Assembly: GCA_024137785.1 (NCBI GenBank)
Contig: JAHRHZ010000085.1
Coordinates: 2,108,279 to 2,172,278, forward strand
DNA: 64,000 nucleotides
Source of the DNA: Ginglymostoma cirratum
Taxonomy: Eukaryota
Direction of reading: 5' to 3'
The notes below the pieces were generated by a model that worked only from the letters and a program-made list of their open reading frames with translations, searched no databases and was not told where the DNA came from. Shown here piece by piece: positions 1-64,000 of this stretch (positions are counted from its first letter, which is position 1; each line of letters begins with the position of its first letter). The position numbers were made by a program, and so were the translations under genes.

Positions 1-799
1 ACCACAGAAGGGTAAGGCACCTATGATTTATCATGAAAGAGTACAACAATCTCTTTTCTTTGTTTAAATTTAGTAATAATACTGCACAGCCTGAGAACCA
101 ATAACTTCTGGAATAATCACCACAGATAAACTTAACTTATCATTAACTGGGAAGTGAATTAAAGTGATAAGTACAAACCATGAGATTGGAACTCTGCTGT
201 TATTAAATCACCTTGTGACTCCAATAAGATACAATATATATAAACATAAAGTACTTTACCTTTATCCGAACTCTTCTCCAAATTCTCGAGATCATCATCC
301 TGATGTAACAACAAACAGCCTGTATGAGTAGAACTACATATATTCACAAAAAACATCCTCTTCCTCCATCATTGTTGCTGCAATGCACACCAGAGACACT
401 GGATAATTGTCCTTTCAGAGCATTTTCCAAACCTGTAATCTCTATCAGCAAGGAAAAAATGTATTCAAGGCTTAATGTAGAACTAAAGGCAGCAAAGCCC
501 CCTTCAGTAGACTGTCCTTTGCAATCTTTCTGTGGATCTGCCAAAATCAGATGGACTGCAAAACTTAACAAGATGACTCACTGCCACAAAGGAAACAACA
601 CTGATGGGAGACCTCTTATTAGTAGTCAGAACATGGGGAAGAACAAAAAAAATCAGGAGATAGGAAAGGCATGGAAGGTCCTGTTACATAATCAGAGGGA
701 CTTCAACATATGGTGGACTGGGAAAATCAGATTGGTAGCAGATCCCAAGAAAATGAATTTGTGGAATATCTATCAGATGTTTTTGGGAGCATCTTATGA

Positions 800-3467
800 T
801 AAGGCCTAATAGTGAACAAGCAATTCTAGATTTGGTGATGTGTAATGTGGCAGACTTAATTAGGGAGCTGAATGTGAAGGAACCCCTTATGGGGAGAAAC
901 CAAAATATGGTTCGTGTGTGGAATGAAGTATCAGAAAATGTTGTGGATGCAGGTACAGTCACGACATCGTAAAAACATTTGGATAAGTTCACGAATAGCA
1001 AAGGTTTGGAGTCATATGGGCCAAGTGCAAGCAGGTGGGACTAGAATTCACACTGCAACATGAGAGGGGGAAGCTGGAATTGAGTAAAAGTAACTATAAA
1101 GACATGAGGAGGAGATGGCCAGAGTTGATTGGAAGGGGAACCTACCAGAAAGGATGGCAGAGCAGTAATGGCAGGAGATTCTGGAGGTAATTCGGGAGGC
1201 ACAGCAGAAATTCATCCCAAGGAAGAAGAAGCATACTAAAAGGAAGACGAGGCAACCAAAGCTAACAAGGAAAATCAGGGACTACATAAAAACAAAAGAA
1301 TAATCATACAATGTGGTAAAGGTTAGTGGGAAAGCAGAGCATTGGGAAGCCTTTATAAACCAGCAGAGAATAATTAAAATGGCAATAAGGGGGGAGAAGA
1401 TGAAATATTATAATAAGCTAGCTAGTAATATAAAAGAAGACTGCAAGAGGTTTTTATAGATATGTAAAAAGTTAGAGAGAGACAATAGTGGACATTGGAC
1501 TGCTGGAAAATGAAGCTGGAACAGTTGGAACTGCTATGGTATTTTGCATCAGTCTTCAAGGTGGAACACACCAGCAGCATACCAGAACTTCAAGAGAGTA
1601 AGGGCAGAGGTGAGTGCAATGGTTATGATTCAGGAGAAGGTGCTGGGAATGTTGAAAGATTTGAAAATGGACAAATCACCCAAACTAGATTGACTACACC
1701 CTAATGTTCTGAAGGAGATAGCGCAGGAGATTTTGGAGGCATTAGTGGTGATCTTTCAGAAATAACTGAAGTCAGGGAGAGTCTCAGAGGACTGGAAAAT
1801 AGCTAATGTAACAACCCTATTTAAGAAGACAGAGGGGCAGAAGACAGGAAACTATACACCAGTTAGCCTGACCTCAGGCTTTTGTAAGATTTTAGAGTCC
1901 ATTCTTAAGGGTGAAATTGCAGAGTCGAGTCATGGACTCATTCAGTATGGAAACAGATCCTTTGGCTCAACCAGTCCATGCCAACTATATTACCAAACTA
2001 GTCCCACCTCTCTGCACTTGTCCCATATGACTCCAAACCTTTGCCAATCATGAACTTATCCAAATGTTTTTACAATGTTGTGACTGTACCTGCATCCACA
2101 ACTTTCTCTGGCACTTCATTCCCCACATGAACCACTCTGTGTTAAACATTTGTCCCTCATGTCCTTTTTAAAGCTTTCTCCTCTCACCTTAAAAATGTGC
2201 CCCCCCCCCAAGTTTTGAATTCCCCCACCCTAGGAAAAGACGCTTGTCATTCATCTTATCTGTGCCCCTCATAATTTTACAAACCGCAATAAGGTCACTT
2301 CTCAACCTCCTACACTCTAGTGAGGAAAGTCCAAGCCTTTCCAGTCTACTTTTATATCTCAAACCTTCCATTCCCAGCAACATCGTGATCAGTTTTTTTT
2401 CCTGAATCCACTCCACTTTAATAATATCCTTCCTTTAACAGTGCAACTAGAACTGCAGACTCCAAAAGAAGCCTTAAAAAACGTCCTATGCAACATCAAC
2501 GTGACGTCTCAACCCCAATACTCAAAGGTCTGAGCAACGATGGCAAGACTGTTAAATGCCTTCTTAACCACCCTGTCTACTTGTGATACAAATTTAAAAG
2601 AATTATGTACCTGAACCCCTAGGTCTCTCTGTGCTACAACACTACCCAGGGCCCTACAATTAATCACACATTTCCTATCGTTGTTTGTATTATCAAAATG
2701 CAATACCTCATTATTATCTAAATTAGACTCATTCTACCACTCCACAGCCCATTGACCCAAATGAACAAGAGCTCTTTGTAATCTCAGAGTGCTTGGAAAT
2801 GTAAAATAGGCCTGATCAGCACAGGGGAGGTCATGTCTGACAAATCTGTTAGAATTTTTTCATCAGTTAATGAGAAAGTTAGACAAAGAAGAACCAGTGG
2901 ACATGATTAACTTGGATTTCAGGAAGACCTTTGACAAGGTGCTGTACAGAAGGCCGCTAAATACAATAAGAGCCCATGGGCTTAGGGGCAAGGTACTGGC
3001 ATGGATGAAGGATTGGCTGACTGGCAGGAGGCAGAAAGAGAAAGGATAAAATGATCTTTTTTCAAGAGAATGACCAGTGACTAGTTGAGTTCCATTAAAG
3101 CCAGCGTTTGGACCACATCCATTCATGTTCTATAATAATGACCTGGATGAAGGAACTGAGGGCATTGCTGCTAAGTTTGCAGAAGGGTAGTGTTCAGAAA
3201 GTTGGAAGGCTGCAGAAGGACTTGGACAGACCATAAGAGCAGGCAAAGGAATTGCAGTTGGAATACAATGTGGGAAACTGTGAGATTACGTGCTTTGTCA
3301 GGAAGAATGGAGTTAAGGACTATTTTCTAAATGGGGGAAGGTTTCAGAATTCTGAAGCATAAAGGGACTGAGGATCCCTCATTCAGGATTCTATTAAGAG
3401 TCCTATGCAGGTTCAGCTGGCAGTTAGGAAGGCAAATGCAATGCTAGCATTCATTTCAAGAGGATTA
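800..3467 (+). mobile_element. Degenerate CR1 LINE ORF2 fragment, interrupted by nested CR1 3' pieces
   Basis: Decayed endonuclease-RT sequence (AILDLV, DWKIANVT, YxPVSLTS, DFRKTFDKV, KFA) with many stops; boundaries approximate. Confidence 0.8.
1926..2790 (-). mobile_element. CR1 LINE 3' fragment inserted in the opposite orientation
   Basis: ORF-track peptides QRDLGVQVH...VDRVVKKAF and YKSRLERLGLSSLECRRLRSDLI are CR1 ORF2 C-terminal motifs. Confidence 0.85.
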
Positions 3468-4790
3468 GAAGGGTCTAGGCCTGAAACGCCAGCCTTCCTG
3501 CTGGAATACACCTCCTCCCACCCACCCTCCTGCAAAAATGCCATCCCCTATTCCCAATTCCTTCGCCTCCGCCGCATCTGCTCCCAGGATGAGACATTCC
3601 AATCCCGCACATCTCAAATGTCCTCATTCTTCAAGGACTGCAACTTCCCCCCCACAGTGGTCGAGAACGCCCTCGACCGTGTCTCCCGCATTTCCCAGAA
3701 CACATCCCTCACGCTCCACCCCCGCAACAATAATCAAAAAAGAATCCCCCTCGTCCTCACATACCACCCCACCAACCTCCGGATCCAATGCATCATCCTC
3801 CGACACTTCCGCCATCTACAGTCAGACCCCACCACCAAAGACATCTTTCCCTCCCCACCCTTATCTGCCTTCCGGAGGGACACTCCCTCCGCGACTCCCT
3901 TGTCCGCGCCACACTCCCCTCCAGCCCCACCACACCCAGCACTTCCTGCGGTTACAAGGAAAAGTGCCGGGTCTGCCCCCACACCTCCTCCCTCACCCCA
4001 ATCCCAGGCCCCAAGAAGACATTCCACATCAGGCAGAGGTTCACCTGCACATCTGCCAATGTGGTATACTGCATCCGCTGTACCCGTTGTGGCTTCCTCT
4101 ACATCGGGGAAACCAAGCGGAGGCTTGGGGACCGCTTTGCAGAACACCTGCGCTCAGTTCGCAACAAACAACTGCACCTCCCAGTCGCGAACCATTTCAA
4201 CTCCCCCTCCCATTCCTCAGATGACATGTCCATCCGGCGCCTCCTACAATGCCACAGTGATGCCACCCGAAGGCTGCAGGAACAGCAAATCATATTCAGC
4301 CTGGGAACCCTGCAGCCCAATGGCATCAATGTGGATTTCACAAGCTTCAAAATCTCCCCTCCCCCAACCGCATCCCAAAACCAGCCCAGCTCATCTCCAC
4401 CTCCCTAACCTGTTTTTCCTCTACCTCAAGCCACACCCCCATCTCCTATCTACTAACATCATCCCGCCCCCTTGACATGTCCGTCCTCCCTGGACTGACC
4501 TATCTCCTCCCTACCCCCCTACCTACACACACCTTTACTGGCTCCATCCCCACCTCTTCGACTTGTCTGCCTCCTCTCCACCTATCCTCTCTTCTATCCA
4601 TCCTGTATCCGCCTCCCCCTCTCTCCCTATTTATTTCAGAACCCTCTTCCCCTCCCCCATTTCTGATGAAGGGTCTAGGCCCGAAACGTCAAGGTTTCCT
4701 GCTCCTATGATGCTGCTTGACCTGCTGTGTTCATCCAGCCCCATGCTTGTTATCTCGGATTCTCCAGCATCTGCAGTACCTTTTATCTCC
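3468..4790 (+). mobile_element. 5'-truncated Penelope-like retroelement (RT C-terminus + GIY-YIG endonuclease + terminal repeat)
   Basis: SSHPPSCKNAIPYSQFLRLRRICS, then one frameshift near 3880, then CRVCPH...NVVYCIRCTRCGFLYIGETKRRLGDRFAEH. A partial copy of the terminal repeat sits at the 5' end (3468-3500). Confidence 0.9.
4663..4690 (+). ncRNA. Minimal hammerhead ribozyme motif in the Penelope terminal repeat
   Basis: CTGATGA-A-GGGT(CTAG)GCCC-GAAAC-GTC: conserved core boxes, a stem II hairpin, palindromic ACGT as minimal stem III, and a GUC cleavage triplet. Confidence 0.7.
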
Positions 4791-5174
4791 TATACCCGAT
4801 ATAATGCGGTTTGCAAATTTACATTTTCAAATTCCCCCTGTTTTGATGCATCAGCATGTTATTTTGTCATTTTGTTGCTTCCGATAGCCCAAGGCAAGAA
4901 TATTTTAATTTCCACTTCAATATGTTCACATTATCTTATTAACCTATTAGTGTCAACTTACCAGCAGGAGGAGTCACTCTCTCAGGCACTATGTTTGTCG
5001 TGACCTTGTTCTGCTTAAACACGTTTGGATGGGACAGTCTCATTCGGTGGGAAATCAATTGAGAAAATGTGAAACCATCACTTCGATATGTTCTCTCCAG
5101 ACTTGCCTGCAAATGCTACGCATTTAAGTGCAATACTCATGGAGTGATTTGTAAATGACATTTCGGTATCCTGG

Positions 5175-5360
5175 GATAACAGGGTGGAGAGCTGGATGAA
5201 CACAGCAGGCCAGGCAGTATCAGAGGATCAGGAATGTTGACGTTTCGGGTCATGACCCGAAACGTCAACTTTCCGGCTCTTCGGATGCCTGGCCTCCTGT
5301 GTTCCTCCAGTTCCACACTCTGTTATCGCTTACTGCAACATGTGCAGTTCTTGCCATCTC
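5175..5360. mobile_element. Palindromic Penelope terminal-repeat derivative
   Basis: Perfect 34-bp palindrome GTTGACGTTTCGGGTCATGACCCGAAACGTCAAC (5236-5269) inside an imperfect ~150-bp inverted repeat. Confidence 0.8.
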
Positions 5361-6129
5361 AGTTGGGGTTCCTGCCCGTTACTCGACCTCTGGATTTATA
5401 TATACCTCAATGAGGATTCCCAACATTCTGCGGGGTAAGGCAACACCCAGGAATCGCTATTAACTCGCAATAATTTGTTTCTCCATTTGATTTGACGCCA
5501 GTTGGGCCAGAAATCCCACTGTTTACTGATCGTGGGTTAAATGTTATTTTTGACTGCCTCTTCGCCCTTTTAAATTTAACGGAATAGTGACTTTTCTTTG
5601 CTGTGACTTTGGAAGGTCAGTCTGGAGACCACTGTAAGGAGTTCCACGAGATTTATAGTCTGTACTTTTGTTAAAGGTTATAAATGTTCACTTAACACGT
5701 GAGCAGTTGCAGATACCACATGGGTCATTGCTGTTACAAAATATAGAGGAATTTTCCAAAGAACAGGAATCGGACACAACAGGTTTCAGTGGTCATCCAT
5801 TATAAACTTCGCTATTTTAATCTGAAATGCGAATAAAATCTGATAAAAGTCTTGGGTACAATTTAATACGGAAAGTAAGCCACTTTTACATCAAGCCTTG
5901 ATTTCCGTTTTAAACAAGTCGCCGAATTACTTCGATTTTGGTGCTTCTGGGTGGTAAACATCTCAGTAGCACTGCGGTTTATAAGATTTCTAGAAATCAT
6001 ACTTTCTTACGTTGGTATTAGCTCAGGATGTCACACGTTAAACTTTTGTGCTGACGGAACGGGAGATCCCATAAACTGCATTCAAATTCCCGGCTGAATA
6101 TCTATCATGGAGCACAAGGTGCCATCTTT

Positions 6130-7150
6130 AAAGGAAATAATAGCACAGTTAGAAAATCCTAATAGAATTAAGCAAGGTCACGCGGTTTTTTTTCAAAAGG
6201 ATAATAGTATTTTACACAGAATTTAGAATTATTTGAGGCCTGGCGTATTAGAGCCAAAGATACAGCGAAAAACTGATCGAAAAACATCCTGCTATCTCTT
6301 AAACGGGAATGGACAGGTTAAGTGAAAATGAAGAAATTAAGCAGATGAGTGTATCATCTGAGGAACGATGATGTGGTCAATTTTGGTGGGAATAAGAGAA
6401 ATTAGAAAGTGATTTAATTAGTTAGAGGCTACAACATTCTGTGAGCACAGGGATCTCCGTGTCTTTATCAGAAAACAAGAGTTAGTGCTCAGAAACAGCA
6501 AGCATTTGGTGGCAGAATGAGCATTTATAAATTGGGAGATTTGGTGCAAATGGAGAGGAGGGACATTGATGAGTTCGGACCCGGAGACAACGACAAGTTT
6601 GATCCCCTTAACAAGTGACATACTTCCATTAGAAATATTGTACAGGAGGTTGTCTAGGTTGATACTTGGAACAAGCGTGTTGTCTACTAGGAAAGCTTCT
6701 TACTGTGTGCATGGGAAATTAGAAGATTGAGAGGACTTCTTGTTGAACCATTTAGGTTCCCGAGGTTTTGAGTGGTTGCGTAGCGAATGACTAAATGTAT
6801 GCTAAGTACGGGCTTGCTCTTTTGAGACAGCCTCCAAGTAGAGAGTGAGTGGGGAGGGAATGTTTAAAATAGAGGAAAAATATTTAACACGGAGATTAGG
6901 AAGATTTTTTTCTTGGAAAAGGTGTCTTTCAGAATTCTCTACCTAAGAGAACAGTGAAAATCTGGTTTTTGAATATATTGAAAGCAGAATTACATACAGT
7001 TTTGATTTACAAGTCGATCAAAGGTTATGGCGGAGTGTATTAAGAGAAGGTGGGAATCAGTCCAAAATCAGATTCATACATTTGTTAAGTGGCGGAGCAG
7101 GCTCGCGTGTTCAACTTGTCTACTCCTAATCCCATTTCCTATGACATTAT
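6130..7150 (+). mobile_element. Highly decayed CR1 LINE 3' fragment
   Basis: Nucleotide similarity to the CR1 RT/3' ends at 19091-20750 and 46845-48670; boundaries approximate. Confidence 0.6.
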
Positions 7151-7562
7151 GTTGTTAATGTCCAACCTATAACAATCTACTGTCAGTAAATGCATCACAG
7201 TTTCCGCTGATGCAAATCAGAATAAAGTTAAACTGAAATCGAGTACAGATAACAAGAAAACATCACACGTTCACAATAAAAGACAACCCATTTAAAACTT
7301 GCTTATTTTACATCACGTGCAGGAACAGGGACAGAGGTAACGATTCAGCTCGATGCTGTATTTCCAGCACCCTAAAAGTTTCAGCATTCGCAGTACTTCA
7401 CGGTTTGTCTTTCGACTTGCCATCACTTTATTTGCACTTCACCAGTTCTTTCATGATAGGACACATGCAAACCAGTACAATCTCACGCCATCTGTGGCCG
7501 CTCTGTATAAATTCACCGCAGCATTCGTCTATTGGCAAGAATTGATTCTTCCTTCACCCAAT

Positions 7563-7608
7563 ATGATCATGCTGCAGCGCATGTTGGTCCTCGAAATGAT
7601 CTCGACAG
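7563..7608 (+). CDS. Exon 1, leader peptide MIMLQRMLVLEMIST(A)
   Basis: ATG at 7563 and donor ACAG|GTATTT at 7608/7609 (phase 1), followed by a 151-bp intron to the V exon, as in Ig/TCR leader-V organisation. The start could instead be a downstream in-frame ATG. Confidence 0.75.
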
Positions 7609-10600
7609 GTATTTTCTGGGAAAAAAAATCAATTTTTAAAATCGTCTTAATATTTATTCATGTTAGACTGTATCACTTTACCTTTTAGGAGTTTTCAAGT
7701 CAGATCTCAATGTTGAATTAATGGAATGCATTATTTTTCTCTCTCTTTTTCTTTGAAAGCTTTTTGCTATTCCCATATCCAGGTGTCACAGAAGCCTCAA
7801 CGCATTATTCGGAATTTCAGTGAAAATGTAACCATCACTTGTGCTTTCAGTATTCCGTCTGATGATTCAGACGTGGGTGTCTTCTGGTGGAAACTTGGCG
7901 ATAATGCATTTCTGCATCCTATCTCCGACGCTAGGAAACGGTATTTTAAGAGAAAGGGCCAGGGCACCTTAATGCTCATTGACATCCGTCTTAATGATGC
8001 TGGAGTTTATTTCTGCGGAGTTAATCAAAACAGTGCAACGATTAGCAACGGGACTGGAACGACACTTGTTGTCTACAGTAAGTGTCATTGTAGGTGAAGG
8101 AATTGTTAGAAATCTCGATACATTGTTTAACCGCTTAATAGTATTGAATGACATTGTAGAATGCTGTTGAAAACAAAAAAATAATGCTGGAAATCACACC
8201 GGGTCAGGCAGCATCCATGAAGAGAGAGCAAACTAAGGTTTCAAGTCGAGATGACGCTTCATCAGGGCATTCATTGCAGTATGTTGTCATGTTTGCATCA
8301 TTGCAATGCCAAACAGGGCAGGAAGATTAGTAAAATCTCGAAAAAAAATCATTCAACAGGAATTATGTATATCCGATCGAGTTAACGTGATTAGAACATA
8401 GAACATAGAACATTACAGCGCAGTACAGGCCCTTCGGCCCTCGATGTTCCGCCGACCTGTGAAACCAATCTGAAGCCCATCTAACCTACACTATTACATT
8501 ATCATCCATATGTTTATCCAACGACCATTTAAATGCCCTTAAAGTTGGCGAGTCTAATACTGCTGCAGGCAAGGCATTCCATGCCCTTACTACTCTGAGT
8601 AAAGAATCTACCTCTGACATCTGTCCTATATCTATCACCCCTCAATTTAAAGCTATGTCCCCTCGTGCTAGCCATCACCATCCGAGGAAAAAGGCTCTCA
8701 CAGTCCACCCTATCTAACCCTCTGATCATCTTGTATATCTCTATTAAGTCACCTCTTAACCTTCTTCTCTCTAACGAAAGCAGCCTCAAGTCCCTCAGCC
8801 TTTCCTCATAAGACCTTCCCTCCATACCAGGCAACATCCTGGTAAATCTCCTTTGCACCCTTTCCAATGCTTCCACATCCTTCTTATAATGCGGTGACCA
8901 GAACTGTAAGCAATACTCCAAGTGCGGCCGCACCCGAGTTTTGTACAGCTGCAACATGAGCTTAACGCGAAATGATTGCGAAATTGTCGTGTTTCGTCGA
9001 TATTGTCAATGCAAAATGCTGAAAGCCTGAAATCTTGAGAATGGAGTGTATGGAAACAATGTATAGAAACAATGATTTTCTGAAGAAGGGTCTCGACCCG
9101 AAACGTCACCTTTCCGGCTCCTCTGATGCTGCTTGGCCTGCTGTGTTCATCCAGCTCTACACCTTGTTATCTTGGAAACAATGTTTTTTTTAATCTAACA
9201 GAACCATTATTGTGGGACGTGCTCCATTCTATTACAGATCCTAATGAATCAAATCATCCAATTCTTTAACATTGACCTCATAACAAAATGAGCTGAAATG
9301 ATTTAACCACGTTAGAGTGAAGTCGATTAGGCTGCCAGCAAATTTATATATTGTTTTACTGGTGGAAATTCGAGGAAGAGACCTGTTCCAGCGTGCTCTG
9401 AATGATCGCCGATTATACAGTGAATATATTCCCAAAAGAATATAATTTCCTGTTCATAATGTTATCTTCAGCTGAGCTGGTGATGCATTTTTCTCCCAAT
9501 GATTAAGCGGGAAGTTCATGAGTATTAGTTGATAAGGCCAAGCAGCCAAACATCTTAGGGCACTGGAATAAAACGACACAAACGGGCATTCATGGTTGTT
9601 TCTTCTCGTGTTTAGACCAAATTGTAAGCAAATATTTTATCAACAAGCACGGAATTTCCCAGAACAATTTATATCCACGATTCATACGGCATTCCGTTAT
9701 TCTAGAAATTGATGGAGTTGTCAGGTTATTTTGGCATTTGCAGTTAGACTTGTGCATCTGAGGTCAGATACCACCTAATGTTTGCTTTTGTCTAGTGAAT
9801 TAATCCCATACATTGAAAGAATAGATACCCACAATGCAGAAAGAGGTGATTTGCCCGATCGAGTCTGCACCGACCCTCCGAAGTTCATCTTACCCAGACC
9901 CACTTTATCCCTGTGATTCCTGTAGTGTACTAAGAGCTCGATATAGCTTCACGTTGATCAAGCGTATTTGCATGACTGTTCCACTTAAGCAGCACATCCC
10001 TGTGTGCTACGGGGAAATCTAGTATGGCTAATCCGCCTAACCTGCACACTGTGGGAGGAAATCGGGGCACCAGAAGGTAACCCACGCAGACATGGAGAGA
10101 ATGTGCAAGCTCCACACAGACAGTGGCCAGAGGCTAGAATCGAACTCGCGTCCCCGGCACTGTGAACCAGCGATACTAACCACCAGCCGCCCCAATTAAA
10201 TAGCACTACAATGAATTGCGCAAAATTTTTGCGCTAATCAAATAAATGGCTCAACACAGAGTCACTCTTGTGTAACTCTTATTTTCCAAATTAATAAAAC
10301 AATACTCAGCATTATTCATTGGTTATGAGATATAATGATGTTCTAAATCGACAGCGCTGAACGATGTTATCTTAATCCCTTTACAGATCCACCATCTACC
10401 CCCACGATACTTTCTAAAACACCTGATGGAAATTCAGACATCTATTTACATCTCGTATGTGAAACAGTTGACTTTTACCCAGCGGCGATTACATTCAACT
10501 GGTACAAAAATACAAGCAAGATTGTCACCGGGATAAAGACAACACAGTACTTGACCGATGCGGGGCTATATCGAGCTTTCAGTACTCTACAGGAATCACA

Positions 10601-13600
10601 GCCAATCCAGAAAGGCACCTCTTATATTTGTTTGGTTTCTCACAGCGCCACCCAAAGTTCGAAATTGTCTGTTCATTTGGTGTCAAGTTCTACCTCAGGT
10701 AGGGAGCCAACGAATGAATTTGTATATAATTAACAACGCTATTACTGAAACTGCACAGAAATAAAACGATAGCTCAAAACTTTTATTGACATAGAAATTG
10801 AATGCTAAATATTGAGACAAGAAAAACTGGAGATGCTAGAATCCAAAGTAGACAAACAAGAGGCTGGAAGAACACAGCAAGCCAGGCAGCATCTGGAGGA
10901 AGATGGAAGCCAACGTTTCGGATATTACTCTTCTTGAAGAAGGGTAGTACCTGAAAGTTGACTAACTATTGAGGTTCTGAACCTGCACATGCAAACTGAG
11001 TATATAGAAACATAGAACAGTACAACACAAGAACAGGCCATTCAGATGACCACGTCTGTGCAGGTAATGATGTACCTCACCTAGGGCTGAAGATGATGCA
11101 AAGATCTCTGTCAAGCCCAACAATCTCCCCCCTCGCCTTCCTCAGTATCCTGGAATAGATCCCATCAGGCGCTGGGAACTTATCTACCTTAATGTTTTTC
11201 AAGGCATCGAACACCTCCTTCTTTTAATATTGACATGCCATAGGATATCAACACACCTCTCTCTAATCTTACCATTTTCCATGTCCTTCTCCTTGATGAA
11301 TACCAATGCAGAGTACTCATTAAAGACCTTACCCACTTTCTCTGGCTCCACGCATAAATTCCTTCCTTTATCCTGCTGTGCACCTATCCTTTCCCTGGCT
11401 ACCCTATTTGCTCTAAAATGGATATAAAATGCCTTGGAATTTTCTTGTCAAGGCCATTTCAAGATCCCCTCTGGCCCTCCTAATTTCTTGTTTTAATACT
11501 TTCCTGCTTCCATAATATTCCTTAAGGGCCTTTTCTGATTTCAGGGTCCAACACCTTACATATGTTTTCTTTTTCTTTTCGACTAGACTTTCATTATCTC
11601 TGGTCATCCAGGATTCCCAAACTTTGCCATCCTATCTTTCTCCCTGATAGGATCTTGCTGGTCCTGAATTCTGATCAACTGACCTTTAAATGGCTCCCAT
11701 ATGTCAGAAATGGATTTACCTTCAAACAGCAGCCTCCAATCTAATTTCTCAACTTCCTGCCCAATACTATTGCAATTAGCCTCCTCCAATTTAGCACTTT
11801 CACCTGAGGACCAGCTTTATCCTTATCCATAAAAATCTTAAAATTCATGGAATCATGATCACTGTTCCCAAGTTGCTCCCCACTGAAACTATAAACAAGC
11901 TGGCTTGGCTCTTGCCAATACAAGCTCCCTTACCTAGTTGGACTAGCGATATATTGTTTCATGAAGTCCCTCGCAGATTCACATAAAAATTTCTGCCCAA
12001 TCTAAGTCCTTGGCAGTAAGGGAGTCCCAGCCAATATTAGGGAAGTCAAAATCAACCACAACAATTATGCTGTCATTCTAACATCCTTCCATGATTTGCT
12101 TACATATATGTTCATCTATCTCTTGTTGACTGTTGGGAAGCCTATAGTGTGACCCCATCATACTGATTGCAACTTTTTTATTCCTGAGTTCTGTACATAT
12201 GGACTGTCTGGATGAGCCCTCAAATACACCCCCTCTTAGTGTGACATTCTATCTTACCTTAAACATCTAGACCCTGGAACAGTGAGTTGCTAATACTGCC
12301 CTTCTCTCAGCCAAGTTTCTGTAGTGGCTGTAATGGCTATGATATGTAGTCCCATGCAATAATTCAGGCTCTAAGATCATCAACCTTACCTGTTATGCAC
12401 TTAATCCTGCAAGTTTTGCTGACCAACCTGGTCCTGCCTGTTCTTCCTATTAGACTTACTTGACTTAACTTCGACCTTCTTCTCAATCACTCAATTTGCT
12501 GGCCTACTGTTCTACTTTCCACACCTTGCCTCACCAGTTCTCGAGTGGTATTAGCAAACCAAACAAAGATATTGGTGCCCCTCTAATTTGGGTGCAAGTC
12601 ATCATTCTTGTACAGGTCCCTCCTTCCCCGGAAGAGATCCCAATGATCCAGACATCTGAAGACATCCCTCTGACACCAGATCTTTAGCCATGCATTCAAC
12701 TGTGTTATCTTCCTATTTATGGCCTCGCCAGTCAGTGGCACAGGGAGTCATCCTGAGCTTACAGTCTGAGAGGTCCTGCATCTCACTTTCCTACCTGAAT
12801 CCCAAAATTCCCTTTGTAGGACCTCACCCCTCTTGCTGCCTATGGCATGCATTCCAGTATGGACAATGATTTCTGGCTGCTCACCCTCCTCTTTCAAAAT
12901 ATCCTGCACACACTGAGAGATATCCTTGACCCTGGCCTGGGAAGGCAACATGCCAACCTGGAGTCTTGCTTGCAGCCACAGAAATATCTCTGTGTTCCTG
13001 ACTACACATTACCATCATTACTATTTGCTGAAACTTTGATCTTCCCTGCGGTTCATGAGATTCAATCGTGGTGCCACTGATCTGGCTGCTGCTATTACTT
13101 TCCCTGAGAGGTCATATCCCAACTTCTAACAATATCAAAAATGTTATACTTGTTTGAGTGGGGACTAGCCACAGGGTACTCTTTCATTGCCTGCCTGCCT
13201 GCCCGCCCTTCTGCACTCATCTGGCTAAATATTTGGTGTGACCACATCCCTGAAATGCCAGTCTATATAAAAGCAGGACATTGCTGCCTGTGGCAATCTG
13301 TGCCTTTGGACACTGTATGATAACCATGTTTGTACACTTTGCAGGTCGTGACCGTAATCATTGACGGGTATTCAATAGGAATTTAAGGCAAAGAGACTTT
13401 ACTCATAAACCAAATTCGTGTGTGAACTCGTCGGCACAGGAAGTGTCTCAGTGAAATAGAGAAGTGTTTAAAACCAAAAGAAACATTTAAAAGATATGTC
13501 CTGATAAGTTGAGATATGATACTTTAAATGGAGCATGTAGCACATTCATCAGCAAGAGCAGATAGGCTAATTCCACTACAGTGAAATGAATTGAAAGAAA

Positions 13601-16600
13601 AATTGGACTTTCCCGTTCCAATATCATTTTAGGTGTGAATTTCTTCCAAACAAGCTTTGAAGCTTGAATTTGAATGTTAAAATTGTAGAATTATATTCCT
13701 TTAGTTTTTCATTTATATTGCTGAAAACGAAAATAAGCTGTCAAAGCTTTCCACCTTCCATTCATTTGGGCCCATGAAATAATACCAAATTTCAATATGA
13801 CCAAAAGAAACAGTACACATGAGAATTGAATAATAGAAAAATTGTTTGAAGAGAATTGAATAATAGAAACATAGAAATTGTTGGAAAAGCTCAGCAGATC
13901 TGGCAGCATCTATGGAGAGAAATCAGAAGTAACGTTTCAGGTCCAGTTCTGAGGAAGGGTCACTCGACCCCAAACGTTAGTTCTGAATTCTCTCCACAGG
14001 TTCTGCCAGTCCTGCTGAGCTTTTCCAGCAATTTTTATTTTTGTCTCTGATTTACAGCATCTGCAGTTCTTTCCATTTTTACATGAGGACGGATGCTGAT
14101 TGTTTAACAAGTCAATGTTAATTTGGCAGTCCTGTATTTCTACTGATGAGTTGAACATGAAAAGCTTTGACAGCATGTCTTTCTTTCCCATCTCTGAGCA
14201 TTATCTTTCACTCTGTCTTTCTCACTGAATATTGGATGGAATATTACCTACTTTCCTGGACGAGCACAACTGCAACAACATTTAAGAAGCTTAACACCAT
14301 CCAGAACAAAGCAACCGCTTGACTGACATCACATCCACAAACATTCAGTCACTCTCCTACCGAAGCTCGGTAGCATTGATGCATACAATTTGCAAGATAC
14401 ATTGCAGAAATTTATTTAATGTCCTTAGACAGCGCCTTCCAAACCCACACCACTTCCATCTTGAAGGATAAGGGCAGGAGTTAAATAGACGCACCACAAC
14501 CTTCTAGCTTCCGTCCAAGCCACTCACCATCCAGACTTGGAAATATATCACTGCTTCTTCACTGCTACCGGGTCAAACTCCTTGAATTCCATCTCTAAGG
14601 AGTTACTTACAGAACACGGACTGCAGCAGTTCAACAAGGCAGCTCACCACCACCATCTCAACGGCAACTGGGGCCAGGCAATATGATGCCCACATCTCAT
14701 GCATGAATAAAATCACAACTCGGCTCGGTCAAGTAGACTGCTTGGCCTGTAATCTGTGGGAAATCAGACACCATGCTCTTGTCCCAGATAACATGTTTTT
14801 CCTACAATACATACTTCAGTTACTCTATTTATAATTTTTTCAACTTGCATAACTACTTTCGATAACTCATTTCTAGCTATTCATATTTCTGTTATTAATT
14901 CCACGTCTTCATCAATTTCTGAGAAAGTAACTTCCTTGTAACTTCCCGAGAATAACCTTGAGACTTTTCTACCTGTATTAATTTTAGACCCCGCGCAATG
15001 TCCTCAGATTTGTGTTGTCAATTTCTGCTTCCAGTAGGTACCAGTCCGTCTAACACACGATACATTGCTATTGAAGTAGTGTACGCTTTAAGGTTCACGA
15101 CCAATCCAAGCCCTAGAACCTCCTCCATTTTGAAAACACATTTCCTATTATTTTAAAAGATTACGCCCGCGAAAAGCCTGCAATGTATCGTCGTGTGATA
15201 GGAATGAGCAATTTCATGTCAAGATTGCCTTCTGTCAGGGTAAATGATTTGACGGGCGATATCCAACAGGACAGTTTAAAATTAACAGAACAAAACATCA
15301 ATACATCAATTCAAAGGAACAAGGCATGACACAAAAAAAGCACGAAGGAAAGATTTTATCGCTTCGATTTGTCTTGGGATATATTTTTAATTTCACTCCA
15401 GTTTTCATGCGCTGCAGTCTAATTGGTATTGCTAACTTTACAGTTTTCATGCATACACGAAGTTAGTAAATTGTTGATAATTATTGATTTGTCGTAAGTT
15501 CTATCTCAAAAATCTTCCCAGCTACATTCATTAATCTTACAGGCATTGGCATTAATTCTGACATTTTGGCGATTGGGTGCGCAGTCAGCGGATTCGTCTG
15601 TCTCGTGCTGGGGGCCGTCATTGGAAAGCGATGCAAGTCACGTTCGTGCAAAGGTAAAGAGCTCTGTGTTTACTTAGTTTTAAGGTTTTCGATCAGTTAA
15701 AAAGGAAATGTTATTGTCAGTGGCTCCTAACTCGAATCTAAAAAAAATCTTTCTCATCTTAATCGGGACTCGATCATTGGATGACACACTACTAACATGA
15801 ATGAATACTTTAAAATGTCCTTTTAATGTTATCACCAATTTCCTGTTTATACTGAAGTATGGGTACAATTCGGAATCCAAAATTATGAGCAGCTAGTGAT
15901 TCTAATGAATAATGTTTACGTATAATTATGAACCAAGACGATATGCCTCATAGAAGTTGAACGTATCGGTGCCTCTCATTTGGACTGTAAAAAGAAAGTA
16001 AAGTCTTGCAATTTCTATTCCCAATGCATAGGGACAAATCAAGATGCACCTCGACCATGCGAAGAAACGGTACGTCCATATATGTAACACCCTTTTAAGA
16101 GCATGTTAATTATTTTGCATTATGGAAACAAACTGTAATTTTCTCGTGTGTCCATCTTCTTTCTGTTGTAGCCATAAGAATTAGAGGTGGGGAGAAAAGA
16201 CATTGACACTAATCTCCATTGTCAGTAGGTTCATTGAATACTAGAGTAAAAGCAATGTGATGCAAGACATCTCAATTAAGTCAGAAAGTGTTGGAGAAAC
16301 TCAGCAAGTATGGCAGCACTGGTGGATAGAGAAACAAGGTTAGCCAAAGACAATATGACTCTTTATGAGATAACAAGCATGGGGCTGGATGAACACAGCA
16401 GGTCAAGCAGCATCATAGGAACAGGAAAACTTGACGTTTCGGGCCTAAACCTTTTATCTCTGATACAATNNNNNNNNNNNNNNNNNNNNNNNNNNNNNNN
16501 NNNNNNNNNNNNNNNNNNNNNNNNNNNNNNNNNNNNNNNNNNNNNNNNNNNNNNNNNNNNNNNNNNNNNNNNNNNNNNNNNNNNNNNNNNNNNNNNNNNN

Positions 16601-19600
16601 NNNNNNNNNNNNNNNNNNNNNNNNNNNNNNNNNNNNNNNNNNNNNNNNNNNNNNNNNNNNNNNNNNNNNNNNNNNNNNNNNNNNNNNNNNNNNNNNNNNN
16701 NNNNNNNNNNNNNNNNNNNNNNNNNNNNNNNNNNNNNNNNNNNNNNNNNNNNNNNNNNNNNNNNNNNNNNNNNNNNNNNNNNNNNNNNNNNNNNNNNNNN
16801 NNNNNNNNNNNNNNNNNNNNNNNNNNNNNNNNNNNNNNNNNNNNNNNNNNNNNNNNNNNNNNNNNNNNNTGCTGAGTTTCTCCTGTACTTTCTGGCTGTA
16901 TATCATCAAATTCGGGAATTATTTTGACCAAACATTATGAGAATTCATGTTCTAAATATGTGTAAAATAGCTAAGACTAAGCAACACACATGAACATCAG
17001 CATGACTGAAATTGTGGAAAGCCCTTTATAATCATTATGGCCCATCACTTAACGAAAAGTACAAGACTGTAATTTTAAGATTGCATTCAAGATCTTACTT
17101 CACTTCCAGACACCTTTCAGGTAACTCGATTAATAGTGTAGTTTTGGCATGCAATTGAAATCGAGCAGATGTAGTATTTTATTGGGCATACTGCTATTCG
17201 CTTTAACTGGAAATTTAATGCCATGCATATCACCTGGTGCAGATATAGCATGGCAAGTGACAACATTTAAAACTTTTTGAAAAGATTTGCAGCTTGGGTT
17301 CTGGATAAGGTTGTAGACATGCTCGCCGAGCCAGTAGGTTTGTTTGCAAATGTGTCGTCACACTGGTAAGTAACAGCGCCAGTATGCCTCCGGTGAAGCA
17401 TCGATGTTCTGTCCCACTTGTTATTTACATGCCTCAGTTTGCTGGGGTGATTGGTATTCCCTCCATGACTGTTTCTCAGTGGTTTATACGCACGGACTAA
17501 TTCAATGTGTTTGTTGATGGAGACTGACAATACGGATACATGAACACCAACTAGCCACCAATAGACATGACAAATTCTCACTTGTCTCACCACAACATGG
17601 ACAATGAGAGGCACGAATTTGACTGGGACAACACATCCATAATCGCACAAGCCAAACAGAGCCGTGCCAGGGAATTCCCGGATGCCTGGTATTCCAACCC
17701 GAACTCCATCAACATTCAATTAGACCCTGCGTACAAACCGCTGAGAAACAGAACCAGAAGTATTACAAACCAGCCCAGCAAACCGAGACATATAAATAAC
17801 CAATGGGACAGAACATCGATGCTTCACCGGAGGCATACTGGCGATGTTACATAGCAGGGTGATGAAATGTATGCTACCAAACCTACCGGCTCGGCGACCA
17901 TGTCCACAACCTCTACATTAAAAATCTCAGATTGAAGCAGTCTATATCCAACACCAAGTGCTGTCAAACAAATTAAAATAAAACTTTCAGCTAGGTGACA
18001 GAGAAAGGAAGGAAGTCGTGTGTTTGAGAATGGGGAGACAATCACCTCGTGTTATTGTTGCTGGACTGGACTTTTAAGCCAGAGGCCCAGATAATGTTCT
18101 GGAGACCCAGTTTTGAATCCTGCCATTGCAGATGGTGGAATTTGAATTCATTTTTTTTTAAATCTGGAAGTAAGAGTCTGATGATTATTATGAATGCATT
18201 GATGAGTGTCAGGAAATAAAAACAAACATTTGGTTCACTAATGTCCGATAGGGAAGGAAACTGCCATCCTTACTTAGCCTGGCCTACATGTGACTTTCAA
18301 CCTACAGTTGACTCCTAAATGCCCTCTGGGCAAACTGGGGATGGGCAATAAATGCTGGCTTAACCAGCAATGCCCTCATCCCATGAATGAATTTTAAAAA
18401 TAAAACGGATAGAGGGAGAGAAAGCAAAAACGGAGGTCAGAAGGATGGTTGGAACAATCCCAACCGATTAGTAAACTGTGTGCAAAGTTTCAGCAGTGAT
18501 GTCAATTTTTGTTCTCTGTCAGCAAAGAACAGCTTTGAGTACTCATTTTAGTGATACTTAGTTTACAGATATTTCATCATGCTTGTCAATATTCTGGCAT
18601 ATATTTCTCTAAGGAGGTACTTCCAGAGCATTTGCAGATTTGTGGGCTGGTCAAATAATGAAACAATTCATGAAATCAGATTTCAGTATTATCAGCTGTA
18701 TCAGTTGATAGCACACCATGAAGTAAAACACAGGCCTACAAATTTGCACTGAAACAATGTGGATTAACTGAAGTAAACATGAAGAAATATATGAAGGGAA
18801 AAAAATAACAGCTTACAGAGACAAACAGGCAAGGTAAAACATTGACAATATTGATGATAATATTCATAAATGAATCCATCTGCAACATTAATGTTATTTA
18901 GAGAAAAGAAGAATTTTTATGCATACAACCTTTCATTTAGTGTCAGCATCGCTGCAAGGTAAGCATTTTCTGTCCGTCTAAGTTGTCCTTGAATAGGTGG
19001 TGGTGAACCATATTCTTGTTATGCTGCATACAGTGGTACTTAGGTACAGGGAGACTGCACTTTTGAAGGGAGTTTGAGGATTCTGACTCAGTGATATACA
19101 GGGATGTACAAGGATTTCACGTTGACATAAGGAGGGAAGATGTGTTGGGTAGGCTAAAGGATATTAAGGTGGACAATTCCCCAGGACCGGATGGGATCTA
19201 TCCCAGGATGCTGAGGGAGGCAAGAGAGGAAATAGCTGGGGCCCTGACAGATATCTTTGCAGCATCCTTAAACACAGGTGAAGTGCCGGAGGACTGGAGA
19301 GTTGCTAATGTTGTCCCCCTGTACAAGAAGGGTAGTAGGGATATTCCAGGTAACTATAGACCAGTAAGCCTGACGTCAGTGGTGGGAAAGTTGCTGGAGA
19401 AGGTACTGAGGGATAGAATCTATTTATATTTGGAAAAGAATGGGCTTATCAGTGATAGGCAACATGGTTTTGTGCAGGGGAGATCATGCCTTACTAACTT
19501 AATAGAGTTCTTTGAGGACGTGACCAAGTTGATAGATGAAGGAAGGGCTGTAGATGTCATCTACATGGACTTTAGTAAGGCGTTTGATAAGGTTCCCCAT

Positions 19601-22600
19601 CGTAAACTAATGGAGAAAGTGAAGTCACATGGTGTGCAGGGTGTTCTAGCTCGGTGGATAAAGAACTGGTTGAGCAACAGGAGACAGAGAGTATTAGTTG
19701 AAGGGAGTTTCTTGAAATGGAGAAAGGTGACCAATGGTGTTCCACAGGGATCAGTGCTGGGGCCACTGTTGTTTGTGATATACATAAATGATCTGGAAGA
19801 GGGCATAAGTGGTCTGATCAGTAAGTTTGCAGATGACACAAAGATTGGGGGAGTAGCAGAAAGCATAGGGGATTGTCAAAGAATACAGGAGAATATAGAT
19901 AGACTGGAGAGTTGGGCGGAGAAGTGGCAGATGGAGTTCAATCTGGGCAAGTGTGAGGTGATGCATTTTGGGATGTCTAATTCTAGAGCAAACTATACTG
20001 TAAACGGAAGGAAAAGTTGATGAGCAGAGAGATCTGGGAGTTCAGGTCCATTGTACCCTGAAGGTGGCTGCACAGGTGGATAGAGTGGTCAAGAAGGCAT
20101 GTGGTATGCTTGCCTTCATCGGATGGGGTATTGAGTATAAGAGCTGGCAGGTCATGTTAAAATTGTACAAGACTTTGGTTCGGCCGCATTTAGAATACTG
20201 TGTACAGTTCTGGTCGCCACATTACCAAAAGGATGTGGAAGCTTTGGAGAGGGTACAGAGAAGGTTTACGAGGATGTTGCCTGGTATGGAAGGTGCTAGC
20301 TATGAAGAGAGGTTGAGTAGGTTAGGATTGTTTTCATTCGAAAAAAGGAGATTGAGGGGGGACCTGATTGAGGTCTTCAAAATCATGAAGGGTGTAGACA
20401 GGGTTGATAGAGATAAGCTTTTTCCCAGGGTGAGGGATTCAATAACGAGGGGTCACGCGTTCAAGGTGAGAGGAGAAAAGTTTAAGGGGGATACACGCGG
20501 AAAGTACTTTACACAGAGGGTGGTAGGTGCCTGGAACGCGTTGCCAGCAGAGGTAGCAGAGGCAGGCATGGTAGATTCATTTAAGGTGCGTCTGGACAGA
20601 TGCATGAGTAGGTGGGGAGCAGAGGGATACAGATCCTTAGGAATTGGGCAATAGGTTTAGACAGTTGATTTGGATCAGTGCTGGCTTGGAGGGCCGAAGG
20701 GCCTGTTCCTGGGCTGTAAGTTTTCTTTGTTCTTTGTTCTTTGTTCTTTGATATAGTTCTAATTCAGACTCCAGTGCAGATAGTGTTGCAAACATTCACA
20801 TATTGCTTTTATCTTTCAAGATAGTAGGAGTCATTGGGGGAGGTGATGGCCTCCCATCAAACTATTATCGCTAGACTGTTAATCCAGATAACATTCAGCA
20901 GACCTGGGTTTGAATCCCACCATGGCAAAAGGTGGAATTGGAATTCAATAAATATCTGGAATTAAGAGTCTAAAGATGACCTTTAGGGAAGGAAACCGCC
21001 ATCCTTGCCTGGTCTGGCCTACATATGACTCCAGACCCACAGCAATGTGGTTGAGTCTTAACTACCCTCTTGGCAATTAAGGTTGGGCAGTAAATGCTGC
21101 CTAGCCAGCAAAACCCTCATCCTATGAATGAATGAATAAATGAACAAGATACCTCCATGAGTTGCAACAGTGCTTTTTCAGATGGTATATTGGTAGTGGT
21201 GAGATTGAAGATTTACGGTGGTGTATTGGTTGAAAATCATGCAGGCTGCTTCAGAATGTATGGAGCTTTGTGTGTACTAGAGCTGTACCTACCCATGGCG
21301 CAGTGAGTATCATCAAGGTCTCAATCTGTGATTTTTATGTAGCAGGCAGGTTTGGGGAAGTGTAAAGTAAGTGGTTCAATACTGGCCAATTACCAGCTCA
21401 GGCTTGAATATTATCCAGTATGGACATGGACTGTTTCAGTAAATAAGCATCATGACTGGTCAAGAGCTCTGTGCATTCAGCCAGAACATTCCACCTCCTA
21501 GACTTATTGTGGAGTTAAGGTCATTATTGAAGAAGCTCAAAATGATTCCACCCATGACTCTAATCTTAGCAACTGATGCAGTGATGGCCTGAGACTAAGG
21601 TGACTGCTGTCCAACAACCACAGCCATCTTTGCTTGTGTTAGACATAATTAGCAGACAGTGCATTCCCTCACTTCTATTGACTTAGTTTTAGCAGACGTC
21701 AAACACAGTTAAATGTTACTTTGATGTAAAGTGCAGTCATTCTCACCTCAGCTCCTCAGCTTGCCTCATTTGCCCATCCACGAAGGCTTTAATGAGATCA
21801 GTGGCTGAGTTGCTCTGGCAGTACTGGGTAATCGTGACAGCTGTTTTGACTGTGTGAGCGTTGTTTTATAACACTTTATAACGCTGGACTCATTCTGGAG
21901 ATCAGTCTGACAGACAGTTTATCAGCCAGGTTAAATTTGTCCTGCCTTCTGTTGACACGATGTAAGTGGAATATTTTTCAGGGGGATGCCAGTATTTTAC
22001 CTGTACTGAAACAACTGACTGATTGTGCAACCAACGTGGGAGCCCCTTTTTCTCATTGTATTAACCAAAATTTTGTATTGCATCGGCTCAAAAACGCAGC
22101 TCACCTGAAAGGCAACCAAGGGTGGGGAAAAGTACTGATTCAGTGATTGGTGCTCACATCTCATGAGTGAATGTATTTTTTAAAATGTCAGGGCACATAG
22201 CCTTTGAGTAAATCAAGAGCCAACAATGGTCTTATCAGGCTTAAACAATTTCAGTCTCTGGGTCTCTAGGTTCGGTCTCTGGAATTAGGTGCCACCTTCT
22301 CCTGTTTCTTCATCTTGTCTCACAGAAAGACTGTTCAGTCCACAAAAAGTTTTGTCAATAAGTTGGAGTTATGTGACTGCAGACATCAGTAATAAATTAA
22401 GACAGCTGTTATCACCCTCAGTCAGTGTTGTGAGAATCAGGAAACAATGAATATCATACAAGTTAGACCAAGGAGACATAAGTGGGAATGCATAATATAC
22501 GTGGACAAAGATACCCAAAACCATAAAACTGAGTAGTGGGCAGGGAGCAAAATGACTCAAAATATATTAAGGCTGAGTTGAGAATCAGTGGATAGAAGAT

Positions 22601-23515
22601 GAAATGACTGACTATAGGTTCTCAGATAGCGTGAGATTTTCGTGTATAAAAGAAAGAAAGAACAGGGCATCAATATAACACCTACTCACAGTTAGGAAAT
22701 AGTGATTGATATATCCACTGCCATTCTGCAGCGTCATGTAGGAAGGTTTTGGTTGCACAAAATTAATAAATATGTTTTGATCACGAATGGAAGTCATATT
22801 TAACAATTTATTGTCCAAGGTTTTGTAAGCTCCCCATGGAAGGTAATGGTTTAACTTAAAAGACAAAAAAAAACTTAATGGAATAAAAACACAATGAGAC
22901 ATAACCTGCTTTAACCTTGTGTGCAAGGACGCGACTCTAAGCCAGCAATCCCTAAGTTTAATAAAAACAAATCTGAGTAAAAAAAGCACATGACTGTTGA
23001 AATACTGACAATAACAGATTCTCTTTTGTTTCTGGCTCTGGATATACCTGAATTTATGTATTAAGCATTAACTAAATGATAAATCTACCCTCATGCGCCA
23101 ATAATGTAGGCTGCATTTTAGGACTCATCAAGTACTTCGTTCTAAAAGATTTCATGTTGTTTGGTGCAATTATAAACTGTAATAATGTTCTACTTTCAAC
23201 ATAAATATCACATTAGTTAAATTCGTTCCAGTTACATTTAGACCGGCATCATATTATGATCAATAGCTTGCAACCAAAATCTTTAACTTTTACATTTAAT
23301 GATCTGAAAGCTAATATGAAATATTGTTGGACTTAAAGCATTCTGAATCGTTACAGACACTGGAAGTAACCGAAGATAGCAACCTGGGTTATGCAGCTCT
23401 CAATATGTTTAGTTCGGAGAAAAGATGGACGCACAGACAACAGGAAAATTGTACACATTACGCTGCAATTAAGACAGGCATGGATGCTGTGCGCGATTCG
23501 TCCGCTGAAATTTAG
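7563..23515 (+). CDS. Six-exon inhibitory IgSF receptor: leader-VJ-C1-TM-ITIM/ITSM (NCR3/SIRP/VJC1-like, non-rearranging). join(7563..7608,7760..8077,10387..10698,15543..15653,16032..16069,23357..23515), 327 aa
   Basis: Manual splice reconstruction: all introns are GT-AG, phases are 1,1,1,1,0, and exon lengths sum to 984 nt = 327 codons + TAG with no internal stop. Domain motifs are recognisable in the V, C1, TM and tail exons. Confidence 0.88.
7760..8077 (+). CDS. Exon 2, V-set Ig domain with germline-encoded J-like G strand
   Basis: AFCYSHIQVSQKP...NVTITC...VFWWK...LIDIRLNDAGVYFCGV...SNGTGTTLVVY contains the B-strand Cys, C-strand Trp, DxGxYxC and GxGTxLxV. Acceptor TTTGAAAG, donor GTAAGT. 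Confidence 0.95.
8393..8960 (-). mobile_element. Young CR1 LINE 3' end in intron 2
   Basis: Open 142-aa frame [41 protein letters not shown] and a (TTCTATG)n tail. Confidence 0.92.
9076..9172 (+). mobile_element. Short Penelope terminal-repeat insertion with hammerhead core (9080-9107)
   Basis: CTGAAGA-AGGGTCTCGACCC-GAAACGTC; TGGAAACAATGT is repeated on both sides. Confidence 0.75.
9815..10195 (-). mobile_element. tRNA-derived SINE (HE1/V-SINE-like)
   Basis: On the minus strand: A-box/B-box-like head (GTGGTTAG...GTTCGATTC) followed by the TGTGTGGAGCTTGCACATTCTC core. Related copies lie at 49455-49785 (-) and 52025-52810 (+). Confidence 0.8.
10387..10698 (+). CDS. Exon 3, C1-set Ig domain
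   Basis: NPPSTPTIL...LHLVCETVDFYPAAITFNWYKN...GLYRAFSTL...SYICLVSHSA carries the LxC, FYP, W and YxCxVxH C1 signature. Acceptor TTTACAG, donor CAG|GTAGGG; 312 nt, phase 1-1. Confidence 0.93.
11005..13250 (-). mobile_element. Decayed CR1 LINE (ORF1 esterase-like and ORF2 endonuclease region, plus 3' tail)
   Basis: EGEQPEIIVHTG...EVLQREF (ORF1 SGNH-like), LGNSDHDSMNFKI...LNWRR (endonuclease), and a CTATGTTTCTAT tail near 11005. Confidence 0.8.
13872..14078. mobile_element. Palindromic terminal-repeat derivative of a second Penelope-like family
   Basis: Inverted arms (GGAAAAGCTCAGCAG... / ...CTGCTGAGCTTTTCC) flank CTGAGGAAGGGTCACTCGACCCCAAACGTT. Relatives lie at 24100-24230 and 35772-35905. 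Confidence 0.7.
14225..14715 (+). mobile_element. 3' end of a second LINE family (CR1/L2 group)
   Basis: Homologous to 51400-51895; ends in ...GCCCACATCTCATGCATGAATAAA. Confidence 0.7.
15543..15653 (+). CDS. Exon 4, transmembrane exon GIGINSDILAIGCAVSGFVCLVLGAVIGKRCKSRSCK
   Basis: Acceptor CTTACAG, donor AAG|GTAAAG; 111 nt, phase 1-1. About 21 uncharged residues are followed by a basic stop-transfer sequence. Confidence 0.9.
16032..16069 (+). CDS. Exon 5, short cytoplasmic linker GTNQDAPRPCEET
   Basis: Acceptor CATAG, donor ACG|GTACGT. It converts phase 1 to phase 0, which is exactly what is needed to join exon 4 to exon 6. Confidence 0.78.
16470..16870. other. Assembly gap (401 N) in intron 5
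   Basis: Run of N directly after a young Penelope terminal repeat (16369-16452, - strand). Confidence 0.99.
17309..17911. mobile_element. Penelope-like fragment with ~210-bp inverted repeats
   Basis: Arms 17309-17522 and 17704-17911 are reverse complements. The centre encodes the GIY-YIG C-terminal-like peptide HEFDWDNTSIIAQAKQSRAREFPDAWYS...IN. Confidence 0.8.
18032..18400 (+). mobile_element. tRNA-derived SINE with Deu-like core (SacSINE1-like)
   Basis: B-box-like GTTTTGAATCC, GGAAGGAAACTGCCATCCTTAC core and a LINE-type tail ending in ATGAATGAA. Other copies lie at 20836-21140 and 57040-57240. Confidence 0.7.
19091..20750 (+). mobile_element. Young 5'-truncated CR1 LINE with near-intact reverse transcriptase, in intron 5
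   Basis: 309-aa and 196-aa frames (SPGPDGIYP, YRPVSLTS, DFSKAFDKV, GVPQGSVLGP, FADD) separated by one frameshift at ~20010; (TTCTTTG)n tail. Confidence 0.95.
20836..21140 (+). mobile_element. tRNA-derived Deu-like SINE
   Basis: Same head, core and tail as 18032-18400. Confidence 0.75.
21150..22180. mobile_element. Decayed LINE (second family) fragments, mostly - strand
   Basis: Similar to 53310-54535 and to the reverse complement of 50600-51895. Confidence 0.55.
23357..23515 (+). CDS. Exon 6, cytoplasmic tail with ITIM (LGYAAL) and ITSM (THYAAI)
   Basis: Acceptor TTACAG, phase 0; TLEVTEDSNLGYAALNMFSSEKRWTHRQQENCTHYAAIKTGMDAVRDSSAEI*. Confidence 0.88.
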   Translation, partial: TLEVTEDSNLGYAALNMFSSEKRWTHRQQENCTHYAAIKTGMDAVRDSSAEI

Positions 23516-24239
23516 TAGTCAAATGATCTGCGATCCCACCGGCAGTATGTGAATTCTTGTAGAATCCTGAAGTGTATTCTTGTTAATACTGATACTAGAT
23601 TCATGGACTGAATAATGTGAAACAAGGACCATGGTTTTCCTTTTTTCCGATCTGTTAGACGATGTAATAATGATAATTTTCTTGATTCATTTATAATGTA
23701 CTATTACTTGAACTTGCATTATGTGTGTTTCTGCATCACTCAACCAAAGCAATGTAACAAGTATTTTGAAGAACTGATATTTTAAGGGCTCATGCTGTAT
23801 ATTTGGGTGCAGTATGATCACGTCATTCCATTCAAAGTGTGTTTCTTTTGTTCAGCATACTTCTTTTGTTGTATTTGCTTACATTAACATAGCTCACATA
23901 TTGTCAGTCTCTTCGTTTGAAGTAGGACTACCTGGAAATTTAATTTTTGCTCTTTTTGATATATGAACCATAACATCATAAACAATATACTCCACATTGG
24001 TTTTCAATACGTCAGCATATATGCCAGGAAGAATTGAGGAATTGAAGATATTTAAATATAAAAATACCACACAAGGCCACAAAACAGAGGGATCAGGGTT
24101 CTGAGGAAGGGTCACCGGACCCAAAACGTTAATTCTGTGTTCTCCTCCACAGATGCTGCCATACCTGCTGAGCTTTTCCAGCAGCTTTGTTATTGTTCCT
24201 GATTTACAGCATCCGCAGTTCTTTTGGTTTTTCTTAAGC

Positions 24240-25000
24240 TAGTATTCAGGTTCAGCTGGTAATATAGAGGGAAATTCAATGTTAGCCTTTATTTCAATGG
24301 GAATGTAATATAAACTAATAAGGAGGTTTTGCAAAATCTATTGAGGGTTTCCTAAAACTATACAAACTACTAGTAAGATCACAGATGGAATACTATAAAA
24401 AAAAGGACACAGGAACAGTGTGGATGTGATGGGCTGAAAGCCTTTTTTGCTGCGCTGTAGATCTCTATGACTCCATTTAAGGAAAGATATACTCGCATTA
24501 GTGGTAGTCCAGACAAGGTTCAATAAGCTAATACCAGATATTGGGCTGTGTGGGCGTTGGGTGGGGGGGTGGGGATGTGGGCACAGCTGTCTTATGAAAA
24601 GAGGTTCAGTAATTTGGTCCTGTGTTCATTGGAATTTAGCAAAACAAGAAGTGACTTGACAGGGTTAATGCTGAAAGATTGTTTCCCTTGTGGGACAGTC
24701 CAGGGTTGGAGGGCATAACTTCAGAATAAGGGGTCACACATTTAAGACAGAGGTGAGCAGGAATTTCTCCTCTCAAAGGTTAGTGAATCAGTGGAATACT
24801 TTACCACGGAGGGCTATTGAGGCTGCATGATGAAGTATATTTAAGACTGAGATAGACAGATTTTTAATTAGAAAGATTAAGGGTAAAAAGACAGGAAAAT
24901 ACAGTTGATGATTTTTGAATCAGCCACAATCTCATTGAATGGTGGAGCAGACTTTATGGGCTGAATGTTATACTTCTGTTCCTATGTCTTATGGTTTAAT
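24240..25000 (+). mobile_element. Decayed CR1 3' fragment
   Basis: Similar to the CR1 ORF2 C-terminus and 3' UTR; ends in CCTATGTCTTATGG. Confidence 0.7.
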
Positions 25001-25769
25001 AACGCCATCAAATGTAACACTGCAAACAACAAAATGCACAATTAGCTTTGCTTATTATTGGTGGTGGACTGAAATTAATAATTAGACTAATGCAAAATTA
25101 GACACAACAATTTATAACATAATACAATGTACTGCAAATTATTTACAACATAGAAAAAGCCCATTCAGCCAAATATGTCATGCAGATGGTCATACTTCTC
25201 AAGAAATTCCTCCAAACACAAGTCCTCAAAGTTTACCAATAAATGAGTCAAGTATTTCCTTCCTCATTTACCAGTACAGCTTTCTGCTAAATGTTTGGAT
25301 AACTTAACTATCCCATGTGTAAGGAAGAATCACTTACCATTTGTAATTTGGAAGAAAATAACTTCTTCTGAAGTTCTGTTTTGATTATTAGGGGTGTCGT
25401 TTAATTATGAACTCTAATCCAGAATACTAATCCTCTGATTGTGCCTTCTGTCAGAGTTCCAACCTGGTGCATATTCCTTGTAAGGTATGATAAGCACGCT
25501 ATTATACTATTTAACATAACATCATTTTCAGTCCTTCCATATGTTATTTTTCAATATAGAGGCCAGGACTGTATACAGTTCTCCAAGCATGTTCAAACTT
25601 ACATATGTTTAGTCAAAATGTATTGTTTTTCAATTGTTGAAATATCCAAAGATTTTTTTTAATGTGACTGAGTGAACATACTTCACTGCTTTCAGTGTTC
25701 TGTCTACCTACACTCTTTATTCCACATCTATCTCACTCAGCCACTTAATTTCCAAGCATATGACTTTGT

Positions 25770-26850
25770 AGGGTGGTGATAATCCACTGGTATTGTCATT
25801 GGATTAGTAATCTGAGAGCCAGGTAATGTTCTGGGAACCCAGATTCAACCATAGCATCTGTTGGAAATTGAATGCAAACAACAGGGATGAAAAGTCGAAA
25901 GTCAAAATGAACCTGTGAATAAAAACCCATTTAACATATCACTAACTAGCAGGAACATAGTCTGTCCTAGACTTAGTCTGGCCTAGATTTGACTCCAGAC
26001 CCACAGCAATATGATTGCCTCTTTATTGCCCTCTGAAATGTCCCAGCAAGCCACTCAGTTGTATCAAACAATTAATTAAATCAAAGTCACACAGATCATC
26101 GGGCATCAACCTAGACATTAGAAGCAACAACAGCAAGCTTATCCCTGTCAATCCTGTTTAACAACATTCAGTAGGTCATGCCTAAACTGCGAGAACATAC
26201 CCACAGCCATGTCAAGCAACTGCTCAGCATAGTCGTACTTATCTTACAGGTAAATTTCCAAACCCAACTACTTGATGGGTCTGTCACACTGAAGGGGCAG
26301 CAGAAGTGTTGGCACAGTGATAGAGGAGGAACTTGGTACAGGAGTGCTGGACATTGACTCTGGATGCTTCATGGCATCAAGTCAAATATGGATGCCAAAA
26401 CTTCCTGATTAGCCTTAAATTTCCCTCCCCTCCCATCACCTTATAAATCAGTGTTTATCCGTGTTAAACACCACTTACAGGTAGCACTGAGTGTAACAAG
26501 AATGCAGAATGTGCTGTGGGTGGGGAAGTTCAAAGTGCATCACTAAAGGTGTCTCTGCACCACCAATACTAACTTAGCTGATAGACTGATAAAGTTATGG
26601 CAAGAAAATAGCAGCCAGACTGGGTCTGCAACACTTGTAGAGGGAAGTAACAAGAGGAAAAGTCATACTTGACCTCATGTTCACCAATGAATTTGCTGCA
26701 CATGCATCTGTCCATGACACTTCCGTAGAAGTGATCTCTGCATCGTCCTAATGGAGACAGGTTCATCTTTACATTGCAGATACCTTCCATCATGTCAGGT
26801 ATGACCACACTGGGATAGATTTTGAACAAATCTAGCAACACAAAATTTCA
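25770..26850 (+). mobile_element. SINE-like head and core continuing into decayed LINE endonuclease sequence
   Basis: 25770-26040 matches the Deu-like SINE. The downstream sequence shows endonuclease-like remnants (LWVGKFKVHH, ILDLMFTN). Confidence 0.55.
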
Positions 26851-27179
26851 AGGAATGCTTTTGGCCTTCACTCTCACCAGAATTGTAAAGAAAAACACCT
26901 CTAGGTCCTCCATATCCAATTGAGTTAGGGAATGTTGTTCTTTTTAAAATGCAGGATGTGGATGTTAGTCAGACCAGCATTTGTTGCTGATCTGTAATTA
27001 CCCAGAGGGAAATTAAGAGTCAATCACATTTCTGTGGATCTGTGGCCAACATCAGGTAAAGTTGGCATTTTACTTCCCTAAAGGAAAGCATGCAAGGAAC
27101 AAAACTGGGCACATTTAGACCATAAGTGTCAGCTACAACACAAAATTACCATCTGGCATAAATAATAAATGAGGAGGAA

Positions 27180-29000
27180 AGCTGAGTGATTCCACAAACA
27201 GTGGATTTTATTTAAGGTCTTCAGTCCACTGGCATCCAATCTTGAATGGAGGTGCACCAATACCCGATCCTCTAAGGTCTTTCTCACCTCACTGTAGTAA
27301 CTAATGGATAATTAATAGTCTCTCATTGTTTCTTTGTTGACTGAGGATTCCATTTTCCATTCTAGAACTGATATCACTTTTATAATTCGGATGGTACTAA
27401 AACTTTCTGATGTTTGTTCTATCTCCTTCTTTTATGTTATAATTGTTTGCCAATTGTTCAGTATATATTCTCTCTCAATGACTTTGGTTTTCAGTACTAA
27501 TTGCGTCCTGTTTTACCTGACCAACTTGCTTTAACTTGCTTTAACGTGCATGAATGAAAATCATCTGGATTCCTGTTTTGTCCCCTCTAAGGCTTAGTTT
27601 ATTGATTATCTCCTCTGTTTCCATCAAATTTTTCGAGGTGTCTTTTTTTTTGTTCTCTATTTAAATACCCAAGCTATAACAGTTTTCTGAAGAAATACAA
27701 AATTAAAAAGTGAATATTCCTGCAATTTCACTGCAATTGCCTGTGAGTTTACATTATGCTTACTTTAGAAAGGTATCCCTATCATTAATCTATGCTCTTA
27801 TGTAACTATAAACTAGATTCAATTTTCATGTTATATTCTTTGACAAGCTCGTTGGGCCCAAAGTATGCTTTTACTTTTATTTTTCAGAACTAAACAATGT
27901 CTGCTATGTTGGCAGCAACTTTTGCATTTTTATCAACAATATCTCTGCTTGCAAAATGCTGCTTCAATGCAATTTTAAAAGATTGAGTTACCAATACAAG
28001 ATGTTTCTTTGCTTCATCTTCTCAGCACCAGTAGTACATCTCAGTAATCCCTCTTGGCTTTTGGCCTAACCACCATGCTGCAAATTCTCAGCAGATGTTG
28101 CAAATAAGCTGAGAAACAATATTAATATGAACTGATGGGCAATTTAAGGACAGATCCACCTGGATAATTGATACGAATCCGACTTGTCTACTTGGGATAT
28201 GAAGATTAAAAGTGCCTATGTTGATTGACAAAAGTTTTCTTTTGTAAGCCTCTTTATTTCCCCTTCTGTCCAACAAAGTGCACTTAGTATGCCCATAAAT
28301 TACCACCACAAGTGGCTTCAAATATTTGTTACTCAATCTCTTCACTCATGCTGTTTCTAAGTCTTGAAATTTAGGACTGTGGTAGTCTCTCGTTAGTACA
28401 AATATAATCTTCAGCTTTCAGAGCTACCTCATCATCTTTGGCTCTCATCCTGTCTTTCTAAAACGTCGTATATCCTTGATTACGTTTTCTGTTTTATAAC
28501 ATACTGTCCAGTCGTCTTGCTGTTTTCATCTCTCAGATCGGATGCGTCGTTATTTCTGACTCAGTGTCCAAAGTCATAATTGTTTCAAATTTATAGGTCC
28601 CAAAGTCCAACTATTTTTAACCCTTCTGTTCCGACATCTCCCAATTGTTGTCTCTCCATCCCAATGCATCATTGATATCGCTGTCTGCATCACTCTGACT
28701 GAGAAACTTGCTGATTTTACTAGGGTGTCCTGAAGTGTAGATGTTGTACCTTCCTGTCCCCAAAATTTGCCATTTATATCTCTCTGTTCGAAGAATAGAT
28801 GCTTTACCATATTACTTGCCCTGACTAATTCCTTTCCCTCAAAAGAATATAAACCACAAATCTCTTCTTGCATCCATTGTCCCATTCTGAACAGAAGGTA
28901 TTTGTTTTCCATTTTTGGAATTGAAAGTGAAGTTGCTATTTACCAAAGCTTATTCAGCATACTGAAGGAGCCTTTAATTTGAATGATACTTCAGTGTGCC
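27180..29000 (-). mobile_element. Very old CR1 remnant
   Basis: The minus strand yields endonuclease-like GYTTFRKDRM...VAL; boundaries approximate. Confidence 0.5.
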
Positions 29001-31514
29001 ACAGACCCAAATATGAACAAGCATTTGAAATACTGTAAATCTGTGGTAACTGTGCTGGAAAACTTTCTGAAATGTGTGTGGGAAATGTTCATTGACCATG
29101 TTAAACCAACAGACAATAATCGCTCTATGGCTTGATGGCAAACGGATCTCATCATTCTGATGAGATAACAAGAGCCTCAGATGCTGGATGTCAGAGTTGC
29201 TACAGTGTGGAACTGAAGGAAAACAATAGGTCAGGCAGCATCAGACTTTCCTGCTCCTCTGATGCTGCATGACTTGCTCTGTTCCTCCAGCTCCAAACTG
29301 TATCGACTCATCATTCTGATCTTCAATTGAACTCGGGTGTAGGTATTCATGGAGGGGTGGAGAGTTTGGATCTGTTCTACTTGGAGAGAAGAGGTTTGAG
29401 AGCAGATTCAATCGAATGTTCAAAATTAGAAGAGGCCTGTATAGAGTAGATAGAGAAAAAAATGTAAAAGTAAATTAATAATTGGAAGGAGTTTGGTTTC
29501 TATTTTAAGGTATATATGGAACAGCCAAGATTTTAAAAGTGATTGATATGTGTGGGAAGTGTACTCCCAGATTCAACATAAACGACCAAAGTAAGAGTAG
29601 GGGCCTGCTGTTTTGAACAAAAGATTAGACATGAAAACATCAGAATGGAATCCATTATGAAAATTAATGTGGGCTTCTGTTTTATTTTCAGCACTGTTAG
29701 TAACATATCCGTGGTGAACAGATAGATTGATACAAGAAGCCAGCTTTCCATGGTGAAAACAAATACGAAGAGAAGTATATTTGAAATCATCTGGCGAAGC
29801 AGCTATTCGGAAAGTGAAGATGACAGAATTAAACCAATGCTTTTGTGAACTGAATGTTTCTTCAAGGCTTTGGTGCTTCTAAGTGAGGGAGGGTTGAGCG
29901 AAAGTAAGCTGAACTCAATTAAAAACATATATAGTAATGTACAGCAGTATTTCCCGAGTGTAACAATGTGAAACTTTCAAGTATCTTCATTACGCTCGTC
30001 AACCATTTTCTCTGGCATTGTTCTTCAACCTAGCCCTAAGTTGACCAGCTACCTTCATGTGCTCTGTACCAATCGTCTGCGGCAGCTAAAATTTATGTGG
30101 GTGGCATAGAGAAATGGTAGGCACTGGGGAATTGATCAGCTATTATTTATGACAATGTAAATTGAGGCAGTGGTGGAAAAGTGATATTTCAAAAACAATT
30201 ATTGCTTTTGCATGTTGGTTGCAACCTTTGAGAAGCAGTGAAAGGTCAATAGGATTTGATTGTCATTATAGTCAACTTCAGGAGTGAAGGCAGAAAGGCA
30301 CTGTTCAATTATTTCATTGTCTTTGTCAGTGAATTTACCATCAACTGCTACGTCCCACTGTTTGCAGCAGTACTTTACAGTTTCATATACAATGTCATTT
30401 ACCTATCAAAAATTTCTGAATTCAGAATCACCCCATATGTACAATAGGGATGCAATGGTGTAGTGGTCTTGTGAGTGAACTAGTAAGGTGGAGATGCAGG
30501 CAATGTTTTGTGGGTCCAGGGAATCTAAATGACATAGCTGCTTCGATTTTCTGTTGGCAGGTCATGAGGAAGCCCCAACAATCTGCCTGCTAAAGATGCA
30601 TCTGTCCATGCAAGTTGAATGGCCATGCTTGTGGAGTCAAAGTCTTGCCTTTACCTTAAGGATACTGTAATTTCTACGCTGTGGCACTTTTAAGGTACTG
30701 AATGAGAACTCTGAACACTGAAAACATCAGGACTGGGCATTCATGAGATGCTTTGGACTATCAAAGTATGGAGTAAAAATGCACTTGAACTTATCCTCAC
30801 CAACTTGTCAGTTGTAGATGCATCTACCCACTATGTATTGGTAAGGATGACCATAGTGAACAAAACTGATTCAATGAAAAGGAGGAGGGAGTAGCAAGAA
30901 CAAAAGCAGAGGTACTTTGTTGCATGTGGATGGCTGTTACTCTGTTTGTACTGCATATGATAGAAACTCTGAACCATGATATATTTAGTTGCTAGATAAT
31001 CTTTGCCATACAGCAGTTGTACAAAGGAATGTAGGAAATGGGAACATGACAATTAGTTGCAGAGTGAAACATTCTAGCCATCAAGCCTCTGCCATCACAT
31101 TCAATGAGGTTATGTCGGATCTGACGGTAGTCTAAATCTTCAGTTTCCTGTGTGATATTCACACTAACTGTTAGCTCCAATTGTAGCAAAACAACTAAAG
31201 CAGCCTGAAAGAGATGCTCAAGGGCTAATGATCCACTGACAGAGGAAACAAAAACATACTGGCTCAAAAATTAGACCTTTTATTTTTAAATTGGCTGAGT
31301 TACTGTCTACAGAATGAGCATCCACTCAACATTCACTGCATTAAGCCCCCATATTATTATATATATACAAATTATATGTTATATGAGTTTTATAAAATCC
31401 TGTGGGAATAGGCCCAAACTGTTCAACCTCTCTCCAACCTGATTTTATTTCAGTCTTTAAACTTACCAATCATTATTTGTATACCTTAATCCCAAGATTA
31501 CAATCCCAGGAAAA

Positions 31515-32895
31515 ACATAATTATTGGAAAAACTCAGCAGGTTTGGCAACATCTATGGATTGAAAGCAGAGTGAATAGTTTGTGCCCAGCAACCCTTCTT
31601 CAGAACTGAATACAGCTATGGAAAAGTTTCCTATATGTACTGAAGATGGGTTGAGGGAGGGGAGGCGGACTGAACGGTGAGTGGAATTAGAGCTCAGAGA
31701 CAGAGAACAACAGTTGAACATACAAAGGATGGGGTAAACGTCAGCCTGGGAGAATCAATACCTGCTCATGAGGATCATTAGTAGCTGGAAATCGTTACCA
31801 GCCCATGTGATGACATGGCCCGGTGTGTGGGGGCTTAGGGTCAGTGCATGGGAGATGGTGTTTAAGCCCCAAAATTATTGAACACAATATTGAGTCTTGA
31901 AGGTTGCAGGGTGCCCAAGTGGAAAATGAAATGCTATTCTTCCAGTTTGTGCTGAGCTTCATCATAGCACTGCAGAAACCCTGAGTTTGCCAGTCCTCAC
32001 TTACCATCCCACCAGCATGCACATCCAAAGGATCATTAGCAGCCATTTCTCCCACCATCAAACTCATATTCTCTTCCCCTCCCTTGTCAGCCTTCAGCGG
32101 GGACCTTTCCCTCTAGGACACTTTGGTCGACTCCCAGAACCCACACATACCCCATCATCACCTTCTGTTACAATTTGTTCCTCTCTTCTCACTACCCAAT
32201 GCCACTGACACACTTTCCAAGTGAAACAGCGATTTACCTGAACTTCACTCATTCCAGGCTACTGTATTCACTGCTCATAATGTGGTCTTCACTATGTTGG
32301 GGAGACAAAACACAGTCTGAGTGACCCGCTTGGTGGAACACCTATGTTCTGTCTGTAAAAATCACCCTGAGCCTCCTGTTGCTTGCCACTTCAACACACT
32401 ATTGTCTTCCTTGGTGAGCACCTCAGTCTTGTGCTTGCTGCAGTGATCCACCAAAGCTCAGCACAAGCTGGAAGAACAGCATCTCATTTTCCACTTGGCG
32501 ACCCTGCAGCTTTTGGAACTCAATATCAAGTTCAATAATTTTAATGCTTGAGCACCTTCTTCCATGTCCTTACCCCAACACTACAAACCAGGCCGTGTCA
32601 TTACACTGACCACTACCAATTGTTAGCTACTAATGGTCCGCGTTAGCAGGTATCAATTCTCAATGGCTGACCTTTATGCATTCTTTGTCAGAGTTACTGT
32701 TGTGTTCTCTGGGCTCCATCTCCCAGTTACTGTTTATTTCTCCTCCCTCCCCTAACCCATCTTCAGCATATGCACTAATCTTTTTCAAAGCTACAAACAG
32801 TTCTGACAAAGAATCAGTGGAAGCAAACTGTTGCTTCTGCTTTCTCTCCACCAAAGGTGCCAGACCTGCTGAGCTTTTCCAACAAATTTCCATCA
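31515..32895. mobile_element. Decayed Penelope-like element with an inverted 3' duplication
   Basis: 31515-31980 is the reverse complement of ~32440-32895. The centre has PVLTYHPT and YVGETK GIY-YIG remnants. Confidence 0.75.
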
Positions 32896-33403
32896 TCACA
32901 GTTTTCTTTTTATTACTCAAAATGTCATCTTCAATGTTTTGTCCCACATAGTTATTACTGTTATTTATCCTCTAGATCAGTCCCACCAGTGATTCTTTCT
33001 GGTACTATTCTTTTCTCCCTAAACTGATTCTTCATCATGGTTTCTTGACCATGGCAATTTTTAACAGTTCATAACTCTAACTCTAACAGTAGAACACCAT
33101 CTTCTAAAAACTGGTTCCCTATACTTATTGACTGTTATATACTCCTAAATAATCAATACAGAATATTTGTCATCTTACAGTCGTGTCTCCATAGTGAACA
33201 ATCATGCATATTTACATCAATATGTGGTTTCATTTTATTTATTTTAGTCAGAATGCGAAGATCATTTTCAAATCTAGAGTCTTTTTTCTTGTCTCTTTTT
33301 TGTGAACACAGACACCAACAGGTTCAAGAACAGTTTCTTCCTTATTGTTGTTAGATTGCTGAACAGAGCTCTCTAATTTCAAATAATGTTGCTCTTGCTA
33401 ATG

Positions 33404-33512
33404 AATTTCTTCATTTTCTGAAGAAGGGTCTAGGCCCGAAACGTCAGCCTTCCTGCTCGTCTGATGCTGCTTGGCCTGCTGTGTTCATTCAGCTCTATAC
33501 CTTGTTATCTCT
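33404..33512 (+). mobile_element. Short Penelope terminal-repeat insertion with hammerhead core and 15-bp TSD
   Basis: TTGCTCTTGCTAATG at 33389-33403 and 33513-33527; core CTGAAGAAGGGTCTAGGCCCGAAACGTC at 33418-33445. Confidence 0.85.
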
Positions 33513-33969
33513 TTGCTCTTGCTAATGTTGATTTTGCTTTGTGCATCTCCTGTGCAGTCGTAACCTTGTATGTGCACTCTGTCCAAGCACACTATGATCC
33601 GTATGTCCTTGTTTGTTATGATTTGCCTGTACTGCTCACAAAACTAAACTTTTCACTGCACTTAGATACATGTGGCTAAAATGAATCAAATCAAATCAAA
33701 TCCAATTCCTCGTCTTGATTGTTAGTGTACTCCTAAGTCCCTTTTTTTCTTAAACTCTATCCGTCTTGCCATTCTCTGACCTTCAATTCCCTGATTCTTA
33801 TTTTCCTCTTGTCATTTGTCTTTACTCTTTAACATACCACAATCCACACGTGGTCCCTTGATCCATTATTTAGTTTAAAACCCTCTCTTTTCCCATAATT
33901 CTTCCATCTGCAAAAACATTGGCCCTCTTACAGCACAACAACCACACAGCCAGACACCACTTTTCCCAG

Positions 33970-34447
33970 ATAACAAGCATGGGGCTGGATGAACACAGCA
34001 GGTCAAGCAGCATCATAGGAGCAGGAAAACTTGACATTTCGGGCCTAAACCCTTCATCAGAAATGGGGGAGGGGAAGAGGGTTCTGAAATAAATAGGGAG
34101 AGAGGGGGAGGCGGATAGAAGATGGATAGAGGAGAGGATAGGTGGAGAGGAGGCAGACAAGTCGAAGAGGCGGGGATGGAGCCAGTAAAGGTGAGTGTAG
34201 GTGGGGGGGTAGGGAGGAGATAGGTCAGTCCAGGGAGGACGGACAGGTCAAGGGGGTGGGATGATGTTAGTAGATAGGAGATGGGGGTGTGGCTTGAGGT
34301 GAGAGGATAAGCAGGTTAGGGAGGTGGAGATGAGCTGGGCTGGTTTTGGGATGCGGTTGGGGGAGGGGAGATTTTGAAGCTTGTGAAATCCACATTGATG
34401 CCATTGGGCTGCAGGGTTCCCAGGCTGAATATGATTTGCTCTCTGAT
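33970..34447 (-). mobile_element. Young 5'-truncated Penelope copy with 14-bp TSD
   Basis: Near-identical to the reverse complement of 4285-4755; ACCACTTTTCCCAG at 33956-33969 and 34448-34461. Confidence 0.92.
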
Positions 34448-37400
34448 ACCACTTTTCCCAGTGTTGCTACTAGTAGCCAATGAACTAGAGTACACTTCGC
34501 ATTCACAATTCCTAAGAGGAATAGCACTGTGAATCATTGATGGCATTTGTGCCTTTATTCGAGAGCTTCCTTGAGAAATGAATTGCCAGGTGAGTGCAGT
34601 CCACCTACTCTGTGCAGTAAATTCAATTGTTGCATCTCTGGCTAATGTCCAAGTCATTTCTCCAACCTGAAAGAACAAAACAAAACAATTTTTTTTACTG
34701 TGGGCTGTATATTACACTTTATTGACACTACCAGCACTTACATGTTGTTCCCCATCAGCAAGTTCAGTTTGGGTGAGTTGCCTGAACAATTGCCTCAGTT
34801 TGTTGTTGTGTGTTGCAGTAATGCACCTTTCTGTTCCAGCACTTATTTTCTGTTTCTTTTATGCATTGCACTCTCATGAAATTTATACAGTTATTTAACT
34901 TTCATTCAATACACAATGTGTTGTTGACTTTAATGCAGATTAACTAACTCTCTCTGCGTTATTTTATCTTTAAGATCATATCAATAATTTGGCGTTAACA
35001 TTCTCTTCTTGAATGATTGAGTGAAATATCAGTCAAGTTGACTCAGCCCCGTGTGAAACTGTAGGTAGATGCTTGCTCAATATGTCCTGGCAATAGTCGA
35101 TTCGGTTCTTTCAAGGCGGCCTAATGCTGAATACATAGTGATGAAATTAAGATTATGATCAATATCTCTGCAAGGAACAAGTTGACAGAAAATTAATTGG
35201 TTTCTTCAGATAATTATAGTGTGAAAGTACATGAGTAGGAGTGGTCTGTTGCACAGATACACATCAAGGCAATTTTGTTTATTTTGGAAACGGGGTCTAC
35301 TGTAACAGAGAAGCAAGAAAAGAACAAGAGAATTTGGAGTTTATAACTATTGTTTCATAAAGTACAGCATTCACCGATTGTTCTTTGAAAACTCCCTTCA
35401 ATGTATCGATACAGAAAATGGGCTTCAATAGACGACAAATACTTGATTCGCATTGAAGCTCTTTTGTTTATTCTGGTAATGAAGAGACGAACTCAGTGAG
35501 ATTATGATTTGTGCACTTGAAATTTAATAAAGTATATTTGAAAGCTTATGTTATTGGCAAGTAAAGACACCTTGAAATGACAAAGTTTTCATCATTTATC
35601 TCATCTATAATAAAAACACCTTAATTTTCAACCTTCATTTCAATCAAAAAGTAAAGTGTATGTTTAATCAATTTTATAAACATAAAGATGATTCGTACTC
35701 TCAGTAATTTCACAAAATAACCAATAATCAAATGGAAGTTCAATTGTAAACTTGTCTGTAATTAGTTCAGGAACAAAAACAGAAGTAGCTGGAAAAGCTC
35801 AGCAGGTCTGGCAGCGTCTGTGAAGGAAAAAAACAGAGTTAACATTTCGGGTCTGGTGACCCTTCCTCAGAACTGATGGTGGCTGGGAAAATGTCAGTTT
35901 ATATGTAATTCGTTCAACTCAACTCAAAAAAAGAAAAATGTTTGTGTTCGGTAAAACCCAGGTCCCATTTACTACCTTTGATAACTTTTAATCATGTTTA
36001 ATTTTAGATAGTGCCATGATGATATTTCTTGGGATGTCAGTCTTGACAACACGTATTCGGAATCTGTGCCCAGCTACCACCATGAATATTCAACCCATAC
36101 AGCAAATACGATTTGGAAGTGAGCTGATACAAAAGAAAACGGAATGTTTACTTTTTGTGTGATGATGAGGTCCTTAGCAAAATGATGATGAGCCATCTTC
36201 TTGAATGGATGCAGCCAATGTGGTTCATGTCTATCCAATGTGCTTCTAGGAAGAGGTTACATAACTGGAATTCAGGACCAAGTCAGAAGATCAGTCTTCT
36301 GAGGTGGCTGATCCATATTATGATTCGGGAATGCCTATCTTCTAGCCAAGGAGTGCACTTGCAACGTATCCTGGAACACTTCCACTTACCACTACCGAGA
36401 TGACAGTAGCGCTAACAAACTCAGGAGAATGGCATCTCGCAACACAATGCAGCACTTTTGATCACCAACCACATTCTCTTAAATGGACATTTACCACATG
36501 GACAGGAACAATTCAGAAGGAAACAGACTGATCTAGACAGCTGTTAACAGGAACTCACAAAGGCAGTGAATGTATATGAATAAAACACATAAATGAAAAC
36601 TACTACAGATGCTGGAGTCTGTACTGAAAACAAAAGTGCTGAATATCACAGCGGGTCAGGCAGCATCCATGGAGAGAAAGCAAGCTAACATTTCGACTCT
36701 AGATGATTCCTCATAAACTCAGGGCTTATGAAGCGTCATCTAGACTTGAAACATTACCTTGGATGCAGCCTGACCCGTTGTGATTTCCACCATTTTTTGT
36801 TCATATAAATGGTGTTGCCTGGTTACCACCTTCGACAACAATTATTGGTTTGGTACAATGAGAAAGAGAGTCAAATCTCAACCAACTAATAATTAATTTT
36901 ATTAGTTTAGTCAAACAGACATAATATCTTCAGTGGGAGTTATTGGTAAAAAGGGCCACACAGAAGAGTCACAGAGAATGACTTGTACATACATTATCTG
37001 AGAGTCAAGACATGATGCTGAAAAGTAATGAGGAAGGGGATTTTGGACAGATTAATCCAACACCCTTTCTCAGTCTTTTTAGTCCAAGAGGAGTCAGAGG
37101 GTATTAATTGCGCCCTACTTTCTTCTTTTTTAATGCAGCTGTAGTACTTTGGGCTTCACCCCAAATCCCCACATTCTTCAAATTACTATAAAAACAGTCA
37201 TCTGATTGTTCACAAAATTTGAAAATGTTTACAACATAGAGAAGCAATGTGTCTGCACCGGCCAAAAACAGAGGAACCAAACCCAATGTCCCTCCTTAGG
37301 ATTTAATGTGAAACACCACAGAATGCAGCACTTCAAAGAATATCCAGTCAAAAAAGCTTCAAAGGTATCTGTATCCAATATTCTTTCAGGCAATGGGTTC

Positions 37401-38025
37401 CAGGCAGTGACAACACTCAAGGATAAACAGTTTCATCATCTCCCGGTAAAGCATTTCACCAATGTCTTTAAATCTATGACCCTTGAATCATTGTCCTTTG
37501 CATGAAGGTACATGACCTCTTCCCTATTCACCATGCCACGGCCCGTCTCAATTTTGTGTATTCCAATAAAACTACCCCCCAGCGTCATCAGTTTCAATGA
37601 CAAAGGCTTCAGCCCATCCGATTGTTCTTGAGCCATACTTTGAAGTCCTCACAGAACCTCCGAAGTACTTTTTGTATCCTCACTAGCGGAATCATTTCTG
37701 TTGTGGCTTCCGGTCACAAAAACAACAGCAGGTTTTATTTGAAAAGGTCTGCATTTTTTCATTCAGCATTCAAGTAATCCTGGGCTCATTGGCCTCACAC
37801 AAACATATGCAATTAAAATGGAGACGGAGTTGAGCATTTAACAATCAATTCTGGTCTCAGACACAACTGATAGTCTCAGATTTTCACTGTCAATATGTCT
37901 ACGTGCTATTCATAACAGGACGTCTGTACGCTATGCATCATGTGTGCAAGTACACTCATCTTTAGCCATGTTTTAACTGTTCATTATCAAGACGCAACAT
38001 GAACTTAAAGCTAGATTGGAAAACT

Positions 38026-39513
38026 ATGCAGATACTTAATTTTGTTATTATTAATTTTGTGTTTTTTTTGCACGTTAAGTATTCACAGAGCTCATTTGCC
38101 ACGGCATTAGAGGGAAGAAAATACGACATGCAATGAGGACAACAGTTTAAAAATTGGAGTGTTAGTCAATTAGGCATGGGAAATTGCTGTTGCATCAATG
38201 ACTTAGAATGATGGTGCTATTTGGATGGGTGCAGACTGTCCTTCTTGTTTATCTCAGTGTGTTTCCTTAGTTGATAGTTGCTGTGGGCATTTAGGCCAAA
38301 GTGAAACAAGATCTTAGATGAATAACAAAATAGACAGGTTCATCAGTCTCATGTAATGTCCTTTTTTCTTCAAAACTGACCATTTAAACGTTGTCACTTA
38401 CTGGTGGAGTGAAGCAATCATGCAGGAGGATAACAGAAAGTTATTCACTGTCGTTAGAGGAACAGGCTACCTTAATCTTCTGAATGTGACTGCCGGGGAC
38501 GCTGGAACATACAACTGTATAGTCACATATCAGCATTGAACGTTTGGGAAAGAAACTGTTGTGCAACTTACTGTATATGGTGTCACCACAGATAAACATG
38601 GTGTCTGAGCTGCATTTCATCTGGACATTTAACTTCTTTAGAATGAAATTATCAACAGTGTGAGAAAATTGTAAGGACTGCCACACTATAAAGATTACCA
38701 TTGGCACTTCATAAGAAAATTGTATTGAAATGTATCTATTGCAAGTTAATACCAAACTTTGATCCTACCCAGTATTCCTTTCTACTCTAAGCATTGGGAA
38801 GCAATTTGAAAAGTTACATATATTATCTGCAGTATTATAGATTTTGAATATCTAGCATCTAATAAAAAATAAAATTCCTGCTCCCCCTTGTTTGGACTGT
38901 GGCTGTCGCAGTTTCTATGATCTAGAATCCAGTTCCAAACCGCTTGTTAAGAAAGATGCTGAATGATATTCTAAATATATTTGTAATAATTAATATGTAT
39001 ACAAGTTAGAAACCAATCTTGCTGAACTTGGAAATGGTGCATCAATCGCTTTTGGGGGTGGGGGAATTTGCAATATCTTAAACATAACAATTACTTCAAG
39101 CAAATAATGACTACTAAGGCAAAAACTGCGCCCTGAAATTACAGATGGCTTGTTAATTAAATAATTGAAGCTTTGGAGTAGGAATCTGATGATTCAATTT
39201 TTCTGAATTATATTATTTACAATGCAGCTTCACTAACTCCACTGAAAATTGTGCCACATACATTGGAAGAAGGTTCTTTCATTCTGCAGTGTAGGACTTC
39301 TGCCAATTTCCCAAAAGACTTTTATCTTACTTCATACAAAAATGATACAAAAGTCTTGAACGGACTTAGAAATGAACAAACACCACAGACTTTATGAGGT
39401 TGTCAGCACCTTAGAGTCAGAGGCAGTTGAATGCTACAGTTTACACTTGTCAAGTGCAACATTTCAAGCTCATTTCGAGCAAATGTCAGTTACATTATTG
39501 CAGAACGTGACTC
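38026..39513 (+). pseudogene. Pseudogene paralogue of the VJ-C1 receptor (leader 38026-38074, VJ 38278-38579, C1 39228-~39513)
   Basis: Leader MQILNFVIINFVFFLH with a decayed donor (G|TTAAGT). V: AVGI*AKVKQDLR*ITK*TGSSVS/CPFFFK...TYWWSE...NRKLFTVVRGTGYLNLLNVTAGDAGTYNCIVTYQH*TFGKETVVQLTVY. C1: SLTPLKIV...FILQCRTSANFPKDFYLTSYKNDTKV.../LYEVVSTLE/TVYTCQVQH. Multiple stops and frameshifts; no TM or tail exon found. Confidence 0.88.
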
Positions 39514-40242
39514 GTACCTGCTTGTACTGAAGTGGCCCAAGTGTGAAAGGCATGAACTGGCCAACAAGGATTAAAACAAAATGGGACAGCCTGCTCTAAC
39601 GTTCAAGTCAAACACAATGGTACCTTTGATTAAGACTACTACAAGGTCAACAAAAGAGCCTTACCACCAACCATCCGAACCATATTTGATGAGAGGGTGG
39701 CTAAGAATAGATAAGTAACTAATCCCAGCCTCTAATGAAAGGATGATGGTCCCAGTAAACAAATAACACCAAGTGTGAGCCTCAGCCCATGAGTCAACTA
39801 GATTAGCTTCCTTTAAGTTCCTAAGCAGCTGCAAAAAATTTACAGCTAAAATTACTTGGTAGTAAATGGTTTCTTCTTTGAAACTACCTACAATATTAAA
39901 TAGATTCCAGTTAAAAATTCCTTTATCACAGAAGTAGTTTTAATGTATAACCAAAGTATAATGCAAGCATTAGGGGGAAAAGCATTTAAACTTAGATGTG
40001 AAAGTTAATTAAGTCTTAGAAAACATTGTCTTACGCCCTGGGCAAGATAGATTGTTCACAATCCATTAATTACAAACTGCTTACAGTAGGAGTAGCTCTA
40101 GAACTTTACATTTTATAACTAACTTTATACTAGATATTAACTTTATAGCAATTAGTTAAAACTGTCTTTTGTATTTTTACATATATAATTAGGACAGTGG
40201 GAAATATTAGAAGAATGGTTGAATTTGATAAAAGAAAACACA

Positions 40243-40687
40243 TGTAATACAATGAATAAGAGAACTCAAGAGATATGAAGCCTGAGACAGATGCGAAGGA
40301 GTGTAGCCAGTAGCTTTGGAATGCAAATAAATAAGATCACCAGGCCTAGAGATTACAATGCCTGGTGAACGCCATAAGATCATGGGAGCCTGGGGCTGTC
40401 CATAGGAATGACCATCACTAATTAGGTCTCCCACGGGATTGGGTATATGGATTAACGGGAAGGACAGTGACTACACTGTATTTGATTACTGTAACAGAAA
40501 ATCTATTAAATGCTGTATTTTCACTGTAAAAATTGGAGCGTGTCATTGATCTCCATTCTGATTCAGGGTAGATTCATTGGCCCTCTACCTTCCATCAATT
40601 GGTTTTTGCTTGAATAAAGATCTTCCACTTGCCTGAATCCTGCCTGCCTCCTGAGTCTTGGTCTCCTGTCGGGGGTATGCTCCTACA
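40243..40687 (+). mobile_element. Putative solo LTR
   Basis: TGTA...TACA termini, TATA-like CTATTAAA at ~40503 and AATAAA at 40613; no clear TSD. Confidence 0.4.
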
Positions 40688-41550
40688 CTAACACTTTAGG
40701 AAAAAATGGTTCACATGTTTTATCGTATTCACAGCCTTAAATGCAGATTCACTCACTTTGTTTCTTAAAATTTCACGGTGAGCAAATGTTAATACATTCC
40801 CCTACGCCCCTCCTTTTTGAGCTGACATCAAATTGAAATAGCTGACATCCAAACTTGGAACTTTGCTTTACCCCACCAGTTAGACTCTACAGTGCCAAAC
40901 ATGACCCTTCTTTAAAAATCTGCTTCTGTTCATTTCCCATCAGCTAATCTTATACCCTTAGAGACTGAATTCATGTTCATGATGCTTGCCAATGTTACAC
41001 ATGAAACAGGAAGAAGCACTGTTAATGCCACAGAATATGAAACAATAAGATATCAGCAATTGAAATATTACAAGCAACTCTTGCATAAAAAACAACAAAA
41101 GTAGGCTTGTGATAGCACAATAAATTTACCCTACACACTCTTGAGTACAATTATTTCATCATCAACTCCCTTGTGGAACGTTATGGTTTAGCTGCTTAAA
41201 ATTCAAAGCATGACTTTCCCCAGTTCTCTGTTATCTGTATTTTTATTTACACATGAGGAAATCAGCATAGGTTCACATGAACAGTGGATTTAGAAGCAAG
41301 GGTCGGTCAGTCAGTCTCTCTAGCCTGCTCTGTTATTCCAAACATTCAATAAAATGACTGGTATGAGAAGTTACTCCATTTGAGAGACCAAATCAAAAAA
41401 GTTGTTCAAACAAGGTCATCACAAATCTGACTGTAACCTCAAACCTACGTTCAAACAGCATTCCTGATAATCTTTTACCTCTTTGCTCTACTGGAATCTA
41501 TCAATTTGTGACTTTAAAATATTCAAGAATCTTGTTTTTGCCACCTCCTT

Positions 41551-42160
41551 GAAATGGTTCGCGACTGGGGACCACTTTGCAGAACACCTACGCTCGGTTC
41601 GCACTAAACAACTGCACCTCCCAGTCGCGAACCATTTCAACTCCCCCTCCCGTTCCTCAGACGACATGTCCATCCTGGACCTCCTGCAGTGTCACAATGA
41701 TGCCACCTGAAGATTGCAGGAATAGCAACTCATATTCCGCTTGTGTACCCTGTAGCCCAATGGTATCAATGTGGACTTCACAAGCTTCAAAATCGTCCCT
41801 CCCCCAACCGCATCCCAAAACCAGCCCAGCTTGTCCCCACCTCCCTAAACTGTCCCTCAAGCCCCACCCCTATCTCCTACCTACTAACCTCATCCTGTCC
41901 CCTTGACCTGTCCGTCCTCCCTAACTCCCCACTTACACTCACCTTTACTGGTTCCATCCCCGCCTCTATGACCTGTCTGTCTCCTCTCCACCTATCCTCT
42001 CCTCTATCCATCTTCTATCTGCCTCCCCCTCTCTCCCTATTTATTTCAGAACCGCCTTCCTCTCCCCCATTTCTGAAGAAGGGTCTAGGCACGAAACGTC
42101 AGCCTTCCTGCTCCTCAGATGCTGATCGGCCTGCTGTGTTCATCCAGCTCTACACCTTGT
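41551..42160 (+). mobile_element. Penelope 3' fragment with a short 5' inversion
   Basis: DHFAEHLRSVRTKQLHLPVANHFNS. GAAATGGTTCGCGACTGGG is the inverse of internal CCCAGTCGCGAACCATTTC. Hammerhead core at 42073-42100. Confidence 0.88.
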
Positions 42161-42239
42161 AGAGGTGTATTGTTGTGTATCCTGAAGTCTGCCTTGGAGG
42201 ATGCTTACCTGAAGATCAGAGGCTGAGTCCTTTGGACTC

Positions 42240-43365
42240 ATGGCGGGGAATCACTGAAACAACTTCATAGCATTATCAACAAGTTTCATCCGATCATCAG
42301 ACTTAACATGGACTACTCTTCTGAATCAGTTTCATTCTTGGACACATGCATCTCTAACAAGGACAGACACCTCAGTACCTAACTCTGTCACAAGCCCATG
42401 GATAACCTCACAAAGCTGCACTTCTCCAGTTTCCACTCCAAACATTTTTTAAAAATCCATTCCCTATAGACAAGCCCTGAGCGTACATAAGATCTGATCA
42501 GATGAGGAGGAATGCAACAGAAACGTGAAGGTGTTGAAGAACATAGGAACTTGATATGATGCTCAACTCTTTGATCACCAATTCCAACATGCCACAGTGA
42601 AAAACTGCAACGACCTCCTCAGAAGACGGACACAGGATATGGCCGACAGAGTACCCTTCATTGTCCAGTACTTCCCAGAGTGGAGAAACTATGCCATGTT
42701 CTTCACTGCCTTCAATATATCATTGATGATGATGACCATCTCACCAAGATCTTCCCAATGCCTCCAATTCTTGCTTTCAAACAACCATCAGACACTAAAC
42801 ATTGTGCACAGCAAACTACCCAACCTTCAGGACAACATCGACGACAACATTATATAGCCCTGTCATGGTAACCTCTGCGAGACATGTCAGATCATCGACA
42901 TGGATTGTACTATCACACATAGGAACACCACCCACCACGGACACTGCAGTACACATGTGACTCAGCCAATGTTTTCTACCCCATATGCTGCAGACAAGGA
43001 TGTCGTGAGGTAGGGTATATTGGCGAGATCATGGAGGTGCTATGGAGATGAACAAACGGATACCACACAACAATCGCCAGACAGGAATGTTTCCTGCCAC
43101 TCAGGAAACACATCAGCAGTCAAGAGCATTCAGGCTCCTACTTCGGGTAAGCATCAGCCAAGGCAGACTTTGGGATACATAACAATGCAGAATCGCTGAG
43201 CACAGGCTGATAGCCAAATTCTGTTCCCATGGAGACAGACTCAACCGTGACCTTGGGTTCATGTCGTGCCAGAGGTGACACCTGCACACTGTTCTTTATC
43301 TGTAAAATCTCCCTTACTGTCCTGTTTTGACAGCATCACATCGCTCAAATGCACAAAAACACATA

Positions 43366-43411
<46 letters not shown>

Positions 43412-44035
43412 TGCTCTCTCTCCTTCTGTCTCTCACACACACAAACACTCAAGCACACAGACACACACACAAATCAATGGGGTGAATCATTTGACCTAAG
43501 ATGTTTGTCTATTTGCAGATATGTTCTATTTTGTTCAAAAACCATTCACTTTGTTGTCACAGACAGTCAGTATGGCATTTTCTAAATTCGTGCTTTCAGA
43601 ATAAAACCAGCCTGATTCCAAATCAGAACTCGGAGAAAGATTCTGTACAAGGCCTGACACCTTCAATTCAGTATCTGACCGAAAATGTTACATTTTGTAT
43701 TTATGCCTGATTGAAGTTTAGAAAGTTAGGCAGAAACAGATGAAACCTTTAGTTATTTTGGAGCAGTGACTTGAAACAGATTCTGGAATTTGCATATTAA
43801 TCAATCGAACTTTGCATCTCCTTTATAACAGAGTTCTCCATCAGCCATTTGATGTTTGTTCACTCCACTCACACTAGCTGTATAATCCTTTGATCTCTCT
43901 GCCGATAAACTCTGTGTCCGTGTGTCCTTTCTCACTGCATCTGACGAAGGAGCAGAGCTTCGAAAGCTTGTGATTTCAAATAAACCAAATAAACCTTGGA
44001 CTATAGCCTGGTGTCATATGATTTTTGACTTTAAC
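42240..44035 (+). mobile_element. Decayed Penelope-like element of another family
   Basis: RT remnants (SFLD, LHFSSFH, RVPFIVQYFP), GIY-YIG remnants (YTCDSANV, YIGE) and a terminal hammerhead-like CTGACGAAGGAGCAGAGCTTCGAAAGCTT at 43941-43969. Confidence 0.75.
43358..43471. repeat. (CA)n microsatellite
   Basis: Directly visible AC dinucleotide run. Confidence 0.95.
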
Positions 44036-45299
44036 TCCTTTTCTATCCACCGAACTGCTGGACCTGCTGAGATTTTCCAGCAATTGCTGTTTTTATTTGT
44101 TTCAAATTTCCACATTGTTTGATAGAATCCAGTAATGCAGCTCTATATGAACAGCTTGGCTCAACATCACGCCACATCTGGAGCGCACATCTTCAGTATT
44201 ATTGCTGGACTGTTATCCTTTTGCAGCATTTAGTGACAGCATGTAGACTGATTCGAATCAGCTGATGACAGGTAGTAATATGCTTTGGGTCTTTGAAGGA
44301 GGCCAATATGCTCATTCACTCAGCACTTCTGGCTGAAGTTTTTTGTGAATGATTCAGCCTCACCTTTTGCACTAATGTGTTGGGCTTCCGCATCATTAAG
44401 GGAGAGAATATTTGTGGAGCATCCTACTGCAGTAAGTTATTTCATGGTTGAACGCCTCTCACAACTAGATATGGCAGTACTGAAAATTGTACACCTGAAC
44501 TGTTCACTGTGAAATTGACTAGCCATGTTTATCAGTTGTTGCATACACCATTTGGCAAGTAGGAGGTCCTACCTGCCACAGACCAACTGGTACACAGTTT
44601 AGGAACATAGGTGGTGAACTCTGGGGTATTTCACACCAAGTAATTGAAAAGCATCATCGTGATGGCCGCAGTATTCACTTTGTAATGTCATAGGAGCATT
44701 GCTATACGTCACCGTCTGTGCCTCACCTGAGTTTCTCCAAAATGGACCTAATTCTAGCTGTACAATTGCCCTAAAGAATCAATCAATTCATAACCTTGTT
44801 TACTTAATTTAGTCATTTTCACTGCCATTTTGGCTGATTCTCCAGACTGTTTGAAAAACACATCTTTTTGGGTTTTTTTTAATCATGCAAGAATGGACTT
44901 TTTGAATCAATCTAATTGTTCACAACGGATATGTTACCAACAATGCTGGGAGTGAAATAGAAGACCTCATTAAAGTCCATATTGGATTCCACCAACACTT
45001 TTACACCCAAGGCACACTTGCATATGTTGAACTCTTACTCTCATTTTCAGTCTTTATTTGGCATCTGAAGAGATATGTCTCCATCTGTATCTCTTATCTA
45101 CCAACACGTCTCCTTCTTTATTAAAAGCCAAAATATTCCCTGAATGGCAACTTAAGACAGAAACTAATTTACTTCCAATTATCCAATTTACTATCAAACA
45201 TGGGAACAATTTTCCCCTTCTACTCTATCCAGACCTCTCATAATGTTGCACATTCTATCAGATCCCCTCTTGCCCAACTTCTGTCTGTGCAGAACAACC

Positions 45300-46842
45300 C
45301 CAAGCTCTCCAACCTCTACCCTCACTTTCTCTCTCTCTCCCTGCCTATTCCTCTCCTCTCTCTCTCCCTTGACACCTTGTCATCTCACCCTCCCTTATCC
45401 TCTCTCCTTCCTTTCCTCCATGCTACCCCCACACTCTGTCCCTCCCATTCTTTCTCCCACCCTTCCTTCTGTATTCTTCTTCCTTGCCCCCTCCTCTCTC
45501 TCTCCCTGTATCCCACTGTCTCTCACCTTGTCAGTCACTGTCTGTCCCCCAATCTGTGCCATAATTTGTTCACTCTCTTTCTCTCTCTCTCCCCCTCCCT
45601 CTCTCCTGTCATCTTACAGCTCTTTTTCCCTCCCCACCAAATGTGCACTCCGTCTTTCACCAACATTCCTCTCCCCATCCATTGCACTGTCTCCCCCTCC
45701 CTCAGCTTCTCTCTCACCTGCACACCCTCTGCTTCCTTTCTCCTGTGCCCTTCCATCTGTCCCTACCTCACGCTCATCATGTCTCTCCCAAGTTCTTCTA
45801 TTGATCACATCACTCTTTCTCTCTTCCCCGACCCTATCCAACACTTGTATCCTCTGTCTCATGCCCTCGCTCCACACCTCCCCATCCTCTCTGTCTAAAG
45901 TTCCCAAGCATTCTCACCCTCATCCTTCCTCACCTACTCCTCCTGCTTCTCTCAGCCAGTTCTTTCTTCTCGTTCCTCTCTCTTATTCTCAGTCTCTCAC
46001 ACCATCCCTCTCTTCCTCCTTGTACGCTTCCTGTTGCCCTCTCTGTTTTCCTGGCCATTCCCACATCCTCTTTTTGTCACTCTCGAACTCTGTCTCTCTG
46101 GTGCTTTGTCACTCCCTCCCACTCCCTCTCATAGTCATTGTCCCCTCTCTCTCTCCCTCATCTTATCCATTTCCTCTGCTCTCTTTACCTTCACTGTCCT
46201 CCTTGTCACTCTCTCTCACCTGCACGCTCCTTTTTTTATTACACCCTCTCTCTATTGCTCTATTTTGCTTTCAGCTCCCACAAATCCCTATCTCTATTTA
46301 TGACTTTCCTCCTCTCTCCCTATCATCTTCCTTTTCTCACTTCTCTGTCTCACATTGATTCCTTCACTTTCTTCCATTCATCTCTCCCATGACCCATCCC
46401 TCACTCTTCCCCTCATCCTCTTCCCCCTTACTGTCATTCATTCCTCTGACTCCCTCTCCACTTCCTTCAATCCCTTCCCTCACATTTCCTCCCGCTCCAT
46501 CACACTTTCTCTCATGAACTCCCCTCCAAACCTACTCCTGTTTCTCTCCACCCTTTCCAAACTTCATTCACTCCATCTCCTTTTCTATCTCTACCCTTTC
46601 CTCTTCGCTCTCTCCTGCTTCATATGCCGCATCTACCTGACCTCCTCTCTGACCACATTCCTCTTGCTATCCCTTGCTCTCCACACTTATCTGCTTTGAC
46701 CTGTCTTGCTCACTGCCAAAATATTCCTCTCACTCTGCCAACCTCACCACTTTACTAGCCCTGAACTGTCTGTCTCCCCATCCTCCATCCCTCCATACAT
46801 ACACATTGCCTGCCTCACATCCTCACATGCTCTCTTCACACC
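45300..46842. repeat. ~1.5-kb CT-rich low-complexity polypyrimidine tract
   Basis: The + strand is overwhelmingly C/T with very few G; the long S/L/P-rich ORFs here are compositional. Confidence 0.9.
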
Positions 46843-46844
46843 AT

Positions 46845-48670
46845 TTTGTAAAAGAAGACCGTAAGAGTTTTTTTTTTAAGATATCAAAAAGGTAAGAGAA
46901 TGGCAAGTGCATTGGACTGTTTGGAAATGAGGCTGGAGAATTAGGATTGGGCAGCCAAGAATTGGGGGAGGAACTGAATAGATACTTCACCCCTGTCTTC
47001 ACAGTGGAAGACCCCAGCAGAATACCCGTACTTCAAGAAAGTGAGGCGCCAGTAATCAGTGTAATGGCCATGAAAGAGGAGAAGGTGTTGGGGAAGTTGA
47101 AAGCTCAAAGGTGGATGAATCACATAGACCAGATGGACTACACCCCAGGTTCCAAAGGAAATAGCTGAGGAGATTGTAGAGGCATTGGTAGTGGTCTTTC
47201 AGTAATCACTGGAACCAGGAAGGGTCCCACAGAACTGGAAAGTGGTTATGTAGCATCCCTGCTTAAGAAGGGAGGGAGGCAGAAGACTGAAAACTATAAG
47301 CCAGTTGGCCTGGCCTCGGTTGTCGGTAAAATTTAGAGACCATTGTTTAGGATGAGATTGTGGAGCACTTGGGAGTGCATGTGAAAATAGGACTGAGTCA
47401 TCATGGCTTCGTCAAGGGGAATTAATGCCTGACCAAGCTGTTAGCATTCTTTACGGAGGTAACATGCAAGTTAGACAAAGTAGAGCCAGTGGACCTGATC
47501 TACTTGGATTTCCAGAAGAACCTTGACATGCACAGGAGGCTTTTAATAAGAGCCCATAGTGTTAAGGGAAAGATACTGGCATGGATAACAGATGGGCTGA
47601 CTGGCAGGAGGCAGAGAATGGGAATAAAGGGGGCTTTTTCAGAATGGCAGCTAGTGACTAGTGAGACTCTGCAGTGGTCAGTGTTTGGACCACAACTATT
47701 CATGTTATACACATATCGTCTGGACAAAGGACTGAAGGAACTGTTGGTATATTTGCAGATGGCACAAATGTAGGTGGAAGGACAGGCACTGTTGAGGAAG
47801 TGGGAAGGCTGCAGAAGGACTTGAACATGCTAGGTGAGTGGGCAAGGAAGTGGCAGATGGAATACAATGTGGGAAATTGTGTGGTTTTGCACTTTTGTGG
47901 GAAGAATAGAGGCAGAGACTACATTCTAAATGTGGAAATGCTCTAGAAATCTGAAGCACAAAGGGACTTGGGAGTTCGAGCTCAAGACTCTCTTAAGGTT
48001 AACATGCAGATTCAATTGTTCATTATGAAGTCAACTGCAAGCTTGCGTTAATTTCAAGAGGGCTAGAATATTAGAACAGAGACTGTGCGAGGCTTGGTCA
48101 GACCACAGTTGGAATATTGTTAGCAGTTTTGGGCCCTATATCTAAAGAAGGATATACTGGCATTGGGGTGGTTCCAGAGGAGGTTCACAAGAATGATCCC
48201 AGGAATGAAGGGCTTGTCATATAAGGAGCAGTCGAGGACTCTGGGTCTATATTTGATGGAAATTAGAAGGATGAAGGGCATCTCATTGAACTTTACAGAA
48301 TACTGAGAGGCCTAGATATTGTAGATGTGGAGAATGTGTCTCCACTCATAGGAGAGACTAGGACCTGGGGACGCAGCCTGGATTGAAGAGACGACTCTTT
48401 AGAATTGCGATGAGGATGAATTTCTTCAGTAGAGCGTGGCTAGTCTGTGGAACGCATTGCTGCAGGGAGCTGTGGAGGCCAAGTTATTGAGTGTATATAA
48501 GAAAACGTTTGATAGGTTCTTGAATGGTAAGGGAATCATGGGTTATGGGAAGAAGGCAGGAGATTGGGGTTGAAAGACATATCTGCCACAATCTAACCAC
48601 AGAACAGGCTCAATGTTGTTGAATGGTATGGTTCTGCCTCTGTACCTTTTGGTCTTACAGTCTTATGAAG
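46845..48670 (+). mobile_element. Decayed CR1 LINE ORF2 and 3' end
   Basis: DLIYLDFQK, GIFADGT, LQKDL...WARKWQMEYNVGNC; tail GGTCTTACAGTCTTATG. Confidence 0.88.
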
Positions 48671-48859
48671 TTTTTACAAGAATTCACATGGTTGTCATTG
48701 GGTTAGTTCTTATCTCCAGATTTTACTGAAAGAAAATATCACCATTCCATGGTGGATTTGAACCATGTCCCCAGGACATTTGACTGGGATTCTCGATTAC
48801 TAATACAGTGACATTGCAATCACATCACCACCTCCCCTATGAAGTGTAATCTTGCCAGT

Positions 48860-49812
48860 TATTTCAAAGTGAATGGCATATAAAAATATTGTTAAAAATA
48901 TAACAATATTGCTGAAGCTAATTAGACCACACCTAGATAACGCTGAACAATTTTATCCACTTATCTGAGGAAATATGCACTGACATTGGAGGCAGGCTGA
49001 AGAAAGTTCACTGTGTTGATCCTGACATGGAGGAATGTTCTTATGAGGAGAGCTTGGATAAGTTGGGCATGTCCCTATTGGAGTTTAGAGGAATGAGAGG
49101 CAAACTTCTTAAACCATACATTATTCTTAAGGGGCTTGGAAACTGACATGCAGAAAGGTTGTTTACTCCTTTTGGTCATCCCAGTGCCAGAGGGCCTATT
49201 CTCAGACTTGAGCAGTGGCCCATGTATGACAGAATTGAAGGTAAATTTCTCCTTTTGGGGATAGTGAATCAGTTGAATTTCTTTACCACTGACAGCTGTT
49301 AAGTTTGGACCATTCAGTATATTCAAGGCTACGATCAAAATGTTTTCTGTCAGAAGTGAATCAAGACCTGTGGTGTAAAGAGAGGAGAGTGGGCTATCAG
49401 ATAAACCATGATACCATTGAATGGCAAGTTGACTTATTGGGCTAAATGGCATTAGAATTATAGAATTCCGACAGTGCAGAATTGACTCAGCACCAACTCT
49501 CCAAGGAGCATCCCACCCAAACTGTTAATCTATTCCCATGGCCCTGCATTTAACCATGGTTCATCCACATAATCTACACAGCCCTAGACACTACAGACAA
49601 TTTTGTTTGACCAATCCACTTAATATACACATCTTTGGACTGTGAGAGGAAACTGGAGCACCTGACAAAAACAAACACAGACACAGGGAGAATGTGAAAA
49701 CTCCATACAGACAGTCACCTGAGACTGAAATCAAACCCAGGTCCCTGGCGAGGTGAGGAGCAGTGCTAACCACTGAATCACCATTCCTTCTTCTCCTATA
49801 TCTTATGATCTT
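48860..49812. mobile_element. CR1 3' fragment (+) with a nested tRNA SINE (49455-49785, -)
   Basis: The CR1 3' UTR resumes after the SINE (CTTCTTCTCCTATATCTTATG). Confidence 0.7.
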
Positions 49813-50464
49813 TATCCCAGTGAAGTTTAAGCTTTTATTTAATAACTCATCTTCCTCTGCCTTTTCTTCTCCTTACTTTCCATTTCAAGTTTTGTTCATC
49901 GATTTACATTTGCATTAATCTCATTGTTCTTTTACTCGTTGTTCATTTGATCCACTTATTCTTTTTCCTCTCTTTCCCTGTGTCTGTTTATCTTCTAACT
50001 TATGTCTTTTCATTTTGCATTGTCTTTCTCCATTTTTTTACATGTAGTTTCTTCTCGTTTTGCCATCAAAATTTCCAGTTCCCTTCTTCCATTTGGAAAT
50101 ATTAAATAAAATTTAAAATTCTGCATCATTTCTTAATCCTGCTTTGACTTCCATCTCCAATTTATGATGATCCTTCTCTATTTAGCGTCAGCAAAGTTTT
50201 TAGTTATCCATTGTTATATATTCCACTTCCACAAAACTCTTAACAGCGTTCAAAATCATTTTTAAAATTCAAAGAATTTTATGTGGTGAGGTTTACTGAT
50301 CAGAGCAACCACATACCAGTTACTTAGAAAAAGCACAGTTTTTTTCCAAATCCAGGGAATTTAATCCCACAAGTGACATAAATTGTTTTTATTCCAGTCA
50401 TGTTAGTTTTGATATGTTTGCTCCTAGACTGAAACTGGCTTGATTGTTCATATCAATGATAAGG

Positions 50465-51895
50465 GAGATGACAATTGTGTTGCCTGGACTAGTAATCTGG
50501 ACATCCAAATAATAGTCTGGAAAACTGGGTTTGAATCCTGCCATGGTAGATAGTGGTATTTGAATTCAATGCAGATCTGGTGTTAAGACTCCAACAGCTC
50601 TCACAAAACAATGCTCTCAAGTAGCATCTGCTGAGTAACAACTGTTCAGTGGGACTCAGTTTGCCCAGGGGCACTCAGCTCCTGACCTCGATACAGCCTT
50701 GTTTCAAACATGGACAAAAGAACTGAATTTCAAAGCTGAGGTGAGAATGACAGCCCTTGACATAAAGTTTACATTTGACTAAGTGTGGCATCAATGATCC
50801 TGAGCAAACATGGAATCAATCGGAATTGGGGGATAGTTCTCCATTGATTGGAGACCCACATGGCACAAAGTAAGATGACTGTGTTGGTCAAATGATAGTC
50901 GTTCCCCATCCAGGAATGTCTGCAGGAGATCCTCAAGGTAGTATCCTCGGCCCAATCTTCTACACCTGTTTCAATAATGATCTTCCCTCCATCATATGAT
51001 GAGAATTGAAGACATTCACTCAGGATTTTACAGCATTTAGTACCATTTGTTTCTCAGGTACTGAAGCAGTCTATATCTAAATTCGGCAAGACATCTACAA
51101 TATCCACTTTGAGTGAATAATTAGGAAGAAATATTTGCACCATACAAATGTCAGGCAGTGGCCATCTCCAGTCAGAAACAGTCTAACCATTGTCCCATGT
51201 CATTTCAATATCATTTCCATCATTGAATCCCTCACTAGCAACACCCCAGAGTTTAGCATTGACCAGAAACTGAACTGAACTATCCAATTAAATGCAATAG
51301 TTGCAAGAGCAGGCCAGAAGCTAGGAATCCTGCAGTGGGTAAATCACCTCCTGACTCTCCAAAAACCTTTTACCAACTACATGGCACAAGTCAAGAGTGT
51401 GATGGAATGCTCCCCACTTGCCTGGATGAGTGCAGCTCCAAGAGCAGTCAAAAAGCTGGATGCTCCATCCCATAACAAAGTAACCCGCTTGTTTGGCAAC
51501 CCACAAACACATACTCCCTCCAATACTGACATACAGTAACATCAGTGCGTTTCATCCACGTGATGCACCGTAAAAATTCAATAAAAGTCCTTAGATTTCA
51601 CTTTCAAAACAGACAGCTATTTCTGTCTCAAAGGACAATGGCAGCAGATACGTGGGCACACAACTAGCTGAAAGGTCCCCTTCAATCTACATACTATCCT
51701 GACTTGGAAATCTATTACCATTGCTTTGCTGCCGCTGGGTCAAACTCGTCAAATTTCCTCCCTCATTGCATTATGGGACAGTTGACAACAGATGGACAGC
51801 AGTGGCTCAAGAAAGCAGCTCAACTTCCCAAGGGGAACTGAGCATGGGCAATAAATGCTGGTCCAGCCAGCGACATGCACATCTCGCAACTGAGT
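50465..51895 (+). mobile_element. Second-family LINE RT and 3' end, preceded by a SINE-like tRNA head
   Basis: PQGSILGP-type RT remnant; the 3' tail GGGCAATAAATGCTGG..AGCCAGC is shared with the Deu-like SINE. Confidence 0.75.
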
Positions 51896-52281
51896 TTTCA
51901 CAGAAAATATATTGTGCTTTATTTCTCTGAGGTATTCTTTCACTGAAAGAGATACACAATGGCACCAATTCATCTTGTCAGAAAAGTTCCAAAATAGTTT
52001 ATTACACAAAAGATTACACACAATTTTGGCATGGGGGTTCAGCAGTTAGCACCGCTGCCAGACAACATCAGGGACCTCTGTTCAGTTCTACCCTTGGGCA
52101 TCTGGTTGGATGGAGTTTTCACATTTTCCCTGTGTCTGCATGAGTTTCCTCCAGGTATTCCAGTTTCCTCCCACAGTCCAAAGATAAGCAGATCAGGTAG
52201 TTTGGAAATGCTAAATTGCCCATCGTGTCCAGGGATGTGCAGTCTAGGTGAATTAGCCTCAGTAAATGCAGGGTTACAGGG

Positions 52282-52691
52282 TGTGGAAGAATAATTAAAG
52301 CATAAAGAGAGAATGTAGCTAAAGATTAGAATTAGAGGATGGAATGATGGGAAAATAGGTCAAGTAGATACCAATGACAAATTGTTGCCAGACAGCAGAA
52401 AACTTTAGACCATGTTGTGCAAGTTGCCTCGCGTTTAAGTTAGTTCCTTAGTAACAGCCCAGCAACCACGAGTTATGAGATCATGGTAGATGGCCTGCCT
52501 TGAGAGGATGTGATACTGTGTACATGATTGTAAGTCGCCTCAAAATGTACAAAAACTGCTCTATTTCTGTATTCTGTGGAGACTACGGATCTGACCTTTT
52601 CTTAGCGTTGGCTGTCTGTGATATCACGAATAAGGCCTCTTCACTTCGAACTCTAAAGCTCTGGTGTGTGACTAAATTAATATCTTCAACA
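52282..52691 (+). mobile_element. Solo LTR nested in a tRNA SINE
   Basis: Imperfect inverted termini TGTGGAAGAATAATT...AATTAATATCTTCAACA, flanks CAGGG/CAGGA; the SINE resumes after 52692. Confidence 0.7.
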
Positions 52692-53309
52692 CAGGATTAG
52701 CGTGAGGGAGGGTTAGTGTGGATGGGGTGCTTCTCGGAGTCTCTGTGTGGACTGGATTGGCCGTAATGCCTGCTTCCACTCTGTAGGGATTCTATGATTC
52801 TTCTGTTCTATATGAAGAGAAAACAGAATAATCTAAGCTTTTAAAAAGCAGGTTTAGAAACATACCTTACATGCCGTTACGCTACAACACCAGAAAGTGT
52901 TTTCCTCTCTCTCACATCCTTTTGTTTGACTTAACTACTTATTTCAATTCCTGGTCATGACAGTGTGATAGCCTTCCTCTCTTGATTATTCACACAAATA
53001 TATTTAGATACTCTCAGCTTCAATTATTACCTGGAAGGTTCTAACCAAAGATTTAAGGTATGGAATTTTGAACTGAAATCCCTCAAACTGAAGTAAGCTA
53101 TTTCCTAACTGTACTGAACTGACTCCTTTTTTGAAACATTTTAAATCATGCCTGTTCTTAGTCTTCATGGCTTACCTTATCCAAAGTTTTCAACTATGTT
53201 TGTACATTTACAGTCATTGAGTCATAGACTCATCGAGATAGATAGCACAAAAATGGCTCTTCAGCCCTTCACACCTCAAAAGCAACCACTTTTTTTTATT
53301 CTAACAACA

Positions 53310-54535
53310 TTTTTTACTTATTCACCTGTGAGATGTGGACATTGCTGGCTGGCCAGCATTTATTACTGTTCTGTGGTTGCTCTTAATCAGGTGTTAATGA
53401 GCTGCCTTCTTGAACCAGTGCAGTCTCTGTGCTGCAGGCTGACCCAAAATTCCCTCGGTGAGGGAAATCCAGGATTTCGATCCAATGACAGTGAAGAAAT
53501 TGTGACATGTTTCCCAGTCAGGATTGTGAGTGGCTTGGAGGGGAACTTGCAGTTGGTGGTGTTCCCATATACCTGCTGCCCTTGTCCTGCAAGATGGAAG
53601 TGATCATGAGTTTAGAAGGTACTGTCTGAGGATATTTGGTGAATTTCTGCATTGCACCTTGTCGACAGTACACACCGCTACAACAGTGTGCCTGTGCTAG
53701 AGAGAATGGATGCTTGTGGATATGGTGCCAATGAAGTGGGCTGCTTTGTATTGGATGGTATAAAGCTTCTTGAGTGTCTCTAAAGCTACACCTTTCCAGG
53801 CAACTGGGGAGTATCCCATCAAACTCCTGACTTATGCCTTGTAATTGCTGGATGGACCTTGGAGAATAAGAGGTGAGTTACTCACAGCTGTATTCCAAGC
53901 ATCTGACTTGCTTTTGTAGCAATTGTGTTTATGTGGCAAGTCCAGCTGAGTTTCCGGTCAATGGTAACAACAATGAAGTTGATAGTAGGGTTGGGGAGAG
54001 GGTTCAGTGATGATAATGCCATTGAATGTGAAGGGTTTATGGTTAGAATTTTTCTTGTTGTAGATTGTCATTTCCTGGCATTTGTGTGGCGCAAGGGTTA
54101 CTTTCCATTTGTCAGCCCAAGCCTGGATGTTGTCCAGATCTTGTTGCATTTGAACATGGACTGCTTCAATATTTGAGGAGTTGTGCATGGAGGCTGAACA
54201 ATTTGCAATCAATGGCAAATGTGCTCACTAGTGGGCTTATGATGGAGGGATGTTCATTGGTGAAGCAGCTGAAGATGGTTGGTCCTAGGATACTACCCTG
54301 AGGAATGTCTGATAAGATGCCCTGGAGCTGAGATGATTGACCTCCAGCAACTACAACCATCTTCCTATTTGCTGTGTAGCAGAGAGTTTGCACCCTGATA
54401 CCTATTGATTCCAATATTGCTGGAGCACCTTGATGCTATACTCAGTCGAATGTGGTCTTGGTGTCATGCACTGTCACTGTCATCTCACCACTGGAATGCA
54501 GCTCTCTTATCCATGTTTGAAACAAGGCTATAATC
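53310..54535 (-). mobile_element. Second-family LINE RT and 3' end
   Basis: IPQGSILGPTIFSCF...TFAID and QQDLDNIQAWADKWKVTLAPHKCQ. Confidence 0.88.
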
Positions 54536-55884
54536 ATTTTCCAGCACGTGGTCCATTTTTGATTGGTTGTACCCATTAAATGGTCTTCTCTTCAAAAATA
54601 TCATATTATTAAATCTTCTATTGCAAAAATATACCCTGCATTAGAAAGTGATATCAAAACTATGTGCAGTGTTAAAATTGAGATCTTGTCAAAACCCTTT
54701 TGTACTTGCATGAGTTATTCATTTGCTTCACGCATTTAGCAACTTTTAATAAAGAGTAAAACACAGCCTTTGCATTTACAGATTCATTTTCAGAAGGTGT
54801 GTAACTGGGTCAAAAAATAGGATTTTTCAAATGCCCTTTTATACATTCCTGCAATGATGAATACTGCTGCTTCGAAAGTAAAACAATGCATTATCAGAGT
54901 TTGAATTGGTGAAATTGTATCTGCAGCGATAAATGACTGAATAGTCAGGATTCTTCTATTAGCTCAGTAAGAGTGCAGAGTCCAGAATACGAAGTATTTG
55001 ATACTATTGAGATTGGAAGAAGATATGACAAAAGGACATGCTTATCAATACCTAACTGTGATATGAGGTAAACATGGTCTGGGATAGATTAAGGGTGCAT
55101 GATGTGTGAAGAGAGATTGGCATGTTGCTGCAGTCATTATGATGATCTCGGCTGAGGTCTTTTTTTTAACCAGATAAATCAGATCTCAGTTAGGAATCTG
55201 GCTTGATAGATCATAGTTTTATTTGTTTGGTTTTAACGAAGTGCCATCTCACAGAAAGAAAAGCACACTATACTAAAGATTTTGCTTTATCAACAAACTA
55301 AGTGCATTACAAAAGAACAAAGAACAAATAGAAAAATCAAAACTATCAATTTGCAATACAAATTAAAAGATTTTAAGCACACAGTAAAATGTATAATCCA
55401 ATTAATCACAAAACACCCCTTCATAAATGAGTAAGAAAGAAATTAACATGTGAGTAGTACCCAAAACAAAATCCCAGTGTGGTTGCCAACATTACATCCA
55501 TATAATACAACGCAAATTATCTGTATCTAATGTCTTGGTAGGTTTAAACCATTGACATGACAAATTGTAGGCTGGAACTGTGATAACCACTTCCTGGAGC
55601 TAACGCACACCTGAACTTCTCTGAACTTACGTTAACTCGGATTTTTTGGTTATCCCATCACTTCTGTTTTTGGACTAACACGAACTCTACACTTCAATGT
55701 AATCTAATTCACTATATCTATCGGTCTCTGCTTCACGTTAAGTCTATCCTTTTCCAAGAACTTCACAGGACTTCGCTACTCAAAGGCTCTCTCTTAGTAA
55801 TGATACATTTCCCTTAATAGTAAACAAAACAACTTCCAATACTCTCTGACAATCGCTTGATACCTCACAGGTGGTTTTGGAATC

Positions 55885-56375
55885 CTGTGTTCAATTTAAA
55901 AGGATATTGCCAGGGTTGCAGGGTTTGAGCTATAGGGAGAGGCTGAATAGGCTGCAGCTATTTTTCCTGGAATATCAGAGGCTGAAGGGTGACCTTATAG
56001 AGGTTTATGAAATCATGAGGGCCATAGATAGGGGCAATAACCAATGTCTTTTTCCCAGGGTAGGGGAGTCCAAAACTAGAGGACGTAGGATCAAGGTGAG
56101 AGGTGAAAGACTTGAAAAGGAAATTTAGGGACAATGTTTCCACACAGACAGTGGTGCATGTATCGAATGAGCTGCCACAGGAAGTGATGGATGCTGGAAC
56201 AATTACAATATTGAAAAGGCGTCCGGATGGGCACATGAATAGGAAGGGTTTGGAGGGATATGACACAAATGCTCGCAAATGGGACTAGGTTAATTCAGGG
56301 TATCTGATTAACATGGGCGAGTTGGACTGAAGGGTCAGTTTTCATGCTGTACAGCTCTATGAATCTATGACTCTG
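55885..56375 (+). mobile_element. CR1 3' fragment
   Basis: LPGLQGLSYRERLNRL...RLKGDLIEVY; CTCTATGAATCTATGACTCT tail. Confidence 0.88.
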
Positions 56376-57890
56376 ATACTAACCTTTCTAGTTTGCAAGG
56401 AATGCATGAGAAAGGAAAGACCATGAGTGCATAGAATCTATTCAGCCCATAGACATGTTTTGTAACTTGTTTTAGAAAAGCGATTGTCATGGTAAAAATA
56501 AATAGTTTAATGTCAATTAAGAACTTCAGATATAGAATAAAACAAAAGTCAGTTACTTGCACAACATCATTAACTTAAGCTCACTCTAAACGTCATACAT
56601 GTGTGAATACCATAGGGAAAGTGTTGGATAGAATGTGCAATAAGTTGAGTGGAGACATATACCTGCTTTAGTTGCCCTAATAATATAAAGCTTGACATTT
56701 AGGGATTTTTTCGCACTGAAACAACCAACAGAACATTTCTCAAATTATGACTTACACTCGTATGAAACTGAAGTAACTGCAGGAGTGCAGAAATGTGAAT
56801 GAAAATGAAGATTATAGACATTAAACGATCTTGACTTGTCAAGGTGTTTGTTTCTGAGATGCTGCAAGTGGCTTTGCAGGGAGGTGTTTTGTTGAAAAGT
56901 ATTGGCAGCCAAACAAGTAGGTTATCAAGTTTGAAACATTGGTATGGACATGGGATGGATAGAGCACTACTATTTGTAAGCTGAACTTTAAGAGTCATGT
57001 TCAAGTAGAAAATATTGACAATTAATGACTTTTGTAATAATATATTGGGATCATTAATACCCATTACAGAAGGAAATGTGTGATCCTTACTAGCCTCGCC
57101 CTCCATGTCACTCAAGATCCAATGTCATGTGGTTGACTCTTCATGGTTGCCTAAAAAACTCCTCACAAATTAGAATGCAATTAGGAGTGGGCAAAAATGC
57201 TGGCCCAGCCAGTGATATGCACATCCTGTGAGCAAATTATAACAAAGTATTCTAGCCAGTTATCACTTGGGTCTATTTAGCTTCACAAAAGTAAAAAGAA
57301 AGGCATTCACACTTTTGTAGACCATGGCTGGAGTGGAATGGTATAGACAGGACTGATAAATCAGAATGATTACTTAAATGATAGTGGATCAAACAACCAA
57401 TTCAAACAATAAAAACAAAAAAAATGAACAAAATAAGAAGAACATAACAATGAAAAACTTGCTGGCACAGTAAGAACCATCCTACACTGAAAGAAACAAC
57501 AAAAAGAAATGAAAATATCAGTATCTTTCGTGATGTAACTAACGGTGAAATGGTGAGAAAAATCTGATGGTCTCGGACTTTTTTGAAAGCTATTAGAAAA
57601 CAATGATACTTACTTGTTTTGCGAAACATAGTGGAGAGTTCAATAGAATGATGAGTTTAAAGTCTAGAATGAAGCCAGTTGCTGTCTCAAGTGATACACG
57701 TCAAGCAAGTTTAGAGGCAAAACAGAGTTGGTTCATGAGTCATTAAAGGAAGACAAAAAGTCACCGACTATTTTTTGAAAGAATTGAAAGAACACATTTT
57801 TGCTTCAAATTTCAGAAAAAACCAAGGATTTTCCAATATTATCCAGAAACCAAATGATTGTAATTAAGAAAATAATTACTGTATTCAAAT

Positions 57891-60813
57891 TTATGAACAG
57901 AAATGTACCTCTGCAAATATTGTTCTTTCATCCTGGGTCCTGGGAATTTTTGCATCATTTGAGTGCGTCATTTCAAGATCAGCATTTGTTAATGTATCTT
58001 CAGCCGTCTCTTAGTCAAGGGTTAACATTCATTAATTTACATTTTCTGGAGTCAAGAATCAATGTTTCATATAATCAATGACTATTATTTTGTCTCCTTG
58101 AGTTTGCTAGCACTCTGTTACATTCTTAATTGTTGGAAGCTTCTGTTTCCAATTTCCTTCTCGCCACGAGACAAAAATGAAGGCTGACTCATTATCTGAT
58201 GGAACCGTGTTCACAAACTATGAAACTTTATGGGTATGTTAAAATTTAGAAGAGGAACACTGCAAAATTCATTTTCCTGAGCACAAAATGATCGATTAAT
58301 TCAACATTAATAATTTTCAACATTCGTACAGAAATTATTCAAGATTACATCCTTTTACAAATAGCTGATGCTGTGTACTTTTTGCTCTAGATCTAGATGG
58401 ATTTGATCTGAATTTCCTTTACAAAGATAAATAAAGTCACTTAAATGCATGTCTCTTCATTTGGAAATAAAAGTACAATTCAAACTATGTGTAATGACTA
58501 AACCTCTACTCCATTGTTGGTTGTCTGGTGCATTAATTGGTTAGTAACTGACATCTGCCATACTTTTGCCTAATGCTGAAATTAATAAGTGAATTATACT
58601 CATAGAAGCAATTGTTTATCGGTAAGTTCAATAGTAATGAAATAATTAGATCTCAGTAATTGTTTCAATTGCACCATCTGAATGTTAATAAATGGGGCGG
58701 TGAAGATTTTTAGTGAAGCAGCTCACGCAATCCAATTCCATTGAATTTTTAAAGTACACAAGATGTCATACAGTATTTTTCAGAAAATTGTATATTTCAA
58801 TCTGAGGATTTTTTGTTAAGATAGAAACAAGAGACAACAGATTAATTAGGAGCCTGGAAACAGAGAGAGCAATGAAATAATTTAACAGTTACCCAATGAT
58901 GTTCCTTCAAATCAGTGAACAAAATATAAAATATCAATTTTGTTTTAAATACATATGCTTTCAGACATTTTATGCAATATTGCTTTATCACAGGGAATAC
59001 GTTATTCTCTTCAGATCTGCATGTCTGCACTTGAGTCATTGAAATATCGGTGAAATTTCAGAACCTGACAAGACCAGGGGAAATGAAGGGAAGCATTCGC
59101 AAAGCTTAGAATTATTTTAAAGAAGACAAATTCAAGGGCAAGGTGTGGAGCTGGATGATCACAGCAGGCCAAGCAGCATCATAGGAGCAGGAAAGCTTGA
59201 CATTTCGGGCCTAGACCTTTCATCAGAAAATGATTTTCTGATGAAGGGTCTGGGCCCGAAACGTCAAGCTTTCCTGCTCCTATGATGCTGCTTGGCCTGC
59301 TGTATTCATTCACCTCCACACCTTGTTATCGCGGATACTCCAGCATCTGCAGTACTTATGATCTCAAATTCAAGGGCAGTCTACTCACTGTATATAACAC
59401 TGAGAAAAAGGTATATGATTAAAAACAAATAAATAGAGATGAATGGCTATTGTATAATTGACTTTACAAACACATCATGGCAGGATGATCGGGAGAAATC
59501 ATTACTCAATAATATTCAATGACATTTTGGATGGACAAAGGAAAAGAAGACATATTAATATTACATTCATAGTAATGGATGGGATCTGCTCTCAGTCAAG
59601 AAGGATCACAGATCGGAATAAAAAAGTCAGGAAATTTCTATGCTGCAGCTAAGCAACAGCAAGCAGGGGGAAACATTAGTCATTGCTTATAAGCCACAAA
59701 CACTGGTAGTAAAGCGAGGCATAGACTAAATGTGAAAAAAGGTTATTGAAGTATAGCACATAGCTTTTGCAATAATCATGGCTAGATTCAATCTTGATAT
59801 AGGCATGGCAAATTAATGAGCACTAAAGCTGTGAAGAATGAGTTTCAGACTGTGTTAGGGATACTTTTCTAGAGCAGTTATGTTAAGGAACAGACTAGAG
59901 AACTGTGTCCATCTGCCAAAATGTGACAAAAAATAATCCATTCCTGATGATGTTATAAGGGAACCTAGAAGCATGAATAACCATACAATGATGAAATTAC
60001 TCATGACAAGTTTCATACTTATCAGTGTTTGTAATACTTCCAATAATTTCCTTCTTGATGTTTGTTTCATATTAAAGGCTAAGTCGTACTTTTTGTCATG
60101 AAAATAAAACCTTTTAACTTCAGCCAAATAGTTTAAACAAGATTATTTTGATTGAAAAGTCTGAGTCATTCAGATGAATCTCAAAGCAAATGGCAAAAGG
60201 CCTTACCGCATCTGTGTGTTGAGTAGGATTTCTTGTTTTTTCCTTTGAACCTGGTGACAATAAATATGGCATGAATTGTCAAGAGAGGTGTAATGCTTGC
60301 ATTCATCACTAAGCCAACAAAATTCAACGCACTTCACACAGACACAAGGTATAATAGACTAATTGGATTGAGAATGTAAATCAAAATGTTGAACGTATGA
60401 ACACATATTTAGTTATGTCTTGAAGCTGTGGAAATATTTCTTCATCATTGAAATTCATCAGATTACTTTCAGATCTGAAAAGATCGGATTTAGCATTCTA
60501 AAGCTATGAACATTAACATGTAATGCTCGTGCCGAAGTGACACAAATGCTTGCAAGTAGTTTCACATCATATATTTATTTTAACTGGATGTGTCAGATTT
60601 CATTACCCAATTATGTGAATTCAATTCAGATAGTTTAATCAATACTTGTATGGAAGTTATTTCATTTAGTATGTATATTCCTATTCATACATTTAGATAT
60701 AATGAATAGAAGACACTTCACAATCATCACTATCAAATGGTGCTTGTCATAATAGAATTGCAAGTGCCCTGGACATCCAGCAACAACAGCAACATTGATT
60801 TTAGAGGCAAAAT
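57891..60813 (-). pseudogene. 3' half of a third paralogue (TM exon 60813-60691, linker exon 60250-60207, tail exon ~58009-57891), probably degenerate
   Basis: Minus strand. TAG|ATTTT..: FASKINVAVVAGC...LIVMIVKCLL..SK|GTATGA (123 nt, phase 1-1). CAG|GT-SKEKTRNPTQHTDA|GTAAGG (phase 1-0). Tail (E)TAEDTLTNADLEMTHSNDAKIPRTQDERTIFAEVHFCS* aligns with exon 6 of the intact gene. Exon order and phases match, and the TM-linker intron is similar in size (440 vs 378 bp). Confidence 0.78.
59141..59364. mobile_element. Back-to-back inverted Penelope terminal repeats (two hammerhead cores) with 14-bp TSD
   Basis: Near-perfect hairpin centred at ~59232; CAAATTCAAGGGCA at 59127-59140 and 59365-59378. Confidence 0.9.
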
Positions 60814-61349
60814 CTATTAGATGAACATAAAATTAAAATTGGGAATTGTATTGGAAACCAGAGACATATACATTTAAATACCACATGCTTCATTTCCCAT
60901 TAAACTGCTTTGATAATATTCTACTACTGAACATGAAATCTCACATGTCAATTTCTCCAGTCAGCTTTCCTTTAAGCAATTGGATACAAAGAGGGCAAAT
61001 CATGGGAATTTGGAGAAATAAAAGTAGATGAAGGAACAAAGACAATTAATGTATCCAACACCGGCAGGACTCAATTAACAAAGAGTTCGGATCAGATAGC
61101 AGTACTAATAGGGCAACATTCTCTGAGATTCACTTTGGAGCACAAATTAATTGACACTTTTCAAAAAAAGTCTTTCTCCATGTCCAACCAATATAACTGA
61201 CGAGGGAAGGCAATCACACACTTGTCATTCACTGCTCTAATAATGAAGAACTCCAAGTTCTTGGTTCATGGATTTTTATGTCATCAGGAAAGATGGTGAA
61301 ATTTGAATTCAAGGAAAACCTCAAATAGTGTTTATCATAAACTCATCGG

Positions 61350-61856
61350 GCTGCTTGTTATAGGAAAGATGTTGATAAATTTGAAAGGGTTCAGAAAAGA
61401 TTTACAAGTCTGTTGCCAGGGCTGCAGGATTTTAGCTACAGGGAGAGGCTGAACAAGCTGGGGTTATTTTATCTGGAACCTCAGAGGCTGAGTGGTGACC
61501 TTATATATGTTTGTAATATCATGAGGGGCATAGATAGGATGAATAGTCAAGGTATTTTCCTCAGGGTGGGAGAGTCCTAAACTAGAGGGCATTGGTTTAA
61601 AGAGAGAGGGGAAACATTTTAAAGGGACCTAAAGGGTCATGTTGTCACGCAGAGGGTGGTGCATGTATGGAATGAACTGTGGTGGAAGATGGCACAATTA
61701 CAACATTTGAAAGGCATCTGGATGAGTAGATGAATAGAAATAGTTTTGAGTGATACATGCTAGCAATGGGACTAGATTAATTTAGGACATCTAGTCAGCA
61801 TGGACAAGTTGGACTGAAAAAAAATTGTTTTTGTGCTGTACATTTCTAAGACTCTG
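61350..61856 (+). mobile_element. CR1 3' fragment nested in a decayed SINE
   Basis: Homologous to 55885-56375. Confidence 0.8.
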
Positions 61857-62599
61857 TCATCAAGTCCTTTTGGAATTAATTCTGCCATTATTAACTTCTC
61901 CACATGTGACTCACTGCATATTGGATGATCGTTAACTTTCCTTTTGGCGAAACGAATACAGAGTAAATGTTCTCCCAGAAAACAATACTCTCAATGAAAT
62001 CACAAGATCTACCAAACGCTGTTGAATGTTATGATGAATAGGGAATTTCACCTTGACTAGATCGCATCCTGAATACGTGAAGATATTCAATGGTCTTTGG
62101 AAGAAGTAACAAGACAGGGATAATCAACGAACGGCAAGACACTAGGAAACTTAGAGGAACGGGAAGGTCTTGGACTTCTGTACACGGATCCCTGAAGGTG
62201 GCAGGGAGGTTCAACAGGTGGTTAAGAAGGCATACAGGGCATGTGATTCTATCAGGAATAATATAGATCTACAACCAACGACGCTACGTTACAGGACTTT
62301 GGTTAGGCCACAGCTGGAGCACTGTGTGCATTTCTGGTCGCCACATTATAGTAAGGTGCAGTGTTGAGTTTAAAGTTATCGCCAAAACAGATCATTACAG
62401 TTAACCGTTAAGGGTTAATTGGACGTGATAATGTGCAATTGAAGACAAGTGGCAAATCACAAGGACACGGCCAAACAGCTTGTTTTGGCTAGGAGGGAAA
62501 TAACATTGAGCATTTAAATACAGCCACCTTGGAAGCGTTTTTCATTTTTTTTTGTCAGAAGTCACAGGACACTAGGTTATAGTTCAACAGGTTTTTTTT

Positions 62600-64000
62600 T
62601 GAAATCATAGTTCAGTGTGTTAGGTTGGCTAGAGCTGGGGAAAGGGATTAGGAGCAGAATCCCAAGGGATTACTCTGTGCCATGAAGGGGAAGTAGGTTT
62701 CCCAAAGCAAACCAAGGACTTCACTCGCATGGGGTGGATCCTGCTGAGCGGCCTCCCGTATGCTGCCTCGGGACGTGCGAGATTTAAACGGCGAACGGGA
62801 CATTGACGCTGCGCTGAAGGAGGCGGCTTAGACTGGTCAGGAAAGAGCAGATAAAGCTGAAGAGAAGCAGACCAGTACAGCCTGCAAATTGGCCACAGTC
62901 CTGCACAAAAAGTGGGCGAGCCGGATAAAAGAAATGAGAAGGAAGTCCAGCTAAAGTGCACTTTTTATTCACTTCAGCTGATCGGGTCTCCGATCACTGG
63001 GACTGACTTTTTTTCCGATTTGGAGTACGAGGGGACTGATGGGGAAGGAGTCCCTAACGGTGATAATGTGCCCGTTAGCGCGCCCTTTAGTAACTACTAC
63101 AGAAGGGGCACGGCCAGCAGGCCCTACAGCATGCTCGCATTGTGCGAGATTACCCACTGACAGAATTGCAGGATTTGGGAAAATAATACTCTCTCAGAAA
63201 GCAGGGCACTGGGAGCTTGGATAACTCGGCTATGGGGCTCCATGGCGTATTATGTTTCTCTCAATCACGTGGAGCTACCGAATATGGGAGGGTTGTTTAC
63301 AGTTGAATGCCACACATAGGCCCCCTTAGGGCCCTTGGACAAGGAACATTAGCTGCATGGACACGTGTGACAGTGAGAACTAAGTAGCTGGACACCATGG
63401 AATGGGAGCAGGAAGCTGTCCCGTGGTGTACAATATCACAGGGAAGTGCTTGATTGAGAGAGATAGTAGGAACTGCAGATGCTGGAGAAACTGAGATAAC
63501 AAGGTGTAGAGCTGGATGAGCACAGCAGGCCAAGCATCATCAGAAGAGCCGGAAGGCTGACGTTTCGGGCCTAGACCCTTCTTCATAGATGGGAGAGGGG
63601 AAGGGGTTTCTGAAATCAAATGCCTGATTGGGAGAACTAGCTGCTCAAACAGGACTGTACACTAACAATTTCCAGGGACTGGACCAATAAGCTTTCACAA
63701 CCCGAATGAGAATCCAGCTCATGCACAATGGACGAACGCATCTCAGAGGGATGCTGTTGGCAATGTTGGGGCCAGCTCAGGGCAGACCAGTCGGTGAAGT
63801 TGTAATGTTGTTTGGACAGTTAGTGGATGCGGAAGTGCGCCAAGCTCATGCAGGAGAGCGGTAACAAGGGAGACCCAGGAAAGAACCGGAAGCGAATGAA
63901 AAAAAATAGCAAAATGAGATGCTTGCTGCTTTATGGGAAACAGGCACAGAAAGGGCTGAAATAGACAGAAAATGAATGCATGGTATCACCACCAGTGTTA
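62600..64000. mobile_element. Unclassified GC-richer segment, possibly LTR/ERV-derived, with an inserted Penelope terminal repeat (63460-63618, -)
   Basis: Abrupt compositional change and broken ORFs; only the Penelope insert is firmly recognisable. Confidence 0.35.

Follow-up and report, generated by a model that had tools for sequence, protein, structure and literature searches.

Sharks have an MHC and antigen receptors, and we know of no paired receptor family on the scale of KIR/LILR that has been established for them. Among the systems closest in kind, KIR, LILR and PIR use C2-type domains, NITRs have an I-type second domain, NKp30 (NCR3) signals activation through an Arg-bearing transmembrane segment, and the activating transmembrane residue of SIRP-beta is Lys. 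The NITRs of ray-finned fish are clustered, non-rearranging V(J) receptors with activating and inhibitory members that evolve by birth and death, and a 2021 review (PMC7916673) suggests that vertebrates may have no other non-Ig complex of diversified V regions. The VJ-C1 unit has been proposed as the precursor of the antigen receptors (PMC10751288).

Here we analysed a window of 64,000 nt from Ginglymostoma cirratum (GCA_024137785.1, JAHRHZ010000085.1, 2,108,279-2,172,278, forward strand). It contains three loci, spread over 53 kb, of a large family of cell-surface receptors that resemble antibodies; one gene is intact and the other two are broken. Gene anatomy, lesions, family membership, both transmembrane classes and co-location are established, and as a whole the window is probably best explained as part of a cluster of paired immune receptors in chondrichthyans, germline-encoded and non-rearranging, with one VJ and one C1 domain each. 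The family may be the shark counterpart of the human KIR/LILR/SIRP immune receptors. The window has 158 ORFs of at least 72 aa; a Pfam search of the 126 that start outside 7.5-23.6 kb revealed no other genes except two RT matches and one GIY-YIG match, and an Rfam search of the window gave 0 matches.

The intact gene

The original prediction of an intact plus-strand gene was borne out by copy 1 (7563-23515), which has six exons, GT-AG boundaries in all five introns and an intact ORF of 327 aa, and is collinear with orthologous 327-aa proteins of whale, zebra and epaulette shark (Table 1). Its V domain scores 33.7 bits with the Pfam V-set model and its second domain 46.9 bits with C1-set (PF07654). 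The modelled V domain is shortened and lacks the C' and C'' strands. The G strand lies inside the V exon and is directly followed by the splice donor at 8078; the separate V and J segments of rearranging Ig/TCR genes are not found in this gene.

Table 1. Positions of the exons and pseudo-exons of the three copies in the window
Feature	Position	Strand	Observation
Copy 1 exon 1, leader	7563..7608	+	ATG at 7563, phase-1 intron; 18/20 identical to whale shark P0001
Copy 1 exon 2, unsplit VJ	7760..8077	+	Cys-Cys spacing 58; J-like NGTGTTLVV
Copy 1 exon 3, C1-set domain	10387..10698	+	PF07654, 46.9 bits
Copy 1 exon 4, uncharged transmembrane segment and basic juxtamembrane segment	15543..15653	+	helix 231-259
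Copy 1 exon 5, 38-nt cytoplasmic linker	16032..16069	+	12/13 identical to P0001
Copy 1 exon 6, tail then stop	23357..23515	+	ITIM LGYAAL and ITSM-like THYAAI, tyrosines 23 residues apart
Copy 2 leader pseudo-exon	37895..37949	+	1 stop, at 37913; weakly supported
Copy 2 VJ pseudo-exon	38278..38579	+	stops 38292, 38319, 38331, 38354, 38537; frameshift near 38344
Copy 2 C1 pseudo-exon	39228..39506	+	frameshifts near 39389, 39432, 39463
Copy 3 transmembrane exon	60691..60813	-	hydrophobic core broken by compensating frameshifts
Copy 3 linker exon	60207..60250	-	44 nt, AG/GT intact
Copy 3 first tail-repeat exon	~57909..58007 (approximate boundaries)	-	18.2 bits, E=7e-5; both tyrosines lost

The V tree of copy 1 follows the relationships of the sharks, one protein per species was found, and none of the eight matches is a batoid or chimaera ortholog. 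On these comparisons copy 1 appears to be a stable ortholog across sharks and a conserved framework gene. Differences from the whale shark protein are more frequent in V (10/100) than in C1 (3/103; Fisher p=0.047), and the same comparison gave p=0.021 for Mustelus and a non-significant p=0.14 for horn shark. This excess, a proxy for dN/dS, is not evidence of positive selection.

Copy 1 would be a type I receptor with inhibitory function. The ligand bound by its short VJ domain would most likely be a self protein on the cell surface, and by motif homology a Src-family kinase would phosphorylate both tail tyrosines, on which the tandem SH2 domains of SHP-1/SHP-2 could dock and damp activation. 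The binding mode of SHP1/2 and the role of Ala at pY+1 are treated in PMC8631942; the Ala at this position suggests that SHP-1 can bind the copy 1 tail.

Two decayed copies

Copy 2 (plus strand, 37895-39506) is the leader-VJ-C1 pseudogene that had been predicted. Its VJ exon carries five stops, one frameshift and a 3-aa deletion, and its C1 exon has lost the C-strand Trp and acquired three frameshifts. With the family HMMs it scores 63.4 bits for V and 31.6 bits for C1 (maxima over 10 shuffled windows 7.1 and 7.8), while the leader is weak, at 46 against a null maximum of 43. No transmembrane or tail exon was found downstream of the C1 exon on the plus strand of the window. A TEYETI motif near 41030 on the same strand, considered as a copy 2 tail, did not match the tail-repeat HMM.

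The third copy, predicted as minus-strand transmembrane, linker and tail exons, holds up as far as these exons go. Copy 3 (60813-57909) comprises a transmembrane, a linker and a first tail exon with frameshift-aware scores of 77, 63 and 91 against zebra shark P0171, above null maxima of 45, 35 and 38 from eight shuffled queries each. It is damaged as well: the best 19-aa hydropathy of the transmembrane segment is 1.33 as compared with 2.28 in P0171, one tail tyrosine is changed to N and the other to F, and the terminal exon was not found in the window. The net reading frame is still open; copy 3 is probably dead. Two minus-strand candidates for further exons were rejected: 60475-60384, tried as a tail, did not match the tail-repeat HMM, and 49359-49264, tried as the last exon, scored inside the null and overlaps a repeat.

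Both copies had been expected to align to copy 1. This is true for the V domain of copy 2 (E=3e-8 within the window, 28/90 identical), but copy 3 aligns significantly neither to copy 1 nor to any of its orthologs (tail 3.9 bits, E=2) and is tied to the family through other members.

The visible exons of copies 2 and 3 complement each other exactly, with V and C1 on the plus strand, transmembrane, linker and tail-1 exons on the minus strand, and no duplicates. It might thus be argued that there are only two genes, one of which has been split by inversion or by misassembly of this region, its 5' half being read as copy 2 and its 3' half as copy 3. Both halves fall into the horn shark P0044 subfamily, and inverted repeat pairs (e.g. 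42040-42160 and 63499-63619) flank the segment; however, these repeats are present many times in the window. Only 3.2 kb are visible upstream of the copy 3 transmembrane exon, as compared with 4.8 kb for the C1-transmembrane intron of copy 1. Since the trees put copies 2 and 3 with different zebra shark paralogs, three genes appear to be favoured over two. The ectodomain of copy 2 falls with P0167/P0172/P0177/P0169 (99-100/98) and the endodomain of copy 3 with P0171 (88/90); the C1-only tree does not resolve the copy 2 lineage, and the copy 3 transmembrane segment by itself is ambiguous. Pairwise identities follow the same split (copy 2 C1, 59/90 to P0167 versus 46/94 to P0171; copy 3 tail-1, 20/34 to P0171 versus 13/34 to P0167). 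AU tests of the two placements gave p=0.044 and 0.048, both borderline and for groups named after the pairwise scores had been seen. A single gene split by inversion is disfavoured by the exon scans and the trees, and we consider the two-gene alternative unlikely, including a variant in which the split gene was possibly already chimeric between two paralog lineages.

With three genes, copies 2 and 3 would be distinct paralogs in convergent orientation, from a subfamily with high turnover, and both have decayed in Ginglymostoma cirratum. One deletion between their 3' ends may have removed the transmembrane and tail exons of copy 2 and the last exon of copy 3. The 5' half of copy 3 is missing, including its V exon, which is absent from the window, and this suggests that the cluster continues beyond the window in Ginglymostoma cirratum, as had been proposed. 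Birth-and-death evolution had been suggested for the entire cluster; it fits the copy 2/3 subfamily, which has pseudogenes here and has duplicated recently in zebra shark and horn shark, but it is not supported for copy 1. Copy 1 would then be the framework gene, with turnover in the other subfamily.

The family in other chondrichthyans

Further members had been expected in related genomes, and they were found in Callorhinchus (a chimaera), several shark orders and batoids, with seven named models in Heptranchias, five in Heterodontus and four in Stegostoma. Nine chromosome-scale assemblies have at least two named members, and in 9 of 9 a single contig carries them all, which agrees with a cluster extending beyond our window, although sharing a contig falls short of proof that the members lie close together. 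The three members of S. torazame are on three short scaffolds.

The family V domains form a clade of their own (84/90), to which neither SIRP nor NCR3-like proteins belong, and the C1 domains a clade (85/89) that also contains coelacanth and squamate VJ-C1 proteins; with neither value starred, family monophyly appears moderately supported. The squamate proteins have a long branch inside the C1 clade, but lie outside the family in the V tree. In the V tree or the C1 tree at least four lineages contain both sharks and batoids, and the median pairwise V identity is 36% (1431 pairs), in agreement with the proposed old multigene family. The predicted V signature had rested on two sequences, as the window has only two V exons. 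Across 54 family V domains, D[AST]GxYxC is found in 50, [FY]WW and RKx(1-2)F in 28 each, and GxGxLxL in only five. A J-like GxG strand is present in 40/54 members.

Of 137 retrieved proteins of up to 560 aa, 122 score as family members, a count that takes in isoforms and at least one outsider (P0144). They are typically 260-380 aa long; one model (P0013) repeats its C1. Fifty-six have the inhibitory form (a transmembrane segment and Tyr motif), seven have the activating Arg...[DE]H transmembrane segment, and 59 are partial or other; two further proteins carry Arg...NH. The tyrosines are 23 residues apart in 45/49 tail-repeat units. The activating partners that had been suggested were thus found in relatives only; a scan of the window for an activating transmembrane exon found none (best 3.0 bits, inside the null). 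Sister genes of this kind combine a similar ectodomain with a short tail and have an Arg close to where the transmembrane segment begins; they would couple to an ITAM adaptor such as FcR-gamma. In Heptranchias, the inhibitory P0065 and the Arg-type P0081 are on one contig and have near-identical C1 domains (100/96), and the V domains of P0166 and P0170 also pair (99/96). ITIM members, Arg-type members, similar ectodomains in both classes and a gene cluster are thus all found, as in the definition given in PMC3533184; judged from sequence, the family is built like a paired receptor family.

RefSeq already has these genes under automatic names (SIRP-like, NCR3LG1-like, tapasin-like, Ig light chain-like, MHC II beta-like), and the family has been hidden because these names are so scattered. 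We did not find a description of it in the literature searched; subscription papers and some supplements outside our reach could have it. One elephant shark supplementary file had no SIRP/ITIM/B7H6 matches, and the UrIg2 paper supplements no match to the gene names searched.

Comparison with known receptor systems

SIRP-alpha/beta share with the family an unsplit VJ followed by C1, tandem ITIM/ITSM-like tail units and paired inhibitory and activating members. It is possible that the family is the chondrichthyan SIRP family, in a two-domain form and with a myeloid CD47-type checkpoint function, and many automatic names say SIRP-like. The tail-repeat HMM matches 3/3 full-length SIRP-alpha-type tails (14-23 bits; spacing 24, as compared with 23 in the family), the family profile gives SIRP-alpha 2wng 112.9 bits, and SIRP clusters rank 3-4 by ESM features (0.96). 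However, window genes have one C1 exon each instead of the V-C1-C1 arrangement, and family members are far more divergent. SIRP V domains, the coelacanth one included, form a separate clade (97/88); the family V HMM gives them 18-30 bits, below NCR3-like proteins (39-45) and squamate VJ-C1 proteins (42-50). The family V domain is shorter, with a Cys spacing of 54-60 versus 63-66 in SIRP, and its activating forms have an N-proximal Arg, not the Lys of SIRP-beta. PMC13262535 assigns SIRP to Tetrapoda, yet a coelacanth SIRP-like protein was retrieved here. We regard SIRP identity as improbable; sisterhood with SIRP is possible, since the deep V branching is unresolved.

Another reading takes the family for expanded B7-H6 (NCR3LG1)-like ligands of a shark NKp30, not receptors. 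The V-C1 layout is the same, several automatic names are NCR3LG1-like, and in the fold search with the whole ectodomain B7-H6 (4zso) ranks first (Z 16.6, rmsd 4.0, 192 aligned), but Rst, Neph1 and one more entry, all unrelated two-domain proteins, lie within 1 Z unit of it. B7-H6 is absent from the best 60 of 8612 PDB profile matches. To our knowledge B7-H6 lacks the J-like GxG strand that most family members have, and the pairing of ITIM and Arg-type forms is receptor anatomy, so that a ligand family is very unlikely. Fold searches do not separate families here: Ig light chains fill the list and the top Z values are tied.

As for receptors, NKp30/NCR3 has an unsplit VJ and is the nearest protein cluster outside the family by predicted V structure (TM 0.87), but it lacks the C1 exon of the family. 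A horn shark protein, which we take to be NCR3-like from its resemblance, is on a 74.5-Mb contig, not the 99.7-Mb contig of the family, and belongs to a separate V clade (99/97). CD28/PD-1 are defined by a single extracellular V domain in PMC11599192, whereas the family also has C1.

The non-rearranging VJ-C1 architecture is shared with UrIg/UrIg2, PRARP (compared by description only) and tetrapod VJ-C1 genes. UrIg has three C1 domains and UrIg2 at least nine (PMC12227049), with disulfide dimers and liver/gill expression, whereas the family has one C1; the main text of the UrIg2 paper does not mention an ITIM. The coelacanth protein XP_005987622 (P0151/P0181) is VJ-C1-transmembrane with two Tyr motifs 24 apart, has the highest C1 score (69 bits) of the non-chondrichthyan proteins tested and in the V tree comes out as the family's sister (83/74), on a long branch; it is a candidate ortholog only, and unlike in the family its Cys spacing is 64.

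More speculatively, and with the balance well against it, the family could be an undescribed leukocyte-receptor complex of many germline-diversified VJ-C1 receptors, each an unrearranged antigen-receptor chain combined with an ITIM or an ITAM adaptor, that serves as the shark sensor of MHC class I or missing self. It would be a surviving radiation of the VJ-C1 type invaded by the RAG transposon; its shortened V domain would be VNAR-like, and a relic would persist in coelacanth.

KIR/LILR/PIR, like the family, have ITIM forms, Arg-type forms and a framework gene beside pseudogenes, but with C2-type domains in place of VJ and C1. NITRs, compared by description only, share the clustering, the non-rearranging V(J), both receptor classes and birth and death; the second domain of the family, however, is C1-set, not the I-type of NITRs. 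If our reading is true, family members are concrete candidates for self-recognition by shark NK and myeloid cells, and the shark family would be a second diversified V complex beside the NITRs, built on the VJ-C1 unit.

Genes in the window

Six-frame scans located Ig motifs near 8.0, 10.5 and 38.5 kb in the window, which holds exactly two V exons and exactly two C1 exons. An intact gene on the plus strand had been predicted, and copy 1 bears this out. Its six exons, separated by GT-AG introns, encode an ORF of 327 aa that is collinear with whale shark XP_020368203.2 (91/101 in V, 101/104 in C1) and likewise with proteins of zebra, bamboo and epaulette shark. Judged by the proteins compared, the host is a carpet shark and stands closest to whale shark. 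The product has a V-set and a C1-set domain, a TM without charged residue and a tail with the motifs LGYAAL and THYAAI, whose tyrosines are 23 apart. Because the J-like G strand sits within the V exon, the gene is non-rearranging. The last intron contains a LINE reverse transcriptase fragment in sense orientation (RVT_1, 129 bits) and a 400-N assembly gap; since the orthologs are also 327 aa long, no hidden coding exon needs to be placed in this gap. An alternative in-frame splice acceptor upstream of the TM exon would add 7 residues, and the orthologs agree with the acceptor at 15543.

The leader-VJ-C1 pseudogene of the original prediction was recovered as copy 2, with 6 stops, 4 frameshifts and family HMM scores of 63 and 32 bits versus shuffled maxima of 7–8. 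No TM or tail was found downstream of it on the plus strand of the window. A short ORF in this region encodes the ITSM-like TEYETI, for which the family tail HMM gave no support.

Copy 3, predicted as TM, linker and tail exons on the minus strand, escaped the HMMs built from copy 1 orthologs. It was detected with subfamily queries, its TM, linker and tail scoring 77, 63 and 91 against null maxima of 45, 35 and 38. Compensating frameshifts disrupt the TM core, both tail tyrosines are lost and no last exon was found in the window. As the net reading frame is open, copy 3 is probably, not certainly, a pseudogene. One of its introns harbors a near-perfect palindrome (187 nt, 92%) made of two head-to-head repeat ends.

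No further genes were detected in the window. The remainder is repeat-rich, with self-matches covering 25%, and includes recent copies (identity up to 96–99%) of a Penelope-like element with GIY-YIG endonuclease. A pyrimidine-rich low-complexity tract of about 1.6 kb yields long spurious ORFs.

Positions of features in the window
Feature	Position	Strand	Content
Copy 1	7563-7608, 7760-8077, 10387-10698, 15543-15653, 16032-16069, 23357-23515	+	six exons
Copy 2	37895-39506	+	leader, VJ, C1 remnants
Copy 3	60813-57909	-	TM, linker, first tail exons
Alternative acceptor segment	15522-15542	+	copy 1
Assembly gap	16470-16869		copy 1
LINE fragment	19067-20654	+	copy 1
TEYETI ORF	about 41030	+
Penelope-like element	3372-4760, 33964-34440, 41566-42160
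Pyrimidine-rich tract	45125-46760
Palindrome	59139-59325		copy 3

Copies 2 and 3 complement each other in their parts, and both were initially matched to horn shark protein P0044, which suggested a single inverted gene. However, the copy 2 ectodomain clusters with zebra shark P0167/P0172 and with whale and epaulette shark proteins (branch supports 99-100/98), a group from which zebra shark P0171 is excluded (AU p=0.044), whereas the copy 3 endodomain clusters with P0171 (88/90; the alternative of joining the other lineage has AU p=0.048). Both AU tests are borderline, and TM alone and C1 alone are ambiguous; the tests agree in direction. The three zebra shark paralogs returned by the subfamily search share a contig. 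Three genes in the window are the better reading.

Family size and turnover

A word-based profile search from four orthologs returned 8 proteins from as many shark species, spanning sawshark to whale shark. Their V tree tracks shark relationships, and copy 1 therefore looks like a stable framework gene. An exhaustive profile search gave 61 matches at E<=1e-30 and 242 at 1e-10, the best 150 of which were examined. Among the 137 retrieved proteins of at most 560 aa, 122 had family scores: 56 carry a TM together with Tyr motifs, 7 have a TM of the Arg...[DE]H type, and 59 are partial or other. These counts include isoforms and one outsider. Named members come from Callorhinchus, Heptranchias, Pristiophorus, Heterodontus, carpet sharks, catsharks, Mustelus, Carcharodon, Cetorhinus, Pristis, Narcine, Leucoraja, stingrays and Mobula. 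In 9/9 chromosome-scale assemblies with at least two named members, all of them fall on a contig of one length. This count leaves aside S. torazame, whose three members are spread over three short scaffolds, and C. punctatum, whose two members stem from different assemblies.

Median pairwise identity is 36% in V and 40% in C1. The family includes recent duplicates (horn shark P0044/P0062, 87%; zebra shark P0167/P0172) and a close inhibitory/activating pair (Heptranchias P0065/P0081). The birth-and-death family originally proposed, possibly with activating partners, mostly holds; the exception is copy 1, which does not appear to be turning over.

Three database proteins (P0050, P0057, P0091) make up a third class, in which the TM is of the PWW type, the juxtamembrane segment is Cys-rich and the tail is basic and free of Tyr motifs. 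The 546-aa epaulette shark model P0169 joins two like-oriented family genes, which implies that they are direct neighbours. In some database isoform models, either the TM exon or the C1 exon is missing (P0003, P0011; P0092, P0093, P0111). Since the introns flanking these exons in copy 1 are all phase 1, soluble and V-only forms are possible; the models may also be prediction artefacts.

Domain structure and proposed signalling

An AlphaFold model (pLDDT 80) of the whale shark protein orthologous to copy 1 comprises a signal helix, V, C1, a TM helix and a disordered tail. Modelled alone (pLDDT 93), the window V of copy 1 consists of strands A, A', B, C, D, E, F and G and, like shark VNAR, lacks C'/C''. 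Cys spacing is 54–60 in 35 family V domains, as opposed to 63–66 in SIRP and 65–66 in NCR3-like domains. Most top Foldseek rows for this V are VNARs; since NCAM2 and CD79b equal VNAR by Z and IgNAR falls outside the family rather than nested in it, we read the likeness as convergent shortening. Among single-domain PDB sequences, the copy 1 C1 is best matched by the constant domain of an IgNAR (4q97, 44 bits). Of 54 members, 32 carry an NG[TS]G glycosylation sequon and only 3 a J-region [FW]GxG motif, which suggests that the receptor is monomeric and not an Fv-like dimer.

The tail unit measures 37–38 aa, has a Tyr spacing of 23 in 45/49 units and matches SIRP-alpha-type tails. Judging from this anatomy, the VJ domain would bind ligand, the tail tyrosines would then be phosphorylated, and SHP-1/SHP-2 would dock bivalently on the ITIM/ITSM-like pair. 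PMC8631942 describes bivalent binding of these phosphatases by PD-1 and BTLA, and SHP-1 binding permitted by Ala at pY+1. Sister receptors with an Arg TM may pair with FcR-gamma, the partner named for LILRA in PMC3533184. Our best guess for the ligand of the conserved inhibitory copy 1-type member is a self surface protein.

Comparison with known receptor families

Full-text literature searches found no description of the family. Members may appear in earlier work under SIRP-, B7H6- or VJC1-like labels, and there is a real, if lesser, chance that the family has already been described. Its monophyly is moderately supported in the trees (84/90, 85/89). The nearest outside candidate is coelacanth XP_005987622 (P0151/P0181), a VJ-C1-TM protein with two Tyr motifs whose C1 match is the best outside chondrichthyans in the set tested; it is possibly a relic ortholog. 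Comparison with B7-H6 and with tetrapod VJ-C1/PRARP gave mixed signs: B7-H6 (4zso) matches the ectodomain fold with Z 16.6, a value that unrelated two-domain proteins equal, and squamate VJ-C1 lies, on a long branch, within the C1 clade but outside the family in the V tree. The window cluster shares the build of SIRP, LILR, KIR and NITR clusters. However, the family differs from SIRP in its single C1 and separate V clade, and from NCR3 in having a C1 and in lying in another clade and on another contig; nor does it belong to NITR, UrIg or CD28/PD-1.

Follow-up and report, generated by a model that had tools for sequence, protein, structure and literature searches.

The locus and the broken gene

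The window, meaning the whole stretch of 64,000 nucleotides that was analysed, corresponds to positions 2108279-2172278 of contig JAHRHZ010000085.1 (hereafter C85) in the 4.36 Gb genome of Ginglymostoma cirratum, and its closest database proteins are shark proteins. The feature of main concern is a damaged tail exon on the minus strand, the sixth exon of a seven-exon gene for a receptor with a V domain, a C1 domain and a membrane segment, the 5' part of which lies just outside the window (Table 1). The introns of this gene are kept, i.e. it is an unprocessed copy, and its model was built with an open paralog as guide. At least 14 copies of the exon region are found on C85, including the studied one, to which the 13 others are 73-81% identical in a DNA search. 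The studied copy is the most diverged of the 14, with 37/311 conserved positions changed (11.9%) against 9.7% in the runner-up.

The first-pass annotation had recognised in this exon two motifs, LTNADL and TIFAEV, each a single base away from a TAT tyrosine codon, and both changes are indeed present. At the second site the three copies without TAT, all broken, have a His-type codon, a frameshift or Cys. The 23-codon spacing of the two motifs is, as had been claimed, that of LGYAAL and THYAAI in the plus-strand gene of the window. As a standard of comparison, though, this gene shares the motif spacing but is not the closest relative, which is to be sought among the 73-81% copies outside the window; it gave no DNA match to the exon in a self-BLAST at E<1e-4, and in V and C1 it has 29-33% protein identity to the family of the broken gene. 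Pfam finds a V-set and a C1-set domain in the plus-strand gene, in agreement with the precomputed domains of the homologs, and a 400-base N gap inside it (16470-16869) could hide a further exon. To go by the remaining C1 matches in Table 1, the family is much larger than the part studied here.

Table 1. Features of the window and of related loci. Plain numbers are window positions; C84 and C85 denote contigs.
Feature	Position	Strand	Basis or remark
More distant V-C1-membrane gene	7717-23516	+	J-like GxGT motif; one tyrosine-pair exon found (starts 23357)
Second V-C1 pseudogene	38278-39506	+	stops and deletions; no membrane exon found
238-bp deletion breakpoint, exon 7 lost (acceptor, two further tyrosine motifs, stop)	57796..57797	-	paralog comparison
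Donor GT and start of intron 6; 'V-HFCS*' read-through	57891..57908	-	conserved GAG/GT donor, exon end 57909
Exon 6 remnant of broken gene (first tyrosine-pair exon)	57909..58007	-	paralog comparison; Stegostoma P0153/P0154 run into exon 7 here
Second tyrosine codon, TTT = Phe	57915..57917	-	TAT in 10/13 other close copies
ITIM tyrosine codon, AAT = Asn	57984..57986	-	TAT in 13/13 other close copies
Site of 13-bp deletion (real acceptor gone); leftover AAG out of frame, GAG in frame	58008..58013	-	paralog comparison
Exon 5, 44 bp, intact, AG/GT	60207..60250	-	open paralog as guide
Membrane exon, 4-bp deletion and 13-bp insertion	60691..60813	-	open paralog as guide
C1 exon, TAA stop, deletions of 1, 5 and 15 bp, donor GT>GG	C85:2174446-2174730 (just outside window)	-	open paralog as guide
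V exon, -3 and +4 indels, frameshift	C85:2175422-2175734 (just outside window)	-	open paralog as guide
Leader exon, intact	C85:2176049-2176103 (just outside window)	-	open paralog as guide
Three orphan damaged C1 exons	C85:2183070-2196173	-	just upstream of broken gene
Open four-tyrosine gene	C85:2215956-2231799	-	clearest candidate activating/inhibitory pair with next row
Open Arg-membrane gene	C85:2297798-2310268	-	ectodomain 95% identical to that of previous row
Shifted-frame tails	C85 2298070, 2510854, 2622128, 2921879, 3021024, 3533474, 3580534		shared 2-bp deletion
Further related C1 exon arrays	C84 6.7-7.5 Mb, 7-36 kb; C85 1.76-2.06, 9.6-9.86 Mb		84 C1 matches, 29-61% identity

Besides the two tyrosine codons the broken gene carries at least eight disabling lesions, and no N gap lies inside it. 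The two indels of the membrane exon together restore the frame, yet the centre of the helix turns polar. If the gene were spliced as it stands, reading would stop at codon 113 inside V, and with V skipped at codon 81 in C1; the only open products of exon skipping carry no Ig domain.

Splice sites and the missing exon

The start of exon 6 has been lost rather than worn down. In the paralogs the exon opens with a CAG acceptor followed by RKQE, and in the studied copy a 13-bp deletion has removed the real acceptor and the first two codons, which replaces the gradual acceptor decay that had been envisaged earlier. The two nearby AGs proposed as substitutes are present (58011-58010 and 58009-58008) and do yield both of the frames that had been named. 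Among 121 AG acceptors at exon copies of the cluster, 114 are CAG or TAG, five AAG and two GAG.

At the other end, the 'V-HFCS*' sequence that had been taken for the coding end of the tail is intron read-through, the exon having its 3' end at a conserved GAG|GT donor. With the exon end at 57909, the final valine of the ITSM is intronic. The canonical ITSM consensus ends in valine, and the naming of TIFAEV as a mutated ITSM holds in part: the change from Tyr to Phe is real, but in related sharks the spliced motif runs TIYAE-T, which is not a canonical ITSM. Reading through the donor of intron 6 in the close copies does give a canonical ITSM, with a stop at the same place in other copies, and an intron-retaining short isoform of these copies is possible. 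The related proteins of Stegostoma and Heterodontus extend beyond the second motif into a further tyrosine pair, and it was this extension that led to the search for, and discovery of, a seventh exon about 140 bp downstream of exon 6. Exon 7 lies, whole or in part, behind 13/13 of the other close copies.

The receptor cluster

The annotated part of the cluster comprises 2.17-3.11 Mb and 3.45-3.71 Mb of C85, with the interval 3.11-3.45 Mb and the relatives on C84 and elsewhere on C85 falling outside it. Three of the 14 close tail copies belong to genes with an open frame all the way from the leader to the stop codon (358, 356 and 336 amino acids, the last without a fourth motif), nine are broken, and two are cut by N gaps. 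The nine broken copies span 2.17-3.48 Mb of C85. An arginine is encoded by 9/28 membrane exons at a site where others have glycine. In seven tails, six behind an Arg exon and one behind an exon with Arg>His, exon 6 has lost 2 bp at its end, which shifts the frame of exon 7. Judged on sequence, this shared deletion would represent a conserved conversion from an inhibitory to an activating form, and since the Stegostoma protein P0157 ends in the same shifted frame the conversion would be old. Among the Arg genes, one has a completely open frame (321 amino acids) and keeps one ITIM-like motif, and a second is open through the membrane segment.

The four-tyrosine and arginine forms have closely similar ectodomains. 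Two Arg genes are 95% and 89% identical to two four-tyrosine genes over the ectodomain (amino acids), as against 68-77% in other comparisons, and the corresponding Gly/Arg pairs reach 95% in Stegostoma and 90% in Heterodontus. In the clearest pair the shared tract extends over 8 kb at 91% and is not limited to exons, with mis-assembly as an alternative account of it. In a tree of V domains Arg and Gly genes are joined three times with 100% support, whereas the Arg membrane exons group together (95% support), with a second subfamily; the discordance points to possible shuffling between ectodomains and tails. The paired-receptor setting assumed in the first-pass annotation is thus borne out at the level of sequence, by very similar ectodomains on four-tyrosine and on arginine tails, and it is likely that such a paired-receptor family exists. 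By analogy with established paired receptors (PMC5112662, PMC6360152), the living four-tyrosine relatives would recruit SHP-type phosphatases (SHP-1/2) and inhibit, and the membrane-arginine relatives would activate through association with an ITAM adaptor. In a process of birth and death, many dead copies would be left behind by repeated rounds of duplication and shuffling of exons.

Origin of the tyrosine changes

How, then, did a tail exon with an otherwise recognisable sequence come to lose both of its tyrosines? The gene is broken in V, in C1, in the membrane exon, at the acceptor of exon 6 and in exon 7, so that the exon belongs to a multiply broken receptor copy, and its two tyrosine changes most likely arose through neutral decay after the death of the gene. 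The frame- and splice-destroying lesions, with introns retained, are those of a pseudogene. Of the two readings offered in the first-pass annotation, pseudogene decay hence finds support; the signalling-dead decoy, as a state of the present gene, does not, since damage affects V and C1, two exons of the tail, and the membrane exon.

The rate of change is compatible with decay. In exon 6, 14/91 conserved positions are changed, compared with 23/220 in the flanking intron (Fisher P=0.25). When 11-15 changes were scattered over exon 6 in simulations both tyrosines were lost in 5-10% of cases, and under the non-coding rate in 3.7-5.5%, values that concern a copy picked for the trait itself. It had been suggested that a substitution density high enough to make two hits expected by chance, together with a lack of transcripts, would mark a plain pseudogene; the exon changes at about the intron rate, and the double hit exceeds chance only weakly (P of losing both 0.04-0.10). 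The probability that at least one of the nine broken copies loses both tyrosines is 0.15-0.22, two further copies, with 5' ends in N gaps, being set apart from this set. The three-point ratio of non-synonymous to synonymous change (N/S) is 0.60 for exon 6 and 0.67 for the whole broken gene, but as the open genes range from 0.61 to 0.79 it has little power, and N/S ratios did not separate dead from living genes.

A different order of events is rather unlikely, namely that inhibitory copies lost tail tyrosines while they were still expressed and decayed later, whether because selection favoured the loss, for instance as a way of evading a pathogen that engages the inhibitory receptor, or because a first hit made the copy dispensable. 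The studied copy would then be the extreme case, two of its tyrosines having been changed and two deleted, and it may have passed through a decoy stage. What favours this order is chiefly a pattern across the broken copies. When exons 6 and 7 of all nine are taken together, 10/33 tyrosine codons have changed compared with 31/346 other invariant codons (Fisher P=0.001), and in the studied copy alone 2/2 tyrosines compared with 2/15. The tyrosine changes are spread over 8/9 of the copies and involve five different replacements; those in the other broken copies are to His, Cys, Ser and Phe, and one other copy has lost two of its four tyrosines. Leaving out the studied copy there are eight changes, or seven if a His change common to two copies is one event. 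Within-copy comparison with mutation context predicts 2.9-3.6 (P 0.004-0.044), a test biased by its slow comparison sites, and non-coding rates predict 3.7-4.6 (P 0.026-0.17), a test that assumes death right after duplication. The excess is thus mild, post hoc and about twice the expectation. Further points on the same side are that other invariant codons in the broken copies have changed below the neutral rate (31 against 46 expected); that the N/S of C1 on the branch of the broken gene is 0.47, which suggests that function was kept for part of that branch; that the Heterodontus protein P0045 has Asn at the same motif while keeping its three other tyrosines; and that there is a precedent in independent ITIM losses of ape KIR3DL3 (PMC6360152).

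Against early loss of the tyrosines it has to be said that the test was devised after the data had been seen, that the copies are related and may exchange sequence, and that codons called invariant lean towards slow sites. With the studied copy out and the shared His counted once, P against non-coding rates is 0.07-0.17. Nor is there a substituted tyrosine in the three open-frame genes (A-type), at 0/11 codons; together with the two gap-truncated copies the count is 0/19, where neutrality predicts 1.8-2.2 (P 0.09-0.15). In one open gene the fourth motif was lost through a 34-bp deletion.

A wider and decidedly unlikely version of events would have sharks and rays possess an undescribed SIRP-like V-C1 paired family in which inhibitory copies were repeatedly disarmed at their tail tyrosines, probably by pathogen pressure, before they died, and in which activating partners arose anew when the same ectodomains were joined to an old arginine tail; the studied exon would then be the relic of a copy that had been disarmed completely. 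The weakest point of this version is the selective disarming. It is very improbable that a working version exists and that the lesions stem from mis-assembly or from a null allele on a single haplotype: the cluster is repetitive, with 20 N gaps in the examined part, two of them of 75-100 kb, but there are many lesions, most of them longer than one base (-238, -15, -13, -5, -4, +4, +13), and they are spread over five exons, the gene itself is free of N gaps, and in none of three trees does its long branch have a close sister. A living surface or secreted decoy that binds ligand and gives no signal is barely credible, for although the signalling motifs are absent (two tyrosines substituted, two deleted), the leader and exon 5 intact, the membrane indels compensating and an in-frame GAG acceptor at hand, the ligand-binding domain is not intact, the V frameshift and the C1 lesions (a stop and a lost donor) leaving no whole Ig domain in any open product, and GAG is rare as an acceptor (2/121 in the cluster).

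The exon by itself carries little weight, as dead copies are commonplace among clustered immune genes. Greater significance attaches to the cluster. With matched inhibitory and arginine V-C1 receptors in three or more sharks, SIRP-like paired signalling would date back to the oldest branch of jawed vertebrates, and the cluster would offer testable candidates for myeloid or NK-cell receptors of sharks. If, across species, the tyrosines proved to be lost before the genes died, the dead copies would preserve the traces of an arms race between host and pathogen.

Comparison with known receptor systems

With the SIRP receptors of mammals the shark family has in common a V domain with C1 after it, two pairs of tyrosines in the tail, and paired forms in one cluster; the top two clusters in the atlas ranking are SIRP-alpha. 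The tyrosine spacing is 23-14-23 in the shark family and 24-17-24 in rodent SIRP-alpha P0165. The SIRP ectodomain is V-C1-C1, and P0165 aligns through two C1 stretches, whereas the conceptual shark proteins and their database homologs have a single C1, at 24-28% identity. The activating member SIRP-beta-1 has a membrane Lys; in the shark family the charged residue is an Arg, placed close to the helix's outer end. Conserved neighbours of SIRP include NSFL1C and PDYN, and an exon-wise search, on unplaced contigs, found SEP-domain matches on C87 and C52 and an opioid-precursor match on C228, with none on C84 or C85. The shark family would work like a SIRP pair, but it is not filed as SIRP on account of the 24-28% identity, the one C1, the Arg and the slightly better PDB scores for B7-H6. 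B7-H6 (NCR3LG1) has the V-C1 ectodomain and gives the best short-receptor PDB matches (E 1.7e-10 against 4.4e-9 for SIRP-alpha), with scores that lie amid generic antibody V-C1 matches. To our knowledge B7-H6 does not combine a tail of four tyrosines with Arg partners.

KIR2DL4 is an Arg form that keeps one ITIM, and the open shark Arg gene with one ITIM-like motif resembles it. The same paired pattern is seen in the KIR, LILR, Siglec and CEACAM clusters, but with other types of Ig domain, and no homology is claimed. Paired receptors are described as near-identical ectodomains on opposite tails, with recombination and many pseudogenes (PMC5112662), and the non-rearranging VJ-C1 genes (UrIg, PRARP, NKp30) as having an unsplit V exon followed by C1 (PMC10751288). 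The unsplit V exon with C1 is common to these genes and the shark family, and the J-like GxGT motif with which the V exon of VJ-C1 genes ends is clear in the plus-strand gene of the window but eroded in the subfamily of the broken gene. VJC1 genes were reportedly the subject of Ohta et al. 2019.

Within the result listings and abstract openings of a full-text literature search, no description of the V-C1 receptor cluster was found. It may already be covered by Ohta et al. 2019, Flajnik et al. 2012, or Ohta and Flajnik 2015.

Related shark proteins

The member proteins are already public under automatic names. The database relatives from sharks and rays are called SIRP-alpha-like, SIRP-beta-1-like, B7-H6-like or uncharacterized, names assigned automatically by similarity; examples are P0153, P0154 and P0157 of Stegostoma and P0042, P0045 and P0152 of Heterodontus. 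One V exon used as query in a word-based protein search gave no match among 91 candidates, and a full HMMER search gave four close single-domain matches among the 150 listed, the rest being long multi-Ig proteins. The shark and ray proteins have the same V-C1-membrane layout, the same tail exons, and both Gly and Arg membrane forms. Stegostoma P0154, for instance, is 82-85% identical to one C85 copy across V, C1 and exons 6 and 7, as compared with 55-71% to the studied broken copy. The lineage of the broken gene is likely older than the separation from Stegostoma, and orthologues of it may exist. The Asn for Tyr at the first motif of Heterodontus P0045 is likely independent of the change in the studied copy. 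Finally, in Hemiscyllium P0155 an Arg membrane segment is followed by a second V-C1-membrane unit, which probably represents two adjacent genes fused by annotation.
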